Virus record (IMG/VR): IMGVR_UViG_3300026085_000093
Coordinates: 64,001-128,000 of that record
Reading direction: 5' to 3' (one strand)
Length of the DNA stretch: 64,000 nucleotides
Origin: a virus
Lineage: Duplodnaviria > Caudoviricetes
Shown piece by piece: positions 1 to 64,000 of the stretch (positions are counted from its first letter, which is position 1; each line of letters opens with the position of its first letter). The translations under genes and the position numbers were made by a program. The notes beneath the pieces are model-generated. The model did not search any database. It saw only the letters and a list, made by a program, of their open reading frames with translations, and had not been told where the DNA came from.

Positions 1-13
1 CACGGCTGCATAA

Positions 14-673
14 TTGATACCAATTGTAATATCTCACGGAAGTGGAGGCATTGGTAATTGTGAGTATAAACTTAAAAAAGAATTTGAAGAATTGGGGCAC
101 GAAGTAATCTTAAATGATTACTTCACTCCTCACGGTATAAATTGCTTGTATTGGACATTAGAAGATGAACACGATGTAACACTACAAGAAATGATATACG
201 ACATACCTTTTCCTGAAGAGTGTATACACATTGGGCTTAGTTTAGGCGGCTATTTAGGATTAGTGCATTCAGAAAAGTTTGTTCGTAATCATATATTTTA
301 TCCAGGTATGCTAGGTTTTACAAAGGAAGATTTATCAAAAGATTATTCAAACACCACTGTCTACAGTGCAGAATTAGACAATTGGTGTGACAACATTACT
401 GAATTTTGCGATCAAGCAAAAAACATCAGCCACATAAGGCTTGCAAACTGTTATCACGGCTTTATGAACAAAAATAATTCATTTGAAGTTATTAAGCCAA
501 TAATTCCATTAGAAGAAGATACTAGACAAAATACATTTAACATGTCAAAAACCATACAAAAATATCCGTACAAAGAAGAAAAAATTAGGTTGCAATATTC
601 TAAAAATGCGTATATAATGTGTATGAATATGATAAAGCATGACATAAATGAAAACACTAATAATATCACATGA
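14..673 (+). CDS. alpha/beta-hydrolase (dienelactone hydrolase-like)
   Basis: SHGSGG oxyanion-type motif, G-L-S-L-G nucleophile elbow, FYPG and C-terminal YHGF. TTG start directly follows an in-frame TAA (11-13), so an upstream gene probably ends at the window edge. Confidence 0.7.
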   Translation: MIPIVISHGSGGIGNCEYKLKKEFEELGHEVILNDYFTPHGINCLYWTLEDEHDVTLQEMIYDIPFPEECIHIGLSLGGYLGLVHSEKFVRNHIFYPGMLGFTKEDLSKDYSNTTVYSAELDNWCDNITEFCDQAKNISHIRLANCYHGFMNKNNSFEVIKPIIPLEEDTRQNTFNMSKTIQKYPYKEEKIRLQYSKNAYIMCMNMIKHDINENTNNIT

Positions 674-1967
674 ACGAAGTTTAAACAAGTGCGAAGGACT
701 TGTCACGGCATTAGGAAAAAATTGTAGTATTGTAACTGATTTTGACCCTGCGCCCGATCATAAACATTTTATAGATCTACCACAAGAAGTTTTTATTTGT
801 AAAGGATTTGACATTCTCGACATTACAAAACGCTTTCATCATGTAGACAGAATTTATACTATTAGTGAAAACTTACTTCCTATTCAAGCACAACTAGAAT
901 CATTTTACGGCATTAAAAATATCAGTGCATTTGCAGCAGAAGTCTTAAGCAACAAACAGAAGTTTGACGACTTCTGTAGACAAATTGGTATGGATACATT
1001 AGTACCCAAAAGTATTACTCCTACTTTTTACAACCAACTCAAAACATTTAAAAACAAAGAAATGTTTAGTAAGCCAGACATTGGTACAGGAAGTAACGTT
1101 TTTTATCCAGGTGACGATGCAAGCAATCCTGTAATAGAATATAGAAGATGGAATAACATGCATCATTTCTTGGATCATATTAAATCTAAGAATATACACA
1201 ATGAATTTTTTGATTTTAACAGACAAGGTATACATGCACAACGTTTTAATTTTAAACCTTGTAAAATTATGTTTCAAGAATACATATGGAGTGAAGAACC
1301 TAGCATTAGTCCTTACGGCTATGTGAAAGATGGTAGAGTAAACATTGCATTCTATGTAAAAAATAGTAAGATAAAATATGGCGACAAATTAGATCATAAT
1401 AGCAATCCAATCGAAAGTCATAGTAAAAGTAAAAAAAGTGATATTGTTAGGGAACGTGCTGTATGGATTGTAACAGCAGACGAAGTTCCTGTAGACTTTC
1501 CGAAACTATGTCAATTCTTTTTACAAACTATTGTAGACAAACTAGCAATCAAGGATATGTTTTTTGCAGGTCCTGACTTTCATTTTAATAAAGGTAGAAA
1601 AGTTGCAATTGACTTTAATCCACGACCAGGACAATTTGTTAACATATTAGACAGATTGAATGATGGCAAAATTATTAGTAATATGTTGCAAGGAAAAGAA
1701 ATAAATTTACAAAAAAGATTATTGTGGGGATGTGCTGTATTAGAACCTGGAAAAGTTAAAGAGGTAAAAGACTTAGAAAATATTTCACCTTATTTGAATA
1801 AACAAAATACAGAAATAAAAAAGGGTATACGTATTCCAGAATTTCAAAATCTACAAGACAAAAATTTTAATGTAAATTTAGATATTACAGGAACAAATGA
1901 ACAAGAATTATTTGATAATTATATTTCTGTAAATAATTCATTAAGAGCAAATATATTGGTCGAGTAA
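648..1967 (+). CDS. ATP-grasp domain protein (amide ligase-like)
   Basis: SNKQKFDDFCRQIG (cf. DK..M), KPDIGTGS loop, FQEYI and DFNPRPG (cf. ExNxR). Confidence 0.75.
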   Translation: MKTLIISHERSLNKCEGLVTALGKNCSIVTDFDPAPDHKHFIDLPQEVFICKGFDILDITKRFHHVDRIYTISENLLPIQAQLESFYGIKNISAFAAEVLSNKQKFDDFCRQIGMDTLVPKSITPTFYNQLKTFKNKEMFSKPDIGTGSNVFYPGDDASNPVIEYRRWNNMHHFLDHIKSKNIHNEFFDFNRQGIHAQRFNFKPCKIMFQEYIWSEEPSISPYGYVKDGRVNIAFYVKNSKIKYGDKLDHNSNPIESHSKSKKSDIVRERAVWIVTADEVPVDFPKLCQFFLQTIVDKLAIKDMFFAGPDFHFNKGRKVAIDFNPRPGQFVNILDRLNDGKIISNMLQGKEINLQKRLLWGCAVLEPGKVKEVKDLENISPYLNKQNTEIKKGIRIPEFQNLQDKNFNVNLDITGTNEQELFDNYISVNNSLRANILVE

Positions 1968-2582
1968 AGCTTTAAAGCAGTCTGTATCAAACTTTAAACA
2001 CACTACAAGCATAATACAATCATCAACTGTGCTGAAAACAGTGTGTCTTTTATTAGCATTAAAGTAAAACAAATTACTATCATCATACTGTGGTATTGTA
2101 TCTTCATAAACAAATTTTAAAAAGTGTTTATTACAATTATGTACAAAACCAATTAATCGTATTTCATCGTAATCATATGTTGTTTTATTAATATCATAGT
2201 GTTCAGGAAAAAACCCACCTTCATCTAATTTTAAAAAATGACAGCGTCCTAGCCATGGTTTAAAAGGTTCTAAAATACTTTGTAATGTAGGACTAGCCTC
2301 ATATACAGGTGTAGGCTTATCTATGTCATGATTGGTAATATTAGTATTATATTTTTTATTATATTCTGAAAGACTATCTAAATCAGGAATACCAGAAAGT
2401 CCGCCATCTAAACTAGTAACACTTAATCCCCATCTATTGTTTGGTTTTCTAGTGTTATATGGCTTCCAATCATCTTTGAATGGTGCAATTTCTTCCATAA
2501 GTTTGTCATGATTAAAAATATCTAATTCTAACCAATCTCCCATCATAGATAATCGTTGCATTGCAATTAATTGTTCGTTCAT
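1941..2582 (-). CDS. 2OG-Fe(II) oxygenase, aspartyl/asparaginyl beta-hydroxylase-like
   Basis: FFPEHYD (HxD) and distal HTVF. Start moved from the track's 2594 to ATG 2582, which overlaps the upstream stop (ATGA). Confidence 0.7.
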   Translation of the reverse strand: MNEQLIAMQRLSMMGDWLELDIFNHDKLMEEIAPFKDDWKPYNTRKPNNRWGLSVTSLDGGLSGIPDLDSLSEYNKKYNTNITNHDIDKPTPVYEASPTLQSILEPFKPWLGRCHFLKLDEGGFFPEHYDINKTTYDYDEIRLIGFVHNCNKHFLKFVYEDTIPQYDDSNLFYFNANKRHTVFSTVDDCIMLVVCLKFDTDCFKALLDQYICS

Positions 2583-3100
2583 ATCACTTCCCAAATATTT
2601 TGCTTCGTATAGAAGACTTCTACATCTTTTTCAACTAATTTACATAATCCTTGCGGAATAAAAACTTTTTCAACAACTTTATTTGTTCTAAAACTGTTTG
2701 GACTTTTATCAACTTCGCTATTTGTTGTAAAAACTATTCTTTTAGCATCTTTGCTTTTCGCATACTCAATTTGATAAGGAAGTATATGACCCCAATTAAA
2801 ATCATTATGCATCTTTTTGATACTTCCTGGTGCTTTTCCTCTGTATTCTTTAAGTGTTGCAGTGCGCAAACAAACTCTGTAACTATCTGGTATATAATCG
2901 TCAAAAGCGTGGCAGCCGCTTATGCTAACAATTTTATTGTCAACCCAAGTACACCACCACGCTTCATCTTTCCATTTGCCGAACTTCATAGACGCCTCTG
3001 AAACATTATTTTCTAATCCTTGTTCGGCACACGACTTCATAAAGTCATATATCTCACTAGGTAGATTGTCTACATAAAGGCGTCTAATTTCGAAGTTCAT
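2579..3100 (-). CDS. GNAT-like acyltransferase
   Basis: IVSISGC strand followed by RTATLKEYRG, resembling GNAT motif A. Confidence 0.5.
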   Translation of the reverse strand: MNFEIRRLYVDNLPSEIYDFMKSCAEQGLENNVSEASMKFGKWKDEAWWCTWVDNKIVSISGCHAFDDYIPDSYRVCLRTATLKEYRGKAPGSIKKMHNDFNWGHILPYQIEYAKSKDAKRIVFTTNSEVDKSPNSFRTNKVVEKVFIPQGLCKLVEKDVEVFYTKQNIWEVI

Positions 3101-3864
3101 TGTGAAAAGTTTACTACTGCTTCTTCAAACATGGCTAGATTCTCTGGCGTGCCGCCAACATAAGTTGTTGTACCAGAAAATTTGTCTTGCCATTCTGGTG
3201 TCATAGATAGATTACCTACGATAGCACGAAGTTCTGTTGTAGTGTTGTTGTCTAACAAAACCGTGTTAATTGCATCAACAAAGCGGAAACCTAGATCACC
3301 TGCTTGGCTAAATGCAAAACATGTTGTATTGGCATCTTCTTCAATAGCAGATTGTCTAGTTGTAATAGTAAAGACTGTATCTGCATCACCTGCAAGATAC
3401 CCTTTTGTTGTACTACCGCTGCCTCCGAATGGTACCACTATAAACTTTGCACCAGTTGTTTGTTCTAGGTTACCTAAGAATTTTGCTACTGGCGCACTTC
3501 CCCATGTTGCAATTTTAACTTCTTTTCCGTTAAGATCTTCTAGTGTTGTAAATTCTCTACTACACATCATAGTTTCATATGTCATTAGAGCAACAAGTGT
3601 GTCTTCACTTACTTCTACTGATGGCATTTTAGGATCTCCAGGCCATTCACTACTCCAAATAGTAAGTGCATTGCCTTTTGCTAAATAGGTTGATGCTGTT
3701 ACAGGATTATTTGCTTGTACAAATTGATGATCAATTTTGTTTCCAATTTCAGTTAATACTTGTCTAAAAGCACCTTCTTCTGAACCTGGATTTACAATTA
3801 AAATTTCTGCGTTTGCAGATGTTGCAATAAACATTGCTGTTAGTGCTGTGATAAATTTTTTCAT
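3097..3864 (-). CDS. tctC: TctC/Bug-like periplasmic substrate-binding protein
   Basis: Signal peptide MKKFITALTAMFIATSANA; VPFGGSGSTTKGYLAGDAD resembles Bug/TctC VPYKGG...LLGG.VD; adjacent to tctA; AGGAG SD upstream. Confidence 0.65.
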   Translation of the reverse strand: MKKFITALTAMFIATSANAEILIVNPGSEEGAFRQVLTEIGNKIDHQFVQANNPVTASTYLAKGNALTIWSSEWPGDPKMPSVEVSEDTLVALMTYETMMCSREFTTLEDLNGKEVKIATWGSAPVAKFLGNLEQTTGAKFIVVPFGGSGSTTKGYLAGDADTVFTITTRQSAIEEDANTTCFAFSQAGDLGFRFVDAINTVLLDNNTTTELRAIVGNLSMTPEWQDKFSGTTTYVGGTPENLAMFEEAVVNFSQ

Positions 3865-3872
3865 TTTTTCTC

Positions 3873-5162
3873 CTAAGATAATATTATAACAGTCCTTACA
3901 AAACTTTCATAGAACAAGTCACTAAGGAAATATCCATAAATGACTGGGCTCGTATCGTAATTTCGTAGAAAATATCCTAGTACCATTGCAATCAGTATAC
4001 ATGCTATCATCCATTCGTGTATAGGAAAGATAACAACACTTATTACACTTATAGTAGTTAGGATCAATGTATTTGCATATACTCTATATTGCTTATAAAG
4101 ATACACTATTTGACCTAACAGATTAAAACCATACCAACTTAAAAGTAAACATATCAATGTCACTACAGGTATAAAGTAAAGTATAGAAGACAGTTTGTTT
4201 ACTGTGTTTTCTATATTAAATTGATAACCACTTTCTAACATCAAGTAGTATACAATTACTTCACTACCCGTAATAGGTATAGCAAGGATTAGCAAAGGCA
4301 ACAAACTAGATAATGCTCCGCTATTGTTAGCAGCCTCTGCGGCAGCAATGCTTTTAAGTACAGGCTTTTTAAAAAAGCGTTTTACAATGCCTGCACTAGC
4401 ATAACTACCAAGAATATTTGTTATGCCAGGAATAAGACCGCACCAAAATCCAATAAAGCTACCTAACAGGCTTGGACCAAATGTGCCTTTTCCTATTGCA
4501 TACTTACTTATCTTGCTAGGTTGGGAAATAGAAATGTTATGAATTTTTAGTATCTCAGGAAACAGATATAATCCAATCATTACACTTGCAAAAGGTATTC
4601 CTAAACTAAGATAAAAATTGTTAAAAACAAGAAACTGATCAAATGTAATTGGATCAATTCCTTGATGTGATATTAATCCTCCAAAACAAAACAGTAATAA
4701 TGTCAAAAGTTTATTCTGTTTTGTAAAAAATGTAATCATACATATTGCAACTAGTATTACAATTGTTTGTATAATACTGTTATAAAATTTGAATACATGC
4801 ATAATACTAGGCAAGGCAACTAAAAACAAACACATTGCAAATGCTACACCAACGGTGCTACTAATTGCGTTACTTGTTACAGCAAGGCCGCCTGCGCCTT
4901 TTTGAAACATTTTATGTCCGTATCTTGCTGTGCTAATTGCAGTAGCATCTCCGGGTATACCGTATAAGATTGCTGTAACACTATTAGTATAGTTAGTAGT
5001 AATAAGTATAGCAACATAACACGCCATAATATTAACCGCACTAGTTGACGCTAAAAACGGGTATAAGACACCAATAGCAACAAATGGACCAGCACCAGGT
5101 ACTAAACCGGCTAAAAGACCAGTTAGTAAACCGATACCACTCCAAATTCCTAATTCAATCAT
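3873..5162 (-). CDS. tctA: tripartite tricarboxylate transporter large permease TctA
   Basis: Multi-pass hydrophobic protein with GLVPGAG, AILYGIPGDATA...GHKM..KG, GLIPG and AAAEAANNSG..SSLLPLL.LAIP.TG motifs typical of TctA. Confidence 0.85.
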   Translation of the reverse strand: MIELGIWSGIGLLTGLLAGLVPGAGPFVAIGVLYPFLASTSAVNIMACYVAILITTNYTNSVTAILYGIPGDATAISTARYGHKMFQKGAGGLAVTSNAISSTVGVAFAMCLFLVALPSIMHVFKFYNSIIQTIVILVAICMITFFTKQNKLLTLLLFCFGGLISHQGIDPITFDQFLVFNNFYLSLGIPFASVMIGLYLFPEILKIHNISISQPSKISKYAIGKGTFGPSLLGSFIGFWCGLIPGITNILGSYASAGIVKRFFKKPVLKSIAAAEAANNSGALSSLLPLLILAIPITGSEVIVYYLMLESGYQFNIENTVNKLSSILYFIPVVTLICLLLSWYGFNLLGQIVYLYKQYRVYANTLILTTISVISVVIFPIHEWMIACILIAMVLGYFLRNYDTSPVIYGYFLSDLFYESFVRTVIILS

Positions 5163-6114
5163 TAACTATTATTTTTCTATCAACTACGCTGTTTGGTGTA
5201 ATCATTTCTTTATCGTTGTTGCTAATTTTACAACACATTTCTCTGCATACTTCAGGACATTTACCCCAAGTTAACAAGTTACTAAAGTTTAAAAATTTAT
5301 CTTTAATACTATCTAAACCTTCTGATATGTGTCCTAGAGAACTTATGTCGTTATCTATCCAACAACAAGGATAATAGTTACCTTGAGAATTTATATAATG
5401 CATATCGCCAGTATAACAGAAGGGTGCTAATTCGTCAAGTGTTTCTCTTTTTACATAGTCGAACCATTCTGGATTATAATAGTCTTTAATTTGACCATTA
5501 TTCGACATGTCATCATGTATAGTCCAACTTTTTTTAATTTTAAATTCATTCATGCCTATTTTTTTACTTAAGGCTATTGCTTCTTCAACTTGATGATGAT
5601 TGTGTTCAAAAACAATATACTTCCATCTAATCTGACATTTGCGTTTAGTAGTTGCTATAAGTTCAAAAAGTTCTTGTATTTTGTTCCAATTGCTGTTAAC
5701 TCGGTATATGCTATTAGTGTCTTGCAGTCCATCGATGCTAAGTTCAACAATACTAGACTCGGGCCATGTTTCTAGTACTCTTTGCCAAAACTCTTTTGTT
5801 TGCATACCGTTTGTTGTAACTTGCAATTCATTTGCCGAGAAAAAATGTTCTGAAATTTTGTGGAAATCAGGATGATATATAGGATCTCCTAAATTGCCTT
5901 GAAAAAATATGTAATCATATTTTTCAGGATTGGGCAAAAAATTTAGTAGCAAATCACTATCAATGTCTGACTTAGAACCAGGCCCGTGCATAGTTCTAAT
6001 ACATGCAGGACATGCTAATGGACATCTGTTGGTTAGTTCAATGTGCCAGCCTGTATATTTAAACTCGTCCAAAGGCCCATCTACGTTCATAACACCACCA
6101 ACATTCTGTTTCAC
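5155..6114 (-). CDS. radical SAM protein with C-terminal SPASM/twitch domain
   Basis: CPLACPAC (CxxxCxxC), GNLGDP, SIDG, C-terminal FC...YPCCW...C..VC..MC. True start possibly ATG 6090. Confidence 0.9.
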   Translation of the reverse strand: MKQNVGGVMNVDGPLDEFKYTGWHIELTNRCPLACPACIRTMHGPGSKSDIDSDLLLNFLPNPEKYDYIFFQGNLGDPIYHPDFHKISEHFFSANELQVTTNGMQTKEFWQRVLETWPESSIVELSIDGLQDTNSIYRVNSNWNKIQELFELIATTKRKCQIRWKYIVFEHNHHQVEEAIALSKKIGMNEFKIKKSWTIHDDMSNNGQIKDYYNPEWFDYVKRETLDELAPFCYTGDMHYINSQGNYYPCCWIDNDISSLGHISEGLDSIKDKFLNFSNLLTWGKCPEVCREMCCKISNNDKEMITPNSVVDRKIIVND

Positions 6115-6802
6115 AATGATCTTCGAAATCGTTTAGTGCAGGACCATTTCTATTTTCACAAGACCTTGTAATGTCAAATAATTCCATAATATCATAGTGA
6201 TGATATAATTCTGCTACTTTCCTTTTATCATGACTAATAAAAGGTCTTACCATAGGAAACTTTTCGTCTTTTCCTCTCCAACTAGACCAATGGACTGCGT
6301 TTTCAGGTTCGTCTCTTTCTGCTGCCCTTGTATTCCAATCAGCATTAGAGATATCATCAGGATGTCCATCAAAATCAAACTCTATAGGTCTTGTGTATTT
6401 AGGATTACAAGGCCAAAAGTTTTTTCCTTCTTCTTCGGGAGGATTTGCTGTAATGCCTGCAAATGTAATATCAATATCTCTGTTTAAAATTAAATTCCTA
6501 ACAAGTTCTTCTTGTTTAGAATTATATTCTTCATATCTGCATACAGCACAATGTGTATCTTTGATTTCAATATTAGGATATCTATTTCGCATCCATTCAA
6601 TTACTCTTCTGGCAAATTTTATATTGTACGGTTTAACATCTGCTGTAGCAGTGATTGGTTGAATATATTCAATATCTATATTCTCATCAGTTATTTTTTT
6701 ACAAATCATATAAAGAATCATTGCACTGTCAGGTCCACCTGACAATTTTATACCAATTCGTTTAGTTCCATGTAAATCTATTGTAACTCCTTTTTCAATC
6801 AT
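6059..6802 (-). CDS. QueC-like PP-loop ATPase (adenine nucleotide alpha-hydrolase)
   Basis: IGIKLSGGPDSA PP-loop; C-terminal TRSC...HCETECWWCYER resembles the QueC Zn site. Confidence 0.7.
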   Translation of the reverse strand: MIEKGVTIDLHGTKRIGIKLSGGPDSAMILYMICKKITDENIDIEYIQPITATADVKPYNIKFARRVIEWMRNRYPNIEIKDTHCAVCRYEEYNSKQEELVRNLILNRDIDITFAGITANPPEEEGKNFWPCNPKYTRPIEFDFDGHPDDISNADWNTRAAERDEPENAVHWSSWRGKDEKFPMVRPFISHDKRKVAELYHHYDIMELFDITRSCENRNGPALNDFEDHCETECWWCYERRWAFGRV

Positions 6803-6821
6803 AACTTCTCCTATACACTAA

Positions 6822-7928
6822 TTAGTTTTTGTATTCATAAATCCACTCAAACCTGGGCTCTACATCTAAAAGGTGTTGTCCTCTAATATTGTCTAATGTT
6901 GTTGTGTAAGAATACAAATTGTGTAACAGTTCGTATTGTTTGTCTATGCTTATACTAAATAAATCAACTGCACTAGTTGCAAAATATTTTTTCCAATGAG
7001 AATAGTTTGTAGTTTCTAATATTTTTTGTTTTATATGTAAAGGTGTAATCAACGGATTTAGATACATAGGATCAAGAACTTGATGTCCAAGATCAATAGC
7101 GTGTTCTATTTTACTCTGCAAACTATCAAAATTATAGATACCATAAATGTTTGCAGTATAAATCCATCCAATTTCATTTGCATTAGGAAACGTTTTGTAA
7201 GATTTCCAATTATATAATGATTCTTCAAATGTAAATTTTCCGCCTCTAATGTATTGATACATCTCTCCATCAGATTCTACTGAAAAGAAAATATTGAGTT
7301 TATCAAATTTAGCAAACAATTTCTTTTCATCTTTGGTCAATCTATGTGTACCATTAGTGATAATCTGTAATGTTACGTTATGCTTGTTTGGAATACATTC
7401 TATAAACTCAAAGAATCTTGGATGCATAAAAGGTTCACCGCCTTTGATAATAACATACCTTAAAAAATCTAAACTAGATACAAATTTTATCATATCGCCA
7501 TCTATATTATCAAGAATCTTATTATTATCAAAATCGTCTAATGTAAAATTAACTTTATCTTTGAGTTGTCTATCTATTATCCAACTAGACGACTGTCCAG
7601 GATTACACATTCTACATTTGAGATTGCATAGATTGCCTATATCAATATCTAAAAATTCTATATCAAAATTTACCTGTTGACTGAACCAATCGTAATGATA
7701 TAAACGTCTACTTTGTTCGTTTCTCACTTCTCTATTTGTACAAGAAATGCACCCTTTCGGAACATGTTGATCAAAATCTTTTATAGCATTTGTTCTGTCA
7801 ACATTCAAAGAGTTGTAGTCAGTAAATTTTCCAAACTTATAAGTGCTATGGCCGCAAGGATTTAGGTTGCCTGTAGAATCTACAGATAGACCTTTATAAG
7901 CAAACCAGCAACTAGGTTTAGATTCCAA
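6822..7928 (-). CDS. radical SAM protein with N-terminal twitch-like domain
   Basis: CNLKCRMC, GGEP, N-terminal C...PCG...CxxC...SRR. The track starts at 8030; TTG 7928 avoids a long overlap with the upstream gene. Confidence 0.9.
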   Translation of the reverse strand: MESKPSCWFAYKGLSVDSTGNLNPCGHSTYKFGKFTDYNSLNVDRTNAIKDFDQHVPKGCISCTNREVRNEQSRRLYHYDWFSQQVNFDIEFLDIDIGNLCNLKCRMCNPGQSSSWIIDRQLKDKVNFTLDDFDNNKILDNIDGDMIKFVSSLDFLRYVIIKGGEPFMHPRFFEFIECIPNKHNVTLQIITNGTHRLTKDEKKLFAKFDKLNIFFSVESDGEMYQYIRGGKFTFEESLYNWKSYKTFPNANEIGWIYTANIYGIYNFDSLQSKIEHAIDLGHQVLDPMYLNPLITPLHIKQKILETTNYSHWKKYFATSAVDLFSISIDKQYELLHNLYSYTTTLDNIRGQHLLDVEPRFEWIYEYKN

Positions 7929-8577
7929 CAAACTCTTTATACCTTTGCGTAACTTTACCTGTAATTTTTGCAATGTTTCTAGGCCATGGTCCAGTGTTAG
8001 CAGTGCTATGTGGTATGTTTGCCCAATCAAACCAAATTACATCTCCTGCATGCCAAGGTGGTACGTAGGTATTACCAAATTGAATAATATGTCCAGGTGC
8101 CCAATCATCAAGCATTACAAAGCATCTACCCCATTCATCGTCTGTTGCTCTACTACTTGTTTGATCTGTACGTTCTTTTCGTAAACCAGTTAAACTATCT
8201 ATATGCAAGTGTAGCATCATTCCTGTATGTTGAGTTTGAATGTTTGTTTGTGCATTTTCTAAACCAATTTGTTCGGCTAAACTGTTTAGTATTGGTGTTT
8301 CATCCGTTGTTGTCCACTGCCTGTATACAACAAAGTCTAGGGGTATCCCCCAATCCTTGCAAAGCAATTCTTCATAGTCATAATTAAAACTGTCACCTTC
8401 TGGAGACACAGGTGAAGGCCAATAAAAGTCATATTGATTAGCATTTGCAATAGGTATTTCATCTTTCCATGTAGGTTCAATATTTCCTACAGTTCTAAAG
8501 CTTTTGCCATGGTCGCTTTCTCTGAACGGATTGAAATCATAATTGCTTTGCTTAACTGTAACATCCCATCTGTTCAT
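7918..8577 (-). CDS. 2OG-Fe(II) oxygenase-like protein
   Basis: HLHIDS (HxD) and IPHSTAN; paralog of 8574-9146. Confidence 0.7.
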   Translation of the reverse strand: MNRWDVTVKQSNYDFNPFRESDHGKSFRTVGNIEPTWKDEIPIANANQYDFYWPSPVSPEGDSFNYDYEELLCKDWGIPLDFVVYRQWTTTDETPILNSLAEQIGLENAQTNIQTQHTGMMLHLHIDSLTGLRKERTDQTSSRATDDEWGRCFVMLDDWAPGHIIQFGNTYVPPWHAGDVIWFDWANIPHSTANTGPWPRNIAKITGKVTQRYKEFVGI

Positions 8578-9146
8578 TTTATTAATTCCATAAATTTATC
8601 ATTTACTCCATTTTTTGCAGTAATTTTAGCGATAGTTCTTGAATAAGGACTTAAATTAGCAGTGCTGTGTGGAGTCTCTGAAGCAGGCCAGTATAGAACG
8701 TCTCCTGCTGTCCAGTTATGTAAAACAGTATTACCAAATTGTAAAATTTGCCCCCAATACCAATCTTGTAACATAACTATTACTCTAACAAGTTCTTTAT
8801 AGGCAAAATCTATATGTAGAGGAACATTCATACCTGTTGTTTGTGTTTGAATGGTCGTTACATATCCATCATTAAACCCTAATTGTTTTCCTATATATGC
8901 AAGATTAGGAAAAAAGAAATCATCTTCTATTGTATAGTTCATATACAAAATTTGTCCTTGTTCGATATGACCCTCATATCCTTCGCCTTCTGCTATGATA
9001 GGAGTTTGCATCGGTATAATCTGTTTTATTTCATTGATGTATGCATTACCTCCTACATTCTTAATAATTCTAACATCTTTTGTATCATCTATACTAGGAT
9101 TCCAATGATAGTCGGACTGAGATTTTAAATATTCCCACCTATCCAT
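8574..9146 (-). CDS. 2OG-Fe(II) oxygenase-like protein
   Basis: PLHIDF and TPHSTAN; N-terminus MDRWE..QSDYHWNP matches the neighbour's MNRWD..QSNYDFNP. Start at ATG 9146 has a GGAG SD. Confidence 0.7.
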   Translation of the reverse strand: MDRWEYLKSQSDYHWNPSIDDTKDVRIIKNVGGNAYINEIKQIIPMQTPIIAEGEGYEGHIEQGQILYMNYTIEDDFFFPNLAYIGKQLGFNDGYVTTIQTQTTGMNVPLHIDFAYKELVRVIVMLQDWYWGQILQFGNTVLHNWTAGDVLYWPASETPHSTANLSPYSRTIAKITAKNGVNDKFMELIK

Positions 9147-10053
9147 GAGACATCTCCACAAATATTCTATACATAGGCGGTCTATATAAATTACAATGAT
9201 CGTAATCCACTTTATCTATAGACAATCCTACATGTTTAGCAAGTGTTTCTACTGCATGTTCAGTCCAATTGAAATACCAAGTATATTTCCAATCGCGATC
9301 ATAAAAATAAAAAGCACTATTACGTTGAGCATGATCCATGTCTCCGTGTATCCAAGTGTGCGCATAAAGATGATCGGGCTGAAATACTTTATAATAGTGA
9401 TGTACGTGCGACCACAAAAGTAACCCGCCCGGTGCCAAACATTCTTTGAGTTTTTTGAAGTTTCTAAATTGTTCATCGTAAGTATACCAATTCTGTGGGC
9501 CAAAGCAAATGATTATATCCCAAGTTTTACCTTCAGTAATAAAATCACTTTGCTTGGACAAAATATCTGCTTCTTCTCTATACGGATCAACTCCAGTAAC
9601 ATTATTTAAATGTTTTTTGTATTCGTTAACTCCGCAACCCATATCTAAAATTGTTAAATTAGGATTTTCTTTTTGCATAGCCTGTAATCTGTCTACAAGT
9701 GCTTGTCCTCTAATATTCCATTTGTTTGTAATAGGTTTTTCGTCAACATCATATATAGTTCCTACTACACCCGTTGTGCTTGTACCATTTTCGCCAACAA
9801 AATAATTGTGTTGATACTGCTTATCAATTTCTTTTACAAAATCTTGCATACGTTTACCAAACCATTGATCAACTTTTCCTAAATGGATAGGATAATGCAT
9901 ATCACGAACAGTCATTGAAAATTCTTGTTCACAAGCATCAATAAATTCTTGTGTAAACGGCAATTGGCATATTGGAGATTCTGGTGCTATGTTCCAATAA
10001 AACATTTCTTGCACTTTATCCCAAATTAATTTATTAAGAGGGTTGTTATACAT
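9139..10053 (-). CDS. class I SAM-dependent methyltransferase
   Basis: ILDMGCG motif I, GVDP motif II, LAPGGLL. Confidence 0.8.
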   Translation of the reverse strand: MYNNPLNKLIWDKVQEMFYWNIAPESPICQLPFTQEFIDACEQEFSMTVRDMHYPIHLGKVDQWFGKRMQDFVKEIDKQYQHNYFVGENGTSTTGVVGTIYDVDEKPITNKWNIRGQALVDRLQAMQKENPNLTILDMGCGVNEYKKHLNNVTGVDPYREEADILSKQSDFITEGKTWDIIICFGPQNWYTYDEQFRNFKKLKECLAPGGLLLWSHVHHYYKVFQPDHLYAHTWIHGDMDHAQRNSAFYFYDRDWKYTWYFNWTEHAVETLAKHVGLSIDKVDYDHCNLYRPPMYRIFVEMSHG

Positions 10054-10055
10054 GT

Positions 10056-11054
10056 TTACCTTTCTATACTAAACACTGCAAAATTATTATCTATACTACA
10101 AGGATTATAAACTTTACAATCTATTTTAAATTCAAATTCTAAAACATTTTTTAATTTGGATACGTCATGATAATTTACAGCATTTCCTAACTTGTTTTTT
10201 AGTTCTTTGTTGTTATAATCAAATACACTAAAAACAACTTTTTTATTTGTAATTTTAAGAATATTTGACATTATATGCATTATAGTGTCGTGATCACAAC
10301 TGGTAAAAACACTGTTAACAAATGTAAAGTCATGTGGACTGACTTTTGGAAATTCCAAAAGAGCATATCCTGTTTTATTATAGTATTTGTTGTACCTATT
10401 CCAATGTATAAAATTATGCTCAGGATAAATTTCTTTACCTAATTTAATTGCTTTTTCATTTACATCTATACATGTGTATTGTGCTATAGGTACATAGTAT
10501 AATAAATTACCTGCTGCGCCTCCAATATCTAAAACACTACCTTGTCCTTTAAAATAATGTTGGAATACTTTACCTTGCTTTGCAGTTCCAATTTTTTGCT
10601 TTGTTGTTTTTGTTATTGGATAGACACTTATAAATTTGTCTAATTTTTCTTCTGGATAATTTTTATAATAATCTCCTTTTTCATATAACATACGCTGTTT
10701 CAACATAAATTCTTTTTTATTATGAATTATTATACACTGAAAGGGATTATTATCTTTTATTCCTTTAATAGGTGCAGTGTAGAAAAAAACTTTACTAGGA
10801 TCGTTAGCCCTTGCTTTATATATTTTTTCCATTATTATTTCTTTGTCTACATCTTGTCCAAGATACACTACACCCATTTCTTTAGAAGAATCCCAATCTT
10901 GAATAACATCAAAATTAGAACTACCATCTAAAAATTGTATTTGATTTTTAACACGTGAAGTTTTTGCAAATGGACAAGCATTTTTTGGTTCAACACTAGT
11001 TTTGCTCCATTGTAAAAAATCATGCACAAAAGAATCAAATAATTTAGTCGACAT
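10056..11054 (-). CDS. CPFA-domain (DUF1415-like) fused to class I methyltransferase
   Basis: N-terminal W...CPFA domain homologous to 17908-18390; C-terminal VLDIGGAAG, CIDVN, NSVFT. Confidence 0.7.
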   Translation of the reverse strand: MSTKLFDSFVHDFLQWSKTSVEPKNACPFAKTSRVKNQIQFLDGSSNFDVIQDWDSSKEMGVVYLGQDVDKEIIMEKIYKARANDPSKVFFYTAPIKGIKDNNPFQCIIIHNKKEFMLKQRMLYEKGDYYKNYPEEKLDKFISVYPITKTTKQKIGTAKQGKVFQHYFKGQGSVLDIGGAAGNLLYYVPIAQYTCIDVNEKAIKLGKEIYPEHNFIHWNRYNKYYNKTGYALLEFPKVSPHDFTFVNSVFTSCDHDTIMHIMSNILKITNKKVVFSVFDYNNKELKNKLGNAVNYHDVSKLKNVLEFEFKIDCKVYNPCSIDNNFAVFSIER

Positions 11055-11535
11055 AAAATATCTCGTTATTTTTAAAATCTCTATCTCTTACATTTCTAAA
11101 TGGCTCGTAAAAACTTACACTTAAAACAATTCTATCATGTTCTGTTTTATTTGTAACACCATGAAACTGTCTTGTATTAAGTAACGCTACTTCTTCTCCA
11201 TTAAATCTTTCAATTTCGTCATCAAAATCATCTACAAAAATATTATAACTATTTTCAAAATCTCCTGTGACAGGAAAATTTAATGCACATAATCTATTAT
11301 GATCTCTATGTATAGGCAAACCGCCCCAATGAATCTTACTAAAAAACATTCTTTTGACGTGTTGCCCGGTGAAGTCTTGCAGGGCTTCTGACCATTCACA
11401 TTTAGGAACTCTCGATTCTTCTACAGGCCAAAGAATGCCTGCTTTGTCTTGACCTCTTTCAAAATTGCATTCTAATGCTGTTTTTAATACATCTTTTTTT
11501 GGCCAAACTATATCGTACTTGTAATAATATCTCAT
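11044..11535 (-). CDS. cupin/2OG-Fe(II) oxygenase-like protein
   Basis: LPIHRD (HxD), ALNFP, FHGV..R; paralog of the neighbour. Confidence 0.6.
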   Translation of the reverse strand: MRYYYKYDIVWPKKDVLKTALECNFERGQDKAGILWPVEESRVPKCEWSEALQDFTGQHVKRMFFSKIHWGGLPIHRDHNRLCALNFPVTGDFENSYNIFVDDFDDEIERFNGEEVALLNTRQFHGVTNKTEHDRIVLSVSFYEPFRNVRDRDFKNNEIFYVD

Positions 11536-12173
11536 AAAAATTTGATCCTTTTATTCTTTTCGTTTTGTTCCCAGTTAATAATACTACCGTCTAACATCCC
11601 TTGTTCTATTTCAGAATAACTATTATGGCGCCAACAACTTGTAATAATAACTCTGTCCTCATCTGCATCATTATCTACTCCATGTATTTCTGGACCTTTA
11701 AACATCCATGGAGCAAATTCATTAGTTTTTTCGCTGACACTGTAAGGCATTACATATTTTTTAGTGCTTCTATCAAAATCTTCATAAAATGTTTGCGGAC
11801 TTACATCTTCAAACTTTCCACGCACAGCAAAGTTAAGAACAGCAGGTCTGTTTCTGTCTTGATGCGGTGGTGTGCCTCCTATAGGCGTGCTTGTGTATAA
11901 CATTGTGTCAGGTGTAATAGCAGGCTTAAACAACATTGCAAGTTCATAATGAAACTCGCTCCATTTATAGTTTTTACATTCTAATCTTGGATTAAACGCT
12001 TCATGCACTGTCCATCTAATATGGCCGCAATCAAATTGATACCAATCTTCATTATCAATATTTTCTAAATGATCTAGCAAATATTCTCTATCGTACCAAA
12101 GTGTCGGAAGTTCACGACAGTACGGTGTTGATTTTGTCTCTTCCGAGAACATCGACTTTGTCTCTTGCGTCAT
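11532..12173 (-). CDS. cupin/2OG-Fe(II) oxygenase-like protein
   Basis: PPHQD, VLNFA, IHGV..R. The track starts at 12209; ATG 12173 has an AGGTGG SD. Confidence 0.6.
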   Translation of the reverse strand: MTQETKSMFSEETKSTPYCRELPTLWYDREYLLDHLENIDNEDWYQFDCGHIRWTVHEAFNPRLECKNYKWSEFHYELAMLFKPAITPDTMLYTSTPIGGTPPHQDRNRPAVLNFAVRGKFEDVSPQTFYEDFDRSTKKYVMPYSVSEKTNEFAPWMFKGPEIHGVDNDADEDRVIITSCWRHNSYSEIEQGMLDGSIINWEQNEKNKRIKFL

Positions 12174-12699
12174 CGTTCCACCTTTCATAATTTGTTTGTA
12201 TAATTTCAAAATACTTTATCATTGTATCTGCATCTGTTACTTGAAAACAGGTCATAGGGTTGTGTGTAAAATCTTCGTACTTCATATGTTTCATAATCAA
12301 ATTATCGATTACCATCGCATATCTATGACTACGCTTTTCTCCTAAACCTTCTCTGCTCATATCTTCTGCCATTCCTATAGTTTCTGCCCATTTGCCTGTA
12401 GGATCTGGCAACGCTTGTATATTTTGCAAACCATCGTTTTTAATCCATGCACGTTGTACATATGTGTCATCTATACTTGTAAACCAAATTTCGTCTAAAC
12501 CTAGTTCTTTAAATCTATCATAATAAAAATCATAAGTTCTTGCTTGACTTGCAGCGTATTCGACTAAAAATAATCCAGGTAAACCTAACAACAATATTTT
12601 TTTGTTTTCAAATAATTCGTACGTATCAATCCACCGTGTTGTTGTACCAACTTTGTGCATAGTCTTTATGTTAGGTATTTTATCTCCTACTCTAATCAT
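12112..12699 (-). CDS. Prx5-type peroxiredoxin (redoxin) homolog lacking the peroxidatic Cys
   Basis: VGDKIP, GLPG.F, S.DD.YV..AW, LPD..G, RS.RYAMVID match Prx5, but PGAFTPTC is replaced by PGLFLVEY. Confidence 0.8.
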   Translation of the reverse strand: MIRVGDKIPNIKTMHKVGTTTRWIDTYELFENKKILLLGLPGLFLVEYAASQARTYDFYYDRFKELGLDEIWFTSIDDTYVQRAWIKNDGLQNIQALPDPTGKWAETIGMAEDMSREGLGEKRSHRYAMVIDNLIMKHMKYEDFTHNPMTCFQVTDADTMIKYFEIIQTNYERWNDDARDKVDVLGRDKINTVLS

Positions 12700-14545
12700 T
12701 AATTTCCTCCGTAGATTTTAAAAAACATCTTTTACTTTTACGTCCATACCAAAATAAATGTCTTGCATGATCTGTTATACTATGATATACATTTGGCTTA
12801 ACCGAAACACTTGTGTTTACATCTTTTAATGGCTTGCTATCAAAAAACCAACTGTGCCAATTTTTTGTAAATGTTTCTACATTCCTTTTTTTACCATATA
12901 AATCTAAAATGTGTTTGTTAAATTTTAGTGCTTCTTCAACATCAACATTGTATTTTGCTAAACAAAGCATTTTAATTTGTTTGTAAAAATCATCTATATT
13001 TTTATAAAGTGTTGCAGCAGTAGCACCATTGTCTTGAAAGTGGAAATCGTCGCCTCCTTCAATAGGTCTGCCCCATGTTTTCATATTAAACAAACTACTC
13101 TTTAAACTATTTGTATGATCTTCATATTCTTTATTAAACACAGTACCACTATTTTTACTCCAATCAAATAATAATTTGTAAAATTCAATTAATGGTATGT
13201 CATGTTCTCTTTGCAAATATGTTGCAACTACTTGTGATACTCCATGATAATGATGCGGAATAACAATGCCTTTTGCAAAGAAATACATATCTATATAATC
13301 TTGAGTCGTAAAACTATTGCTTTGGTGACAGACAAAATCAATTTCTCCTTCGCTTGCGTCAGGATATGTATTACCGCCTGCAGGTGCAGGTGTTGGCACA
13401 TATTTTAATCCGTATTTGTCTTTATACTCCTCTTTTGCAAAAGGTGTGTTAGGAACAATACTTAGAGGGTGTACAGTTAAAGCATGATCACTACCTAGTT
13501 CGAGTATTTTTCCTATACCTTCTATCCAACTGTCTAGTGTTTCTTCTGGCAAGCCAACTATGAGTTCGCAATAATTATCAACACCTGCTGCATTGTATTC
13601 TCCTACCATTTCCTCTAATTTAGTATTAGCAATGTTGATACGCTTAATAGCTTTAAGAGTATCAGGATTCATACTTTGTAATGCAATTGTTACACCACGT
13701 TTTATATTTGCTTCTTGATTTAATATACGTCCTAATTCTACAATGCGTTTAGGTTGTTGTTTTGCAGTGCTGTAATCTATCTGTCTAGGAAATCCTGTCG
13801 CTTTTCGACAATGTGCAATGTATTTTATAAAATCAACATCTCTGTCAAATATGCCTACATTACTATCTGCAAAATACAAAAAGTCAATATTATGATCAAC
13901 TACCCAATCTATTTCTCTTATAACTCTAGCGTATTCAAATTTTGCAATTTTATTATAATACAATGCTTCTTGATCACAAAATGTGCAAGCATATGGGCAA
14001 CCTCTGTTAGTTTCAATGATTGCACTATATTGTCTGTCAGGCTTCATGAGGCTATCCATTAGCCCGCTTAGATAAGGACTAGGAATGTCTGTAATGTCTT
14101 TATCTGGTTTAGGAGGTATATAACTTTCTACAGTCATAATACCAGGTGCATCTAAATTACCCTTTAATATTTCTGCAAAAGTTCTTTCTCCTGCATAGGT
14201 AACAATAACATCACAGATGTCTTTGTTTTTTGAAAGCCATGTTTGATCGTATGGCACTTGTGGGCCTCCCATTACAATCAAACAATTAGGAAATTTGTTT
14301 TTTACTGCTCGTGCAAGTTCTTGGCTAATATTCCAATTCCAAACATATGTGCTAATTGCAAATACATCAGGATCGTTTATATTCTCCATATAATTTTCTA
14401 CAGTGTCACGTTCGAATATAATGTCACCCAGTTCCCAACCTTCAACATTAGCCCTACAGTATTCCCATACATAAGCAACACTGAGAGGCAGAAAAGTTGC
14501 TTCAGCAATAACATTATTAATTTGAGTGAAATATACTTTCTTCAT
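12692..14545 (-). CDS. cobalamin-binding radical SAM protein (class B methylase-like)
   Basis: N-terminal B12-binding-type domain (LPLSVAY...ISTYVWN...MGGPQ), ETNRGCPYACTFC, ELIVGLPEE. Confidence 0.9.
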   Translation of the reverse strand: MKKVYFTQINNVIAEATFLPLSVAYVWEYCRANVEGWELGDIIFERDTVENYMENINDPDVFAISTYVWNWNISQELARAVKNKFPNCLIVMGGPQVPYDQTWLSKNKDICDVIVTYAGERTFAEILKGNLDAPGIMTVESYIPPKPDKDITDIPSPYLSGLMDSLMKPDRQYSAIIETNRGCPYACTFCDQEALYYNKIAKFEYARVIREIDWVVDHNIDFLYFADSNVGIFDRDVDFIKYIAHCRKATGFPRQIDYSTAKQQPKRIVELGRILNQEANIKRGVTIALQSMNPDTLKAIKRINIANTKLEEMVGEYNAAGVDNYCELIVGLPEETLDSWIEGIGKILELGSDHALTVHPLSIVPNTPFAKEEYKDKYGLKYVPTPAPAGGNTYPDASEGEIDFVCHQSNSFTTQDYIDMYFFAKGIVIPHHYHGVSQVVATYLQREHDIPLIEFYKLLFDWSKNSGTVFNKEYEDHTNSLKSSLFNMKTWGRPIEGGDDFHFQDNGATAATLYKNIDDFYKQIKMLCLAKYNVDVEEALKFNKHILDLYGKKRNVETFTKNWHSWFFDSKPLKDVNTSVSVKPNVYHSITDHARHLFWYGRKSKRCFLKSTEEIND

Positions 14546-15695
14546 ATGTCTTATCTCCCGGAAATAACGGGATCTTTTCTCCTGCTCTACGCTTTGGTAT
14601 TTTACTATCTGCTGAACTTACACAACTTTGTGTTGTACAAGGCATTGGCTTATCAAACAGTTTAAATCCTGTTTCAATATTGCCAAGCGGAGCATCATGA
14701 CAAGAATATGATCGTTTTATAGAACCATCTGGTTCGCGGATGATAATGCTTCTGAATCCTGAACTACATTCCCATCCGCAGAATTTATTAAAATTAAAAG
14801 CATTAAAACGTTCTGCTTGGTCCATGTACCAAGTTTTTCCTTTAGAGTCTTTAAACTCTACCTGCATGTGCCAAGGAACACTCTTTTGCTGATGTAAATA
14901 TTTATCGTCTTTATCTACTCTGAAGTTTGGCTTTGGGCGTTCCGCCCATTTACGCTTTTCTTCTGTGTAGGCTCTTTGTGGCATTCCGTTCCAGAGTCTT
15001 TTAAGCATATCCCCAGTGTATCCATCAACCACTCTTGACGCAGTCGGATCCGATTGAGGCTTGAGGGTGACATTAATTCCTTGCTCGTGGAAGAATAGTG
15101 CGTTTTCCCAGTCTCTTTCAAACCAGTCTGGAACCATGACTTGATTAATTGTAACTTGAACATCGTTTTCCTGACATAAAATTAATTTATCTGCAAAGTC
15201 TTGCAACTTATCAACAGTATTTAAGTGTTCGGTATGTAGACTTGCAGTAATGCTTGCTCTATGAAACGGCTTAACACGTTCTACATATTCTTCAAACCAC
15301 TTCATTGGTCGAGAGCAGTTTGATGTCATATGTATGGAAGTATAATTAGTATTAGGCACATCATCAGCCAGATGCCGAAGAATATCCAAGTATCCTGGAT
15401 GAAAAGTAGGCTCACCCCCAGACAAACTAAAATGAAAGCTATTAAAACCGTTATCACGTGCTTGCCTCTTTATTTCATCTATTGTTCTTAAACATAACTC
15501 AGTTGGTCTATGATCTTTGCGATCTGATCTAGCGTAAGGCCAACAATAACTGCAACGATAATTACAAAACCTGCCAAGAAGCCAAGACACAGTAAACAAA
15601 TCTCTATATAACATAGTGCGTTGGCCGACGCTAACGAGGTCATCGAACGGAATTTTTGTAAAATCGTATTCGCTCCACTTTAAATCTTCAGTCAT
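14517..15695 (-). CDS. radical SAM protein with C-terminal Cys cluster
   Basis: CNYRCSYC, SGGEP, C-terminal C...SC...C..SC. Confidence 0.9.
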   Translation of the reverse strand: MTEDLKWSEYDFTKIPFDDLVSVGQRTMLYRDLFTVSWLLGRFCNYRCSYCWPYARSDRKDHRPTELCLRTIDEIKRQARDNGFNSFHFSLSGGEPTFHPGYLDILRHLADDVPNTNYTSIHMTSNCSRPMKWFEEYVERVKPFHRASITASLHTEHLNTVDKLQDFADKLILCQENDVQVTINQVMVPDWFERDWENALFFHEQGINVTLKPQSDPTASRVVDGYTGDMLKRLWNGMPQRAYTEEKRKWAERPKPNFRVDKDDKYLHQQKSVPWHMQVEFKDSKGKTWYMDQAERFNAFNFNKFCGWECSSGFRSIIIREPDGSIKRSYSCHDAPLGNIETGFKLFDKPMPCTTQSCVSSADSKIPKRRAGEKIPLFPGDKTYEESIFHSN

Positions 15696-16855
15696 AGTGT
15701 ATTATAACGCAATTCAGGTAAAATGTCAAACAAATTTTCATTTCTACTTTTATCTAACTGTGCTGTATATTCATAAAACTGCGGCAACTTATCGCTCCAG
15801 TCTTCTGCATACATGTAATCAATTATACCTTGTACCTTTTCTAAATGCTTATATCTACAAAGCATAATGTTTGCTTGTGTCTTAAGTTCTTTAGGTAAGC
15901 ATCTTATATTTAGATATTCAGGATGATTTAAAATATTAAAATAAATTTTATGTCCGTAAGGTTCTGCCCAATCTATAAGTTTGTCTAATCTTAAAATATT
16001 ATACATTTGTACTGTGCAATGTATTTCTATATTTGCATTAGGCAATTGTCGTATTGTTTCAAAGTTTTCTACAATTTTTTTCCAATTGCTCGGATATCTG
16101 ATATATCTATCTAAATCGTCTGTTGCATCAATAGAACAGTTTAATTGTATTTGTTTAAACTCACTCCATTTGTCAATTAAATGCTGCGGAACATTTGTTA
16201 AGTTTGTGTTATATTTTAATTTTATTTTATGTGCAGTACCATTATCAATATAATAGTCTAATAGCTTATGCTGTTCTTTGATAATTGTAGGCTCGCCGCC
16301 TGTTAGATATATTTCTTCTACTGTGTTTGCAATGCTAAAAAGATTTTCCCAAGTTTTTTCATTTTCAGGCCAATCCATTTTGCTAAGACGTTCGTACTCA
16401 CTAGGCTCTAATGCATCTTCTACTAATGCCCATTCTTTAACCCATTGATTACTTGCATAAGGGTTACACATACGACATTTTAAATTACACAAATTACCCA
16501 ATCGTATGTCTACATACTTTACATCAAAAGGTGCTTTTTCTGTATAATTGTTCTCTTGCTGCCATTTATCATTCCATGCTTGTCTTGCACTACGAACACC
16601 AGCGTCTTCTTCTCTAAAACAACGCTGACACATATCCGGTCGTTCGCCATTTAACATCTGTTTTCTAATGTTTGTATAAACTTCGCTATTCCATGCTTCT
16701 TGTAAATCGTCTTTATAAACTTTGTAAGGTTTACCGTCTGGCTTTGTTATAAAATTCTTACCAGGAGTACTGTTACAGCATACACGAAGATTGCCGCTTG
16801 CATTTGTAGCAAGGTGCATCCATGGCAAAATACAAAATGTATTATCCAAATTCAA
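15692..16855 (-). CDS. twitch-domain radical SAM protein
   Basis: FCILPW...RVCC...CQRC...SAR, then CNLKCRMC and TGGEP. Confidence 0.92.
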   Translation of the reverse strand: MNLDNTFCILPWMHLATNASGNLRVCCNSTPGKNFITKPDGKPYKVYKDDLQEAWNSEVYTNIRKQMLNGERPDMCQRCFREEDAGVRSARQAWNDKWQQENNYTEKAPFDVKYVDIRLGNLCNLKCRMCNPYASNQWVKEWALVEDALEPSEYERLSKMDWPENEKTWENLFSIANTVEEIYLTGGEPTIIKEQHKLLDYYIDNGTAHKIKLKYNTNLTNVPQHLIDKWSEFKQIQLNCSIDATDDLDRYIRYPSNWKKIVENFETIRQLPNANIEIHCTVQMYNILRLDKLIDWAEPYGHKIYFNILNHPEYLNIRCLPKELKTQANIMLCRYKHLEKVQGIIDYMYAEDWSDKLPQFYEYTAQLDKSRNENLFDILPELRYNTL

Positions 16856-17915
16856 AAGTTTGTTTCCTTAATCTGTCTTTAATTTCTTTTTGTTTCAAAA
16901 ATTCTTTATATAACTTTTCATCATACGGTTTCATAAACTTTACTACATCTGCTAGATCATCTAACAAATGATTATTGTAATATTCAAATTTGTCTATGAT
17001 TTGATTCCTTAAACTTTCAGGATAAACCCAAGGATGCTGCCAAATAGGTTCATCAACAAAATTTAAATCATACATAAAACCTTTCTTTTTAAAATATAAT
17101 ATTGTCTCAGGTAAGTGCCAAATGTTCCATGCACTAACTGATATGCAAATATTAATTCTCCAGCGTTTTTTTGTTGCAAGTAAATTTAATTTAGGTTCTA
17201 GATCTTCCCATTTACCAGGCCAACGAACATAACTGTAATGATCTTTGATTGCATCTACACTTACATTAACTAATACATCTTTCCAGCCATCTAAATCATT
17301 TGCCAATTCTTCAGTAAAAAGTAAACCATTTGTTACAATATCAATATTAATATCTTTTTTATTAGGATGGTTTTTTATTAAATTTTTTACTTTAGGAATG
17401 TATAAAGGTTCACCGCCTGTGAACTTTAATTGTTTTAGTCCTTCCATATGTTCAATTTTTTCTAGTGCAGCATCTACCCAATTGTCTCCACTAAAATTAA
17501 TACGTGCATCAGACACTTGTGTTTCTGTCCAATCTTCGTCAGGATTTCTGTTTATTTCTGATTGTAATACACTACTACTATTTGCTTCACAATGCCTGCA
17601 CCCTAAATTACATTTATTGCCTAATTTTAAATCAATTGCATTGTAAGTTTTGCCTTTTTCGTGCAAATGTCGTGTTCTTTGACTTTCTAGACCACGTTCT
17701 TCTCTATCCCAACAACGTTTACATTCTACAGGTTTTTCGTTATTTAACAGTTGTTGTTTTATAGGTTCGATATATTCTTCATATAATGCAATATCTTGAT
17801 GCCATAAGACTCGTTTTTTATTATCTTGGGAAACAAATTCACAACAAGGTCTATAAGATCCATTAGTAGTACTTGTTAACATTGTCCACGGTAACGGGCA
17901 ATAAGTATCAGACAT
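16842..17915 (-). CDS. twitch-domain radical SAM protein
   Basis: YCPLPW...RPCC...CKRC...SQR, then CNLGCRHC and TGGEP. Confidence 0.92.
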   Translation of the reverse strand: MSDTYCPLPWTMLTSTTNGSYRPCCEFVSQDNKKRVLWHQDIALYEEYIEPIKQQLLNNEKPVECKRCWDREERGLESQRTRHLHEKGKTYNAIDLKLGNKCNLGCRHCEANSSSVLQSEINRNPDEDWTETQVSDARINFSGDNWVDAALEKIEHMEGLKQLKFTGGEPLYIPKVKNLIKNHPNKKDINIDIVTNGLLFTEELANDLDGWKDVLVNVSVDAIKDHYSYVRWPGKWEDLEPKLNLLATKKRWRINICISVSAWNIWHLPETILYFKKKGFMYDLNFVDEPIWQHPWVYPESLRNQIIDKFEYYNNHLLDDLADVVKFMKPYDEKLYKEFLKQKEIKDRLRKQTFEFG

Positions 17916-18390
17916 TATTCATAATCTCAAAGAAGTATTGTTCTGGCCAATCTTTGTAATATTCTGTTGACGCAAGATATTTACGTTTAACTTGAATATC
18001 TCCTTTGTCTTGTATAAAAATACAATTACAAGGATTTTTAGCAAAATGTCCAGAAGTAGGTGTACTTAAAAAATAAATTAATTCTCTACCCTTTAATCTG
18101 TTTACAAATTTTTGCGCTTCTAAAAGATTTGCATTAGGGCCAAGCCAAACAATACCTATATCATAATTACGTCTGTCAAATTGATATATGTCATGCTGAT
18201 AGTTTTCTCTACCGTCTATAAATTGTATTTTATTATCTAATCGAGCCCGTCGTGCAAAAGGACAAATAGGAAAGCCGCTATCAGGTCGCACTTTTTCTAT
18301 TTTTTCTACTACCCAATCTAAAAACTCTTTTTGAAAACTGTCAAAATCAGTCTTCGTTATAACTTTTGTAAAATTGTACGTTAATTGCAT
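17908..18390 (-). CDS. CPFA-motif protein (DUF1415-like)
   Basis: FLDW...ICPFARRAR; aligns along its length with the N-terminal domain of 10056-11054. Confidence 0.55.
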   Translation of the reverse strand: MQLTYNFTKVITKTDFDSFQKEFLDWVVEKIEKVRPDSGFPICPFARRARLDNKIQFIDGRENYQHDIYQFDRRNYDIGIVWLGPNANLLEAQKFVNRLKGRELIYFLSTPTSGHFAKNPCNCIFIQDKGDIQVKRKYLASTEYYKDWPEQYFFEIMNNV

Positions 18391-19120
18391 TTTTTAACCA
18401 AGGCTCTTTATCTATTACAATACTTGCATGTACTTGACATGCATCAAAAACTAAAATACTGCCTACATCCTGTTCTAGTATAGTTTCATGACTTAACCCA
18501 CGAAAACTATTTTCACTTATATGTGGATATTTATTTGGATCCCATTCACCATAATCTTTTTCCGGGTCCATAAACTCGCCATTTATATCAATAAAATTAT
18601 TATAATTTCTTGATATTTCATACATTGCTGTATCTTGGCTTTTTTCTGCATCTCTGTCTAAAATAACACTATAACCGATTCTACGTTGGTGCATAAAAGC
18701 AGTATGTGCTTGTGCTCCTTTTGTTAAAAACAAAGGAATAATTACACTCTTAAAAGGTATAACATTATCAAAATATGGATCTTCAGGTGCACCTTCTTCT
18801 TCAGTAATCAAATCAAGATGTGCATCATGCGGTTGATTAGAAATAAAATAGTTACCCGAATGATTGCCACTAAAGTCTCCAAAAATTTCTAAAAACTTTT
18901 GTCTAAGCCATTTTTCATTTCTAAATAACATAGGAATACTTGCCAGTGGCTGAATGTTGCTGCTCGATGCTTGATATTTTACTGTTCTTGCATTTTGAAA
19001 TTGATAAAGTCTCAGAATTTCTATTTCTTCTTCTGTAAAAAAATTGTCAATCTTTTTTGCAGGACTAAAGTTATGGATTATGTTGTTTTTATAATATTCA
19101 CAGCATTCTATGTATTTCAT
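18347..19120 (-). CDS. 2OG-Fe(II) oxygenase-like protein
   Basis: HDAHLD (HxD) and distal QVHAS. Confidence 0.5.
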   Translation of the reverse strand: MKYIECCEYYKNNIIHNFSPAKKIDNFFTEEEIEILRLYQFQNARTVKYQASSSNIQPLASIPMLFRNEKWLRQKFLEIFGDFSGNHSGNYFISNQPHDAHLDLITEEEGAPEDPYFDNVIPFKSVIIPLFLTKGAQAHTAFMHQRRIGYSVILDRDAEKSQDTAMYEISRNYNNFIDINGEFMDPEKDYGEWDPNKYPHISENSFRGLSHETILEQDVGSILVFDACQVHASIVIDKEPWLKNAINVQFYKSYNED

Positions 19121-20024
19121 CTTCTAATTTTCCTTGCCTTGCATCTAATAAAGGTAACCTAATATTAATTCTATTATATGCTTTATCTCTATGGAAATAT
19201 TTCCATTCTTCATTTCCTAATGCAATATGCACTGTATTAGTAGGTGTAAGTCCAAATTTTTTGCAAACTTGTGTTTGATGTTCTTTGTATATATTTGCAG
19301 CCAAATCTGGTGAAAATTCTTTCATTAGCATTAACCCTGCATATGTATTTGCATGTATTCCGTGATGCCATTCAGTTTGTACAGCAAGAGAACCGTGTGT
19401 CCATTTACTAAAACATATACCGCTACGAAAATTGCCTGTTTGCAAACCTTTTGTTGTACTAAATGCAACTACTTTAACGCAATCATAATCTACTCTCCAT
19501 TCTAAATCGTAGCAAGTGCCAAACCAAGCACAATCAACCATTACAGGAATATCAAGTTTTGTACAAGTTTCCATTATTTCTTCGTACATTGGATGCACAT
19601 TGCCCGAGCCACTAAACGGCACACTAATAATTACTGCATCTCCACGCTCTAATGGTGCATCATCGATATAGGTATCCCAATCAAAGTCAAACACATCTCT
19701 GTTGTAAGGATATTCTCCACGTAACAAACGCATACGCCAGCCATTTCTAGCACACTCTAAATGAAACCAGTCTAGTGTTTGTGTTACACCAAGGCTTACA
19801 TAACGATTAGGTAAAGTTTCTAATCCTCTAACCTTTGTAGATACAGATGATTCAATCCATTTAGGATAAAAATTCAAATATTCGTCTTGTACGTTAAAAT
19901 CTCTATTGAACCACCCGTGCTCTTTAACATGTCTTGATAAGAATTTAGGACACTCGTGTATCTTAGCACTATTTCCCGTTGTTCCTAAATACTTTTTATA
20001 TAGTGATTCCCATTGTTTACTCAT
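19098..20024 (-). CDS. fold-type I PLP-dependent enzyme (aminotransferase/decarboxylase-like)
   Basis: VMVDCAW (PLP-binding Asp) and AFSTTKG (Schiff-base Lys). Start moved from 20054 to ATG 20024. Confidence 0.75.
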   Translation of the reverse strand: MSKQWESLYKKYLGTTGNSAKIHECPKFLSRHVKEHGWFNRDFNVQDEYLNFYPKWIESSVSTKVRGLETLPNRYVSLGVTQTLDWFHLECARNGWRMRLLRGEYPYNRDVFDFDWDTYIDDAPLERGDAVIISVPFSGSGNVHPMYEEIMETCTKLDIPVMVDCAWFGTCYDLEWRVDYDCVKVVAFSTTKGLQTGNFRSGICFSKWTHGSLAVQTEWHHGIHANTYAGLMLMKEFSPDLAANIYKEHQTQVCKKFGLTPTNTVHIALGNEEWKYFHRDKAYNRINIRLPLLDARQGKLEDEIHRML

Positions 20025-21237
20025 TCCAATACTCCTTAAATTGCGGAGCAGCACTAATAAAATCTGTATTTCTTATTTTATCTAAATCAATAATGTATTC
20101 TTTAAAATATTTCCACAATTTCTGTTGTTCTGCATGTTCTGGCTTTTTAAGTTGTTGTGCTAATTTGGTTATACCTACAGAATAGTAATTATCCTGGCCT
20201 GGCCATTTTATTTTATCATCAATATCTTCAATCATAGATGCTGCTTGTTCTTTCATTTCTGCACTTAACACATCTAAACTAAGATAGGCAGGATTAACAA
20301 CTGTATTTGAAAAACTAAAACTACAAAAATCTTTATATTTTTGAACAAAATTCCAAGCATCTCTAATGGCAAATACATTTGCAGCCATTGTTGTAAATGT
20401 TATACACACTTCTTCAAGGTTATCAAATGTTTTAAGTTTTTCAATCATGTTCTCAACAACAGATATGTCATAATTATTGCCGCCTCTTGTATAGTTGTAC
20501 AGTTCTCCTGTACCTTCTATACTAATATAAAATATAAGACTTTTAAACTGTCGTAAATGATCAAACAATTGCTCATCATCTACTGTAGCATTTGTGCTTA
20601 TGTCAATAGTAACTTGTTTATTAAGTCCTAAGTCAATTAGCTTTTGTAAAATTGCTCGATTTTTAGGCTCATACATTGGTTCGCCGCCGCGTATAGCAAC
20701 ATAACACAAATCTTCAAACACACTAGTATCGGCAAAAATGTTATCTATTACAGAATCATCTAACACAAAATGTCCATAATCGCTGTTTCTCCAATAACCT
20801 GTCATATTTTTAAGTAATTTTTTTTCATCTGCAACCCATGCTGTGCTAACTGCACCACTACAATGTATACATTTTAAGTTGCATTTGTTACTAGGAATAA
20901 CATCAAGCATTAAAAAACTAGGTGTGTTAATATCTGTTACTATAGGTTTATTATTATAGCAGGTTGCTCGGTCAACAAATAGTGTTTCAAAAAACAATCT
21001 ACGACTGTGTCCACTTAGTTCTTCTTTTTTATAACACTTTTCGCAGCCTTTGTTTTGTTGAAACTGTGAATGATCTTTTCTTAGTTGTGTCCAAGGATTG
21101 TCATTCCATATGTCCACTAAAGAATTATTATTTAAATTACCTAGTGGAACTTTATAAATTGCATCAGGCTTTACATTGCCATCATAATCAATGGCAACGC
21201 ATTTAAACGGCGCAATGCAGTTATAGTTATTAAGCAA
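20017..21237 (-). CDS. twitch-domain radical SAM protein (CC replaced by DA)
   Basis: CIAPF...KPDA...CEKC...SRR, CNLKCIHC, RGGEP; TTG start with AGGAGG SD. Confidence 0.9.
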   Translation of the reverse strand: MLNNYNCIAPFKCVAIDYDGNVKPDAIYKVPLGNLNNNSLVDIWNDNPWTQLRKDHSQFQQNKGCEKCYKKEELSGHSRRLFFETLFVDRATCYNNKPIVTDINTPSFLMLDVIPSNKCNLKCIHCSGAVSTAWVADEKKLLKNMTGYWRNSDYGHFVLDDSVIDNIFADTSVFEDLCYVAIRGGEPMYEPKNRAILQKLIDLGLNKQVTIDISTNATVDDEQLFDHLRQFKSLIFYISIEGTGELYNYTRGGNNYDISVVENMIEKLKTFDNLEEVCITFTTMAANVFAIRDAWNFVQKYKDFCSFSFSNTVVNPAYLSLDVLSAEMKEQAASMIEDIDDKIKWPGQDNYYSVGITKLAQQLKKPEHAEQQKLWKYFKEYIIDLDKIRNTDFISAAPQFKEYWNE

Positions 21238-22276
21238 AATAGTCCTCCTGAGAACCTTGTCTTGCTAAATCTTGTGTTACACAATGCACACCACCATCCC
21301 AAAAATACTGATGTCTAAAGTTCCAGTAGATAGGTGTAATACCTTGTTTTTCCATTCTTGCAAATGCTTCTTTGTTTGTGCCAGTGCAAATAACATACTC
21401 TTCAGACACACTTAACACATTTACATCAAAAACTGTTTCATCTACGTAACCTGTCCAATGACTAAAATATTCATCGATAAAATCTTTGTAAAAACGTTGT
21501 TTACGCATTTTATCAAATTCGTCTGGAAGTTCTGTTTCGCTAGACACTTCAATAATATCCCAGTTTTGTAATTTTTCTGGTATCCATTTTTTGTTCCATG
21601 TCATTAGTACACCCGGCTTTAATAGTGCAATCTTGCCGTCACAGTGTCCGCCAACAGCAACTTCGTTCCATCTAAACTCATCGCCTAGTTCTTTTTTCAG
21701 CCACTCTAATCCAACATCGGTACCTTTGCCTTTTTTAAGATCTTTATTACCACTTTGAGAATGAAACAAATCTTTACCACACTTAATAATGTTTGCAGCA
21801 TGGAACATAATTTGATCGTTTTCATTATATGGAGGTGCTTTGCTTGTAAGTTTTGCCATAGGCATACTTAACCATCTATAACCATTGTCGTAGAATTGCC
21901 TACTAATATCTGTATATGCAAGATTTTCAAAAAATCTGCCGCCGCTTGCTGTATAGTGCTCTACGATAGTGTTGCCAAACACACCTAAAACATCTCTTGG
22001 CATAAGTGGATGGTTAGGAAAATGACTACCAAACCATGGCGTTTGTACAGTTGCTTTATCCCAACTATATTGCATTAGATTGTTAGGACGATGTACTGTA
22101 ACATCTAAATCTTCAAGTATCTTTACTAAAGATTCTAAGTCTTCAGCAGTTTCTTCATTTACACGTTTAAGTAAATCTCTTGCATCTGGGTCAGGAACAT
22201 CGTTAAAATCTTCAGCATTGTAAGTGCCGCCTACAATGATATCAGTAAGTTTTTGAAATTCGGTAAAAGTTGCCAA
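21230..22276 (-). CDS. amidinotransferase (glycine/inosamine-phosphate amidinotransferase family)
   Basis: PRD, GHCDG and GGVHCVT motifs; FHAAN in place of FDAA[DN]. Confidence 0.85.
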   Translation of the reverse strand: MATFTEFQKLTDIIVGGTYNAEDFNDVPDPDARDLLKRVNEETAEDLESLVKILEDLDVTVHRPNNLMQYSWDKATVQTPWFGSHFPNHPLMPRDVLGVFGNTIVEHYTASGGRFFENLAYTDISRQFYDNGYRWLSMPMAKLTSKAPPYNENDQIMFHAANIIKCGKDLFHSQSGNKDLKKGKGTDVGLEWLKKELGDEFRWNEVAVGGHCDGKIALLKPGVLMTWNKKWIPEKLQNWDIIEVSSETELPDEFDKMRKQRFYKDFIDEYFSHWTGYVDETVFDVNVLSVSEEYVICTGTNKEAFARMEKQGITPIYWNFRHQYFWDGGVHCVTQDLARQGSQEDYFA

Positions 22277-22302
22277 TATAGTTCTCCATTAATATTAGCA
22301 TA

Positions 22303-23490
22303 CTAGCACAAATTTCCTGTATTGTCAATAGGTAAAACCTTCTTATAGTCTAATCCTGTAACTGCATCCATATCTGCCGATCTTTTAAGAAGTTCATTCC
22401 ATAATTGTAAATTAGTTTCGCCGCCTTTTAATGCTTGCATAATTGCACGTTTATGAAACGGCTGTACATTACCCCAAGTTTCCATTTTGTCTATAAGGTG
22501 CTGTTTATACTTTTCTGGCATTGTACCAATAGATGTGTATTCTGGCCATCTAATACAATCTACTGAGTGCTTATCTTTGTGTATGATATTTTGCACCCAT
22601 TCAGATAATTCATTAAAACTCCAAATAGAAAATACACTTAAACAACTATGTACACCAAAAATTAAATTAACATCTAAATTTAAATAATTTTTTACATTTT
22701 CTTCAATTTCGTTCCAATTACTTAAAGTACGATTATAGTCATTACCATAACCGTAGCCATCAATTGAAAAACAAAGTTCAACACTTTTACATTTTTTCCA
22801 AACTTCGATATCTTCTTTTGTAGGAAATTTAGTTGCGTTTGTATGATAGACTATAGATACGTCAGACAAATCATCATATTTTCCTAAGTCTTGTAAAAAT
22901 GGCGAATGTTCTGGAGACATAAATGGTTCGCCTCCAAGTATTTTAATCATTGTTGGTTTGTTAAACTTAGTTAAATCAAAGTTTCGAACTGTATTAACTT
23001 CTGGTTTAACTTTACCACCTTGATTGTAATAATAATCAGGCACATGGTGCTTCATACTATCTGTTCTAGGAGCATCTTTCCATGCAGCATTATACAATCT
23101 TGCCCATGCTGTGCTTTCGTCTACATTACACATTCTACATGCAAGATTACAATGATTACTTAAAAATACTTCTAAATAGTCTAGTTCAAATTTATCTTCT
23201 ATATATCCGTAAAGTTGGTTAAAGTGCATACGCATATTGCGTCCACCTAGTTTTTCCTCTTCCCAACATTTAGAACATTCTTGCAATTTTTCGCCAGCCT
23301 TCATTCTGTCTCTAATTTTTTGGAAATATTCAGGATGATTTACTGCTTCTTCCGGAGGCAAAAACTTGTACTGTTTAAATTCGCTTTCTCCAAATGCTTT
23401 AAATCTACAACAAGGTAGAACTGTAGGTTTGCCATCAGCAGCGCCAATCGCCATATGCTTCCAAGGCAATACACAACTGTTCTTACTCAT
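22303..23490 (-). CDS. twitch-domain radical SAM protein
   Basis: SCVLPW...PCC...CSKC, CNLACRMC, LGGEP. Confidence 0.92.
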   Translation of the reverse strand: MSKNSCVLPWKHMAIGAADGKPTVLPCCRFKAFGESEFKQYKFLPPEEAVNHPEYFQKIRDRMKAGEKLQECSKCWEEEKLGGRNMRMHFNQLYGYIEDKFELDYLEVFLSNHCNLACRMCNVDESTAWARLYNAAWKDAPRTDSMKHHVPDYYYNQGGKVKPEVNTVRNFDLTKFNKPTMIKILGGEPFMSPEHSPFLQDLGKYDDLSDVSIVYHTNATKFPTKEDIEVWKKCKSVELCFSIDGYGYGNDYNRTLSNWNEIEENVKNYLNLDVNLIFGVHSCLSVFSIWSFNELSEWVQNIIHKDKHSVDCIRWPEYTSIGTMPEKYKQHLIDKMETWGNVQPFHKRAIMQALKGGETNLQLWNELLKRSADMDAVTGLDYKKVLPIDNTGNLC

Positions 23491-24892
23491 TAAATATATC
23501 TTTCATTTCAGGAAATGTTTCTGCAAATGTTATGCCACGTTGCTTGTCACATAAGTCTAAAAATTCTTTCATTTCAGGCAAACGTCTGCTCCAATCTTCT
23601 GATTCCATAAAGCTAAGAATACCATTAAGACGTTTTATTCCATATTCTGCACTACGAAATTGTTCGTATGTAACTTTACCTTTGTGCCAACTAGGAATAC
23701 CAAGTTCCCAATTTTGCTCCCACCAAGGATACCATGCTTCATACTTGCGTCTCGTTTCTTCTTTGAACCATTTGGGCAATACTTTTACGTTTAGATGCGC
23801 AGGCCAATAAACAAAGTGCTGACTAATACCACCTGCGCCGAAGGGCCACATGTTTATCTTTTTAAAACCTTGTTCTAATTTCCATTGAATAAAGTCTGGA
23901 AGATAATATACATTAAGTGCTTGTACTGCACATGCAATAGTAACTTCTACATTATCACTAGTTTGTGTATCTAAAATATGAAACACTTCTTCTTGACGTT
24001 TCCATTCGCTTGGATAACGAATGTAACTATTCATTTCTTTAATACTATCTATCGAATAGTGAAAACGCACAAGTTTGAATTCTCGCCATAAATCAAATAA
24101 ATCCTCTCTCCATTCAACTCCATTTGAGTTGTAACGTAGTTCAAGATCTTTTGCATAGCCCATTTTAATTGCATGTTCAAGTATTTCATAATGTTCCTCA
24201 ATAATAAGACTCTCGCCGCCAGCAAAATAAATCTGCTGCATACTTGGCATTTGTTCATAGAATTGTTCCCAGAACACAGGATTTTGTTTGTGCCAGTTGT
24301 AACTACTTCCGTTTGTACTACCTTTGTTTTCCCATTGCATAATTTCTTTGAGAGACTCATTTTTAACAGCAGGAAAAATTGCTTTCCAATCTTTAATCCA
24401 TCCTGAACTATCATGCGGTGAACACATTACACATGCAAGTTGGCATTTTGTTCCAAAACGTAAATCAATATATGCTAAGTTTGGAGGAACACTGCCGTCT
24501 TCATTTGTTTCTTGTAGAATTTTATCTACATCAACACGCTGACTCCAGTAGTCTGTTTCCCACATACGTTTACTACGATGACCTGCTGCTTCTTCCTTAA
24601 AACATTTTAAACAACTAGGTGGTTTTTCACCAGCAAGCATTTGCTTGCGTACATTCTTCATGTATGTGCTGTTCCAAGCACTTTGAAAGTCACTTACATT
24701 TAAATTGTTAGGTCGTCCTTCTTCATCTTTGAGAATACCTACTTGTCCGCCATGTTCTTTATCATTTGTTGCACCAACTGAACTTGCATTTGCTGTGCAA
24801 CATACCCGCATACTACCGTCTGGCCTTGTGCTTAAATGCACCCAAGGTAATAAACAAAATGTGTCGCTAATCTTTGTGTGTTTTGTATCCAT
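23483..24892 (-). CDS. twitch-domain radical SAM protein
   Basis: FCLLPW...RVCC...CLKC...SKR, CQLACVMC, AGGES. Confidence 0.92.
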   Translation of the reverse strand: MDTKHTKISDTFCLLPWVHLSTRPDGSMRVCCTANASSVGATNDKEHGGQVGILKDEEGRPNNLNVSDFQSAWNSTYMKNVRKQMLAGEKPPSCLKCFKEEAAGHRSKRMWETDYWSQRVDVDKILQETNEDGSVPPNLAYIDLRFGTKCQLACVMCSPHDSSGWIKDWKAIFPAVKNESLKEIMQWENKGSTNGSSYNWHKQNPVFWEQFYEQMPSMQQIYFAGGESLIIEEHYEILEHAIKMGYAKDLELRYNSNGVEWREDLFDLWREFKLVRFHYSIDSIKEMNSYIRYPSEWKRQEEVFHILDTQTSDNVEVTIACAVQALNVYYLPDFIQWKLEQGFKKINMWPFGAGGISQHFVYWPAHLNVKVLPKWFKEETRRKYEAWYPWWEQNWELGIPSWHKGKVTYEQFRSAEYGIKRLNGILSFMESEDWSRRLPEMKEFLDLCDKQRGITFAETFPEMKDIFNE

Positions 24893-25145
24893 TGTTTATC
24901 GCTTTACAAAATTTTTTGCATATAGGATCAGGATTTGTTTCCCAACCTTCAGTATTAAAATGCTTACTGAATGCTTCACTATCTATTATAGCATCTAATC
25001 CATTTTTTGCAATAGAATTCCAATCTTTATTTAAACTTTTTATGTAAGGAGACATGTCAGGTTCAGTCAGTGTCCAGCAACATGGCCAGGCATGTCCGTC
25101 GGTATCTATAATAATGCCTTTTGTCCTACATTTAATTTTTGTCAT
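24867..25145 (-). CDS. stand-alone SPASM/twitch domain protein
   Basis: KC...DTDGHAWPCCW...ICKKFC matches the C-terminal domains of 5155-6114 and 28830-29897. Confidence 0.75.
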   Translation of the reverse strand: MTKIKCRTKGIIIDTDGHAWPCCWTLTEPDMSPYIKSLNKDWNSIAKNGLDAIIDSEAFSKHFNTEGWETNPDPICKKFCKAINNGYKTHKD

Positions 25146-25791
25146 ACCATTTCCATTCCCCTACTTGATCTGCCCAAGCAAAGACTTGTTCTTTCATTTC
25201 TTTATCTACAATTTTATAATCCCAATCTCTAGTGTTTAATTTTATGTCCATTTCTAATTTATTTTTTCTTGCTAATTCAATAGCTTTAGGTACACTTTCA
25301 TAATTAAACGTAAAAACTAAAAAGTCCCAACATACTACTGCACCCGATTTATTTGCAGCAATCATATGCTCCCATGCTCTGTCAAAATCTACATCAATTC
25401 TATATTTACTACTCTGTTCTGCTGTTATACCATCTATACCAAAATTTAAACGTAGTTGATCTTTCCAACGTTTTGCTATACTTACATACCAATCCTTCTG
25501 TCTTAGGCCGCCGTTTGTTGCTACTTGAACTTCTCTACCTGAAGCACATCCGTAATCTATCATTTCCTCTATATCAGGATGCATTAATGGATCGCCGTAG
25601 TCTCCGCAAAAATAAATTACCTTAACACCACTCGGTGTAGTGTCTATCATCTTCTTATAAGTTTCTAAGGGAAAATGTCTATATACTAATTTGCCCTCTG
25701 CATCTAACTCTGTTCTTGGACATAAAGGACATTTTGCTTGGCAGTAAGTTGTAGGACTAAATTCTAATGTTTCAAACTTTCTGTAATCCAC
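25132..25791 (-). CDS. radical SAM core domain (SPASM in next gene)
   Basis: CQAKCPLC, GDYGDP, TNGG, GIDG, WDFLVF; ends where its paralogs continue into SPASM. Confidence 0.88.
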   Translation of the reverse strand: MDYRKFETLEFSPTTYCQAKCPLCPRTELDAEGKLVYRHFPLETYKKMIDTTPSGVKVIYFCGDYGDPLMHPDIEEMIDYGCASGREVQVATNGGLRQKDWYVSIAKRWKDQLRLNFGIDGITAEQSSKYRIDVDFDRAWEHMIAANKSGAVVCWDFLVFTFNYESVPKAIELARKNKLEMDIKLNTRDWDYKIVDKEMKEQVFAWADQVGEWKWYDKN

Positions 25792-27116
25792 TAAACATAT
25801 TCCTCTAATTCAGGAAAATAATCTAACATTTTTTTATTGTTAATACGTTCACAGAGTTTAATATATTTTGTAGATCTTTCAGATAATTTTTCTTGACCGT
25901 TAAAATTATTTTTCATATAATTTAAACAATCATTTGTAAAGTATTCCCACCTGTCAATAAAATCTTTATTATTTGTCGACAGTTTTACTTTTTCAATACT
26001 GTCTTGCATTTCGTCTATACATCTTTGTCTAATAGAATCTGGTAATTCTAAACTAGATACAGGATTATCTAGTACTAGACTAGTATGAAACAATAAATCA
26101 TACTCTAACCAATTGTTTAAAATATCAGTCCAACGTAAAGCACTAAACATATTAAATGTTACAGTACCTTTTAGAATAATATTATTTAGATTGAAATTTT
26201 TTATTCTACGTAAGTTATTTTTTACAAGTTCAATATCTCCACGCATTCTAAAAAAATCATATGTATCAAACGATGCATCTATACTACAAACAATTTCTAC
26301 TTCTTTAAATTGCATCCAGTATTTTAAATATTTTGATATATCTTTGACGTTTAAATTTGTATTGTATACTAATTTTTGATCTTGCGGATTTTTACTTGTC
26401 ATATATTCTAGCCAGTCTATATGTTCTGGAGTGAGTAGAGGTTCGCCGCCTGTAAAATGAATCATAGACGCAGATGCAAGTAATTCTTTTATATCCTCTT
26501 TATAACTACTTTCGCTATTAAGAGCAACTTTAAATAATTTAGAAATATTTTTATGTGTAACAGGTTCGTATAAATCATCTACTTCTTTACCAACATCATA
26601 TGATGTTTCTTCATATATGTCAAAGGTTTCTTTATCAGTTAAACTTGTTACCCATAATGTACTACTATTCGGACCGCAATGCATACACTGTAAATTACAC
26701 AAGTTGCTAGGTCTTATTTCTATTCTTTCAAGATCAGTAAGTCTAGATTCGACTGGATTATTTTTAATAAAATCTATTAGGGCGTCTTTATCTTCAACTT
26801 GTCTTTCAAAATCACCAAAGAAATCCATTCTAGGAGATTTACTATTAGAGTCTTCTGCATTCCAACAACTTACACAATTTTTATTTCTTTCTCCGCAATA
26901 AAGATCATTTCTAATATCTTTATAGTCATCATTGTTAAAAAGTTGTGTAAAAGGTTGCTTCTTCCAATTACCTACACGTTCTCTACCTCTGTAACAAGTA
27001 TACACAGAACCAGACTGATCTAAGTCAGCATTTATATAAGGTGCAAAGCAAAAAGTATCAGGATTTAATCCTAATCTTTCTAATTCGCTTCGCATATCTT
27101 CGAGTGTTTTTATCAT
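25791..27116 (-). CDS. twitch-domain radical SAM protein
   Basis: FCFAPY...TCY...CVSC...SPR, CNLQCMHC, TGGEP. Confidence 0.92.
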   Translation of the reverse strand: MIKTLEDMRSELERLGLNPDTFCFAPYINADLDQSGSVYTCYRGRERVGNWKKQPFTQLFNNDDYKDIRNDLYCGERNKNCVSCWNAEDSNSKSPRMDFFGDFERQVEDKDALIDFIKNNPVESRLTDLERIEIRPSNLCNLQCMHCGPNSSTLWVTSLTDKETFDIYEETSYDVGKEVDDLYEPVTHKNISKLFKVALNSESSYKEDIKELLASASMIHFTGGEPLLTPEHIDWLEYMTSKNPQDQKLVYNTNLNVKDISKYLKYWMQFKEVEIVCSIDASFDTYDFFRMRGDIELVKNNLRRIKNFNLNNIILKGTVTFNMFSALRWTDILNNWLEYDLLFHTSLVLDNPVSSLELPDSIRQRCIDEMQDSIEKVKLSTNNKDFIDRWEYFTNDCLNYMKNNFNGQEKLSERSTKYIKLCERINNKKMLDYFPELEEYV

Positions 27117-28111
27117 ACGTCTTCGTATTCCATAGGATTGTGTTTTTCTAATATTTCTTCTGCTTTACAAAACAAAGGATCAGAATCATCTTTTCTAAAA
27201 ACCATATTATCATATCTTTCTGCATCCTTTTCTTTGATTACTATATATTCATCATGTTCAGGACTTAAAGGATTATCAGGAAAACACCCAGAAGGAATAA
27301 CAACAGGATCATATCCTCTTTCAATAAGATGGTATAGCAGCCTTTGTTTTTGTTCTTCATCTTTCCATTTTGTATGAAAAATATTTTCACAGTCTTTTGA
27401 AGCAAGCCATGCTTCTGTAAGATTGCCCATTCGCATACTCATTTTAATATAAGTCTTATCACTGTGCTTAATTGTATTATCAATAACAAATGCTAATTTA
27501 CTTTTACTTGGTCGTAACACACTTCTATGTCTGCGTTTAGCAAATCTAAATAATATAGATCTTTTGGTATCAACAATGTCATCTACACAATGCCAACTGT
27601 AATTAGTAGCAGGTATAGCATAAAAGAAGTTAGGTTTCTGAGGTACTTGACTGTGCATTTCTCCATGTTTGTCTACTGTCCATGCACCTTGATTACCGTA
27701 ATCAAAATAAATTTGACAAGTTACTAACCACCTAAAGTCTTTTAAATCATTGTGTGTTTCTATAAAACTACCGTCAAGGTCGTGATGATAATTTACATAA
27801 AAACTATCATGATCAAAATCTTTACCATAAATTACTTTTTTTAGTTTAGGCAATTCATCAAGTATAGTGTCAAATGCAGGATAAAATTGTTCTTGTTTTC
27901 CTTCATCAATACCGTCTTCATAATCTGCAATTTCTAATGGTAAAACATAATTATTTTCAGAAATACCTTTTGCTTCATGAGTGCCTTCGAGTTTTGCATA
28001 TTGATAAATTTTATCGTAAGGATACGTTTTATCTAGGTAAGAAAATGTCGCATCATTAAAAAACTTTTCTTTTGTGTAGTATGTAAACGGATCTGAATGT
28101 ATCTCTATCAT
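27113..28111 (-). CDS. 2OG-Fe(II) oxygenase with C-terminal extension
   Basis: ETHND (HxD), TCQIYF, SWHCV...KRS. Confidence 0.7.
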   Translation of the reverse strand: MIEIHSDPFTYYTKEKFFNDATFSYLDKTYPYDKIYQYAKLEGTHEAKGISENNYVLPLEIADYEDGIDEGKQEQFYPAFDTILDELPKLKKVIYGKDFDHDSFYVNYHHDLDGSFIETHNDLKDFRWLVTCQIYFDYGNQGAWTVDKHGEMHSQVPQKPNFFYAIPATNYSWHCVDDIVDTKRSILFRFAKRRHRSVLRPSKSKLAFVIDNTIKHSDKTYIKMSMRMGNLTEAWLASKDCENIFHTKWKDEEQKQRLLYHLIERGYDPVVIPSGCFPDNPLSPEHDEYIVIKEKDAERYDNMVFRKDDSDPLFCKAEEILEKHNPMEYEDV

Positions 28112-28833
28112 ATTTTATCCTTCAATCTATCTAGTATTATATCAGAAAAAGCATCATGTGCTTCCTCAAGTGGATGCCCGCCGTAACCTATAGCATAATT
28201 GTTACGTTTAGCCCAATCTTCTAAACTATCGGTTTTTGGATCTAACAACCAAACTTTGTCACTCCAATCAATTTTATTATATATAGGACAACTATTTCTT
28301 AAATAGGAAAGATTATCAGGAAATATATCTAGATGTAGTTCTTTTAGTCCGTTTACCATAAAATAAGGTATATCTGCCAATCTTAAGGCTGTTTGAATTT
28401 GGTGTACTTGATATAAAAATTCTATACAGTTTGCCCTATAAGTTCTAACTAACACTGCATATTTTTTAAGTGCTAGATTTGTTTTACTATACTGGTTTGC
28501 ATGAAACATTCTCCATATAGTCCTATCATGATGTTTATCAATAGGTCCTAATTTTTGTAAAGTAACTTTTCTATATCCATCGGTTGTCTCTAAACTATCT
28601 TGTACAAAATGTTCAAATCTTGTAGGAGACGTCCATTGTATAACTGCTGCTTTAATATTTTCATCTAAATTTGCAAATGTAGTTCTTATAATCCTATGAT
28701 TACTGCCGCCGGGTGTTCCTAAATTTTTAAAATCTTGATTTAATTTTTTTCCTGCAAGTGCAGCAAAACATGTATTTTTAGGATCTCCTAATTCATCGCC
28801 GTATGTAAAACTGCATCCATTAAATAATATCAT
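28108..28833 (-). CDS. SGNH/GDSL-like protein
   Basis: FNGCSFTYG (block I variant), GGSN, C-terminal GHP. Confidence 0.6.
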   Translation of the reverse strand: MILFNGCSFTYGDELGDPKNTCFAALAGKKLNQDFKNLGTPGGSNHRIIRTTFANLDENIKAAVIQWTSPTRFEHFVQDSLETTDGYRKVTLQKLGPIDKHHDRTIWRMFHANQYSKTNLALKKYAVLVRTYRANCIEFLYQVHQIQTALRLADIPYFMVNGLKELHLDIFPDNLSYLRNSCPIYNKIDWSDKVWLLDPKTDSLEDWAKRNNYAIGYGGHPLEEAHDAFSDIILDRLKDKI

Positions 28834-29897
28834 TTAAATTGCTCCGCAAATGGATCAAATTCTGCACCGCACTTCATAGCACAAACTTTTAATTTACCTG
28901 CAAAACAACTTGGCTTATCCCAACTATCTTGTATAGCGTCAAATATACCCGTTTCAAAAACTTTTTCTAATCCATTACGTGCATCTAGTTTAGTTTTATC
29001 TTCAATAAAATCCCATATCTGTTCTACCTTAGGATCTTTATGCCACCACTTGTACATACGTCCAGCAGTCCAACAACAAGGCAATGCTAATCCTTCTGCT
29101 GTTATAAACAGACTGTTTTCTTTTTTTACTTTACATATAACAGGAACAGCATTGTAGTATGCATCCATACTGCCATATTTTTCTATAATTTTATCCTGTT
29201 TAGTTAAAGCTTTGTTTTGATACTTTTCATCGGGCTTTTTTAGTTCAGTAGTTTCTTTGCCTTTACGATCAACTGCTTGGTGCGATTCTTTCTTTTTAGA
29301 ATCTTGTGTAATAAACCTGCCAGTTTTCTTTTTCATAAACTTTTCACACCCCCAAACATTAGCAAGTTTTTCTGCTTCTTCTACTTGATGTTGATTGTGT
29401 TCAAAAATAAGGAAATCCCAACGTGCTCTGCCACCAGCATCGATAAATGCTCGCATGTTGCGTTCTACATTGTCCCAGACAACACCCTGCCTGTATAAGT
29501 GATTAGTATCCCTAAGACCGTCCACGCTAAAAATAACAGTGCCCATTCTACCAAAGACTTGGGCCAATTCACGCCACCACGTTTCACTTTTTGCTCCTCC
29601 GTTTGTATTCATGCTTAACCACATATTAGGGTTATGCTTTCTAAAATATTTGAATATTTCAAGTGTATCTCGTGCAACAATAGGATCTCCTAAATTACCA
29701 CACATGTACATTGTGTCCAATTGTTTTATAAAGGAAGCATTAAATATCTTTACGCAATCTTCATAGTACAATTCATCAAGGTTAATATGAGGATTTATTC
29801 CTTCACCATTCATATTTCGATCACACATTGGACAACTGGCTTGACAGTTCTGTGTAACTTCTAAATGAATAGTTTTAATATCTTCATAATTATACAT
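28830..29897 (-). CDS. radical SAM protein with C-terminal SPASM/twitch domain
   Basis: CQASCPMC, GNLGDP, TNGG, SVDG, PCCW...VCAMKC. Confidence 0.92.
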   Translation of the reverse strand: MYNYEDIKTIHLEVTQNCQASCPMCDRNMNGEGINPHINLDELYYEDCVKIFNASFIKQLDTMYMCGNLGDPIVARDTLEIFKYFRKHNPNMWLSMNTNGGAKSETWWRELAQVFGRMGTVIFSVDGLRDTNHLYRQGVVWDNVERNMRAFIDAGGRARWDFLIFEHNQHQVEEAEKLANVWGCEKFMKKKTGRFITQDSKKKESHQAVDRKGKETTELKKPDEKYQNKALTKQDKIIEKYGSMDAYYNAVPVICKVKKENSLFITAEGLALPCCWTAGRMYKWWHKDPKVEQIWDFIEDKTKLDARNGLEKVFETGIFDAIQDSWDKPSCFAGKLKVCAMKCGAEFDPFAEQFK

Positions 29898-30117
29898 TAT
29901 CGTATACTAACTCCACATCCACGCCAGGGCCAACTTTACTAGGTAAATCACCATACTGATCGATATACCAGTGTATGACAGCACAATACCAGTTCCAACT
30001 ATTATGGTGTGCTTCTTTGTTAAACTGCCATATGTTGTTATTGGTTGCTTGCATTGTACTCAGTGCTCTTGCACATTCTAATTGCAACTGTCTAGTTGTA
30101 AACTTACTTAAATCCAA
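29890..30117 (-). CDS. small hypothetical protein (75 aa)
   Basis: Fills the gap between co-directional genes with short overlaps at both ends; TTG start. Confidence 0.6.
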   Translation of the reverse strand: MDLSKFTTRQLQLECARALSTMQATNNNIWQFNKEAHHNSWNWYCAVIHWYIDQYGDLPSKVGPGVDVELVYDNV

Positions 30118-31012
30118 TTAACATAAACCTCGTATACTTAGGTAATTCTCGCATACCCATATAACACAATTCACTCATTGGTGCCATTTGTTTAAATTCG
30201 TAAATATCATTTACACAATTTACGTGTTCTTTGATTTCAAAATAGTTGTTGCTTTGTAGCACAATTAATTTACCTTGTGGTATATTTTTATACCATTCTG
30301 CAAAGTTTTCTATATGTTCGCAACTGGTATTGATAATTGTATCTGGCGTATCGTAAAGCATACAGACACTACCGTCACTTCTAGATACAGGATAACTATG
30401 TCCGTCCCATTTAATTTCCATAATATCTTGTGTACACGCCTTAAACTGCCATTCTTCTTTTACCCAAGGCTTATTGAAAACTTCAGCAATATTTGCACAA
30501 GTAGGATCAATGTCAAAACTACGAATCTTTTCTACATTTACTTTACTCTCAAATAACATTGTAGCAAGTGTAGCATACCACCCTGCACATAAAAATACTG
30601 TGCCTAAATCAATTTTTTGTCTTTGTAATTCTTGTACTAACCAAAGTTTACTTTCAAGTTGTCCTCTACTAAAACAATCTGTGTCGTATTCAATATTGTT
30701 TATTTGTAGATTTTTAAACGCATCGATAAATCTTGTATCTTTAAATCTTTTCAATACTGGCCAAAGTTTATATGTATTGTTTTCTAATAATAACTTACGC
30801 AATTCTTCATCTTCGGCAAGTCTAAACAAACTATGTAAATTATTTTCCATCATTACTTTACGCAAATCATCTGTACTTCCACGTATGACAGTAGGAAGTA
30901 ATCTAAAGATACTACTCATATCTCTATCAATATATGCTCTACGCAAATCACTTAATCTAGTATCTCTAGGATACATCAATTCAAATCTATCAAGTAATTC
31001 ATGTGTCTGCAT
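30104..31012 (-). CDS. class I methyltransferase-like protein
   Basis: LCAGWYA (motif I variant), SFDIDP, INTSCEH, LQSNN; three short helical repeats at the N-terminus. Confidence 0.65.
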   Translation of the reverse strand: MQTHELLDRFELMYPRDTRLSDLRRAYIDRDMSSIFRLLPTVIRGSTDDLRKVMMENNLHSLFRLAEDEELRKLLLENNTYKLWPVLKRFKDTRFIDAFKNLQINNIEYDTDCFSRGQLESKLWLVQELQRQKIDLGTVFLCAGWYATLATMLFESKVNVEKIRSFDIDPTCANIAEVFNKPWVKEEWQFKACTQDIMEIKWDGHSYPVSRSDGSVCMLYDTPDTIINTSCEHIENFAEWYKNIPQGKLIVLQSNNYFEIKEHVNCVNDIYEFKQMAPMSELCYMGMRELPKYTRFMLIGFK

Positions 31013-33563
31013 TAAACTTATCCTTTAGCCAATCAAAGTCATTAATAAGTTTTAATGCAGCAACGTTAGTTGCATTTTCTTTACCATATGCTGCTCCTGC
31101 TTTTGCACCTGCAATAGCATATTCGCCATACGGTTTGTCTACACCTTTTGTACACCAAATATCTAAACGTTCTTGTGTTTCTAAATCTTTTTGTCTATCA
31201 ATAACACCCGATGAAAGTTTACAACATTCTCTAAATGCTGATTTCCATGTTTCAAACGGTCCTGTGTTAAAACAAGTTAAATTTGATATTTGTTGTACAG
31301 CCTTAAATTTGTTTGTAATGCTTGTTGTCATGTCAGGCTTACTTGTATCCATATTAATAGTCAACATTCTCGGAAACAGTTTTAGTCCACCGTAGCCATA
31401 TACTAGATCATTAATTGGGTTTTGTGTACGCCATACATGCACCATATCTCTGTCCCAACGTGGAACACGATATTCAAAACTAAAATCATCTACAATTTGT
31501 GCATCACCATCAACAATCCAAAACATTTCAGTTTCGCAAAGTTTTGCTGCTTCAATGTGTGCTTGGTGAATGCCCTTTACTCCATGTACACGTTTTGCAT
31601 TTGGTACACGTTCTAGCAGTAGTTCATAATTTTCGTCTGCATTAGGTTCTTGATATGAAATAAACACAACATCATAAATTTTGTATTCGCTTGCAATAAT
31701 ATTCCAAGGCTTGTGGTTAACAACAAATCTGTGTTCAATTTCCTTTTTGGTAATAGGAGATTGTTTAGACAACAAAAACAATCCATTGTAACCTGTTTCA
31801 GAGCCATCTTTGTGTACAAATGCATGGTTTTGTTTTCTATCATATGTATTTGAATGATCAAAATACACATTAAATTTAAACTTGCTTGTATCAATATTAG
31901 GATCATCTGCATAAAACAATTCAGTTTTACTCATCTTAACTGCACGTAAATAATCTTCCCAAGATTCAACATTAAATCTATCGTATTGTGCAGGTCCACT
32001 AGCAACATCATTCCATTCTTTACGTTCTACTAGATGTCTGTGTTCTATTTCTTTTTTACTTACAGGTTTATGAATACTACATAGATATGCACCAGTGCGC
32101 AAGTCTTTATCTTCTACTTTATGTACAAAACTATGATTTTGTTTTCTATCAATTTGCTCATGATGACTGATATAAAAACTATTAACAAACGTTTCATCAA
32201 GTGCAATATTATTTGTACTGAACCAAAACAATTCTGTTGTTGTATTATCTAATGCTTGTAGATATTGTTCATACGTATCAATATTAAACACATCAAAGGG
32301 TTTAGGTGTACTTGCTACAATGTCCCATTCTTTTTTGTTTGCATAGAATCTATAATCAACTTCACGTTGTGATACCGGCGACTGCTTACTAAAAAGCATA
32401 ATGCCATCATATGTATCATTATTTAAAAATGCATGATTAACACTACGGTCATATGTATTAGAATGTTCAAAGTATAAATCAAATTTAAAATCATCAGCAA
32501 CGTCTACATCTTTAGGAATACCCCAAAACATTTCTGTGGTGCTTGAATTTAATGCTGTTACATAGTCTTGATAACTGTCTATAGGAAACTTATCATATTG
32601 TATAGGTTTACTTGCCACTACATCCCATGGTTTGTGATTTACAATAAATCTATGCTCAATTTCTCTTTGCGACACTGGTGCATGTTTTGAAAATAAAAAT
32701 ACACCATTGTATAAATCATCATTATCTACACGATGTATAAATGCATGATTTGTTTTTCTATCATATTCATTGTCATGTGTAAAATAAGTATCAAATGCAA
32801 AACCGCTTGTATCAATATTAGCACTTGTTCCCCAAAACATTTCTGTCTTTGAATTTTCAAGTGCATGTTGATAGTCTTCCCAACTATCAATTACAAATTT
32901 ATTATATTTTACGGGTCCACTTGCTACAATGTTCCATTCTTTTCTGTTTACAATAAAACGATGTTCAATTTCTTTTTTTGTTAAAATTCTTGCTTTTGTC
33001 AACAGTGCTACTCCATTGTATAACTTTTGTCCATTTACTTCGTGGACGAACACATGATTTGTTTCTTTGTCATATATGTTATCATGTGCAAAATGTAAAT
33101 CAAAGTCAAAGTCTTCCTTTAATTCTAAGTTATGCGATAATGCCCAAAACATTGCAGTGTTTGACGACTCCAGTGCGTCTTTATAATCATTGTATGTTTC
33201 AATATAAAACTTATCATACGGTTTTGGTACGCTAACTTGTACTTCTACTTGTTTTTGTTTATTATAACATCTTTTTCCAATTTCGTCTAGAGTAATTTCA
33301 TTATTTTTAGGAATCAAACACACACCGTCATATTCAGTATCATTAAGAAACACATGATTGTAATGCCTACTCCAATCATCAGGTTCATAGTCAAATGTAA
33401 AATTTTCTACTATACTTACATCATCAGGAACTACCCAAAAAAAGTCTGTTAAGGATTGACTTTGGGCAGTTAAAAAATTAGGTGCATATTTTGCTGTAAC
33501 AAAATTTGCTTTTAGATATTCATAAGTGTCATTCTTTACACCAATAAAAAAGATATCATACAT
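30999..33563 (-). CDS. repeat protein with C-terminal GT-A glycosyltransferase-like domain
   Basis: Six 100-114 aa repeats, then YDVVFISY.EPNA...WIVDGD (DxD) domain homologous to 49304-50242. Confidence 0.7.
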   Translation of the reverse strand: MYDIFFIGVKNDTYEYLKANFVTAKYAPNFLTAQSQSLTDFFWVVPDDVSIVENFTFDYEPDDWSRHYNHVFLNDTEYDGVCLIPKNNEITLDEIGKRCYNKQKQVEVQVSVPKPYDKFYIETYNDYKDALESSNTAMFWALSHNLELKEDFDFDLHFAHDNIYDKETNHVFVHEVNGQKLYNGVALLTKARILTKKEIEHRFIVNRKEWNIVASGPVKYNKFVIDSWEDYQHALENSKTEMFWGTSANIDTSGFAFDTYFTHDNEYDRKTNHAFIHRVDNDDLYNGVFLFSKHAPVSQREIEHRFIVNHKPWDVVASKPIQYDKFPIDSYQDYVTALNSSTTEMFWGIPKDVDVADDFKFDLYFEHSNTYDRSVNHAFLNNDTYDGIMLFSKQSPVSQREVDYRFYANKKEWDIVASTPKPFDVFNIDTYEQYLQALDNTTTELFWFSTNNIALDETFVNSFYISHHEQIDRKQNHSFVHKVEDKDLRTGAYLCSIHKPVSKKEIEHRHLVERKEWNDVASGPAQYDRFNVESWEDYLRAVKMSKTELFYADDPNIDTSKFKFNVYFDHSNTYDRKQNHAFVHKDGSETGYNGLFLLSKQSPITKKEIEHRFVVNHKPWNIIASEYKIYDVVFISYQEPNADENYELLLERVPNAKRVHGVKGIHQAHIEAAKLCETEMFWIVDGDAQIVDDFSFEYRVPRWDRDMVHVWRTQNPINDLVYGYGGLKLFPRMLTINMDTSKPDMTTSITNKFKAVQQISNLTCFNTGPFETWKSAFRECCKLSSGVIDRQKDLETQERLDIWCTKGVDKPYGEYAIAGAKAGAAYGKENATNVAALKLINDFDWLKDKFNADT
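31680..33563 (-). repeat. six intragenic tandem protein repeats (114, 104, 103, 100, 104, 103 aa)
   Basis: Recurring YD.F.I..Y.DY..AL....TEMFW...F.FD.YF.H.N.YDR..NHAF...Y.G..L.SK...EIEHRF.V..K.W...AS pattern. Confidence 0.9.
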
Positions 33564-35086
33564 TATAGATTTTTACATAATTTGTAGAAATCTTCCATTT
33601 CAGGAAATACTTCTACAAATTTTAAAAAGTTCCTTTCGTCATACTGATCAAAAAACCTTGCAAAGTTTTTTCTATCTAATTCTATTTTGTTTTGATCAAT
33701 GTCAACACGTTCACGCATTATAGCAAGATTACGTTCTAGTTTTGCAATTTCAAAATCATAGAATCCTGCAAAGTCGCTTACATCGCTATTTTTTTTCATA
33801 AAGTCAATTGCTTCTTCAAGATACTTGTCAAAGTCTGGTGTTAAAATTTGAATAGTTTGCCAGTCAGGATATCTAATTAGAGGTATATCAAACCAAATAC
33901 GCTGGCGAGGATGTATTTCGTAATCATTGTGTTTAGTGTAAGGGTCGTGTATAGGAATATATTGCACACCTTGATTACTTGCGCTAAAACGCTGTCTTAA
34001 TTTTAACACATATTCTAAATAGTCTTTTACTTTTGGCACAGACAAAGCATTAAAAGTATTAATAAACGTAACAGTTGTATTTTTTGTTTCTGTTAGAAAA
34101 CGCATAGTGTTACTTGTCATTGTATCCCACTTTAATCCGCCACGTATGTATTCTGCTTGTGAGCCTACGCTGTCAACTGAAATGAACAACGCAAAGTTTT
34201 TCAATGCCATGTTAACATACCAGTTGTTTCCACTACCCGGATTCCAACGATTTTTATCTTCCCAAATTTGTATCTCTTCAAGTTTTTTAACTTTAGATAA
34301 GAATCTATCCATAAGTTCTTCTTTAGGAGGACACATGTTTGTTGTAATACTTAATTCAAGCCATGTGTTTGGATTTTCATAGATGTATTCAAGTACACGA
34401 AATGTATTGATATCCATTAATGGCTCGCCGCCTGTAATACGAAACACTTCAAGTTTGTTATATAAACTAGGCCACCATTTCCAAAAAGCTTCGAGATATG
34501 GGTTTTCACTTTGCCGTATTTTTAAAGGCATAAGTCCCTTTTCTTGCAAATACTCTAAATTGTTATGTCCTGTTTCTTTGCCTTCTGCATCTAGTATTTT
34601 AAATTCGCCATGTTCTTTGATTTTTTCTTCCCATGTTGTACTTAGATGCGGAGAACAATACATACAAGAAAAATTACATGCTTGATTAAAATTAACTTCC
34701 ATATAGCGTGGATCTACGTCACCTGTATCTAGTGCATCGATAATATCACTTCTGCTATTCTGTGCCCAATATTCTCCGGAACGATATATTCTATCACTGC
34801 GGCCGCCTACGTCTTCAATCTTCCAACAATATGCACAACCTGCAGGACGCTCACCTTTAAGCATCATTGCACGTTCCTCTTTCTTTTGTGCAGTATTATG
34901 TAAGGCTTTAGGATTTGCTTTTACAGAATCAACATCCATATCATGCAATGGTGGATGATAGCAACTATGCGTTTTACCATTTGTAAGATGCATAGAAACC
35001 TGTGTCCATTTTGCATAACACATTGTCTTGCTGATATTCTTTAATTGCTTTTCTGCAATATCTGCAGACTGATTGTAATCGCTCAT
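33563..35086 (-). CDS. twitch-domain radical SAM protein (CYH subtype)
   Basis: MCYAKW...HSCYHP...CAYCW...SDR, CNFSCMYC, TGGEP; paralog of 47925-49307. Confidence 0.92.
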   Translation of the reverse strand: MSDYNQSADIAEKQLKNISKTMCYAKWTQVSMHLTNGKTHSCYHPPLHDMDVDSVKANPKALHNTAQKKEERAMMLKGERPAGCAYCWKIEDVGGRSDRIYRSGEYWAQNSRSDIIDALDTGDVDPRYMEVNFNQACNFSCMYCSPHLSTTWEEKIKEHGEFKILDAEGKETGHNNLEYLQEKGLMPLKIRQSENPYLEAFWKWWPSLYNKLEVFRITGGEPLMDINTFRVLEYIYENPNTWLELSITTNMCPPKEELMDRFLSKVKKLEEIQIWEDKNRWNPGSGNNWYVNMALKNFALFISVDSVGSQAEYIRGGLKWDTMTSNTMRFLTETKNTTVTFINTFNALSVPKVKDYLEYVLKLRQRFSASNQGVQYIPIHDPYTKHNDYEIHPRQRIWFDIPLIRYPDWQTIQILTPDFDKYLEEAIDFMKKNSDVSDFAGFYDFEIAKLERNLAIMRERVDIDQNKIELDRKNFARFFDQYDERNFLKFVEVFPEMEDFYKLCKNL

Positions 35087-35105
35087 ACGAAATCCTTTTT
35101 ATAAA

Positions 35106-35996
35106 TTATACAGGATTTTTTGTAGTTGTCAAGCCATATGTTTCAGTAATAAAATCTGCAAGTTCTTTTGCCATTAACTTGTAGCCATCAATATTTGGAT
35201 GAATATCATTTGTTAGAAACTGTTTAGGATAATCTAAATTATGATATCTATCCCACCATTGTGATCTTTCATGTTCGCCTTGTAACCAATCATCTGCTTC
35301 TACTAGCAAATCTACAAATTGATCATAATGTCTATAATCGTGTATATATTTTGTCCAATCTATTTGTTCGTGCAAGCCGCCTGTTTTAGTTGTAAGGTCA
35401 TGTTTACCTCTATAATCAAATGCATTTGCAAGAACAAACTTAAATCCGTATGCTTTGCAAAAATTTTGAACTTCTAGAATACTGCAAAGCGTTTCCATAC
35501 TTGCGCAAGTTTCACTCCAACAGTGTATCGTATATGCTTTCCAAAATTTGTCAGAATCGTTTGGCCATACAGTGTTAAAGTTATAATGATGAGCACGTTT
35601 GTAAGGGTGTTCTCTATGCCTTGTAAAATGAGGCTCTTCATCAAAATGCATGTCTTGTCTAAAAAAATCAAAACGTTCGTATCCACTTAGCATAAACACA
35701 ATAATGCAGTCTTGCATTGAATCCCAATCTAAGTCTGTTAAGTATAAACACCTTGCTGCTGCTCTGTTACCTATACCTCGTTGACCTAAATTAATTGGTG
35801 TATAATCTGTAAAATGATCCCTTGCTAATACATTTACCCAACTGTTTTCCCATTCCATAGGAATAAGGTCCGTACTTTGATCCATAGGAAAATTCATCTT
35901 TCCTTTATGTTTCTTCCATGTTTCTTCTGTATAGCCGCCTTCGCCTTGTGTCCAACTACAACCTAAGCCAATAATTGCTTTATCTATAGTCTGCAT
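35106..35996 (-). CDS. SGNH/GDSL-like protein
   Basis: GLGCSWTQG, GIGN, NDIHPN. The track starts at 36041; ATG 35996 has an AGAGG SD. Confidence 0.6.
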   Translation of the reverse strand: MQTIDKAIIGLGCSWTQGEGGYTEETWKKHKGKMNFPMDQSTDLIPMEWENSWVNVLARDHFTDYTPINLGQRGIGNRAAARCLYLTDLDWDSMQDCIIVFMLSGYERFDFFRQDMHFDEEPHFTRHREHPYKRAHHYNFNTVWPNDSDKFWKAYTIHCWSETCASMETLCSILEVQNFCKAYGFKFVLANAFDYRGKHDLTTKTGGLHEQIDWTKYIHDYRHYDQFVDLLVEADDWLQGEHERSQWWDRYHNLDYPKQFLTNDIHPNIDGYKLMAKELADFITETYGLTTTKNPV

Positions 35997-37023
35997 ATTC
36001 ATCCTCTCTAACTGTATCCAGTGTAACACAATGAGGTCCACCGCTTAGTGTTCGACAATGTCTCATCTTTACATGCATAACATCAAACCCTGCATCTTCT
36101 AATGTTTTTGTTAAATTTATTTGATTTTCTTCAACAGCAACTAAGGATTCACTTAAACTTAAAATATTCATTCCTAGCCAAGGACTTGCAGGTGCCCAAT
36201 CATGCATAACCTGTGTTTCATGTGGTTCAGGTGCCCATATTTTTTCCCACTTGTCAAATATGTCAGGTAGTTGTTCTTCTTTTACTCTTTCAGGATTTAA
36301 TAATACTTTACCAGGTGCCAATGGCATAATACTTGTGTCTAAATGTACATATGCATACACGTTTTCTAACATATGCACTGTATACTTTTCACCAAGTGTG
36401 CTTTGTAGCCACCGTGCGCCCATTTTGTTTCCGCTGTTTGAAACAAGATATAATATATCTTTACCTATCTTTATACAGTTAGCAGCATCAAATGCCGGTT
36501 CATATTCAGTAAGTGTAGGAGCATTTAGATCCGATCTATCATAAAGTTTATCTGGTAATCTAGGCTTAGGTGCTGCAATCCATCTACTGCCATTTACAAA
36601 GTACTCTTTGAAAATACTTCTCATACCAAATGTTTCAAAGTATCTACTTCTAAGAGGCATAGGTGTTTCAATGAGCATATCGCCAATTGTAAGAACACTA
36701 TCACGTGGACAATAACTATAGTATGCATCACTAGACCAGTCAGGAGACATATGTGTAACTCCATGATTAAACTTTATAGGACGCATAACTTTTACACCAA
36801 TATCTTCAAGTTGTTTTTGAAATACATCTAAGTCTTCTATAGTTTCGTTTATCACATCTTCCGGATATTGCCCGCCTGGCATATTAGATAAATCATCTAT
36901 GTTAGCATAGTCAACACAATGTATATCTTTGTTTTTAATTCTAGGAACTTGAGCCCACTCTGCTCGACCTAAGATTACTTCTTTAAGTGTGCCCCATTCT
37001 GTGTTTGCGTTTATTTTACTCAT
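35980..37023 (-). CDS. amidinotransferase (glycine/inosamine-phosphate amidinotransferase family)
   Basis: EWGTLKEVILG, YCPRD, FDAAN, VHLDT, GGPHCVT: complete Asp-His-Cys set. Confidence 0.9.
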   Translation of the reverse strand: MSKINANTEWGTLKEVILGRAEWAQVPRIKNKDIHCVDYANIDDLSNMPGGQYPEDVINETIEDLDVFQKQLEDIGVKVMRPIKFNHGVTHMSPDWSSDAYYSYCPRDSVLTIGDMLIETPMPLRSRYFETFGMRSIFKEYFVNGSRWIAAPKPRLPDKLYDRSDLNAPTLTEYEPAFDAANCIKIGKDILYLVSNSGNKMGARWLQSTLGEKYTVHMLENVYAYVHLDTSIMPLAPGKVLLNPERVKEEQLPDIFDKWEKIWAPEPHETQVMHDWAPASPWLGMNILSLSESLVAVEENQINLTKTLEDAGFDVMHVKMRHCRTLSGGPHCVTLDTVREDEYADYR

Positions 37024-37666
37024 CTCTATACTCGTCAAATACTTTCTGTTTTCTTAAATCTTTGTATGTTGTACTAGAACCTGTATCAGGGTTATCTGGT
37101 CCTAATTCTTCAAAGAGTGTAATACCTCTTATGGCTTCTTCTGGAGTCATATACATATGATAACCTATACAACTATAATCGTCATCTTCATGTCTAACAT
37201 ATTTGTGACGTCCATCGTAAATCATAGGACGGCACCATTCTACAAAGTCTATGTCATCTGTTAGTATTACACCACCTTTACCTAATTTAAGTGTTTTTCT
37301 ATGATGAAAACTTACACAGTAATATGACTCAGGTATATACATTCCTTTACGGAATCTAGTTGCTCCGTCAACAATAGGAGTAGGATCTAAAAAATAATCG
37401 CCACTCCATTCTTTATCAATAAATTTAATTTTATTACCTGCATGAATACACTGCATCGGTGTGCTAGAATACGTATGTGCAGGCAATGTGATTGTTTGAC
37501 CTGTTACACCTAAGTATTTCATGCAAAGAAACATTGCATTACTACAACTATCAACACATACTGCATATTTAGATCCAGCATATTCTGCTAGTCTATCTTC
37601 AAATATTGTAACTGCATCCCAAGGATCGTTTAGTGTTACAGTTCTATCTTTCAGATGTAATATCAT
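37016..37666 (-). CDS. short DegT/DnrJ/EryC1/StrS-family aminotransferase
   Basis: FE..LAEYAGSKYAVCVDSCSNA, IVDGA, SFHHRK...GKGG; about 216 aa from ATG 37666 (track start 37738). Confidence 0.8.
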   Translation of the reverse strand: MILHLKDRTVTLNDPWDAVTIFEDRLAEYAGSKYAVCVDSCSNAMFLCMKYLGVTGQTITLPAHTYSSTPMQCIHAGNKIKFIDKEWSGDYFLDPTPIVDGATRFRKGMYIPESYYCVSFHHRKTLKLGKGGVILTDDIDFVEWCRPMIYDGRHKYVRHEDDDYSCIGYHMYMTPEEAIRGITLFEELGPDNPDTGSSTTYKDLRKQKVFDEYRDE

Positions 37667-38384
37667 AGGGTTCGCCAGTTTCTTCATCAAACCAATACAA
37701 ACTACGATGAGGCAAATTCTCATCATCGTGTTTTGCATTGCTTACGTAGAAGAACAATCTAAATGCATTTCTTGTACGCCCTTCAGGACATGCTAGTGCA
37801 TCAGGAAACCCATGGAACCCTCTTTCATGGTGTCTCCAAATAATTGCTCTATTAAACATCGGTGCAACTTTTTGTACAGGACCTTTATTGTTGAAGTCAT
37901 TGAAATGTAAATGACCTCCCCATTCTTCTTCCCAATCTGATCCCAGATAAATTATCATACTCAACATACGATGTACTTTAATTGTATCATTCCAGTTAAA
38001 ATCTGTATGAATTGCTAATTTACATCCCGGATAACTTCTACTATAACCTGCACCTACAATATAAGGATCAGGAATAAGATCCTTAATACCAGTAAGTTTA
38101 ATCAACCAATTCATACCTGCTTGACTGTGCATTTGATTTGTAAAATTTTGTGCTACAGGTGCTACCTCTAAATTTGTAAGTTCACGCATATAACTACCGC
38201 GACGGGTAAATTCTTTCCAATGAAATTCTGGTACACTTTCGCACTCAAGTTCCATTGCTTTTGCCATTGATTCTGGCAAAAAATTATCTAATGTAATCAT
38301 AGGATATGGCGGTGTTCCTACAAATTCGTAATTTAATTTTTTAATGTTTGGATATGTTGTTTTAAGATGTGTTACTAGTTCCAT
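37644..38384 (-). CDS. 2OG-Fe(II) oxygenase (prolyl-hydroxylase-like)
   Basis: LAIHTDFN, IIYL..DW..EWGGHL, FNRA, FHG, R; start moved to ATG 38384. Confidence 0.85.
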   Translation of the reverse strand: MELVTHLKTTYPNIKKLNYEFVGTPPYPMITLDNFLPESMAKAMELECESVPEFHWKEFTRRGSYMRELTNLEVAPVAQNFTNQMHSQAGMNWLIKLTGIKDLIPDPYIVGAGYSRSYPGCKLAIHTDFNWNDTIKVHRMLSMIIYLGSDWEEEWGGHLHFNDFNNKGPVQKVAPMFNRAIIWRHHERGFHGFPDALACPEGRTRNAFRLFFYVSNAKHDDENLPHRSLYWFDEETGEPYDITSER

Positions 38385-38391
38385 GCAATAT

Positions 38392-39567
38392 TTAACTCCG
38401 TGTGTTACCGTAATGTACAACTTTGAATTCGTTTGAATCTCTAAGTTTTCTCCAAGGATCAACTACTGTAGACCCTAGCGGCCAATTAATTTCTTCTACA
38501 TATTGTTCCCAGTAACCTATTAGATATACATCTGCTTTAGGAAATACTGTATCGCCTGTGTTTATATCATAATAAGTTAAGGACCCTCCTAATTCTTCTA
38601 CATAATGTCCTACAAGCATACTACTACTACCTATAGTGTAATAAACACCTGGCTTGTAGGCTTTTCCTACAATACAAATATTATTTCCTTCTCTGAGCAA
38701 TCTTTGTGCCATTCGTTTGGCTTGTACTTCTCTTGCAGTCATAATACTATCAAACAAATCATATCCTAAATCTAATCGTTGTGCTAGATATCTTAAAGCA
38801 ATATTATCTCTAGGATGACAGGCACCTCCATCGCCCATGCCTGCTTTCATGTAGCCTGGCCCCATAATTCTATATGTGCTTTTTGCAAGGGCTTCCGTGA
38901 CCACATCAACATTAATATTACCACTTGTTTCGGCAACATCTTGAATCATATTTACTAAACTAAGTTTAGTGCTGATGAATGTATTGTAGAATATTTTTAT
39001 AGCTTCTGCTTCGTCCCACGTACCAATTTCATATCTAGGATTGTTTTGCATTATAGGCTTATAGAAATCAATCAACTCCTTTGCATCGTCAGTTGTACTG
39101 CCGTCTTCGGTGCCAATAATTACCATTTCAGGATTTACCATGTCCCACTTGATTGTACCCATTGCTATTAGGTAAGGATTGTAAACAAAACGTGCATTTT
39201 TTATCAGTTTGATAAATCTATTTCTAGTTGTACCAGGAAGCACTGTACTAATTAACACAACTAACTGTGACTTGTTTACATGCTTGTCAATTTTGCGTAA
39301 TACAGATTCAACAATACTATAGTCAAAATCTTTATTAGGTAAATGACTGGTAGGTGTTTCTCCTCCATAGTGTGCTTCATGGGGTGTAGGCACTGCAACA
39401 AAAATTATATCAGTATCTGTTACTGCGTCTTTAATAGTTTGACACATAGAAAAATTTGTAGGTGTTCTCTTTGCAACATCATAGCCTACAACATCATAAT
39501 GTGTAGCCATTACTTCGGCACAGTCTTGTCCTAACTTGCCGCAACCTATCATTGCTACTTTTTTCAT
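38392..39567 (-). CDS. ugd: UDP-glucose/GDP-mannose dehydrogenase
   Basis: GCGKLG Rossmann motif, VAVPTP, STVLPGT, YNP, AEAIK...N, GGACHPRD catalytic Cys, AYKPG. Confidence 0.9.
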   Translation of the reverse strand: MKKVAMIGCGKLGQDCAEVMATHYDVVGYDVAKRTPTNFSMCQTIKDAVTDTDIIFVAVPTPHEAHYGGETPTSHLPNKDFDYSIVESVLRKIDKHVNKSQLVVLISTVLPGTTRNRFIKLIKNARFVYNPYLIAMGTIKWDMVNPEMVIIGTEDGSTTDDAKELIDFYKPIMQNNPRYEIGTWDEAEAIKIFYNTFISTKLSLVNMIQDVAETSGNINVDVVTEALAKSTYRIMGPGYMKAGMGDGGACHPRDNIALRYLAQRLDLGYDLFDSIMTAREVQAKRMAQRLLREGNNICIVGKAYKPGVYYTIGSSSMLVGHYVEELGGSLTYYDINTGDTVFPKADVYLIGYWEQYVEEINWPLGSTVVDPWRKLRDSNEFKVVHYGNTRS

Positions 39568-41729
39568 AACTCTTTTCTCGCACGTTGTACTTGTTTTTTA
39601 AGATTTAAATAAAGATGCTGCCATTCCGGCAACGCCTGATCTTGTATTTCTGTATCAATTCTTGACCATTGATATTTTACTGCCTTGGGCATATGCAAAT
39701 CTTGTTTTAAAATTTCAAAAACATGATTGTGATTGTATTCTATTTTGTGATATAATTCATTATATTCCTGTACGTGTGTTTTGATAGTAGAAAAACTATT
39801 TTCACTATACTTTACCATTTCTTCAGCGTACATTGCAACACGTTTTTCTAAATCAGGCTCTTTATCAAAACTATAATCAAAAATTTCATCGTATCTTACA
39901 AATCCTAATTTGTCTAAATATTCATGAAATCCATATCCTCCGCACACTAAAAATAATTTTTTACTTAACAAGGGATATATCGTTTTTTCAGTTACAAAGA
40001 CAGTTTCCCAACATGCTTCAGAAACAAAATCACATAATGTATGCCAATATTCTTCAGGTAATTTGTATGAATCCATATCAAGACTAAAAGTATCATTTTC
40101 TAGTGTCATTTGTTTACCATCATGATATTTGTATGGAAAGTCTGGTCTTTCTTTGCCACCGTCAATCCATGTTACATATCCTGAGTCTTGTAAGTTATGT
40201 TTTTTGATGTTATCGATTAAATGACAACGATGCAAGTGTGCTCTATTTTGTAAACATATCCAAGGCCATTTAGCAATATTATCATCTATATTCCAAAAAT
40301 CTCTAACATCATTTGGTGTACCATAATCTTCATATGAATCCATTATAGTTTTTGTAGAGTAATGAAAAAAGAAAGTTGACCAGTGTAAACTTCTAATTTT
40401 GTTTATACCGCTTTCTTTTAATTTTTTTTGATAATAAGAATTTTTTTGACAACCACTGATAACAATAGTTTCTATTTCTGGATGTGCATTAACATACTCT
40501 ACATATTCTGGATCAAACCAAGGTTCCCATTCTGCACTTCCATCTATAACAACTTTAGTTGTATGAATTGTTTTTAGATCTTTTATAATTTGGGCAAAAT
40601 TAAAACCATCTCCGTTATCGTGAGCACACCAATAGTTGTACCAAAGATAATCTCTTCTTTCTTTTGTTCCTTGCGTTGAGATTTCTTTATCTTTAAATCT
40701 TCTTGCTAAGGTTATAAGTTCTCCTTCATCGCCTTCAAATATGCCTCCAGGAGTAGTTATTTCTATTATCCTATTTTTTACAGTCGAAGGCACATGTTCA
40801 AACTTAGAAATATATTTGTCAAATATGTGTTCTACATTTTTTTTCAATTTAGGCTTTAGTGTATCATACATGCCTTTTAAGTTGTGTTTGTTATCTACAA
40901 CATATTTTATATTTTTAACTATACCTTCTATACGTTCTTCGTCAGTTTTTAAATTGTCAAAACTATAATCAAAAACTTCGTCGTATATTTCAAAACCCAT
41001 TTCCATTAGTTTAGAATGAAAATATCTACTACCAACAGTTAAGAACGGAAGTTTACATAACATAGGTGTTGCTGTCTTTTCTGTAATCGTCATACCTTCT
41101 GTATAACTTTCGGTAGGAATATGTAAAAAACTGTAGATAAAGTCATCATTAAAATCAAAACTACATAATTTTTCAGTGAACCTATCACTTGTAGTTAATC
41201 TACTACCATCGTGCCATTTAAAGTATTGAGCAGGATCATCATTTCTATGAGTTTGATGATATGTTACTAATCCTTTATCTATTAAATTTTCTCTAGCAAG
41301 AACATCAATAAAAACATCTCTATGATGTCTTTCTCTGCCATTCATAGACAGGAAAGGATATTTCCAAATATCCCAAGTATGTTTATCTTCTAATATTAAA
41401 TCCTTATAGTGAAAATTATTGTTTAAAAGTTCTTGATGTGATCTTATAATAAAAAATTCAGGCCAAGTATCTGCTCTACCATGTTGTCGAAGACCTATTA
41501 CACGTAATTTTTTTTGTAACAAGGGCAAATCATTTAAACATGTAACAATAGTATATTTAATACCGTGTTTGTTTATATGTTTTACAGATTTTGGAGAAAG
41601 ATCAATTTCAAATTCGTGATACCACCAAAAGTAAATATGATCCCACACACGAGAGCAGATTTTATTTTCTAATTCTGCATTTCCATATTGCCATGCGTAA
41701 ATGTGTGCAACATTTTCTTGGTTACCCAT
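39564..41729 (-). CDS. tandem two-domain GT-B/GT10-like (ITEK motif) protein
   Basis: Two homologous halves, each with ...N.R...HR..., [TS]E...[IV]TEKT..P....F...G...H..L...GF..YDE.FDYSFD. Confidence 0.55.
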   Translation of the reverse strand: MGNQENVAHIYAWQYGNAELENKICSRVWDHIYFWWYHEFEIDLSPKSVKHINKHGIKYTIVTCLNDLPLLQKKLRVIGLRQHGRADTWPEFFIIRSHQELLNNNFHYKDLILEDKHTWDIWKYPFLSMNGRERHHRDVFIDVLARENLIDKGLVTYHQTHRNDDPAQYFKWHDGSRLTTSDRFTEKLCSFDFNDDFIYSFLHIPTESYTEGMTITEKTATPMLCKLPFLTVGSRYFHSKLMEMGFEIYDEVFDYSFDNLKTDEERIEGIVKNIKYVVDNKHNLKGMYDTLKPKLKKNVEHIFDKYISKFEHVPSTVKNRIIEITTPGGIFEGDEGELITLARRFKDKEISTQGTKERRDYLWYNYWCAHDNGDGFNFAQIIKDLKTIHTTKVVIDGSAEWEPWFDPEYVEYVNAHPEIETIVISGCQKNSYYQKKLKESGINKIRSLHWSTFFFHYSTKTIMDSYEDYGTPNDVRDFWNIDDNIAKWPWICLQNRAHLHRCHLIDNIKKHNLQDSGYVTWIDGGKERPDFPYKYHDGKQMTLENDTFSLDMDSYKLPEEYWHTLCDFVSEACWETVFVTEKTIYPLLSKKLFLVCGGYGFHEYLDKLGFVRYDEIFDYSFDKEPDLEKRVAMYAEEMVKYSENSFSTIKTHVQEYNELYHKIEYNHNHVFEILKQDLHMPKAVKYQWSRIDTEIQDQALPEWQHLYLNLKKQVQRARKEL

Positions 41730-43633
41730 GCTTTACCAAAATTCCTTCTTCTTGCAAAAAATATTTGTTCACAAAATTGTTGTAAACTCATATTTTGGTT
41801 TTCAGGAAAATCAAACAATAAAGTACTCTTATTATTTAATTCTTCCCCGCTATGTATGTATCCTAGAAAATCGTAATCGTAATCTTTTGTGAGCGGGTAA
41901 GATTTAATTTTGTTGTAATCGATAAGGTAACTAGACTGGAAGTCCATAAGTTGGTCCATTACATCTTGTGGAAAATATGCGTATTCTTTTTGTACAAAAT
42001 CTTTTACAACACTAAACACATGTGATGCTTTGTCTTCACTATGTAAGTTAATAATAGTGCTGTGGATAAGATTCCAACCGTGTATTTCAATGCCTTGAAT
42101 TTTAGGGTGATCAATTCTACCGTTAGTACCCCAGTTAATATAGTATTTTCTAATGCGATCAATTTCGCTTTTTAACCAAGGATCTTGGCTTATATGGTCA
42201 AATAATTTTTCGTAAAATTCACTGTATTCTATGTTGCTAAAGTTGTATAAAAATCGACTGATATAATTTGTGATACCGTTGATATGGAAAGTATTTTGGA
42301 ACCAACTATACACTTGTGCATCTAGCATCTTTTCATAAGGTAAGTCTTTTGTAGATACAACAATATCTATACCTTCTTTAAGTTCATCTTCGTTATAAGC
42401 GCCAACAAGATAGTCAGTAACTTTTCTACCTTCAATTTCAAATTCTTGTTTTTGTACAAGATTCATTTCTGCATTTTCAAGCAACTGTGCTTGATATACT
42501 GTAACGCCTGTATGGTTACCAGCTTTGTATAGACTATAAAAATTATCTTTCCAAGTTTCTAATGTTTCTCCAGGTAACCCTAAAATTAATTCTGTATATA
42601 ACGGAATATTGTTTTCTTCGCACATATCAAACACTTCTTCAATTTTATTCATTTCAAGATTTTTTCGTTTGATAATTTCTAAAACATTTTCATCCATCGA
42701 TTGCACAGAAAGATTTAAACCAATTTTTGCACCGCCATCATAGATAAGTTTTCTTACAATATCTACAACTTCTTTCTTTTGGTTTTTAGCCCATGCAATA
42801 GTATATGCTTTTGGATTGTCATATGTTTTTTGTACTTGAATAAGTTTATCTGCAATCATACTATCACGTTCAGCGAAAATACCAAAGTTTGCATCTGTTA
42901 AACTTACAAAGTCGCAACCTGTTTTACCGATCCATTCTAATTCATCAAACACACGTTCTAAATTAAACTTTTTAACTTTATTATATGTTAAACTGCCCCA
43001 GTCACAAAAAGTACAAGCATACGGACACCCACGATTAGTTTCAAGTGTAGCATTCCATGTTACTTCAGGATGCTTTGCCATAAGTTTATCAAATACACCT
43101 GTTAAGTAAGGACTAGGTATTTCATCTAATTCATTAATTCTAGGCTGTGCACCTGTGTCTACAGTTTTACCATCTACATTTACGATTAAACCCTTTACAT
43201 CTAACCAAGAATCTCTGTCATCTAATGCTTCAAGAATTTTTCTAAAACTTCTTTCGCCTTCTTGTTTTACACAAACGTCAATATACGGAAAACGTTCAAA
43301 AAAGTTTGGATCTTCAATGGGAGGCTCTGGACCTCCAAACAAAATAACAATATCAGGATTTGCTTTTTTTAATTCTCTTGCTAAAACATTATTGTATTGT
43401 TTGTTCCATATATATGTAGAAAAGCCTACTACTGTGTTGTCCTTTAAAAGTTCAACTGTTTCAGCAATAGGATCTCTGCGCCAAACAAACTCGTCTAGTT
43501 CATATTGGCTACTAACAGATTCAAACTGATTAACATATGACCAAAGTATGCCAACACTATACGGTAAGTAGTAAGCATTGAACTCTTTAGGTCCTTGTTG
43601 GAAATTTGGGTTTACAAAACTAATTTTTTTCAT
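41669..43633 (-). CDS. cobalamin-binding radical SAM protein
   Basis: LPYSVG...GFSTYIWN...FGGPE, ETNRGCPYACTFC, ELILGLPGE; paralog of 12692-14545. Confidence 0.9.
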   Translation of the reverse strand: MKKISFVNPNFQQGPKEFNAYYLPYSVGILWSYVNQFESVSSQYELDEFVWRRDPIAETVELLKDNTVVGFSTYIWNKQYNNVLARELKKANPDIVILFGGPEPPIEDPNFFERFPYIDVCVKQEGERSFRKILEALDDRDSWLDVKGLIVNVDGKTVDTGAQPRINELDEIPSPYLTGVFDKLMAKHPEVTWNATLETNRGCPYACTFCDWGSLTYNKVKKFNLERVFDELEWIGKTGCDFVSLTDANFGIFAERDSMIADKLIQVQKTYDNPKAYTIAWAKNQKKEVVDIVRKLIYDGGAKIGLNLSVQSMDENVLEIIKRKNLEMNKIEEVFDMCEENNIPLYTELILGLPGETLETWKDNFYSLYKAGNHTGVTVYQAQLLENAEMNLVQKQEFEIEGRKVTDYLVGAYNEDELKEGIDIVVSTKDLPYEKMLDAQVYSWFQNTFHINGITNYISRFLYNFSNIEYSEFYEKLFDHISQDPWLKSEIDRIRKYYINWGTNGRIDHPKIQGIEIHGWNLIHSTIINLHSEDKASHVFSVVKDFVQKEYAYFPQDVMDQLMDFQSSYLIDYNKIKSYPLTKDYDYDFLGYIHSGEELNNKSTLLFDFPENQNMSLQQFCEQIFFARRRNFGKAWVTKKMLHTFTHGNMEMQN

Positions 43634-44849
43634 TGATAGTATATTTATTGTTAAAAAGATTTTGCACTGTTGCCATGAGCCTTAATCCAGTATCTCTGTC
43701 ATAATTGGAAGATCTAAAAAGATTTTGATTATATGTAATCTTATTTAGATTTTCCATAATTATATCTTCTTTTTGGGTTCTTGTCAATTTAATCCATTTT
43801 TCTAAACTTTGGTGGAATGCTTGAAATCGTTCATATGGATTTAAAATCTCATCGTAACTCTGATCTATCCCTTCAAAGTCTGTTTTATATCCTAAACTTC
43901 TAAGATATTTTAGTACTCGAAATTGCCCTAAAACCATAAATGGATGCCCGGCTGCAATAGGCTTCATAACCTTTTCTGTAATAAACATTCCTTCTTCTGC
44001 AAACGCAGTTTCTGTTACAACACTAAGTAAACTATTTTCGTAAAGAGCATGATTAAAAATAGTTGCATCTTTATCAGGATCACTTTTACAATCTACTCCG
44101 TCAATGTCTAAAGGTAAACCTTTAAGCAATGTTTTATTCCATAGTTTATCATCTTGTAGTGTAATTCTACTAGGCATGCCTACTTGGCCTTTTTGTGGTA
44201 AACTGCCACTAACAAGTCCTTGATTTACATATCCTGTATTAAGTAACCAAAACAAATGTTCAAGTCTTGAAGACCGTGTATTTCTGTTCATACTTAAAAA
44301 ATCTTTAGAATCTTTATTTTTAATAGCATTTATAACTAATGCATTTTGCGGTATTCTATCATCAAAATAAAATGTATGAGTAAAACTGTGAACATGAGCA
44401 AATAAAGGCACTTCATAATTTCTACTACACCATGTTAAATAGTTTGTTGAGAAATCTGCATTACCATCCATAAGTATGACACTATTTTTATGGAAATCAT
44501 TTTCTTCCATTACTTCGTGCATATTATAAAAACCGTCACATCCAGGAAAAATCATATTCATGCCTTCGGAAGAATTATCAATTACAATTCTTATTTTTCC
44601 TCTTCGAACTGCATTAGCAACATCATTTGGAAGATTATTCAAGACATGATTATCATATGTTCCCCAATCATTAGCATGACCTGCAACACTTACAAAATAT
44701 ATTCCAGGCCAGTTCCATCCATCTTTAATTTGTTTTACACCAAAACCTGCTTTTTTAAGTGTTCGAGAGTATAACCAAGTATCAAAAATGTACGGCTGTA
44801 CACCGTACATATTTCCAATTGTGTCATGATAGTATGCTGCAAGTTTCAA
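43620..44849 (-). CDS. GT-B/GT10-like (ITEK motif) protein
   Basis: FLSMNR..R..R, VVTET...FITEKVMKPI..GHPF..LG...LG.K...SYD. Confidence 0.55.
   Translation of the reverse strand: MKLAAYYHDTIGNMYGVQPYIFDTWLYSRTLKKAGFGVKQIKDGWNWPGIYFVSVAGHANDWGTYDNHVLNNLPNDVANAVRRGKIRIVIDNSSEGMNMIFPGCDGFYNMHEVMEENDFHKNSVILMDGNADFSTNYLTWCSRNYEVPLFAHVHSFTHTFYFDDRIPQNALVINAIKNKDSKDFLSMNRNTRSSRLEHLFWLLNTGYVNQGLVSGSLPQKGQVGMPSRITLQDDKLWNKTLLKGLPLDIDGVDCKSDPDKDATIFNHALYENSLLSVVTETAFAEEGMFITEKVMKPIAAGHPFMVLGQFRVLKYLRSLGYKTDFEGIDQSYDEILNPYERFQAFHQSLEKWIKLTRTQKEDIIMENLNKITYNQNLFRSSNYDRDTGLRLMATVQNLFNNKYTINEKN
43638..43648 (-). promoter_or_regulatory. putative late promoter ATAAATATACT
   Basis: The 10-mer TAAATATACT is identical to 55049-55058 and lies 4 nt upstream of the B12 radical SAM start. 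Confidence 0.4.
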
Positions 44850-45814
44850 GTTTCTTGTTTCTCAATTTGTTGTAGTATCCACTGGTAGGTTTGTTGCAAC
44901 CCATATTCTAAATTATCTTGTGGTGCCCATCCTATAGTTTCTTGAATAAGTTTGTTATGACTATTTCTACCGTTTACACCGACGGGACCTGGCACATTAT
45001 TAATTGTAAGTTTTTTATTAGTATTAACACTTGCAATTAAGTGTGCTAAATCATTTATAGCAATCATACGTTCACTACCAAGATTTAACGGCTGATTATA
45101 ATCGCTTTCCATAATTCTATGGATGCCTTCAATAGCTTCATCGATATAAAGAAAACTTCTTGTTTGTGTGCCAGGTCCCCAAATTTCTACAGTTTCGTCT
45201 TCGCTCATTGCAACTTTTCTACATAAGGCGGCGGGAGATTTTTCTTTACCTCCAGTCCATGTGCTTTCTGGTCCAAATACATTATGAAAACGACACATTC
45301 TTGCACGTATACCGTAATTCTTTTCAAATGACATACACAAACGTTCGCTGAATAATTTTTCCCAACCGTATTCAGAATCGGGATTCGCTGGATACGCACT
45401 TTCTTCACTACACAAAGGATTATCAGGATCCATTTGATTGTGTTCAGGATACATGCAAGCACTTGAACTATAAAAAATACGTTTTACACCTTTAACAACC
45501 ATTTCTTTTAAAATGTTAAGATTTATCATTGCAGAGTTGTGCATAATATCAGCATCGTTATCTCCTGTAAAAATATATCCTGCTCCTCCCATATCCGCAG
45601 CAAGTTGATATATTTCATAGATGTCTTCTGTAATTAATTTGCGTACATCTGCTTGTTCTCGCAAATCTACAATATGAAATTCATTGCATTCAGTTTCGCT
45701 GAATTCAGGATACTCTAAATCTGCACCGATTACATAGTGTCCTTGTGCTTTTAAACTTCTTACTAAATGAACTCCTATAAATCCGCCTGCGCCGCATACT
45801 AATATTTTACTCAT
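44846..45814 (-). CDS. GDP-mannose 3',5'-epimerase-like extended SDR
   Basis: GAGGFIG, LAADMGG, SSACMYP, YGWEK (YxxxK), GGKEKSPAALCRK; includes the Cys and Lys that GME uses as catalytic residues. Confidence 0.85.
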   Translation of the reverse strand: MSKILVCGAGGFIGVHLVRSLKAQGHYVIGADLEYPEFSETECNEFHIVDLREQADVRKLITEDIYEIYQLAADMGGAGYIFTGDNDADIMHNSAMINLNILKEMVVKGVKRIFYSSSACMYPEHNQMDPDNPLCSEESAYPANPDSEYGWEKLFSERLCMSFEKNYGIRARMCRFHNVFGPESTWTGGKEKSPAALCRKVAMSEDETVEIWGPGTQTRSFLYIDEAIEGIHRIMESDYNQPLNLGSERMIAINDLAHLIASVNTNKKLTINNVPGPVGVNGRNSHNKLIQETIGWAPQDNLEYGLQQTYQWILQQIEKQET

Positions 45815-47118
45815 ATGTCTGCTCCATATTTTTCAACAAGATCTAATAATTCTACAGGTTTTAAATTTTTAAAATGCTGAATATTATATTCTCGTATTTC
45901 ATGTGTTTGTGTATATAACTGTTTTAGTTTTTGTTCAGGCCAAGACTTGATATCTTTACATACTTTAATAATTGCTTCCATTCTGTCTTTGGCGTTTAAT
46001 ATTTCATCATAACTTTCGTCCCACCAATTATCAAAAGTTTTAAATCCTAACTTTTTAAGATACTGAAGTGTAAACGCAGGACCAACAATAATAAAAGGTT
46101 GTTTGAATATAATTGGCTTCATTGTTTTTTCTGTCAAATGAATTACATTATTTTCAAAATTTGTTTCGCTTGCAAGATGAATATATGTTCGATCATACCA
46201 TTCAGCAGTATCCATTAAGTGTTCTTCTACAGGAAATCTGTCAAAATGTTTACTGTCTAACACAAAAGGCAAATCGTCCCATAAATTTTCAAAATCTTCT
46301 CTTTCAAATCCTAAATTATATTTTGAAGAAGTTCTTTCAAAATCGTATATAAAATGTTCAAAAGGTCTATTGACACCTCCGTGTCTGTCAAAACTCATAT
46401 GACAGTCATCTAGCATATCATTTTTAATCATCTGTAATAACAGCAACATACGATGTTCATGGCTACGTCTGTTAAAATTTAAAAACAATCTATCTTGCTT
46501 GCCTAAGTCAACACGGCTTTCATAAACTTCATCACGTAAAATGTCTTTTGTAATTTGTATATACAAACCCATATATTCAACATTTAATTTATCTTTGCCT
46601 ACACCTGCTTGTAAACAGTACTTGTCGTAAATAGTTTGTATATTTGCACAGTTTGTTGCATAGATAACTTTATTTAAAGGTACACCTTGACTATTAAAAT
46701 AATCATGTAGAGTTTGAAAATCTCTATGCGTAACAAAACTTTCGTATCTACAGTTTACAAATAGATATCCATTACCATTATAAATCCTATCCCAAACTTC
46801 TCCGGGAATAGGTGTTCTTTGTAAAAATCCGCAAAACTGATCCATTGTAATAGACATGTAATTTAAGTTAGGACTTAAAATAACTTCATAAAAAAACTTT
46901 CTATCGCCTATATCTTTTATTTCAGAAGAAGGAATAATTTTGCAAGGTACAAAATTTCCTATTTCCATAACAGCAGGATCATGTTCCATTGTTGCATCAC
47001 TAAACTTAACATCAATGTCGTCAATACGTTTAGCGAGATCATATATGTCAGGTATCTTATGGTTATTTAAAGGACCTAGTGGTCCAATCCAATTATATGC
47101 CCAAATCAACTGTTTCAT
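45811..47118 (-). CDS. GT-B/GT10-like (ITEK motif) protein
   Basis: FLNFNRR.HEHR, ASET...LTEKTMKPI..KQPF..VG...LGFKTF...ESYD. Confidence 0.55.
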   Translation of the reverse strand: MKQLIWAYNWIGPLGPLNNHKIPDIYDLAKRIDDIDVKFSDATMEHDPAVMEIGNFVPCKIIPSSEIKDIGDRKFFYEVILSPNLNYMSITMDQFCGFLQRTPIPGEVWDRIYNGNGYLFVNCRYESFVTHRDFQTLHDYFNSQGVPLNKVIYATNCANIQTIYDKYCLQAGVGKDKLNVEYMGLYIQITKDILRDEVYESRVDLGKQDRLFLNFNRRSHEHRMLLLLQMIKNDMLDDCHMSFDRHGGVNRPFEHFIYDFERTSSKYNLGFEREDFENLWDDLPFVLDSKHFDRFPVEEHLMDTAEWYDRTYIHLASETNFENNVIHLTEKTMKPIIFKQPFIIVGPAFTLQYLKKLGFKTFDNWWDESYDEILNAKDRMEAIIKVCKDIKSWPEQKLKQLYTQTHEIREYNIQHFKNLKPVELLDLVEKYGADI

Positions 47119-47944
47119 GTGTTAATTCACTTATATCGTAACTATTCTTAAAATTTTTCATACTGTCCATTTTTTCAAGCATTAATTCTTGGTTATATAT
47201 ATTTTCTCTTACAGGTACAAATATTTCATTACAAACATATTTGTTATAATGTGTCATATTATTTGTAGCAATTTTTAGTTTTGGTGCTAAAATTTCTTTT
47301 ATAAAATTATATGTTTGTTCAGGTTTAGGATGATCATCAACCCAGTTTCCTCCCACATTTGTCATAAAAATTGGCTTTTTTTCTTTAAAATGATGATATA
47401 AAGGCAATTCTATAAATTTATAACGAAGTTTGTTTATTTTGTGTGTCATGTTTTGTGCAATATGTTTATTATGTCCTACTAAATCGTTATGTTTTCCTCT
47501 TTGTATACTTAGATGTGCCATAGCATCTGGTGTAAGAAACATAAAGGTCCAATTTACTTTTAAAGATTCTAGCAAGCGTATTGTATGAAACATGTATGTT
47601 AATGTTTTTATATATGATGTAGTAGGACTCATAATGTAATCTAATTTTGCTGTTGCTAATTCTATTGCCAAGCCGCCGCCATGATTTGACCATTCTTCTT
47701 CTTTTTCGAGATAATCAATTCTTGTAGGTTCTGACCATTGAACAATAACAGTGTCGTTTTCTTTGATTTTATTTGCTAACACACATCCTAATAATCTATG
47801 ATAAATGGCAAAATTACCTATACCTGCTAAACCGCAGTTAAATGTTTTATCAAATTGCTGTGCCAAATATTCAGGATACATAGGCCAACTGTAATTTGTA
47901 AAACTACAACCATAACAAAACAAATTAGGCAACTTGTAATTCAT
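47093..47944 (-). CDS. SGNH/GDSL-like protein
   Basis: YGCSFT, GIGN, VQWS...R.D, DDHP. Confidence 0.6.
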   Translation of the reverse strand: MNYKLPNLFCYGCSFTNYSWPMYPEYLAQQFDKTFNCGLAGIGNFAIYHRLLGCVLANKIKENDTVIVQWSEPTRIDYLEKEEEWSNHGGGLAIELATAKLDYIMSPTTSYIKTLTYMFHTIRLLESLKVNWTFMFLTPDAMAHLSIQRGKHNDLVGHNKHIAQNMTHKINKLRYKFIELPLYHHFKEKKPIFMTNVGGNWVDDHPKPEQTYNFIKEILAPKLKIATNNMTHYNKYVCNEIFVPVRENIYNQELMLEKMDSMKNFKNSYDISELTHETVDLGI

Positions 47945-49307
47945 CCTTAGTCTGCTTACACAAATTATAAAAACCTTCCATCTCAGGAAATGTTTCTAAA
48001 AAGTTTACATTTCTTCTTACATCATATTCATTAAACCAATTATAAAAATCTGCTCTGCCTTCTTTTACTCTTGGTTCGTCATAGTTAACATTTGCAAAAT
48101 AATTTCTTACTCTACGAAAACGCTCATATTCTAAATCACTAAATTTTGTAGTGTCTTTGTCGTCTCTATTGTCATCAATAAATTGTAAAATTTTATCCAT
48201 GTAAGGCAAAAATTCATCCTTAGGTAAAATATGCATGTCATATTGTAACGGTTCTTTTAGATAAGGTGTATCAAATCTAATACGTCTACGCTTAGGATCA
48301 TAAAATTCTTTACGCCAATCTAAAACTTTTTGTAGGAATAAATTAAAACTTGTAACACTAAGAATATTAAACGTACACATGATTGTCAAATCAGAGCCAG
48401 TAATATTTAAAAAGTTTTTCATATTACTTTCCCAAAGATTTACATCTAAACCTGTTCGAAGATATTCTGCACGATTGTCAAATGTATCCATACTAGAATA
48501 TACTTTAAACTTTTTAATTTTGTTACCTTCTAAAAGTTCTTTTACATTATCAGCAAACTTAGACACAATACGTGGACTTAATCCCATATTACTATTGAGG
48601 TTAAGTTCAATATGAGGACGTGGATTTTCTTTAAGTTCGTCAAATATACGCCATGTGCTTTTATGCATAAGAGGCTCACCTCCTGTAATCCGTAAAATGT
48701 TTAGTGTCTTACTTACTTCAGGCCACCATTTCCACCATGCATCTACGTAAGGATTTGACCCTTCTTCCATAGGCTGGAACCAATCAACATCGCACCTATG
48801 ATTTTTTACCATATCATACGGACCATGTTTTTTGACTTCGTTATAGAAACTACTACTTGCCATAGGTGAACAATATCCACATTTAAAATTACATTCATTA
48901 CTAAATGCAATTTCAATATATTCTGGATTTACGTTAAAGTCCCAAGGAGAATCTACAATTTCTTGTAATCGCTCAGGCTTGTAAATACTTTCATTACGAA
49001 TGTTTCTATCAGAAATATGATCATCACCTAATGCTTCAACATTCCAACAATAAGTACAGCCTTTAGGTTTTTCACCTACAAGCATTTTTGCACGTTCTTT
49101 TTTCTTTGTAAGTGTATTGTGCAATGCACTAGGATTGTTTTTAATTTCTTGTAAATCAATCTTATGCGGTGGCGGATGATAACAACTGTGTGTATCACCT
49201 GTATGTAAATAAATTGTAGTATGATGCCACTTGGCCAAACAGAATGTAGGACTTACATCCTCCATTATACCAGCAGCTTCTTTAATTCTATCTGTTTCTG
49301 ATTTCAT
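47925..49307 (-). CDS. twitch-domain radical SAM protein (CYH subtype)
   Basis: FCLAKW...HSCYHP...CTYCW...SDR, CNFKCGYC, TGGEP. Confidence 0.92.
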   Translation of the reverse strand: MKSETDRIKEAAGIMEDVSPTFCLAKWHHTTIYLHTGDTHSCYHPPPHKIDLQEIKNNPSALHNTLTKKKERAKMLVGEKPKGCTYCWNVEALGDDHISDRNIRNESIYKPERLQEIVDSPWDFNVNPEYIEIAFSNECNFKCGYCSPMASSSFYNEVKKHGPYDMVKNHRCDVDWFQPMEEGSNPYVDAWWKWWPEVSKTLNILRITGGEPLMHKSTWRIFDELKENPRPHIELNLNSNMGLSPRIVSKFADNVKELLEGNKIKKFKVYSSMDTFDNRAEYLRTGLDVNLWESNMKNFLNITGSDLTIMCTFNILSVTSFNLFLQKVLDWRKEFYDPKRRRIRFDTPYLKEPLQYDMHILPKDEFLPYMDKILQFIDDNRDDKDTTKFSDLEYERFRRVRNYFANVNYDEPRVKEGRADFYNWFNEYDVRRNVNFLETFPEMEGFYNLCKQTKDELQVA

Positions 49308-50242
49308 ATAAATTGTTGTCCAGCGGTTCTTCCCGGATTTTGATATACTGTTTTAAAAAATGCACTTTGCTGTGCATTTAAACATTCTTCAGCAATAGGA
49401 ATATCAAGTTCGTTAATAAGTTTAATGCCGTATTCTTCAATAGATTCTTCTAGTCCGTCCATTGATACTTTTGGTTCAACTTCATTCCACATGTTGTTTA
49501 AATATTTAAAATCACGAACATTTACATAATCCCAATCTGTACACATAGTTTTATATAGACCTTCGCGAGCACCGTAAACAGCCCATTTGCCGTTTTCTAC
49601 ATCGGCACCTATCATTAACCAAATATATAAACGATGCAAGTTCTTCCAATGATTACGTTTAAAATCATTTAAAGTAGGTTTCATACCTCTGTCAAGTGCC
49701 ATTTTTACACCTTCACGAAAGCCAGCACGCCAGGCTTGCTGAGGAGTAGCATTATTCATAATTTCACTATAACATGCATTCATTTGAATGTATTCTAAAT
49801 CCCAACAAAAATCTACCTGGGCGTGTGGGTTGTTAGGATCTGCATTTTCATGTGTACGCATGGCTAGTACTTTATCTTTAGGCCAACACTTGATACCACC
49901 GTTACCATACATTAGTCCATTAATTGTATTTCTAGCACTCCAACTAATAACACAATCTTCAAACTTTATATCACGATTCCAGTGGATATCTTCGTGTGTG
50001 TCTAAGTTATATTCTTTTGCAAGAAACTCCGAATTAATGATGTTATCACCGTCAATAGTAATAAATCTATCAGTTTCGCTTAGTTCTGCACATGCCTTAT
50101 GTGCTGCATCACTGCCTTCTACGCCATGTACACGTTTAGCCCAAGGAATTTTCCTACACAAATCTGCATAGTTTTTTTCAGCATTAGGTTCGTCATAACT
50201 AAGATAGATAATGTCATAGTCTAGTATTTTAAATTTGCTCAT
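49304..50242 (-). CDS. GT-A glycosyltransferase-like protein
   Basis: YDIIYLSYDEPNA..NY, RVHGV.G...AH, TIDGD (DxD), YGNGG.K, FRE; homolog of the C-terminal domain of 30999-33563. Confidence 0.65.
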   Translation of the reverse strand: MSKFKILDYDIIYLSYDEPNAEKNYADLCRKIPWAKRVHGVEGSDAAHKACAELSETDRFITIDGDNIINSEFLAKEYNLDTHEDIHWNRDIKFEDCVISWSARNTINGLMYGNGGIKCWPKDKVLAMRTHENADPNNPHAQVDFCWDLEYIQMNACYSEIMNNATPQQAWRAGFREGVKMALDRGMKPTLNDFKRNHWKNLHRLYIWLMIGADVENGKWAVYGAREGLYKTMCTDWDYVNVRDFKYLNNMWNEVEPKVSMDGLEESIEEYGIKLINELDIPIAEECLNAQQSAFFKTVYQNPGRTAGQQFI

Positions 50243-50807
50243 TCACCATTCTCCGACAGTAGGTATCGAATTTTTTAATAGTATACACACTTATGTCGGT
50301 TTTGTCTACCTTAAAATTATCATCAAATGCAACTTTTACAATATTTTCTTCAATCAAATCTCTAAAACCAAACTTGATAAACTGCAACAGATTATGAGGA
50401 TCATTGAACTCTGTAATTGAAAATTGCATAGGAAAATTGTAAAAAGAATCTTTAGATTTTGTTTCTTTTACGATCGCAGTATCGAGTTCAAATACCCATT
50501 CTTTGTTTTTACAATCTTGTGTAACAACAACGTCTGCTTTTTCTTTAAACGGAATTTCAAAAATATCATACCATATATCGGTATTAAAGTCTACTGCTAT
50601 AAGTTTATGCTTGAGTTCATATTTTTTTGTAGTGCTATCAAACGCAACACTATAATTTGTCATAGAATCTTTTGCATCTAAAATATCTTTCACTGCATCA
50701 ATGTCTACTTCAATCCAATTGCCTTCTTCAGATTTAGTATTGCTTACTGATAAAAGTTCTCCATTTTCATCAAAGTAAATAAATTTATTGGTAGATATTT
50801 GTAACAT
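50229..50807 (-). CDS. hypothetical protein
   Basis: 192 aa ORF with AGGAG SD, co-directional and abutting; no motif recognised. Confidence 0.7.
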   Translation of the reverse strand: MLQISTNKFIYFDENGELLSVSNTKSEEGNWIEVDIDAVKDILDAKDSMTNYSVAFDSTTKKYELKHKLIAVDFNTDIWYDIFEIPFKEKADVVVTQDCKNKEWVFELDTAIVKETKSKDSFYNFPMQFSITEFNDPHNLLQFIKFGFRDLIEENIVKVAFDDNFKVDKTDISVYTIKKFDTYCRRMVNEQI

Positions 50808-51662
50808 TTAAACTCCTACAAGTTTTTCATAAATTTCTATAATTCTATCATTTACAAAATCATCTTCTGTATAATGAAAAACGCCTTGCTGAAAATAATT
50901 GCCTATTTTTAATTTGCCGTCATTTGTAAGATACGTGCCTACATACTTCTGCCAACTGTCTACCTTTACATTAGTCCAATTTTGGCAATGTAACTTCATG
51001 TGTGTAAAATGAGGATAATCTCTTACTTTGCAAGTGACTTCATTTTCAATTCCAAGAATTTTTATAATTATTGCAGTAAGCATGTCAATACTTGCTACAC
51101 GTTGGTAATATTTGCCTCCTGCAAACTCTCCTTGAAACTTTTCCCAATTATTAACTGCTAGTTCTAACCATTTAAAATAAGTGTGCGCTAGATCAGATTT
51201 TTTAAAATAATAAAATCCTACATAAGTATCAGGCAAATGAAATTTATCAAATGCTGGCCTATAAAATCTACTTGTGACAATATCATTTCTATATGTTCTT
51301 ACATTTGATGTAAAAAATAAATCCTTTGTTTGTAAAAATTCCCACCAACGGCTAATGTCATCTAGCACAAGCATATCAACATCTAATACAATTGTACTAT
51401 CATATGGAGTAACATGATAAACTTTCCAACGATTATGAATCTTCCATTCCTGTCCTTGTGCAGCATCACCCCACGGTATTTCTTTTATGTAATCAAATAG
51501 ATTTTGATATTTGTCAGGCACAATATCATTTGTTACCAAACAAATTGAACTGTTTGGGTTTGAGTTTTTAATACTCATTGCACAAAGACACGCTTGTTGA
51601 ACATAATCAACATCTGTGTTTTGTGCAAACAATGTAAAATTAATCTTTGAATTCTGGGACAT
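50808..51662 (-). CDS. GT-A glycosyltransferase (GT8-like)
   Basis: A..CAMSIK, TPY..TIVLDVDML (DxD), H.K motif; paralog of the neighbour. Confidence 0.7.
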   Translation of the reverse strand: MSQNSKINFTLFAQNTDVDYVQQACLCAMSIKNSNPNSSICLVTNDIVPDKYQNLFDYIKEIPWGDAAQGQEWKIHNRWKVYHVTPYDSTIVLDVDMLVLDDISRWWEFLQTKDLFFTSNVRTYRNDIVTSRFYRPAFDKFHLPDTYVGFYYFKKSDLAHTYFKWLELAVNNWEKFQGEFAGGKYYQRVASIDMLTAIIIKILGIENEVTCKVRDYPHFTHMKLHCQNWTNVKVDSWQKYVGTYLTNDGKLKIGNYFQQGVFHYTEDDFVNDRIIEIYEKLVGV

Positions 51663-52491
51663 ACATTGCTCTCGTTAAACTAAACTTATTCATTACATGT
51701 ACATTAGAACCCCTAATTCTTAGTGGCATGTAATTACCAAAACTATCTTTTTTCTCTACACAAAATAAAAAATTATCGCCGTCAATATCAATAAGCAAAT
51801 CTCTATCAATTGTATAAAACAATTTACCAGGTAAAGTTTTTGCAAAACCGTTTTTATAGTGTCCGTTCATTATATGTATTGCAACACTGAAAACATAATC
51901 ATTACGAAAAATAGCACTTTTAATTTGATATAAATTTCTATAGTGTTCCCAGTTTTCTGATATATGGTGAAGCAGATCAAAAAAACGTTTGTTGTCAGGA
52001 CTTTTTCTAAAATATACACAAGTTGCCCAATAAAAGTCTATTGTTTTGTCGCTGCATAATTCAAACTCTGATACATCTCTCCAGCCACTAAGTTCTACAC
52101 TATCTTTGTAAATTAAGAAATCATGTAACTGATTAAAACAATCTTTTAACAAACTATTTGCAATTATATAATCTGTATCTAGCAATAGTGTTTCATCATA
52201 AGGAGAAAGATCATATGCTTTTGCTCGTGAAGTGTTTTTCCATTCTAAATTTCTTTTAGAATATGTTCCATCGTTGTATTTTCTATATCCATAATCTTGA
52301 TCATTTGGAATTTCTATAACATGTTCGAAAGGATGACTATCAAATCGTGTTTCTAAATATTCTTTGTTATCTGTGATTACCGAAACAGGTACACCTAGAT
52401 ACTTGTGTACTCTGTGTGCATTAAACACTGCTTGATAAAGATAGTTAATTTCTTTATTGTTTCTTGCAATAAAGAGGACACCTTTGCTCAT
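51640..52491 (-). CDS. GT-A glycosyltransferase (GT8-like)
   Basis: GVLFIA, SPYDETLLLDTDY (DxD), RND..FS.A.H, HVMNK. Confidence 0.7.
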   Translation of the reverse strand: MSKGVLFIARNNKEINYLYQAVFNAHRVHKYLGVPVSVITDNKEYLETRFDSHPFEHVIEIPNDQDYGYRKYNDGTYSKRNLEWKNTSRAKAYDLSPYDETLLLDTDYIIANSLLKDCFNQLHDFLIYKDSVELSGWRDVSEFELCSDKTIDFYWATCVYFRKSPDNKRFFDLLHHISENWEHYRNLYQIKSAIFRNDYVFSVAIHIMNGHYKNGFAKTLPGKLFYTIDRDLLIDIDGDNFLFCVEKKDSFGNYMPLRIRGSNVHVMNKFSLTRAMYVPEFKD

Positions 52492-52835
52492 ACTTCTACA
52501 ATATCCTTTGTTGACCTCTTTTTAACAAGTTTGTTATACTCTATAAGATATTTGTTATTTGCGTTATAAAATTGATTCATTACTTCTAACACAAACAGTT
52601 TTAAATTTTCAATTTGAATAGGAATATCATGATCGTCGATTAACACAGTCTCTGTTTGATTCATGCCTATTAATGTTTGCAAGTAACTTATAAGTTCCAT
52701 GCTAATACTAAATTGTCCTTTGTTATGATAGCAAACCAAAGATTCTTTATACTGCTCTTTCAATATGCGTTTTGTATTTTCTAATGTAATTAAAAAATTG
52801 GCAGAATCTATTGCCTGTTCGAGACGATCGTCCAT
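52488..52835 (-). CDS. hypothetical protein
   Basis: 115 aa ORF with AGGAG SD and an upstream TAAATA motif; first gene after the structural block. Confidence 0.7.
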   Translation of the reverse strand: MDDRLEQAIDSANFLITLENTKRILKEQYKESLVCYHNKGQFSISMELISYLQTLIGMNQTETVLIDDHDIPIQIENLKLFVLEVMNQFYNANNKYLIEYNKLVKKRSTKDIVEV

Positions 52836-52858
52836 ACGGATACTCCTACATAATAATG

Positions 52859-52868
52859 TACGTATTTA
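52859..52868 (-). promoter_or_regulatory. putative late promoter TAAATACGTA
   Basis: In the 39-nt gap between the structural block and the enzyme array. Confidence 0.45.
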
Positions 52869-52874
52869 ACTTTA

Positions 52875-54122
52875 TTATGACGGAGGACTTGCTAAATCGG
52901 CAGTCAGTTGTGTAACATTTGCTATTGTAGGATGAGGTAAATCTACTGCTGTATATGTTGTAGAATTATATGTAAAACTACTGTCAGGTCTAAAAGAAGT
53001 GCAAGAACTATTAAAATCAGCCGTTATGTCGTAATCAAAAAACGTACCAGTATAGTCGTCATTCATGCTAATTCTAAATCTCAACACATTACCAGAGGAT
53101 TTAAGTCCTTCAAGTGTGTATTCGTTATTTGCATAAGCACCGCTTCCTGATTTAGTAAACAAAGTTTGATATGACGCTGTAAGATTGTCTGCACCTAAGC
53201 CTGCACTTGTACCACTACTTGCAGAAGTATCATACTTGTTAAATAATATTGTGCCCATAGCACTAAGCATACCAATCCATTCTGTATCTTTAGGATCAGA
53301 ACCGCCCGACGCAGAAGCGTTAAATCTTATTTGGCCGCCTGCGTTGAAAAAGTATCCTAATGCGGCAGCACTTGTAAATGTAACTGTTACTACATGGTAA
53401 ATGCTATTAGGCGGGCCGCTGCCGCCTGTACCTGTGCCGCCCCAACTTGCTGTTCTTGTTGCACTTGCAGTAGGTGTTCCTAAAGTAAAGTTCGTAAGTA
53501 AAGGCCAACCTGATACTTCTCCATTAAAGTTTACAACATCTAAAATCGCTGTTTCATAATCATTGTAGCCCATTTTTGTGCCGTCGGTCACTGCTGTTAG
53601 TTGAGCATTCCAATGCCCATATCCGCTAAATGTAGTATAGCCTGTTGCATTTAAACCTGTCGTCAACGCACTGTTTGTATACAATTCTATATCTGCTGAC
53701 CCTGTAACTTTGACATAGTAACTTAATCCATTTAGTTCTGTAGTACCTTGTACGTCATTAAATGTTATCAAAACTCCATCTTTTAAATTATGGTTTGTGT
53801 CTGTTGTTACAGTTGCAGGATTTGTTAAACCTACAGCAAGTATCATACCGCTGTGGCCACCTGCTTTAGATTCGTCTGCTGATACTGTTAAACCAACTTC
53901 TGGTACTGCAATATTACTATTAACACTGCCTGTTTGATGCAAGTATGCTGCTTGAACATCTAAAAATAAATTTAACATTTCAGTAGTTGTGATTTGATCA
54001 GTAACGGCTACAGTGGTAGAATAAGGTGATTGTCCGTACAGAGTTTGATATACACCTAGTACATTTGTACGCAGTGTATTATAGTTAGATGCAGTAATTG
54101 TTTGCCCAACTGTAAACGGCAT
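52875..54122 (-). CDS. putative virion structural protein with inserted beta-domain
   Basis: Thr/Ser/Gly-rich; shares AY.HQTG, H..TVTF, FFNAGGQIR, W..M.SA.GT and ..K.GSG.YA.N with 54141-55028. Confidence 0.7.
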   Translation of the reverse strand: MPFTVGQTITASNYNTLRTNVLGVYQTLYGQSPYSTTVAVTDQITTTEMLNLFLDVQAAYLHQTGSVNSNIAVPEVGLTVSADESKAGGHSGMILAVGLTNPATVTTDTNHNLKDGVLITFNDVQGTTELNGLSYYVKVTGSADIELYTNSALTTGLNATGYTTFSGYGHWNAQLTAVTDGTKMGYNDYETAILDVVNFNGEVSGWPLLTNFTLGTPTASATRTASWGGTGTGGSGPPNSIYHVVTVTFTSAAALGYFFNAGGQIRFNASASGGSDPKDTEWIGMLSAMGTILFNKYDTSASSGTSAGLGADNLTASYQTLFTKSGSGAYANNEYTLEGLKSSGNVLRFRISMNDDYTGTFFDYDITADFNSSCTSFRPDSSFTYNSTTYTAVDLPHPTIANVTQLTADLASPPS

Positions 54123-54133
54123 TAAAAACTCCT

Positions 54134-54145
54134 ACTGTACTTATA
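54134..54145 (-). promoter_or_regulatory. putative late promoter TATAAGTACAGT
   Basis: One mismatch to TAAATACAGT, directly before the AGGAG SD of 54122. Confidence 0.4.
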
Positions 54146-55028
54146 AGGTAGAAACGTTAGCGTATGTTGGAGTCGGAACTGACACATATGAACCCGTTGC
54201 CCTTAGTTGAGAAACACTCGAAGTAATATCTGCAATAACTGCTTCGTCTACCCCACCTGCACCGATCGCAGGAATACCGTCATAAAATTCAACCTTAAAT
54301 CTTAAAACTTTATCACTGTCTGCTTTAGCTTTAATTGAGTAACTATTGCTTGCATAAACACCAGAACCTGATTTAGTAAAAATTGTTTGGTATACAGTAT
54401 TTAGATCAAAATTTCCAACTGATGATCCAGGTGAAGATGCAGTAGTTTGCGATCTATCCATAGCAACTGTTCCTACTGCTGACATCATTGATGCCCAATC
54501 AGAAGACTTTGAGCCAGATGCATTAGTAACTGTTGTATTAACTCTAATTTGGCCGCCTGCATTAAAAAATGCACGTCTATGATTTGCATCAGTAAATGTG
54601 ACTGTAAATTCGTGTGTAATTGTTTCTCTAGATGAAATGTCTCCCCAAGGACTAGAACTACCTCTTGAAGATGAAACTTTTGATTCTACACTTGCTTGAG
54701 TAGAAGCATACAAATCATCTTTGTTTAGATATATGTAGTTTCCAATTGTTTCGTATTCTAAATATACAGCATCTGTAATGTCATCTGCGACGTTAACTGT
54801 AGTTAGGGGTGTAGGCGATGCGCCAGTTTGGTGAACATAAGCATCTGTTAAATCTGATTTTAATGCCGACATATGTACTTCATTTACAGTACCGGATCCG
54901 CTTGAAACTGGAGCACTAGTTACAGTATTGTTATATCCAAATCTGCCTGTTCCAACACCTAAAACTTGTTCAACTTGAGACTGAATTGCATTGTAACGTG
55001 CTGCTGATATTACTGATCCTACTGCCAT
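54141..55028 (-). CDS. putative virion structural protein
   Basis: Paralog of 52875-54122; lies in the fibre gene block; AGGAG SD and TATAAATA upstream. Confidence 0.7.
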   Translation of the reverse strand: MAVGSVISAARYNAIQSQVEQVLGVGTGRFGYNNTVTSAPVSSGSGTVNEVHMSALKSDLTDAYVHQTGASPTPLTTVNVADDITDAVYLEYETIGNYIYLNKDDLYASTQASVESKVSSSRGSSSPWGDISSRETITHEFTVTFTDANHRRAFFNAGGQIRVNTTVTNASGSKSSDWASMMSAVGTVAMDRSQTTASSPGSSVGNFDLNTVYQTIFTKSGSGVYASNSYSIKAKADSDKVLRFKVEFYDGIPAIGAGGVDEAVIADITSSVSQLRATGSYVSVPTPTYANVSTL

Positions 55029-55048
55029 CGAAACTCCTAATAAGTACT

Positions 55049-55060
55049 AGTATATTTATA
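55049..55060 (-). promoter_or_regulatory. putative T4-type late promoter TATAAATA(TACT)
   Basis: Exact TATAAATA (55060-55053) about 25 nt upstream of the ATG at 55028. Confidence 0.55.
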
Positions 55061-56519
55061 CCTTTAGCACACACTCCACTAATCCTACATCATCTGAGTC
55101 TTTAGTTTCAAGTGCTACACCTACTAGTGCAGTAGTTGCTACTGTTTTACAAATTCCATCTTCCCATGCATAAACTGCTTGTCCTTTTTTTACAGGACCT
55201 TCTACTTTTACAGGAACACGACCTTTAAGTGCAATGTATTGACCATCTGCTTCACTGTTCATCATAATTGCAGGATCAGTTGATACAACACCAATGCAAA
55301 TATCGCTTGACTTTGCTGGCACTACTTCGCAACAATCGTCAGCACCTACTGCTACTGCTGTTCCTGGCTCTAAATCTGTATCGCCTGTAGTATATTTTTC
55401 TGCTAAGTCAGCATATCTTGCTTTAGTTGCTGTACCGCTAAACACAACGGCTGTTAGATTACCTGAACTATCCCTTGCTGCAATACTATCAAATGTTGCA
55501 GAAGTTGCTGCACTTCTATATGCACTTCCAACTTTTAAAGTATCTGCTTGAGTTGCTGTACCGTTAAAAGTTGTTGCATATACATTTTCAAATTTTTCAG
55601 AACCTTTTCCTAAATTATAAATTGTGCCGTTTGCATTTGCACCAGGATGCATACCTGTTGCATCCCAATAAACTACAACATTGCCTGCACTATCTTTGAT
55701 ACGCAACTTATCTTGATTCATTTTAAACACAGGTGTAATACCGTCTGAATCTATTTCAAAAGTTAAATCTGTGCCTGTACCTAATGTGAATCCAGTATCA
55801 CTAAATGTAACTAGAGAACTAAAGTTTGTTGTGCCTGTTGATCGAACAAAATCACTAGAACTTAATCCACCTAGTTTGTCAGCATTAGTTGCAGTACCGT
55901 AAAATCTATGTGTAGTTGTTGTTTCTCCTGAATTAGAATTTAAAAGTGTAATACCTGCATAAATTGTTGGGAAACCTGTAATTGCACTTGCTGTATTAGG
56001 AGTAAATGTATCTGGACTGATAGTTGAAATTACAGTATCTTCTACATAGGTAGCCAAAATGGCATGAATGGTACCTGTAGTATCTGTAAGTGTAAGACTC
56101 TTAGTCTGTGTTACACCAAATCCTGCGCCAACGCCTTGTGGACCAATTAACACCCAGTTGCCAGATGCTGATCTTACATAAAACTGTTCGTTGTTGCTAT
56201 CCCACCAAAAGTCTCCTTCTGACGAGCCTGCTGGTGCTGTTGTGCTTATTTCAGTTCCGCCTGCTGGCTTCCATGATGTTCCATTATAAAATTTAAGTTT
56301 GTTAGTTCCGCTGTCAAACCAAATCATACCACTGATTGGTTTTGTAGGTGCATTTACGCCTGCAAAGTTTTCTAACAAAAACAAAAAGTTTTCGTTTTGG
56401 CTTTCGCCATAACCACTATAATTCTTACCTACTAACTTCAAATCTGTAGTAGTGTTAATTGTGCCGTCTTCAACATTTGTTAAGACTGTGCCGTTAAATC
56501 TATTAATTGTATATGCCAT
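55056..56519 (-). CDS. putative tail fibre with C-terminal Peptidase_G2-like (intramolecular chaperone) domain
   Basis: Shared fibre N-terminus (YG...NENF..LLENF...P..P..G..W.D); C-terminal YADLAEKY...G...IGVVS..P...ALKGRVPVKV.G. Confidence 0.7.
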   Translation of the reverse strand: MAYTINRFNGTVLTNVEDGTINTTTDLKLVGKNYSGYGESQNENFLFLLENFAGVNAPTKPISGMIWFDSGTNKLKFYNGTSWKPAGGTEISTTAPAGSSEGDFWWDSNNEQFYVRSASGNWVLIGPQGVGAGFGVTQTKSLTLTDTTGTIHAILATYVEDTVISTISPDTFTPNTASAITGFPTIYAGITLLNSNSGETTTTHRFYGTATNADKLGGLSSSDFVRSTGTTNFSSLVTFSDTGFTLGTGTDLTFEIDSDGITPVFKMNQDKLRIKDSAGNVVVYWDATGMHPGANANGTIYNLGKGSEKFENVYATTFNGTATQADTLKVGSAYRSAATSATFDSIAARDSSGNLTAVVFSGTATKARYADLAEKYTTGDTDLEPGTAVAVGADDCCEVVPAKSSDICIGVVSTDPAIMMNSEADGQYIALKGRVPVKVEGPVKKGQAVYAWEDGICKTVATTALVGVALETKDSDDVGLVECVLKV

Positions 56520-56540
56520 TTGTGAGCTTACTCCCTCTGC

Positions 56541-56550
56541 ACTGTATTTA
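56541..56550 (-). promoter_or_regulatory. putative late promoter TAAATACAGT
   Basis: In the 36-nt gap upstream of 56519; the same 10-mer occurs at 61134-61143. Confidence 0.5.
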
Positions 56551-56555
56551 CCTAA

Positions 56556-58436
56556 TTACACACTAGATACCAAATCGTCAACAAATACCCAGTTATAGGA
56601 ACCGTTAATAATAAAACGTTTTAGTCCCCTTACTGGTGAAAATGTTACTGTTGCTACTTGTGTACTAAAACTAATGTCTTGTAAAACTGATTGGTTTTGA
56701 ACACCATTACTATCAACTGCAACAAAACTTTTGTTTAAACTTGCATCTGCATCAAAACTTGTAGTGCCACCGGCGCTATAATCAACAGTGTGGACAAAAC
56801 AGTACACACCTGTGTTATAACCTACAGCAGGGAACAAGTCTTCTAAAACTAATGCAATTTGTACATTAGAAAGTCCTGTAATATCTAATGAAAATTTAAT
56901 ATCTGTATCTTTATATAATTCGTCTACATAACCCTTGGTTGCAACATAGTCTGGCGGATCACTAACTTCAGGTGATGTTACACCTGTAATTTTTACATTT
57001 GGACTACCGCCTGTGCCTGCAACAACAATATCACCTTCACTTATAATGTTAAGCGGGAAAGTAGTTGCTGTGATAGTTGCATTATCTAGATTCAAATAAT
57101 CTACTTGTAGACTCGATAGTGTACCAATGCTTGTTAATCCTGGAGCACTCACAACACTTGCACCCAATGCATTTTGTGTTAAAACGTTTGAGTTTCCGAT
57201 CATATAAGCATAGCCACTTGTTAAATTTATATTTTGTTTATTTGTGTTCCATGCATTATTTGCTAGTTCCCAAATCCATTCCTTATCATCGCCATCGTCT
57301 ACCTTAACAACAATACCAGATTCATTAACTTGTGCATCTGTTTGTGTACTACTATCGTCTGTAGTTGCTAATTCTATTTGTTTGTCTTCAACACGTAATG
57401 TTGCAACATTCAAATAAGTTGCATCACCTTCAACTAATAAATCTCCTGATATTTTTAAATCGCCGGTAATGTCTACTGTTGCTGTAGGCGAGGATGTAAA
57501 TAAGCCAATTCTGCCAGATGATCTATCTAATGTAAAGAAATCAGTGTCAATACCACTTGACTTGTATTGCATTCTAAATGCAGTTGTAGTAGTGTTTTGC
57601 AATCTTTGGTATACTTCGTTACCTGATACAAACGTTCTTAAATCACCATCTGTTCCTACATAAAGACCGTTATCATCATTTACAAAAATAACACCGTTAC
57701 TAATATTTCTACGCTGTCCGCTGCCACTATCTAATGGCGGATCTAGTTTTAAGAAATCGTCCGGTGTATAACTTTGTAATGTCGAGTCAAGTAATGCACT
57801 TGTAGTTGCAGCATTGCCGTCAAACTCAAAATCAGCAAATGCTGTTGAAATATTAAAACCTGCTTTGATTGTAATTGCAAAATTAGGAATAAGTGCTAAA
57901 TTTGCATCTGTTGCTGCTGCTGTAAAGTCTTCTTTACTTACAAGTGCAGCAGGAGAACCTGAAATCATTAGCAAGGCAACAATTCTTTCAATACCAAAAT
58001 TATCAATTACAGTTACAGTACGCCAACCTGTTTCGCCTTGCTGTGCTGTATATCCAGGGCCTGCTAATATAAGATCTGATGTACCATCTGAAAAATAAAT
58101 TTGCTTGCGACCGCTGTCAATCCAAACATCGCCTGCAATAAGTGTAGGCTGTGTGTCTGAAACTGTTGTTGTATCAGTTGCTTTAAATTCTGTTCCTGTC
58201 CAAACTTTTAATCTGCCCTCTTCTGTGTCGTACCAAAGTTGACCTCTTAATGGATTGCTCGGCGGCGCAGTATTGGAAAAGTTTTCCAACATTTGCACAA
58301 AATTTTCGTTAAAAATTTCTCCGTAACCTTTATAGTTACGTCCTACAAGAGTTATGTCAGTGGTATCTTGATCGATACGCCCATCTATCAAATCTACTAG
58401 TAATGTACCATCTGTTTTATTAATCTTATAACTCAT
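56556..58436 (-). CDS. putative tail fibre / baseplate-associated protein
   Basis: Same N-terminal module; GRIGLFTSSPTATVDITGDLKISG beta-repeat and YVATKGYVD, both typical of fibres. Confidence 0.7.
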   Translation of the reverse strand: MSYKINKTDGTLLVDLIDGRIDQDTTDITLVGRNYKGYGEIFNENFVQMLENFSNTAPPSNPLRGQLWYDTEEGRLKVWTGTEFKATDTTTVSDTQPTLIAGDVWIDSGRKQIYFSDGTSDLILAGPGYTAQQGETGWRTVTVIDNFGIERIVALLMISGSPAALVSKEDFTAAATDANLALIPNFAITIKAGFNISTAFADFEFDGNAATTSALLDSTLQSYTPDDFLKLDPPLDSGSGQRRNISNGVIFVNDDNGLYVGTDGDLRTFVSGNEVYQRLQNTTTTAFRMQYKSSGIDTDFFTLDRSSGRIGLFTSSPTATVDITGDLKISGDLLVEGDATYLNVATLRVEDKQIELATTDDSSTQTDAQVNESGIVVKVDDGDDKEWIWELANNAWNTNKQNINLTSGYAYMIGNSNVLTQNALGASVVSAPGLTSIGTLSSLQVDYLNLDNATITATTFPLNIISEGDIVVAGTGGSPNVKITGVTSPEVSDPPDYVATKGYVDELYKDTDIKFSLDITGLSNVQIALVLEDLFPAVGYNTGVYCFVHTVDYSAGGTTSFDADASLNKSFVAVDSNGVQNQSVLQDISFSTQVATVTFSPVRGLKRFIINGSYNWVFVDDLVSSV

Positions 58437-58437
58437 G

Positions 58438-60507
58438 TTATGCCCCTGTGTAAATGATATAATTAACTGCTAAGAAAGGAGGCACAGTATCAAACTTGTT
58501 ACCAACGTCTTGTGGTGTACCGTCTATTGTTTCTGTTGTAGTTGTTAAACCATCTACGCCTTCTGTTCCTTGTAAACCTCTTCCTGGATTAGTTCCTAAT
58601 GTATTGACAGCAACACTATTTCCATCGCCTGCACTAGGTAGATTGTTTACAGCATAATATTGATTACCTGCATCTCCCATTAATGTATGCTCGTGTTCTG
58701 GAAGTTGATCTTTTGTAATCCAGTCTCTATTCTTACCACCGTCTGCACCTAAAATATCTGCTGCTGCATCGTCATACACTCTGTCTTCATCTGTTGAAAG
58801 TGTTCTACCTTCACCAGCAAGATATCCCAATGGAAATCTACCTCTTAAATCAGGCACTTTAAATTTAAGTGCGCTGCTAGGTGTACCAAATGTTGTTCCT
58901 ATTATGTCGTATAATTCTTGGTAATCAGTGATTAACACTTCCTGTCCATAACACAATAACCAACCAGTAGGTGCTGTTGCTGCCCCATATGGCATAATCA
59001 TACCTGGTTGAAACTGTGGTATTGTTGCAAGCACACTGTTAACAGTTGTCTTGTATAATCCTAACGGAAGATTGTTATCAGGGTCAGTATCGTTTCTTGC
59101 TTCTTTGTAAATCAACAGCGTTTCTGTGCCGTTTAGTTTATCATTATCAGTATAAACTGTTTTATCTGCAATTAAATCAGGATCAATTTCTACTATCATT
59201 TCAATTGCACCTTGTGTGCCATCAAAACTATAATCAGATAATGTAGAAACATCGCCACTTATACTAAACGTTGTTGCACTGTTAAGTTTTGCTGCTGATC
59301 CACTTACACTACCTGTTAGTGTTCCTGTAACATTACCTACTAAATTTCCTCTAAATGTGTTGCCATAAACATTATTATAAGGCAACACAGCAGTACCTAA
59401 ATTTTTACCTAGTGCTTGAGGAGTGATATCTCCTACTTCTAAATTGCCTTCAATGTTTGCACTGCCGCCTACGTTTAATGATTTACTTATTGCAACGCCG
59501 CCTGGTGTATATAAACTTGCATTTGAATCGCTAATACTCGAACTGTCAACAGTAGATCCAATTGCAATTTTACCACTTAACTTGATGTTACCCGCAACAT
59601 CTAATTTTTCTTCAGCAGCAAGTGTACCAATACCTACATTGCCATCTGATTTAATTCTAATAGCAGTTTGTGTTGTTTGTACTCTTAAATCAATTGCACC
59701 ATCTGATGCTTTATTAACAATTTGTGTATTACTGCCTGTAACATTAAAAGCAAGTGTTTCTGTTTCTCCAATAGATAACCCATTACTATTTGAAATTCTA
59801 ATTGGTTGTGTAAACACATTAGCAGAATTTAATCTTGCAAATTCACTACCTGCATATGATTGTCCATTAACAAGAAGATTTTCTGCTTTTTCTGAAACAC
59901 CGTAATACTTGCCGTTACTAGTAACAGTCATACCTTTTTTTAGTGTTGTAAAACCTGCTAGTGTTGATTTTGGAGTAAATTCTGTTTCAGTATAGATTGT
60001 TATAGGAACACTATTAACATAATTTATTACAACTGGATATTCTATATTATCAGTACCTATTACACTTACAAATTGTGGACCTGTCGCAGAACCTTGTGTA
60101 TAAGTTGGTCCTACTAAAACATAACTACTTCCTGTATAAATGAACAACTGTTGGTTAACAGTATCAACCCAAAGATCTCCTACAGTAGATGCACTGTTGT
60201 CAGGTGCAGAACTGGCTTTTTTAATGCCGCCTGCACTAACCCAACCAGTGCCATCATAAATTTTTAATTGATCTACACCTGCTGTAGTATCATACCATAA
60301 CTGTCCTTCTACAGGATTTGAAGGCGAATCGTTGTTTGCAAAGTTTTCAAGTAGATGCAAGAAGTTTTCATTTAAGGACAAACCATAATCTGATTTGTTC
60401 CGACCAATAAAACTAACACTTGTTTCTGTGTTTATTTCATCGGCATCGACTGTAACACTGCCCTTGTTGCTAAAATCTGTAAATCTTACATCATATTGAT
60501 CACTCAT
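58438..60507 (-). CDS. tail fibre protein with phage tail-collar domain
   Basis: PGMIMPYGAATAPTGWLLCYGQ...L...IGTTFG...PDLRGRF tail-collar signature; ends PPFLAVNYIIYTG. Confidence 0.85.
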   Translation of the reverse strand: MSDQYDVRFTDFSNKGSVTVDADEINTETSVSFIGRNKSDYGLSLNENFLHLLENFANNDSPSNPVEGQLWYDTTAGVDQLKIYDGTGWVSAGGIKKASSAPDNSASTVGDLWVDTVNQQLFIYTGSSYVLVGPTYTQGSATGPQFVSVIGTDNIEYPVVINYVNSVPITIYTETEFTPKSTLAGFTTLKKGMTVTSNGKYYGVSEKAENLLVNGQSYAGSEFARLNSANVFTQPIRISNSNGLSIGETETLAFNVTGSNTQIVNKASDGAIDLRVQTTQTAIRIKSDGNVGIGTLAAEEKLDVAGNIKLSGKIAIGSTVDSSSISDSNASLYTPGGVAISKSLNVGGSANIEGNLEVGDITPQALGKNLGTAVLPYNNVYGNTFRGNLVGNVTGTLTGSVSGSAAKLNSATTFSISGDVSTLSDYSFDGTQGAIEMIVEIDPDLIADKTVYTDNDKLNGTETLLIYKEARNDTDPDNNLPLGLYKTTVNSVLATIPQFQPGMIMPYGAATAPTGWLLCYGQEVLITDYQELYDIIGTTFGTPSSALKFKVPDLRGRFPLGYLAGEGRTLSTDEDRVYDDAAADILGADGGKNRDWITKDQLPEHEHTLMGDAGNQYYAVNNLPSAGDGNSVAVNTLGTNPGRGLQGTEGVDGLTTTTETIDGTPQDVGNKFDTVPPFLAVNYIIYTGA

Positions 60508-60508
60508 G

Positions 60509-61120
60509 TTACACCTCGTTGAATCCGCTTAGACTTTGTACCCTTACAGTATAATCAATTTGAATTAGTCTATTCAAAGATTTTTGTACAGGATGGAAAA
60601 TTACGTGTGTGATTAAACGACCTGTACCCGAACTTGCATAACTACGCAAGCCTAGTTCGTCAAACACATATAGTTGTTCTGTATCGTTAGCAGTATCAAA
60701 AGCATCTTGTCCTTCTGGTTCACCGTAATCTAATAAACAACTTACTAAAATATCAGTATAGTTAGTTCCACTTACATGTCTAATTTCTGTTTTATTTCTA
60801 CTAGCATCAGTGTTATTTACATTTTGATCATCTACAACTTTAGTATAGGTTTGGTTGTAAAGACTTGCATTTGTTCCTGTTGTGTTAGGAGTCAGATATG
60901 TAATAATCCCTGTCGGATCAACACTTGTGCCGCCATTGCCAAATACCATTTCATTAATAAAACCTTGACCCGCATTAGACAAACTTTCTGCTAATGCAAT
61001 ACTCATATTTTCGTAATGAATAGCATTACGTTGGTTTATAAAAACTTCATCAGTTTTAGGGTCAAAAATCTTAATATGACCTTCTACATGTATGCCGTTT
61101 AATTCATTTATTTCATTCAT
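60509..61120 (-). CDS. putative virion structural protein
   Basis: Within the structural block (GHIKIFDP, FGNGGT, LDYGEP, FDELGL, HVIFHPVQKSLNR); ATG 61120 has an AGGTG SD (track start 61129). Confidence 0.65.
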   Translation of the reverse strand: MNEINELNGIHVEGHIKIFDPKTDEVFINQRNAIHYENMSIALAESLSNAGQGFINEMVFGNGGTSVDPTGIITYLTPNTTGTNASLYNQTYTKVVDDQNVNNTDASRNKTEIRHVSGTNYTDILVSCLLDYGEPEGQDAFDTANDTEQLYVFDELGLRSYASSGTGRLITHVIFHPVQKSLNRLIQIDYTVRVQSLSGFNEV

Positions 61121-61133
61121 TATAATCACCTAT

Positions 61134-61143
61134 ACTGTATTTA
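61134..61143 (-). promoter_or_regulatory. putative late promoter TAAATACAGT
   Basis: Overlaps the stop of the large structural gene, just upstream of 61120. Confidence 0.5.
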
Positions 61144-64000
61144 TTTAGGCAAACGGATTGTCGCTGCTCTAATAAATTTTGCAATTTTATTATCGCTATT
61201 TGCCAACGATTTACCTGTATCGTTCCATATTTTTCCTGTTTTTCTAACGATTTTAATTTTTTGTCCTTCAAAATCTGATGGTGGAATAATATCATTTGTT
61301 AAAGGATTTCTTGGTTCAATATATATATTTGAACCACTGACTCTATACTCTGCATCAAGAGTATAGTCTGCTTCTGTACTATCTTGATTAGTTTGCCAGT
61401 TAAACATTTGCATACTTGTTTTACGCAAACGCTTGCCACCTAAAAATACATCAATTTCATTTGCTGATGACGGTGTAAAATCTAGTGTATATTCTGTTGC
61501 ACTAGAACTACCGTCTGCAATAATTTCTTGTTCGTATGTTGTATCTGAATACTCAATAGTTTCATTAGGACCTTGTCCTAATACTCTGGTACCTGCTGCA
61601 CAATAATTAATTACACCGGTACCTAATGTGCCTCTGCGTAATTGTAACAATGTAGAACCTTTGATATCATAATATTCGATACGTTCGCCATCGATCCATA
61701 CTACTCCAGGTAGTCCTGATCCTTTAGATGGTCTATATAAATTATCTGCACCACCTTCAAGCACAATACGTGTATCATAGTAGTTTAGCGGATCTTTAAG
61801 CGAGAACGCATTTTCTTCATTTAACCTCTTGTAATGTGTTCTGCCTAAAATATCTCTAAATATTCTAAATCCAAATCTAGGTGTTGCTGGATCATTACCA
61901 AATTCTAATACATCAATTCTGTCGCCATCTTCAACAGGTAAATTTAAACTAACTGCATTGTATTTTGCATTTAAAGTATAATCTACATTTGGACTTAGTA
62001 GTTCGCCATTTTTTGCAACCCAAACATATTGTACGTTTTGAATGTTGCTTCTTAGATTTACAAAACCTTGTGATAGCAAGTTGCGTTTATAATAAGCATC
62101 TGTACCTGCACTTACAGTTGTTGTTGCTAACACATCGTATTGCTGTCTTTCAAAATTATTAATATCATGATTGCTAAATTGGTAAACTTCAATGTTAGCA
62201 CCGCTGCTAGGAGCAACGGTAAATGTCATCGAGTCACTTTTAACATATTCAATATCACTCATTTGTAAAGGTGTACTATCACCGTCGTTAATGCTAATAA
62301 CAAAATCATTACCTGCAACCCAACTTGCAAATATATCATCACGTTTGCTTCTAATTGTAACGGTATTATCCTCTACTGCAACAACTATGCTTGTGTAAGT
62401 TGTACTATCCCCAATGGAATCAATAACAATTTCATTACCTACTTCTATATATGTTTCCAATGCAGGTGCAGTACTATCATCTAGTACACATGTAAGTTTT
62501 GTATCAACAAAATAGTAATCTGCATACTGAATAACATAGATACCAATAGTATCACCTTCTTCAAAGATATCTCTTCTACTTAAGAACACTCTAGCATTTA
62601 CTGTATCATAAGTAAATTCATTTTTTGTAAGCTGTCTGTCGTTGACAAACACTAAAATGTTTTCACTTTCAATTAGTGTAGGATCTGTAAACTGCCAAGA
62701 TTCTAATTCATAAGTTAATGTATTTGTTGCAGTGTGTTTAATACTATACCCTGGTTGTAACAATCTTTTGTTTTGGAATACTAAGATTTGATGTCCTAAT
62801 GGCCTTCTATTGAAAGGAATAGGAAACTCAGTTGTTGTAAACTGATAATAATCGTTTTGTCCATCTGGTTCAAATGTGTTATCAATTAACACTTGACTAT
62901 ATGTTTTTAGATTACTTGCATAAACGCTCCATTGAATATAATCATCTGGTTGCATTGTTCCATCTTCAAATGTAAGTTTTACTCTATTTTCAAATACATC
63001 TGACGAAGTGCTACGTTCTACAGTAAAGTTTACGCCTTGCTGTTGAACAACGCCATTAATTGTTACAAATGCTGTTAATGCATCTGACCATTTTGCTGCT
63101 GTAATATATGAATATGTACTACCGTCAAATTTTACATAGTCAGTATCGAGCATTTCTGCACCATTTGTACCAATGGTTGTAATATTTAAATGCGTTCCGT
63201 AAGGTACTGTGCTATCAGTAAATGTAAGCGTTTGTGTATCCCAGTCAACTTCATATCTATCATTATCGATAGTTTCATTATCTAGTTTTACAATAATAGC
63301 ATCATTGCTATGTGGAACACTAGGCAACACATAAACTGAAGTTGAGTCATCAATAATATAATTTATTGAACCGATCATTCCTGTACCATCTGTTGTTCTA
63401 TGATAAACTGAAATGTCTAGTGTATCTAGTAATTGTCCTGGTACAAGTTCTTCAGGTCCTTTTGAAGTTGTTGGGGTTACAAATCCATCACCATCTACAA
63501 CAATATCGCTAGGATTTAAACCTAATGCATCTCCATAGTCAATATCGCCACCTGATAAATCAACATCATATGTGCTTCCTGCAAGTTCAAAACTTCCATC
63601 ACTTGTTGATTTTCTAATTATAACTGTGTCACCTGCAACAAGGAAATCTCTGTCTTCTACAGTTTTCCATCTTGTCCAATCGATATTTACAGTATCAGTA
63701 ACACCATCACCCGATAATGGCAACATTAGTGCATATTTGTTATCTAATACTGTTATTCCATCATAGTCAGGATCGTCTAGTCTTATTGGACTATCATTTA
63801 ATTTTGCATTTACCGACTTCCAATATACGTTGTATTGCACACCGTCTTCTAACGGAGTGCTTAGTGTAAATGTTGTTGTACTACCATCTAAAACAAAAAT
63901 TTCATCATCTGTTGTATTTGCAATGGTATCAAATCTGTATTCTGCAAAGCCGCCGATATCAAACCCTTGTTCAGTACCAAAACTAATACCATCATATACA
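61141..64000 (-). CDS. large baseplate/structural protein, 5' end outside window
   Basis: The frame stays open from the track's GTG (63840) to the window edge (VYDGISFGTEQGFD...). Beta-rich modules, V.KNG.LL, WIDGERIEY, LRRGTLGT. Confidence 0.7.
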   Translation of the reverse strand, partial: VYDGISFGTEQGFDIGGFAEYRFDTIANTTDDEIFVLDGSTTTFTLSTPLEDGVQYNVYWKSVNAKLNDSPIRLDDPDYDGITVLDNKYALMLPLSGDGVTDTVNIDWTRWKTVEDRDFLVAGDTVIIRKSTSDGSFELAGSTYDVDLSGGDIDYGDALGLNPSDIVVDGDGFVTPTTSKGPEELVPGQLLDTLDISVYHRTTDGTGMIGSINYIIDDSTSVYVLPSVPHSNDAIIVKLDNETIDNDRYEVDWDTQTLTFTDSTVPYGTHLNITTIGTNGAEMLDTDYVKFDGSTYSYITAAKWSDALTAFVTINGVVQQQGVNFTVERSTSSDVFENRVKLTFEDGTMQPDDYIQWSVYASNLKTYSQVLIDNTFEPDGQNDYYQFTTTEFPIPFNRRPLGHQILVFQNKRLLQPGYSIKHTATNTLTYELESWQFTDPTLIESENILVFVNDRQLTKNEFTYDTVNARVFLSRRDIFEEGDTIGIYVIQYADYYFVDTKLTCVLDDSTAPALETYIEVGNEIVIDSIGDSTTYTSIVVAVEDNTVTIRSKRDDIFASWVAGNDFVISINDGDSTPLQMSDIEYVKSDSMTFTVAPSSGANIEVYQFSNHDINNFERQQYDVLATTTVSAGTDAYYKRNLLSQGFVNLRSNIQNVQYVWVAKNGELLSPNVDYTLNAKYNAVSLNLPVEDGDRIDVLEFGNDPATPRFGFRIFRDILGRTHYKRLNEENAFSLKDPLNYYDTRIVLEGGADNLYRPSKGSGLPGVVWIDGERIEYYDIKGSTLLQLRRGTLGTGVINYCAAGTRVLGQGPNETIEYSDTTYEQEIIADGSSSATEYTLDFTPSSANEIDVFLGGKRLRKTSMQMFNWQTNQDSTEADYTLDAEYRVSGSNIYIEPRNPLTNDIIPPSDFEGQKIKIVRKTGKIWNDTGKSLANSDNKIAKFIRAATIRLPK

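Follow-up and report, generated by a model that had tools for sequence, protein, structure and literature searches.

A fibre-linked array of radical SAM, sugar-nucleotide and glycosyltransferase genes in an uncultured marine jumbo phage

Comparison with described systems

The closest described counterparts of this locus are the host recognition clusters (HRCs) of pelagimyophages and cyanomyophages, which are fibre-linked, carry glycosyltransferases, Ugd and radical SAM cassettes, and are of unproven function; in pelagimyophages they are hypervariable, average 44.6 kb and have GT8 as their commonest glycosyltransferase (Zaragoza-Solas et al. 2020, PMC7029224). The array analysed here is likewise a large hypervariable island among structural genes, lying behind a giant gene and the tail fibres, with glycosyltransferases, a UDP-glucose 6-dehydrogenase (Ugd) and radical SAM cassettes that are gained and lost between close relatives. 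It differs in that the phage belongs to another lineage, with a probable genome size of about 350 kb, and in that its 15 radical SAM enzymes, together with amidinotransferase, GDP-mannose 3,5-epimerase (GME) and B12 chemistry, exceed the description in PMC7029224. A first interpretation of this DNA, the sequence-only reading, had proposed an uncharacterised pathway; with HRCs published in 2020 this overstated the novelty, although the enzymatic content does go further, and the array is an extreme example of an island type already noted in marine phages.

Other marine myoviruses too are rich in radical SAM genes or pair an aminotransferase with an amidinotransferase. According to the relevant portions of the two reports, the T4-like marine viral genome TARA_ERS488813_N000010 has 12 radical SAM genes (Nishimura et al. 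2017, PMC5332604) and cyanophage S-SCSM2R has a DegT-like, amidinotransferase and radical SAM trio (PMC12801897). In contrast to the present array, those portions label the genes Fe-S-related or 'antibiotic synthesis' and link them neither to fibres nor to glycosyltransferases.

Parallels to aminoglycoside tailoring are a full-length homologue of the inosamine-phosphate amidinotransferase 1BWD (StrB1, streptomycin; E 8e-96), a short DegT-like protein (240 aa) adjoining it (cf. DegT/StsC), an N-terminal twitch domain in the main radical SAM family whose best solved match is the BtrN twitch (butirosin; E 7.5e-8), and two KedN5-like, B12-binding radical SAM enzymes. The differences are that no cyclitol-forming enzyme (DHQ/DOI-synthase family, inositol-phosphate synthase) is found in the contig, that the genes lie in a probably late phage operon with seven glycosyltransferases, that the N-terminal position of the twitch domain is a permuted order relative to BtrN, and that the KedN5 scores (E 6.5e-76 for one enzyme) fall far below the family cut-off.

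Chloroviruses and mimivirus possess their own glycan gene clusters, and self-encoded virion glycosylation in mycobacteriophages was reportedly described by Freeman et al. in 2023. As in self-encoded virion glycosylation, soluble viral glycosyltransferases and rare-sugar enzymes here adjoin structural genes, and host export machinery would not be needed; there, however, 1 to about 12 genes without radical SAM enzymes are involved and the glycans are proven by mass spectrometry, whereas the glycan here is predicted from the genes.

The phage and the organization of the array

The source is an uncultured marine jumbo phage, probably a myovirus, represented by a 236-kb IMG/VR contig that is about 66% complete. 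The contig specifies a gp55-like late sigma factor, gp46/47-like nuclease subunits, a portal protein and gp5- and gp6-like baseplate proteins, in agreement with its earlier assignment to a prokaryotic tailed virus. It is a T4-core phage whose nearest cultured relatives are the jumbo phages PA5oct, Atu_ph07, Phosso and SCTP-2; its portal and gp6 come closest to those of PA5oct, Atu_ph07 and SCTP-2.

Within the window, i.e. the whole 64,000-nucleotide stretch analysed, the minus strand carries 52 overlapping or abutting ORFs at 1941-52835 with intergenic gaps of at most about 40 nt (Table 1); about 50 such genes, spanning some 51 kb behind the fibre and baseplate genes, had been claimed. The array is preceded by the gp5-like and gp6-like baseplate genes, the giant virion structural gene and the fibre genes, one of which (58438-60507) has a Phage tail Collar domain (E 1.9e-20); N-terminal regions are common to all three tail-fibre paralogs. 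The two fibre-like proteins closest to the array are Cys-free, consist of 25-26% S+T and have homologues ahead of the array in relatives, making them candidate glycan acceptors. The gene order given in the sequence-only reading (structural genes, glycosyltransferases and sugar-nucleotide enzymes, radical/oxidative tailoring, transporter) is correct, and its observation as a whole is partly confirmed, its main lines holding. About 20 array ORFs have zero Pfam or PHROG matches. The far boundary, a further point of difference from the HRCs, is a convergent junction at which the array's final gene and a plus-strand gene overlap at their ends.

Table 1. Features of the array and the adjoining virion genes (window coordinates)
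Feature	Position	Strand	Basis or remarks
Giant virion structural protein (4806 aa), 3' part	61141..64000, gene extends past window end	-	phrog_10938 'virion structural protein', 1043 bits
Conserved 206-aa protein and three paralogous tail-fibre proteins (689, 626, 487 aa)	55056..61129	-	phrog_11259 (206-aa protein)
TATAAATA, T4-type late-promoter-like motif	55053..55060	-	25 nt upstream of gene 54141-55028
Two paralogous Ser/Thr-rich fibre-like proteins (295, 415 aa)	52875..55028	-	Paralogy E 2e-30
Conserved proximal module: 115-aa protein, two GT8-like, 192-aa protein, GT2-like GT-A, N-twitch radical SAM	47925..52835	-	Profile/fold matches
GDP-L-sugar module: SGNH-like, GT-B, GDP-mannose 3,5-epimerase, GT-B, B12-radical SAM C-methyltransferase-like, 721-aa protein with two GT-B-like repeats	39564..47944	-	
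Amino/guanidino-sugar module: Ugd, 2OG-Fe(II) oxygenase, short DegT-like aminotransferase, StrB1-type amidinotransferase, SGNH-like	35106..39567	-	Pfam
Radical SAM block: 10 radical SAM genes, 7 of them N-twitch	14517..35086	-	
Further genes of the block: 854-aa repeat protein with GT-A end, amidinotransferase paralog, DUF6071/SGNH-like, several orphan ORFs	within 14517..35086	-	
Split radical SAM: core (219 aa) and twitch/SPASM-like domain (92 aa), two overlapping ORFs	24867..25791	-	Sequence
Distal tailoring genes: B12-radical SAM, redoxin-like, two cupin/Asp-Arg-hydroxylase-like, two methyltransferase-like, two orphans, N-twitch radical SAM, PP-loop (QueC-like) ATPase, small radical SAM	5155..14545	-	
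Array end: TctA permease, signal-peptide protein, two orphans	1941..5162	-	TctA E 7e-57

The 40-nt gap between the fibre genes and the array (52835-52875) contains no terminator-like site. The motif TATAAATA occurs once in the window against 13 copies expected, two genes upstream of the array, and for 5 of its 6 copies across the contig a start codon follows 5-29 nt downstream. This layout suggests that the array is co-transcribed late with the fibre genes. Metatranscriptome contigs from four runs cover fibre as well as array genes, a weak line of evidence.

An independent contig of about 93% nucleotide identity is collinear over both array ends, including the fibre junction. The order fibres, 115-aa protein, two GT8, GT2 and radical SAM is kept at 25-85% protein identity in seven diverged relatives (G002, G004, G005:C3, L035, L061, L063 and L068), the first three of which have homologues of the giant gene at the equivalent position. 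Since the order persists in an independent assembly and in at least seven diverged relatives, the fibre-array link, for which a synteny test had been suggested, is not an assembly artefact, and the unlinked array that would have counted against the sequence-only reading was not seen. Array length varies between about 10 and 51 kb across the relatives. Purifying selection acts on each of the 45 ORFs compared, namely those within the G001 stretches (7 lie outside), whose dN/dS values are 0.00-0.33, orphans included; the array genes are therefore real and maintained.

Enzymes specified by the array

Fifteen array proteins match Pfam Radical_SAM, each with a CxxxCxxC motif. Nine of these, and 11 proteins in the contig, belong to NCBIfam NF033640 (N_Twi_rSAM, 'twitch domain-containing radical SAM protein') with 171-416 bits (curated cut-off, 170 bits; 315 bits for the enzyme of the proximal module) and keep an N-terminal Cys motif besides CxxxCxxC. 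No characterized member was found for this family, which is a computational definition only; in this one operon it has grown to nine diverged members (paralogs with 19-35% mutual identity). Other NCBIfam matches of the radical SAM enzymes, to SkfB, PapB and ScmE, are weak. A trio made up of a 302-aa protein, a 75-aa protein and a radical SAM enzyme (28830-31012) is shared by many viral contigs, with identities of 45-84%. The split of one enzyme into core and twitch ORFs is found also in relative L016, with dN/dS values (0.14 and 0.08) showing that both ORFs are under purifying selection.

The seven glycosyltransferase-like genes (two GT8-like, two GT2-like GT-A and three GT-B), recognized from fold predictions, profile matches and paralogy, all specify soluble proteins. 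The products of 50808 and 51640 match glycogenin/GT8 (profile E 2.5e-6) and carry LDTD; the best solved relative of the profile is the self-glycosylating glycogenin. The model of 49304 has a GT-A fold with a DGD motif, its top structural neighbours including the peptide- or protein-glycosylating ThuS, SunS and ppGalNAc-T, and the C-terminal GT-A domain of the 854-aa repeat protein (30999-33563) is paralogous to it. The model of 45811 (pLDDT 92) has a GT-B fold (Z 9-11), with paralogs 43620 and 39564. In other viral proteins the GT-B domain is fused to an epimerase (Rosetta-stone). The epimerase of the array shows an E-value of 1.7e-101 to Arabidopsis GME. The genes provide for at least two activated sugars: UDP-glucuronate (Ugd) and GDP-L-galactose or GDP-L-gulose (epimerase).

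Many of the enzyme counts given earlier were reproduced: 15 radical SAM enzymes, about seven glycosyltransferases, Ugd (by Pfam), a GME-like epimerase, two amidinotransferases (the StrB1-type enzyme and its paralog 21230), three SGNH-like proteins (28108, a DUF6071 protein; 35106, which matches it at 91% by hhalign; and 47093) and a QueC-like protein, the PP-loop ATPase 6059, whose QueC match is weak and below the family cut-off. Other counts had to be lowered. The two PLP enzymes are reduced to the DegT-like protein, the eight 2OG-Fe(II)-like oxygenases to one clear case (37644) and two weak Asp/Arg-hydroxylase-like cupins (11044 and its paralog 11532), and the three methyltransferases to 9139, which is clear, and 10056, which is weak; no GNAT-like protein was found. 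Most of the distal tailoring genes have no homologue in diverged related arrays. The transporter said to end the array is TctA, the sole membrane protein of the array as judged by hydrophobicity and N-termini; no Pfam match to TctC was found.

A proposed glycan pathway and its alternatives

We propose, with a probability of roughly 0.45, that the array encodes a pathway which makes, in the cytoplasm, a rare-sugar glycan tailored much as aminoglycosides are, with Ser/Thr-rich fibre proteins of the phage itself as the most likely site of attachment. The seven glycosyltransferases, Ugd, the epimerase and the aminotransferase beside an amidinotransferase make the chemistry sugar-centred, and the most likely product is an unusual, heavily modified glycan; this part of the earlier proposal of a complex glycan or adduct stands, while any choice among the virion, DNA and host-surface targets that it named stays inferential, and we lean towards virion proteins. 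Nucleotide sugars would be aminated, amidinated, C-methylated, acylated or de-acylated, and radically oxidized, epimerized or deoxygenated, before glycosyltransferases build an oligosaccharide in the cytoplasm. The conserved proximal module may lay down the glycan core and the variable cassettes diversify it between phage lineages; the acceptors would most likely be the distal fibre proteins, encoded directly upstream and probably on the same late transcripts, and the outcome a lineage-specific fibre coat for adsorption or protection. The cytoplasmic route is suggested by TctA being the only membrane protein and by the lack of phosphoglycosyl transferases (PF02397, PF00953) and Wzx (PF01943) in the 236-kb contig. 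This lack is not decisive, since the phage could borrow host lipid-carrier and export machinery and about one third of the genome is unassembled. Against the fibre-glycan proposal, Ser/Thr-rich fibre proteins often occur unglycosylated, the N-twitch family, for no member of which a substrate is known, may act on proteins or metabolites rather than sugars, and the TctA permease and secreted protein that close the array hint at small-molecule exchange.

It is unlikely, though conceivable, that the rare sugars are instead put on lipopolysaccharide, capsule or S-layer glycan of the host, blocking superinfection by competing phages, a role suggested for the HRCs of pelagimyophages. GT8 enzymes are typical LPS glycosyltransferases, and the hypervariability of the array between relatives suits a cell-surface arms race. 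GT8-rich, Ugd-containing islands beside fibre genes have been read as serving host O-chain modification (PMC7029224). However, no membrane-bound glycosyltransferase, flippase, polymerase, ligase or initiating transferase turned up in the array or the 236-kb contig, a late structural block leaves little time for envelope renewal before lysis, and the conserved neighbours are fibre rather than early genes.

We consider it improbable that the 15 radical SAM enzymes work like RiPP maturases, directly modifying proteins of the virion or other proteins of the phage, with the glycosyltransferases as a separate or added layer. The modifications possible in that case include epimerization, C-methylation and cross-links, with hydroxylation partners. 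SPASM/twitch radical SAM enzymes are known mostly as peptide or protein maturases, in line with the weak SkfB, PapB and ScmE matches; bacterial homologues are fused to Sel1 repeats and have TPR-protein neighbours, and the highly conserved 75-aa protein always lies ahead of radical SAM enzyme 28830. Yet a precursor peptide of the Cys-rich or repeat type is missing, the fibre proteins are almost without Cys, which excludes thioether cross-links, the solved twitch match BtrN acts on an aminocyclitol, and the surrounding genes are overwhelmingly sugar enzymes, the nearest B12 enzymes being KedN5-like.

There is a slim chance that the product is a free aminoglycoside-like or glycosidic small molecule made during infection (an antibiotic directed at competitors, a signal or a modulator of host metabolism), with TctA and the secreted protein importing precursors. 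The StrB1 homologue, DegT/StsC-type aminotransferase, BtrN-like twitch, B12-radical SAM C-methyltransferase-like enzymes and GT-B proteins form a suitable set, and the cyanophage trio has been termed 'antibiotic synthesis genes' in the portion of PMC12801897 that deals with it. Weighing against this are the missing cyclitol-forming enzyme, the failure to recognize an exporter or self-resistance gene, and the little that a lytic phage would gain from an antibiotic freed at lysis; seven glycosyltransferases in a conserved post-fibre position better suit an acceptor-bound polymer.

DNA hypermodification, in which the array would elaborate a base adduct (e.g. on 7-deazaguanine, which the DpdA/FolE/QueD/QueE locus of the genome may put in place) or glycosylate modified bases, is very improbable. 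In its favour, the GT-B class includes the DNA glucosyltransferases of phages, the GT-B model has a phage glycosyltransferase as its best VIA match, and the array encodes the QueC-like protein. Against it, that protein's QueC match falls below the family cut-off, and its gene recurs in the arrays of relatives, at times in two copies. Enzymes for DNA binding or base exchange are missing from the array, which belongs to the late structural block and is separated by more than 13 kb from the replication and que genes, and whose scale is far beyond any known DNA modification pathway.

Phage identity and linkage of the array to the fibre genes

The source is one IMG/VR virus contig (236,366 bp; 35% G+C; no terminal repeat) with a CheckV completeness of 66%, and the window corresponds to its bases 64001–128000. 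The CheckV estimates of all related contigs imply a genome of ~350 kb, and related contigs of 343–347 kb exist. Just outside the window, PHROG profiles identified a gp6-like baseplate wedge gene (phrog_10646, E=8e-294) and the further phage genes tabulated below. The tailed phage assumed in the sequence-only reading was borne out by the gp55-like sigma factor, the portal and the gp5- and gp6-like baseplate genes, and a cellular origin of the contig was rejected. Since the portal and gp6 are nearest to those of the jumbo phages PA5oct, Atu_ph07, Phosso and SCTP-2 (35–50% identity), the phage is classified, as judged from these proteins, as a T4-core jumbo myovirus and neither a cyanomyophage nor a pelagimyophage. 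No DNA-level similarity to any deposited phage was found.

A single minus-strand block spans contig positions 151,481 to 65,941 (all other coordinates are window positions unless marked as contig). Its order is baseplate, a 4806 amino acid giant virion structural protein matching phrog_10938, a conserved 206 amino acid protein, three paralogous fibre proteins (in one of which a tail Collar domain was recognised, E=1.9e-20), a pair of paralogous Ser/Thr-rich fibre-like proteins, and an array of 52 ORFs which reaches down to position 1941 with practically no intergenic space. The two fibre-like proteins (52875–54122 and 54141–55028) consist of 25–26% Ser+Thr. The array takes up 51 kb, roughly one fifth of the contig, and at its end meets plus-strand genes in a convergent junction; its glycosyltransferase genes adjoin virion structural genes and have the same orientation. 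A sigma70 and terminator scan of 44001–64000 showed no enrichment over shuffled sequences and no signal at the fibre/array junction, in whose 40 nt no terminator-like site was found. About 20 array ORFs are orphans: Pfam at E-values up to 10 returned nothing usable for 20 of them, PHROGs gave no family for eight array or fibre orphans, and a reduced hhalign run among 17 orphans revealed no hidden 2OG or glycosyltransferase paralogs.

The late-promoter-like motif TATAAATA is strongly avoided, with one copy in the window versus 13 expected and six in 236 kb; five of these six precede a start codon by 5–29 nt. It seems that the phage either makes sparing use of a T4-type late promoter or has late promoters which mostly follow another consensus.

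Against G001, a 256-kb related contig from another sample, one collinear match of 16.7 kb (92.9% identity) extends from the giant gene across the fibres into the array, and a second (94.4% identity) spans the distal array end. Because this independent contig matches collinearly across both the junction and the distal end, a chimeric assembly is excluded; the linkage of array and tail genes holds in G001 and in diverged relatives. dN/dS was 0.00–0.33 for the 45 of 52 array ORFs covered by the G001 stretches compared, orphans, the split radical SAM gene and the short DegT-like gene included, which indicates that the covered genes are maintained. The array is a genuine feature and no chimera, and selection acts on it.

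The order giant protein, 206 amino acid protein, fibres, 115 amino acid protein, two GT8-like enzymes, ~190 amino acid protein, GT2-like enzyme and radical SAM enzymes is kept, at 25–85% protein identity, in the related records G002, G004, G005:C3, L035, L061, L063 and L068; of these, G005:C3 is a 108-kb contig that had been wrongly placed in a gammaproteobacterial MAG. In a further relative, G003, the array seems to have another arrangement. The array, ~51 kb long here, measures ~45 kb in G002 and ~10 kb in L035, and radical SAM counts run from 8 to 19 per record, with about 18 on the 108-kb mis-binned contig. The proximal module (47925–52835) is common to relatives and the distal genes are unique; no counterparts of distal TctA, methyltransferase or cupin genes were found in the diverged arrays. 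Array contigs have been binned into MAGs labelled Crocinitomicaceae (L075), Gammaproteobacteria MED685 (L076/L080) and Oligoflexia (L077). At least the 108-kb contig from the MED685 bin, with its giant virion protein, gp6, gp55 and portal, is a piece of a phage genome, so that this public MAG contains a mis-binned virus.

In metatranscriptomes, contigs of four runs (four studies) cover 24–29 of 30 bins over 40–60 kb at 90–99% identity, and in two of the four runs depth is higher over the fibre genes. Such contig-level matches, which DNA carry-over could also produce, are a weak indication and do not prove transcription.

Features of the array and of the neighbouring phage genes
Feature	Position	Strand	Evidence or remark
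TATAAATA	55053–55060	−	precedes first Ser/Thr-rich fibre gene by 25 nt and array by two genes; sole window copy
NF033640 (N-twitch) members of array	6822, 15692, 16842, 20017, 22303, 23483, 25791, 33563, 47925	−	above 170-bit cut-off
Split radical SAM: core (219 aa) and twitch/SPASM-like domain (92 aa)	24867–25791	−	separate ORFs, 14-nt overlap
GDP-mannose 3,5-epimerase	44846	−	matches plant enzyme, E=1.7e-101
StrB1-like amidinotransferase (streptomycin enzyme)	35980	−	E=8e-96; paralog 21230
Ugd	38392	−	Pfam
DegT-like aminotransferase	37016–37738	−	240 aa; start overlaps preceding 2OG oxygenase gene by ~95 nt
DUF6071/SGNH-like proteins	28108, 35106, 47093	−	Pfam, hhalign
PP-loop ATPase	6059	−	QueC match below threshold
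TctA	3873	−	Pfam
gp5-like hub/lysozyme; gp55-like late sigma factor; gp46/47-like nuclease subunits; portal	contig, just outside window		PHROG profiles

Enzymes encoded by the array

All 15 radical SAM enzymes of the sequence-only reading matched Pfam Radical_SAM, the CxxxCxxC motif being kept in 15/15. Nine belong to the N-twitch family (NF033640, radical SAM proteins with an N-terminal twitch domain) and are diverged paralogs (19–35% identity) which score 171–416 bits, the curated cut-off being 170 bits for the whole protein. Two others are B12-binding and KedN5-like, three are small and mutually related, one of them being encoded as separate core and twitch ORFs, and one stands alone. Two more NF033640 genes are found elsewhere, among plus-strand genes (contig 33266–34327 and 50568–51758, both +); the former match holds an in-frame TGA. 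In the N-twitch array proteins a Pfam SPASM match (residues ~7–97) precedes Radical_SAM, and C13, C94, C97 and C150/C154/C157 are invariant. Profile positions 7–74 match the twitch domain of BtrN (E=7.5e-8), the best solved match to the N-terminal domain. Because BtrN oxidises an aminocyclitol, we infer that the N-twitch paralogs may tailor sugars by oxidation, epimerisation or deoxygenation. Both ORFs of the split enzyme are under purifying selection, the same split is present in a relative (L016, 43–46% identical), and the pair seems to be a true enzyme in two pieces, not the product of a frameshift error.

The seven glycosyltransferase-like genes counted earlier stood up to fold models, paralogy and profiles, Pfam having detected none of them in the array. 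The AlphaFold model of 45811–47118 (pLDDT 92) has only GT-B proteins among its significant PDB neighbours (VIA Z 9–11, almost full length); 43620 and 39564, the latter with two repeats, are paralogous to it. The structure model was needed since the profile of this family gave no true hit among PDB sequences. A GT10 fucosyltransferase identity found no support for the three genes: PF00852 was not hit even at E-values up to 10, the atlas link to GT10 scores only 0.78–0.79, and FUT11 is one GT-B neighbour among many of the 45811 model (Z 8.8 versus 10.9 for the best). The GT-B fold itself is borne out.

The model of 49304–50242 (pLDDT 85) is of GT-A type and has ThuS/SunS, TarP and ppGalNAc-T among its neighbours; a DGD motif is invariant. 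A paralog of this domain ends the 854 amino acid protein of 30999–33563, and a profile of 50808 and 51640, which have an LDTD motif, matches glycogenin (GT8; E=2.5e-6). The ~110 amino acid repeats of the 854 amino acid protein recur, at 44–46% identity, in an 842 amino acid protein at contig 189421–191949 (+) (locus L008:3421–5949), whose catalytic end is apparently missing and which directly follows giant fibre-like proteins of 2334 and 3373 amino acids. These common repeats are a further hint of a connection to the virion.

Homology searches also recovered the Ugd, the GDP-mannose epimerase, the two amidinotransferases and the three SGNH-like proteins that had been named. What had been called QueC-like is a PP-loop ATPase with a sub-threshold match to QueC itself. 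The eight 2OG oxygenases were reduced to one clear and two weak cupin-like proteins, and a second PLP enzyme, a third methyltransferase and a GNAT protein were not reproduced. Pfam did not support a TctC identity for 3097–3864. Proteins of the DegT family are about 360 amino acids long; the short DegT-like gene is nevertheless conserved, with a dN/dS of 0.08 versus the sister contig.

By homology, the array can make UDP-glucuronate and GDP-L-galactose or GDP-L-gulose. Its B12 enzymes are predicted to be C-methyltransferase-like, its SGNH proteins acyl-handling and its PP-loop enzyme carboxylate-activating. The aminotransferase adjoins an amidinotransferase, and oxygenases and seven soluble glycosyltransferases, all assigned through homology, complete the set. 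Other viral proteins have a GT-B domain fused to an epimerase, which supports coupling of the GDP-mannose epimerase with the flanking GT-B enzymes.

Candidate acceptors and comparison with known systems

The glycan acceptors may be the phage's own fibre proteins, the leading reading, placed somewhat short of even odds (about 0.45). It is suggested by where the array lies, within the late structural block and with neither a gap to the fibre genes nor a terminator-like site; by the sole TATAAATA of the window, two genes upstream; by the Ser+Thr content of the two adjacent fibre-like proteins; and by the nearest GT-A and GT8 relatives, which are protein-glycosylating in character.

The pathway would be cytoplasmic. 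TctA is the only membrane protein of the array, and the 236-kb contig has no match to PF02397 or PF00953 (initiating phosphoglycosyl transferase) or to PF01943 (Wzx); the array differs in both respects from an O-antigen or capsule locus. Remodelling of the host envelope, the published reading for similar islands (PMC7029224), is unlikely here and keeps a minority chance because the phage could borrow host export machinery. Radical SAM enzymes might instead modify proteins directly, as in a RiPP radical SAM/SPASM cluster. This is improbable: inspection by eye found no precursor peptide next to the maturases and no repeats or Cys-rich cores, the small array ORFs being only the detached twitch domain (92 amino acids), a conserved 75 amino acid protein with two Cys and the 115 amino acid protein. 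The fibres, moreover, contain almost no Cys, and thioether cross-linking of fibre proteins is excluded for this reason. With aminoglycoside gene clusters the array shares an aminotransferase, an amidinotransferase, radical SAM tailoring enzymes and glycosyltransferases, but the cyclitol-forming families PF01761 and PF07994 (DOI synthase/inositol-phosphate synthase) had no match in the contig, which argues against a true aminoglycoside and leaves a free metabolite of this type a slim chance. Hypermodification of DNA, also named in the sequence-only reading, deserves very little credence.

Fibre glycosylation by the phage itself is part of a broader and more tentative proposal, in which a cosmopolitan clade of ~350-kb marine jumbo phages would cover its own tail fibres in a glycan combining rare L-sugars with sugars tailored by guanidino, C-methyl and radical chemistry, the product of a pathway of natural-product scale in which a virus-expanded, permuted N-twitch radical SAM family performs new sugar chemistry.

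Islands of this kind are already known. Zaragoza-Solas et al. 2020 (PMC7029224) defined in pelagimyophages and cyanomyophages a "host recognition cluster", a hypervariable island among structural genes (mean 44.6 kb in pelagimyophages). Besides fibre genes and UDP-glucose 6-dehydrogenase it contains numerous glycosyltransferases, chiefly of GT8, and cassettes of radical SAM genes which vary between close relatives. Like this cluster, the array is a large island by the tail fibres, downstream of a giant structural gene, and is hypervariable through cassette gain and loss; it differs in belonging to a PA5oct/Atu_ph07/Phosso/SCTP-2-like lineage and in ending at a convergent junction, whereas the known cluster is bounded by the neck gene gp14. 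The novelty claimed earlier was consequently overstated, since islands linking fibres, glycosyltransferases and radical SAM enzymes have been published (PMC7029224). Nishimura et al. 2017 (PMC5332604) describe a T4-like marine genome carrying 12 radical SAM genes, and in a 2025 cyanophage paper (PMC12801897) a trio of DegT-like, amidinotransferase and radical SAM genes is termed "antibiotic synthesis genes". Phage virion glycosylation systems likewise have glycosyltransferase genes beside, and co-oriented with, structural genes. New are the PA5oct/Atu_ph07-like jumbo phage lineage, the scale (15 radical SAM enzymes and seven glycosyltransferases in 51 kb), the conserved fibre-proximal glycosyltransferase module defined against variable tailoring cassettes, and the aminoglycoside-like and GDP-L-sugar chemistry.

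A fibre glycan would change the understanding of how large marine phages adsorb, which hosts they infect and how their particles survive, and would bring radical SAM chemistry into protein glycosylation; a radical-tailored fibre coat, if true, would be the first protein glycan tailored by radical SAM enzymes and would give phages a new layer in the diversification of host range. Irrespective of what is modified, the array offers ~15 uncharacterised radical SAM enzymes together with seven unclassified glycosyltransferases in a compact space, and its defined sugar-nucleotide context (UDP-GlcA, GDP-L-Gal/L-Gul, amidino transfer) opens them directly to enzymology.

Distribution of the N-twitch family

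The array system is abundant in nature, and the clade was detected in marine, estuary and aquatic metagenomes from at least seven studies. Relatives of one of the nine N-twitch paralogs number >4,500 in aquatic metagenomes (E≤1e-10, counted as 90%-identity clusters). Among 50,697 deposited phage genomes the family gave three distant hits only, and it is almost absent from PHROGs, a disparity which points to major marine phage biology lacking a cultured model. A cassette of three radical SAM genes with 21% identity to the family is present at 161548–165950 of Vibrio phage K566 (L105), a cultured phage of 255 kb that could serve as a tractable model.

A scan of genome contigs returned mostly mis-binned phage contigs and two genuine bacterial contexts (Elusimicrobiota and Solibacteraceae), which are informative only for a shared association of radical SAM, B12-radical SAM and GDSL proteins. 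The Elusimicrobiota MAG (L081, 60% G+C) encodes a genuinely bacterial N-twitch radical SAM enzyme with fused Sel1 repeats (9188–11194), whose neighbours are TPR proteins, a B12-radical SAM enzyme and a pair of GDSL lipase-like proteins; the trio of radical SAM, B12-radical SAM and SGNH proteins is common to this locus and the phage array.

What the first reader, a model, noticed from the sequence alone, without database searches (positions are those of the whole stretch)
3097..5162. Phage-encoded TctA/TctC tricarboxylate transporter without TctB
Seen: a clear TctA permease (429 aa) and a signal-peptide-bearing TctC-like binding protein sit adjacent at the distal end of the array, with no small TctB between or beside them. 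Established: TTT systems import citrate and other carboxylates and normally have three parts. Inference: uptake of 2-oxoglutarate, citrate or Fe-citrate could supply the eight 2OG-Fe(II) enzymes or the large Fe-S demand. A two-component or host-TctB-borrowing phage transporter would be unusual.
Basis: partly seen in the sequence, partly recalled or inferred. Interest (0 to 1): 0.7.

Follow-up and report, generated by a model that had tools for sequence, protein, structure and literature searches.

The report
Two-part phage solute importer, no TctB
An uncultured marine T4-like jumbo phage, like at least 58 sequence variants in other viral contigs, carries a membrane permease of the TctA family next to a shrunken, previously unrecognisable TctC-type binding protein and no third (TctB) subunit, always beside a ligase gene, which suggests these phages bring their own minimal uptake system for one specific small molecule.

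Summary
Window 3873-5162 (-) encodes a 429-aa TctA permease (PF01970, E 7e-57). Window 3097-3864 (-) encodes a secreted 255-aa protein.

The 255-aa protein matches no Pfam, NCBIfam or PHROG model, TctC included. Its model (pLDDT 92) fits solved TctC/Bug proteins best: Z 15.2-17.7, against 12 or less for other binding proteins. A profile chain through 270-300-aa phage relatives also reaches Salmonella TctC.

No TctB was found. The Pfam model found none in this record or in five related records, two of them rated complete. A membrane-helix scan also found none, yet it found TctB in 6 of 6 bacterial loci.

The pair is routine in related phages. All 66 binding-protein loci and all 71 TctA loci with enough flank hold both genes, in three gene orders. 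An ATP-grasp ligase (window 648-1967, +) sits beside the binding-protein gene in 78 of 80 loci, and an aspartyl-hydroxylase-like cupin abuts TctA in two of the three orders. Eighteen relatives add a TonB-dependent receptor.

Best reading (0.62): a minimal two-part TTT-type importer that feeds a phage ligase pathway. This is a new variant of a known kind. Viral tctA itself was already reported.

The parts
3873..5162 (-). TctA-family permease, 429 aa (P0002). It is about 75 residues shorter than bacterial TctA. Both copies of the family's glycine signature are present: G11-x3-G15-x3-G19-x2-P22-G23-x-G25 and G234-x3-G238-x3-G242-x2-P245-G246.
   Evidence: PF01970 at E 7e-57. hhalign to Salmonella TctA gives E 6.7e-31 and covers residues 17-458 of 504. 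The signature motif is as quoted in PMC5812351.
3097..3864 (-). Secreted 255-aa solute-binding protein (P0001), about 236 aa when mature. It is a short, divergent TctC/Bug-type class II binding protein. Two cysteines are invariant (C101, C182).
   Evidence: Model pLDDT 92. Foldseek's top 12 hits are TctC/Bug chains. VIA-align gives Z 17.7, 16.2, 16.2 and 15.2 to 4x9t, 8hk9, 7ndr and 2qpq, against 12 or less for other families. The Atlas gives TM 0.77-0.79 to bacterial PF03401 clusters. Profile chain. No Pfam hit.
3808..3864 (-). Signal peptide of the binding protein (residues 1-19), with cleavage expected after A-N-A.
   Evidence: Read from the translation. The N-terminal pattern is kept across the family alignment. 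No program for signal peptides was run.
648..1967 (+). ATP-grasp ligase, 439 aa (P0219), convergent with the transporter genes. It is the third conserved member of the module.
   Evidence: Model pLDDT 85. The best solved matches are the L-amino-acid ligases RizA, BL00235 and YwfE/BacD, then PurD, PurK and PurT. Atlas features point to ATP-grasp_4. It lies next to the binding-protein gene in 78 of 80 viral loci.
1941..2594 (-). Aspartyl/asparaginyl-hydroxylase-like cupin, 217 aa (P0004), with an H-x-D ... H pattern (PEHYD ... KRHTV). It is the fourth recurrent member of the module.
   Evidence: The Atlas structure search gives TM 0.70-0.71 to PF05118 clusters. The DNA matches a gene of Pelagibacter phage Mosig annotated as Asp_Arg_Hydrox. 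Homologues abut TctA (0-6 bases apart, 60 in one locus) in gene orders II and III. No Pfam hit of its own.
2579..3100 (-). 173-aa soluble protein of unknown family (P0003), inserted between the binding protein and the cupin. In the closest relatives the same interval is present, but its ORF was not compared.
   Evidence: No Pfam, NCBIfam or PHROG family. No membrane helix. In L024-L027 the interval between the binding-protein gene and the cupin has the same size. In the other loci of order I the ligase gene follows the binding-protein gene directly.
5155..6114 (-). Radical SAM/SPASM-type enzyme, 319 aa. It is the upstream neighbour, and its end overlaps the TctA start codon.
   Evidence: PF04055 at E 6.6e-6. 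NCBIfam radical SAM maturase models down to E 1e-15, and phrog_21308. Coordinates.

Best explanation

Proposed mechanism during infection:
1. The 429-aa TctA is inserted into the host inner membrane.
2. The binding protein (236 aa when mature) is exported by the Sec pathway to the periplasm.
3. The binding protein captures one specific small solute. A carboxylate-bearing compound such as an amino acid, organic acid or sugar acid is most likely, as for other TctC proteins. It hands the solute to TctA, which moves it inward using an ion gradient.
4. In the cytoplasm the co-inherited ATP-grasp ligase, and probably the aspartyl-hydroxylase-like cupin, use the solute. This feeds the phage's large radical SAM, methyltransferase and sugar tailoring array.
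5. The scaffold role proposed for TctB is either dispensable for this short TctA or replaced, for instance by pairing of two TctA molecules.

Shown: gene identity, folds, absence of TctB, strict co-occurrence, and presence in RNA libraries.
Inferred: direction of transport, contact between the two proteins, the link to the ligase, and the substrate class.
For: Identity of the two proteins:
- TctA is identified by PF01970, and both signature motifs are invariant in 37 relatives.
- The binding protein's fold matches TctC/Bug structures best, and they stand 3 to 6 Z units above all other binding-protein families.
- The only sequence-level match to a solved structure is the TctC-family protein TphC. 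It is weak (E 0.25) and aligns the conserved strand-turn-helix loop VVPF-GGSGSTT with VIPYKGTAP.
- hhalign links the family to a second tier of phage proteins at E 5.9e-36, and that tier to Salmonella TctC at E 3.7e-5.

Linkage:
- TctA is found in all 66 binding-protein loci with enough flank, and the binding protein in all 71 TctA loci with enough flank. There are 58 distinct binding-protein sequences and three gene orders.
- Linkage kept through rearrangement argues for a shared function.
- A distant TctA-then-binding-protein pair also occurs in a 570-kb contig bearing Gp23 and in a 57-kb phage contig.

Absence of TctB:
- PF07331 gave no match in this record or in five related records, two of them rated 100% complete.
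- The same model finds TctB in a bacterial MAG.
- My helix scan finds a 143-186-aa ORF with 4-5 helices beside TctA in 6 of 6 bacterial loci. It finds none beside TctA in this window.
- In the viral loci the only small multi-helix ORFs near TctA are DUF6580 genes in a minority and a few scattered ORFs.

Conservation:
- 29 invariant columns in the binding protein across sequences only 39-95% identical to it point to one ligand.

Complex prediction: weak support.
- Score 0.38, best of 3 controls 0.00.
- The mark was reached by 58 of 80 solved complexes and 2 of 110 mismatched pairs. At 0.60 or under it was reached by only 7 of those 80 and by both mismatches that passed.
- The runs agree in at least 65% of contacts, and the partner's pLDDT is at least 79.

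RNA libraries:
- Contigs from four metatranscriptome runs, 95-99% identical, cover TctA.
- One contig of 2109 bases spans 2688-4787, across the binding-protein gene and both of its junctions.

Ligase: fold evidence.
Against: - No model in Pfam, NCBIfam or PHROGs recognises the binding protein. A direct profile comparison with Salmonella TctC is not significant, so homology rests on fold and on an intermediate family.
- No transport, binding or expression experiment exists.
- TctB is poorly conserved. Published searches with it have failed (PMC5812351), so a very divergent or host-supplied TctB cannot be excluded.
- This record is only 66% complete.
- The work on TRAP transporters cited in that review found the small subunit essential, so a two-part system may not work alone.
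- The complex prediction is only a weak pass.
- RNA-library contigs can come from carried-over DNA.
- The ligase link is by gene neighbourhood only, and one locus (L083) has other genes in that place.
Confidence: 0.62

Rival explanations
1. Host-assisted three-part system. The phage supplies TctA and a new binding protein, but the complex still needs a TctB made by the host. The phage would then re-aim an existing host transporter scaffold at a new substrate.
For: - TTT systems are common in marine bacteria. SAR11, for example, carries several TctCBA versions (PMC11796062; PMC13712998).
- A modelling preprint places the TctB subunit (BctB) beside the scaffold domain of BctA as a stabiliser (10.64898/2026.07.27.740893).
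- The phage TctA lacks about 46 residues at the C-terminal end, where that scaffold domain lies.
Against: - The phage TctA is at most 31% identical to the TctA proteins of 400 sampled Pseudomonadota. Fitting a poorly conserved host TctB (27% mean identity within the family) would therefore be surprising.
- The module is kept in phages with very different genomes, and probably different hosts.
- The host is unknown.
Confidence: 0.13
2. The two proteins do not work as a pair. TctA would act alone as a carrier, as proposed for archaeal TctA. The secreted protein would have another periplasmic task: feeding a host transporter as cyanophage PstS is thought to do, sensing, or blocking a receptor.
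For: - Archaea have TctA without TctB or TctC (Winnen et al. 2003, as reviewed in PMC5812351).
- Orphan TctC proteins far outnumber TctA in many bacteria (same review).
- The complex prediction is only a weak pass.
Against: - The two genes co-occur strictly in both directions, and stay linked through three gene orders.
- The distant pairs in L105 and L106 keep the same TctA-then-binding-protein order.
- The complex controls scored 0.00 against 0.38.
Confidence: 0.12
3. One reading: the system imports citrate, Fe-citrate or 2-oxoglutarate to supply the many Fe-S and 2OG-Fe(II) enzymes of the array.
For: - The array does hold several radical SAM enzymes, one of them B12-binding, and aspartyl-hydroxylase-like cupins.
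- The TctC homologue BctC binds citrate chelated with Zn or Ni (preprint).
- In 18 relatives a TonB-dependent receptor, the class that takes up iron chelates among other things, sits directly upstream of TctA.
Against: - Nothing in the data identifies the ligand.
- The constant companions are a ligase and a hydroxylase, which suggests a building block rather than a cofactor.
- The distant pairs have neither the ligase nor the cupin next to them, and the Pfam families listed around them show no radical SAM array.
- The invariant residues include three Trp and three acidic residues (W70, W74, W121, E73, D160, D197), and no invariant Arg or Lys. Their place in the cleft was not checked on the model, and TctC proteins bind carboxylates largely through backbone and water, so this is only a weak hint.
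Confidence: 0.1
4. Export rather than import: TctA releases a product of the tailoring array.
For: The pair sits at the end of a long biosynthetic array.
Against: Every binding-protein-dependent secondary transporter characterised so far is an importer (my own knowledge; the review PMC5812351 describes them as uptake systems). A secreted high-affinity binding protein, and an outer-membrane receptor in relatives, make sense only for uptake.
Confidence: 0.03

Closest known systems
[quoted passage not shown]
   Same: - A TctA-family permease with both glycine signature motifs.
- A periplasmic class II binding protein whose nearest structures are TctC/Bug proteins.
- Adjacent genes.
   Different: - No TctB.
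- TctA is about 75 residues shorter (429 against 495-550 aa) and at most 31% identical to sampled bacterial TctA.
- The binding protein is about 60 residues shorter and falls below every family model.
- Gene order is A then C, not C-B-A.
- It is encoded by phages and was found in no cellular genome, apart from two probably mis-binned contigs.
Archaeal and orphan bacterial TctA (Winnen et al. 2003; reviewed in PMC5812351)
   Same: TctA without TctB.
   Different: Those lack a TctC as well. Here a dedicated binding protein is strictly linked to TctA.
Viral tctA noted as an auxiliary metabolic gene (SUP05 viruses, PMC4164917; review PMC6359870; a myovirus scaffold, PMC8115048)
   Same: TctA-domain genes on marine viral contigs, with unknown role.
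   Different: The passages I read in those papers (text searches for 'TctA' and 'tricarboxylate') report a domain hit or 'tricarboxylate transport' only. They mention no binding protein, no missing TctB and no ligase link. Whether their genes belong to this same clade was not tested.
Cyanophage PstS, a phage-encoded phosphate-binding protein thought to work with the host's own Pst transporter (recalled from my own knowledge, not checked here)
   Same: A phage-encoded periplasmic binding protein for nutrient uptake during infection.
   Different: PstS relies on the host's membrane transporter. Here the phage also brings the permease, and in some relatives an outer-membrane receptor too.

Membership tests
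TTT transporter (TC 2.A.80) | TctA-family permease (PF01970) with the duplicated G-Hy3-G-Hy3-G-Hy2-P-G-Hy-G motif | tested here: met
   PF01970 at E 7e-57, 193 bits against a cut-off of 28.9. Both motifs were read in the sequence and are invariant in the family. hhalign to Salmonella TctA gives E 6.7e-31.
TTT transporter (TC 2.A.80) | TctC-type periplasmic binding protein recognised by PF03401 | tested here: not met
   No PF03401 match at E up to 10 for the protein or anywhere in the record. The fold-level test is given in a separate row.
TTT transporter (TC 2.A.80) | Small membrane subunit TctB with 4-5 helices (PF07331) | tested here: not met
   No match in this record or in five related records, two of them rated complete. 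No small multi-helix ORF lies beside TctA in the window. In the viral loci only DUF6580 genes in a minority and a few scattered ORFs lie nearby. Both methods find TctB in bacterial controls. A very divergent or host-encoded TctB is not excluded.
TTT transporter (TC 2.A.80) | Ion-gradient-driven uptake of a carboxylate that depends on the binding protein | not testable with these tools
   Needs uptake assays.
Bug/TctC binding-protein family | Class II periplasmic-binding fold closest to solved TctC/Bug structures | tested here: met
   VIA-align gives Z 17.7 (4x9t; rmsd 3.1 over 238 residues), 16.2 (8hk9, 7ndr) and 15.2 (2qpq), against 12 or less for other families. Foldseek's top 12 are TctC/Bug chains. 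The Atlas gives TM 0.77-0.79 to PF03401 clusters.
Bug/TctC binding-protein family | Sequence homology to TctC | tested here: inconclusive
   The direct comparison is not significant. The transitive link is supported: hhalign E 5.9e-36 to the second-tier phage family, and that family to Salmonella TctC at E 3.7e-5, probability 71%. Two of ten second-tier proteins reach PF03401 below threshold. The profile's only match among solved structures is TphC at E 0.25.
Bug/TctC binding-protein family | Two strand-turn-helix 'pincer' loops that hold the ligand's carboxylate through water (Huvent et al. 2006; recalled from my own knowledge) | tested here: inconclusive
   Glycine-rich loops N25-PGSEEG-31 and G147-GSGSTT-153 align with the corresponding TctC loops, and are nearly invariant. 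Their geometry and water sites were not examined.
ATP-grasp ligases (for the linked gene at 648-1967) | ATP-grasp fold | tested here: met
   Model pLDDT 85. Foldseek E 6.5e-17 to RizA, followed by other L-amino-acid ligases and PurD, PurK and PurT. No Pfam hit at E 0.01.

The most novel reading that the evidence does not exclude
A clade of marine T4-like phages encodes a self-sufficient import route for one specific precursor. It consists of a TctB-independent TctA with a miniature TctC, and in some members a TonB-dependent outer-membrane receptor as well. The cargo would be joined by a phage ATP-grasp ligase into a phage-made metabolite or modification. This would be the first natural two-part TTT system. 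It would show that TctB is dispensable, and it would offer a small, tractable model for a transporter family whose mechanism is still unsolved.
Probability: 0.35. Interest if true: 0.75.

Novelty: new variant of a known kind. Interest (0 to 1): 0.6.

Why it matters
TTT transporters are abundant in bacteria but poorly understood. No membrane-part structure is reported in the papers I read, and they describe the role of TctB as unknown (PMC5812351; preprint 10.64898/2026.07.27.740893). A natural, strictly conserved system that does without TctB and uses the smallest TctC-like protein seen here would give a minimal model for binding-protein-dependent elevator transport.

For phage biology, it would mean that some marine phages do more than boost host uptake. 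They would install their own permease, binding protein and sometimes outer-membrane receptor to obtain a precursor for a large phage-encoded chemistry.

The binding protein also shows that a widespread viral family, invisible to Pfam, can be placed by fold. Finding its ligand would give a first handle on what the 60-kb tailoring array makes.

Tried and rejected
Searches that found nothing or little:
- Pfam, NCBIfam and PHROG scans of the binding protein and of P0003: nothing.
- tblastn of both proteins against 50,697 deposited phage genomes. The binding protein gave no hit. TctA gave only four weak hits (28-30% identity) to Salmonella- or E. coli-derived records, so no deposited phage record in that collection shows the pair.
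- A DNA search of the region found only a 200-base match to a cupin gene of Pelagibacter phage Mosig.
- A pattern scan of one genome for each of 185,579 species with the binding-protein alignment found only two phage-like contigs of one MAG and one spurious hit.
The TctA alignment retrieved only the close clade.
- Relatives cannot be drawn for a virus record.

Ideas tested and dropped:
- P0003 (2579-3100) as a hidden TctB: it is soluble.
- Other small multi-helix ORFs of the record as TctB: one is a Bax1-I family protein, and the rest match no family.
- DUF6580 as a TctB stand-in: it shows no similarity to Salmonella TctB, is absent from this record, and occurs in only 11 of 80 loci.

Uninformative:
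- Direct hhalign of the binding-protein family to Salmonella TctC was not significant.
- The promoter and terminator scan gave counts at chance level.
- No paper mentions DUF6580, and none describes a TctB-less TctA/TctC system.
- In the RNA libraries some parts of the stretch had no cover. This says nothing either way.
Full report
**What is there.** The window is bases 64001-128000 of a 236,366-base viral record rated 66% complete. The record carries a T4-type major capsid gene (Gp23, E 4e-102). Nearly all genes in the window lie on the minus strand in one tight array.

At the array's distal end the gene order on the minus strand is:
- a radical SAM/SPASM enzyme, 5155-6114
- TctA, 3873-5162
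- a secreted 255-aa protein, 3097-3864
- a 173-aa soluble protein, 2579-3100
- a 217-aa cupin, 1941-2594

A convergent 439-aa gene lies at 648-1967 on the plus strand. Starts and stops overlap, or lie 8 bases apart.

**The permease.** The 429-aa protein matches PF01970 at E 7e-57 over almost the whole model. Both copies of the family's glycine signature are present and invariant in 37 relatives. The motif is as quoted in PMC5812351.

A profile of the phage clade aligns with Salmonella TctA at E 6.7e-31 and 28% identity. It covers residues 17-458 of 504, so the phage form lacks about 16 residues at the start and 46 at the end. In 400 sampled Pseudomonadota genomes the TctA frames are about 495-550 aa or longer and at most 31% identical. 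The only closer hits lie in phage-like contigs of one MAG.

**The binding protein.** It has a typical signal peptide and no membrane helix. No model in Pfam, NCBIfam or PHROGs matches it, TctC included, even at E 10.

It has 95 clusters of relatives, 250-265 aa long, all from metagenomes. One was named TctC by JGI. An alignment of 48 of them has 29 invariant columns, including two cysteines.

Evidence that it is a TctC-type protein:
- The AlphaFold model is confident (pLDDT 92, pTM 0.85).
- Foldseek's first twelve solved matches are all TctC/Bug proteins.
- VIA-align gives Z 17.7 to a Polaromonas TctC (4x9t), 16.2 to two terephthalate-binding TctC proteins and 15.2 to Bug27. All other binding-protein families score 12 or less.
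- The Atlas independently places it beside viral clusters in which 35-51% of members carry PF03401. It also places it beside bacterial Bug/TctC clusters at TM 0.77-0.79.
- At sequence level, the family profile's only match among solved structures is TphC. The match is weak (E 0.25), on the conserved strand-turn-helix loop.
- An exhaustive profile search found a second tier of 270-300-aa proteins at E 5e-11 to 1e-4. Two of the ten scanned reach PF03401 just below threshold.
- hhalign links the two tiers at E 5.9e-36, and the second tier to Salmonella TctC at E 3.7e-5 over 241 columns. The direct comparison fails.

I conclude that this is a shortened, very divergent TctC-type protein. Fold membership is met. 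The curated family threshold is not.

**No TctB.**
- PF07331 finds nothing in this record or in five related viral records. Two of those are rated 100% complete, at 170,818 and 165,693 bases.
- The same model finds four TctB matches in a marine bacterial MAG.
- TctB is poorly conserved, so I also scanned for small ORFs with three or more hydrophobic helices.
- That scan finds a 143-186-aa ORF with 4-5 helices beside TctA in 6 of 6 bacterial loci.
- It finds none beside TctA in the window.
- In the 66 viral loci with TctA, the only such ORFs near TctA are DUF6580 genes in a minority and a few scattered ORFs.
- The small multi-helix ORFs elsewhere in the record are a Bax1-I protein and ORFs matching no family.

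**The pair is a conserved phage module.** A scan of IMG/VR with the binding-protein alignment returned 80 loci.
- TctA is present in all 66 loci where enough flank remains. The 14 without it are cut by a contig end on the side where TctA is expected.
- Conversely, 71 of 77 TctA loci hold the binding protein. The six others end within about 1.6 kb of TctA.
- Three gene orders occur. Here '>' marks a gene on the binding protein's strand and '<' a gene on the opposite strand:
  - Order I, 28 loci, as in the window: TctA> binding protein> <ligase.
  - Order II, 33 loci: binding protein> <ligase <TctA <cupin.
  - Order III, 5 loci: cupin> TctA> one gene> binding protein> <ligase.
- The 439-aa gene is next to the binding-protein gene in 78 of 80 loci. 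One further locus is cut, and one (L083) has other genes there.
- The cupin abuts TctA in orders II and III. In order I it lies 1.3-7 kb away. In the window it is P0004.
- More distant TctA-then-binding-protein pairs, without ligase or cupin, lie in a 570-kb contig bearing Gp23 and in a 57-kb phage contig.
- Among one genome for each of 185,579 species, the binding-protein family turned up only on two phage-like contigs of one MAG.
- No deposited phage record in the collection searched has the pair.

**The companions.**
- The 439-aa protein folds (pLDDT 85) as an ATP-grasp enzyme. Its nearest structures are the L-amino-acid ligases RizA, BL00235 and YwfE/BacD, followed by PurD, PurK and PurT. 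The Atlas agrees.
- The cupin resembles aspartyl/asparaginyl hydroxylases (TM 0.70-0.71) and keeps an H-x-D ... H pattern.
- In 18 order-I relatives a TonB-dependent receptor lies directly upstream of TctA, often with a DUF6580 membrane protein. This record has neither.
- Upstream in the window lie a B12-binding radical SAM enzyme, further radical SAM/SPASM enzymes, a methyltransferase and a second hydroxylase-like cupin.

**Do the two proteins touch, and are they expressed?**
- The complex prediction gave weak support. The score was 0.38 and the best of 3 controls 0.00.
- The mark was reached by 58 of 80 solved complexes and 2 of 110 mismatched pairs. At 0.60 or under it was reached by only 7 of those 80 and by both mismatches that passed.
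- The runs agree in at least 65% of contacts, and the partner's pLDDT is at least 79.
- Contigs from four metatranscriptome runs of four studies, 95-99% identical, cover TctA. One contig of 2109 bases runs from 2688 to 4787, across the binding-protein gene and both of its junctions. DNA carried over into RNA libraries is not excluded.

**Interpretation.** The best reading is a minimal two-part TTT-type importer (0.62). The permease and a dedicated periplasmic receptor are inherited together through rearrangements, and the ligase is their constant neighbour. The cargo is therefore probably a building block that the ligase joins to something else. TctC proteins bind carboxylates of many kinds, including amino acids, adipate, terephthalate, quinolinate, metal-citrate and alginate oligomers (titles and text). 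I therefore commit only to 'a carboxylate-bearing small molecule'.

A modelling preprint places the TctB subunit (BctB) beside the scaffold domain of BctA. The phage TctA is truncated at that end and has no TctB. It may pair with itself, or with a host protein; this is inference.

**What is known, and what is new.** Viral tctA has been listed as an auxiliary gene with unknown role (PMC4164917, PMC6359870, PMC8115048). TctA without TctB and TctC is known from archaea. I found no paper that describes TctA with TctC but without TctB, and none on this binding-protein family. The finding is therefore a new variant of a known kind. It is a phage-restricted, TctB-less TTT with a miniature binding protein and a fixed ligase partner.

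Other follow-up reports of this scan on the same genome describe it as a marine T4-like jumbo phage. That agrees with the Gp23 result here.

Noticed in passing
L002:2925-4691 and L002:2572-2964; also L036:6919-8706 and L034:7975-8493: In 18 of 80 related viral loci a TonB-dependent receptor (Plug plus barrel) lies directly upstream of TctA. It is often preceded by a DUF6580 small membrane protein (11 loci). In L034 the DUF6580 gene lies just upstream of TctA with no receptor gene between them. Together with the pair, this would be a phage-encoded uptake route through outer membrane, periplasm and inner membrane.
   Followed up: partly
window 55053-55060 (-): The T4 late-promoter core TATAAATA occurs once in the 64-kb window, against 13 expected by chance. 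The single copy lies 25 bases upstream of the ORF 54141-55028. The tailoring array, transporter genes included, has none.
   Followed up: no
L014 and L015 (contigs FZLS01000023.1 and FZLS01000099.1): The MAG 'Rhodobacteraceae bacterium Water_Bin34' holds two contigs with the phage module (binding protein, ATP-grasp, TctA, cupin). The coverages in the contig names differ (5.4 and 32.7). These are probably phage DNA binned with a bacterium.
   Followed up: partly
L105:6592-8882 and L106:6804-8894: A distant version of the pair (TctA of 447 and 393 aa as called, then a binding protein of 293 and 297 aa) lies in a 570-kb contig bearing Gp23 and in a 57-kb phage contig. Neither has the ligase, the cupin or a TctB-like ORF. 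TctB-less pairs may therefore be general in phages.
   Followed up: partly
window 12692-14545 (-), 11044-11535 (-), 12112-12699 (-): A B12-binding radical SAM enzyme, a second aspartyl-hydroxylase-like cupin and a redoxin-like protein lie a few genes upstream of the transporter. Relatives keep the B12-radical-SAM and methyltransferase genes upstream as well.
   Followed up: no
window 2579-3100 (-): A 173-aa soluble protein with no family match lies between the binding protein and the cupin. The same interval exists in the four closest relatives (L024-L027), though its ORF was not compared. In other order-I relatives the ligase gene follows the binding-protein gene directly.
   Followed up: partly
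G000:C1:7650-8336 (+), outside the window: The phage record encodes a 228-aa Bax1-I family membrane protein (PF01027, E 2.6e-53).
   Followed up: no
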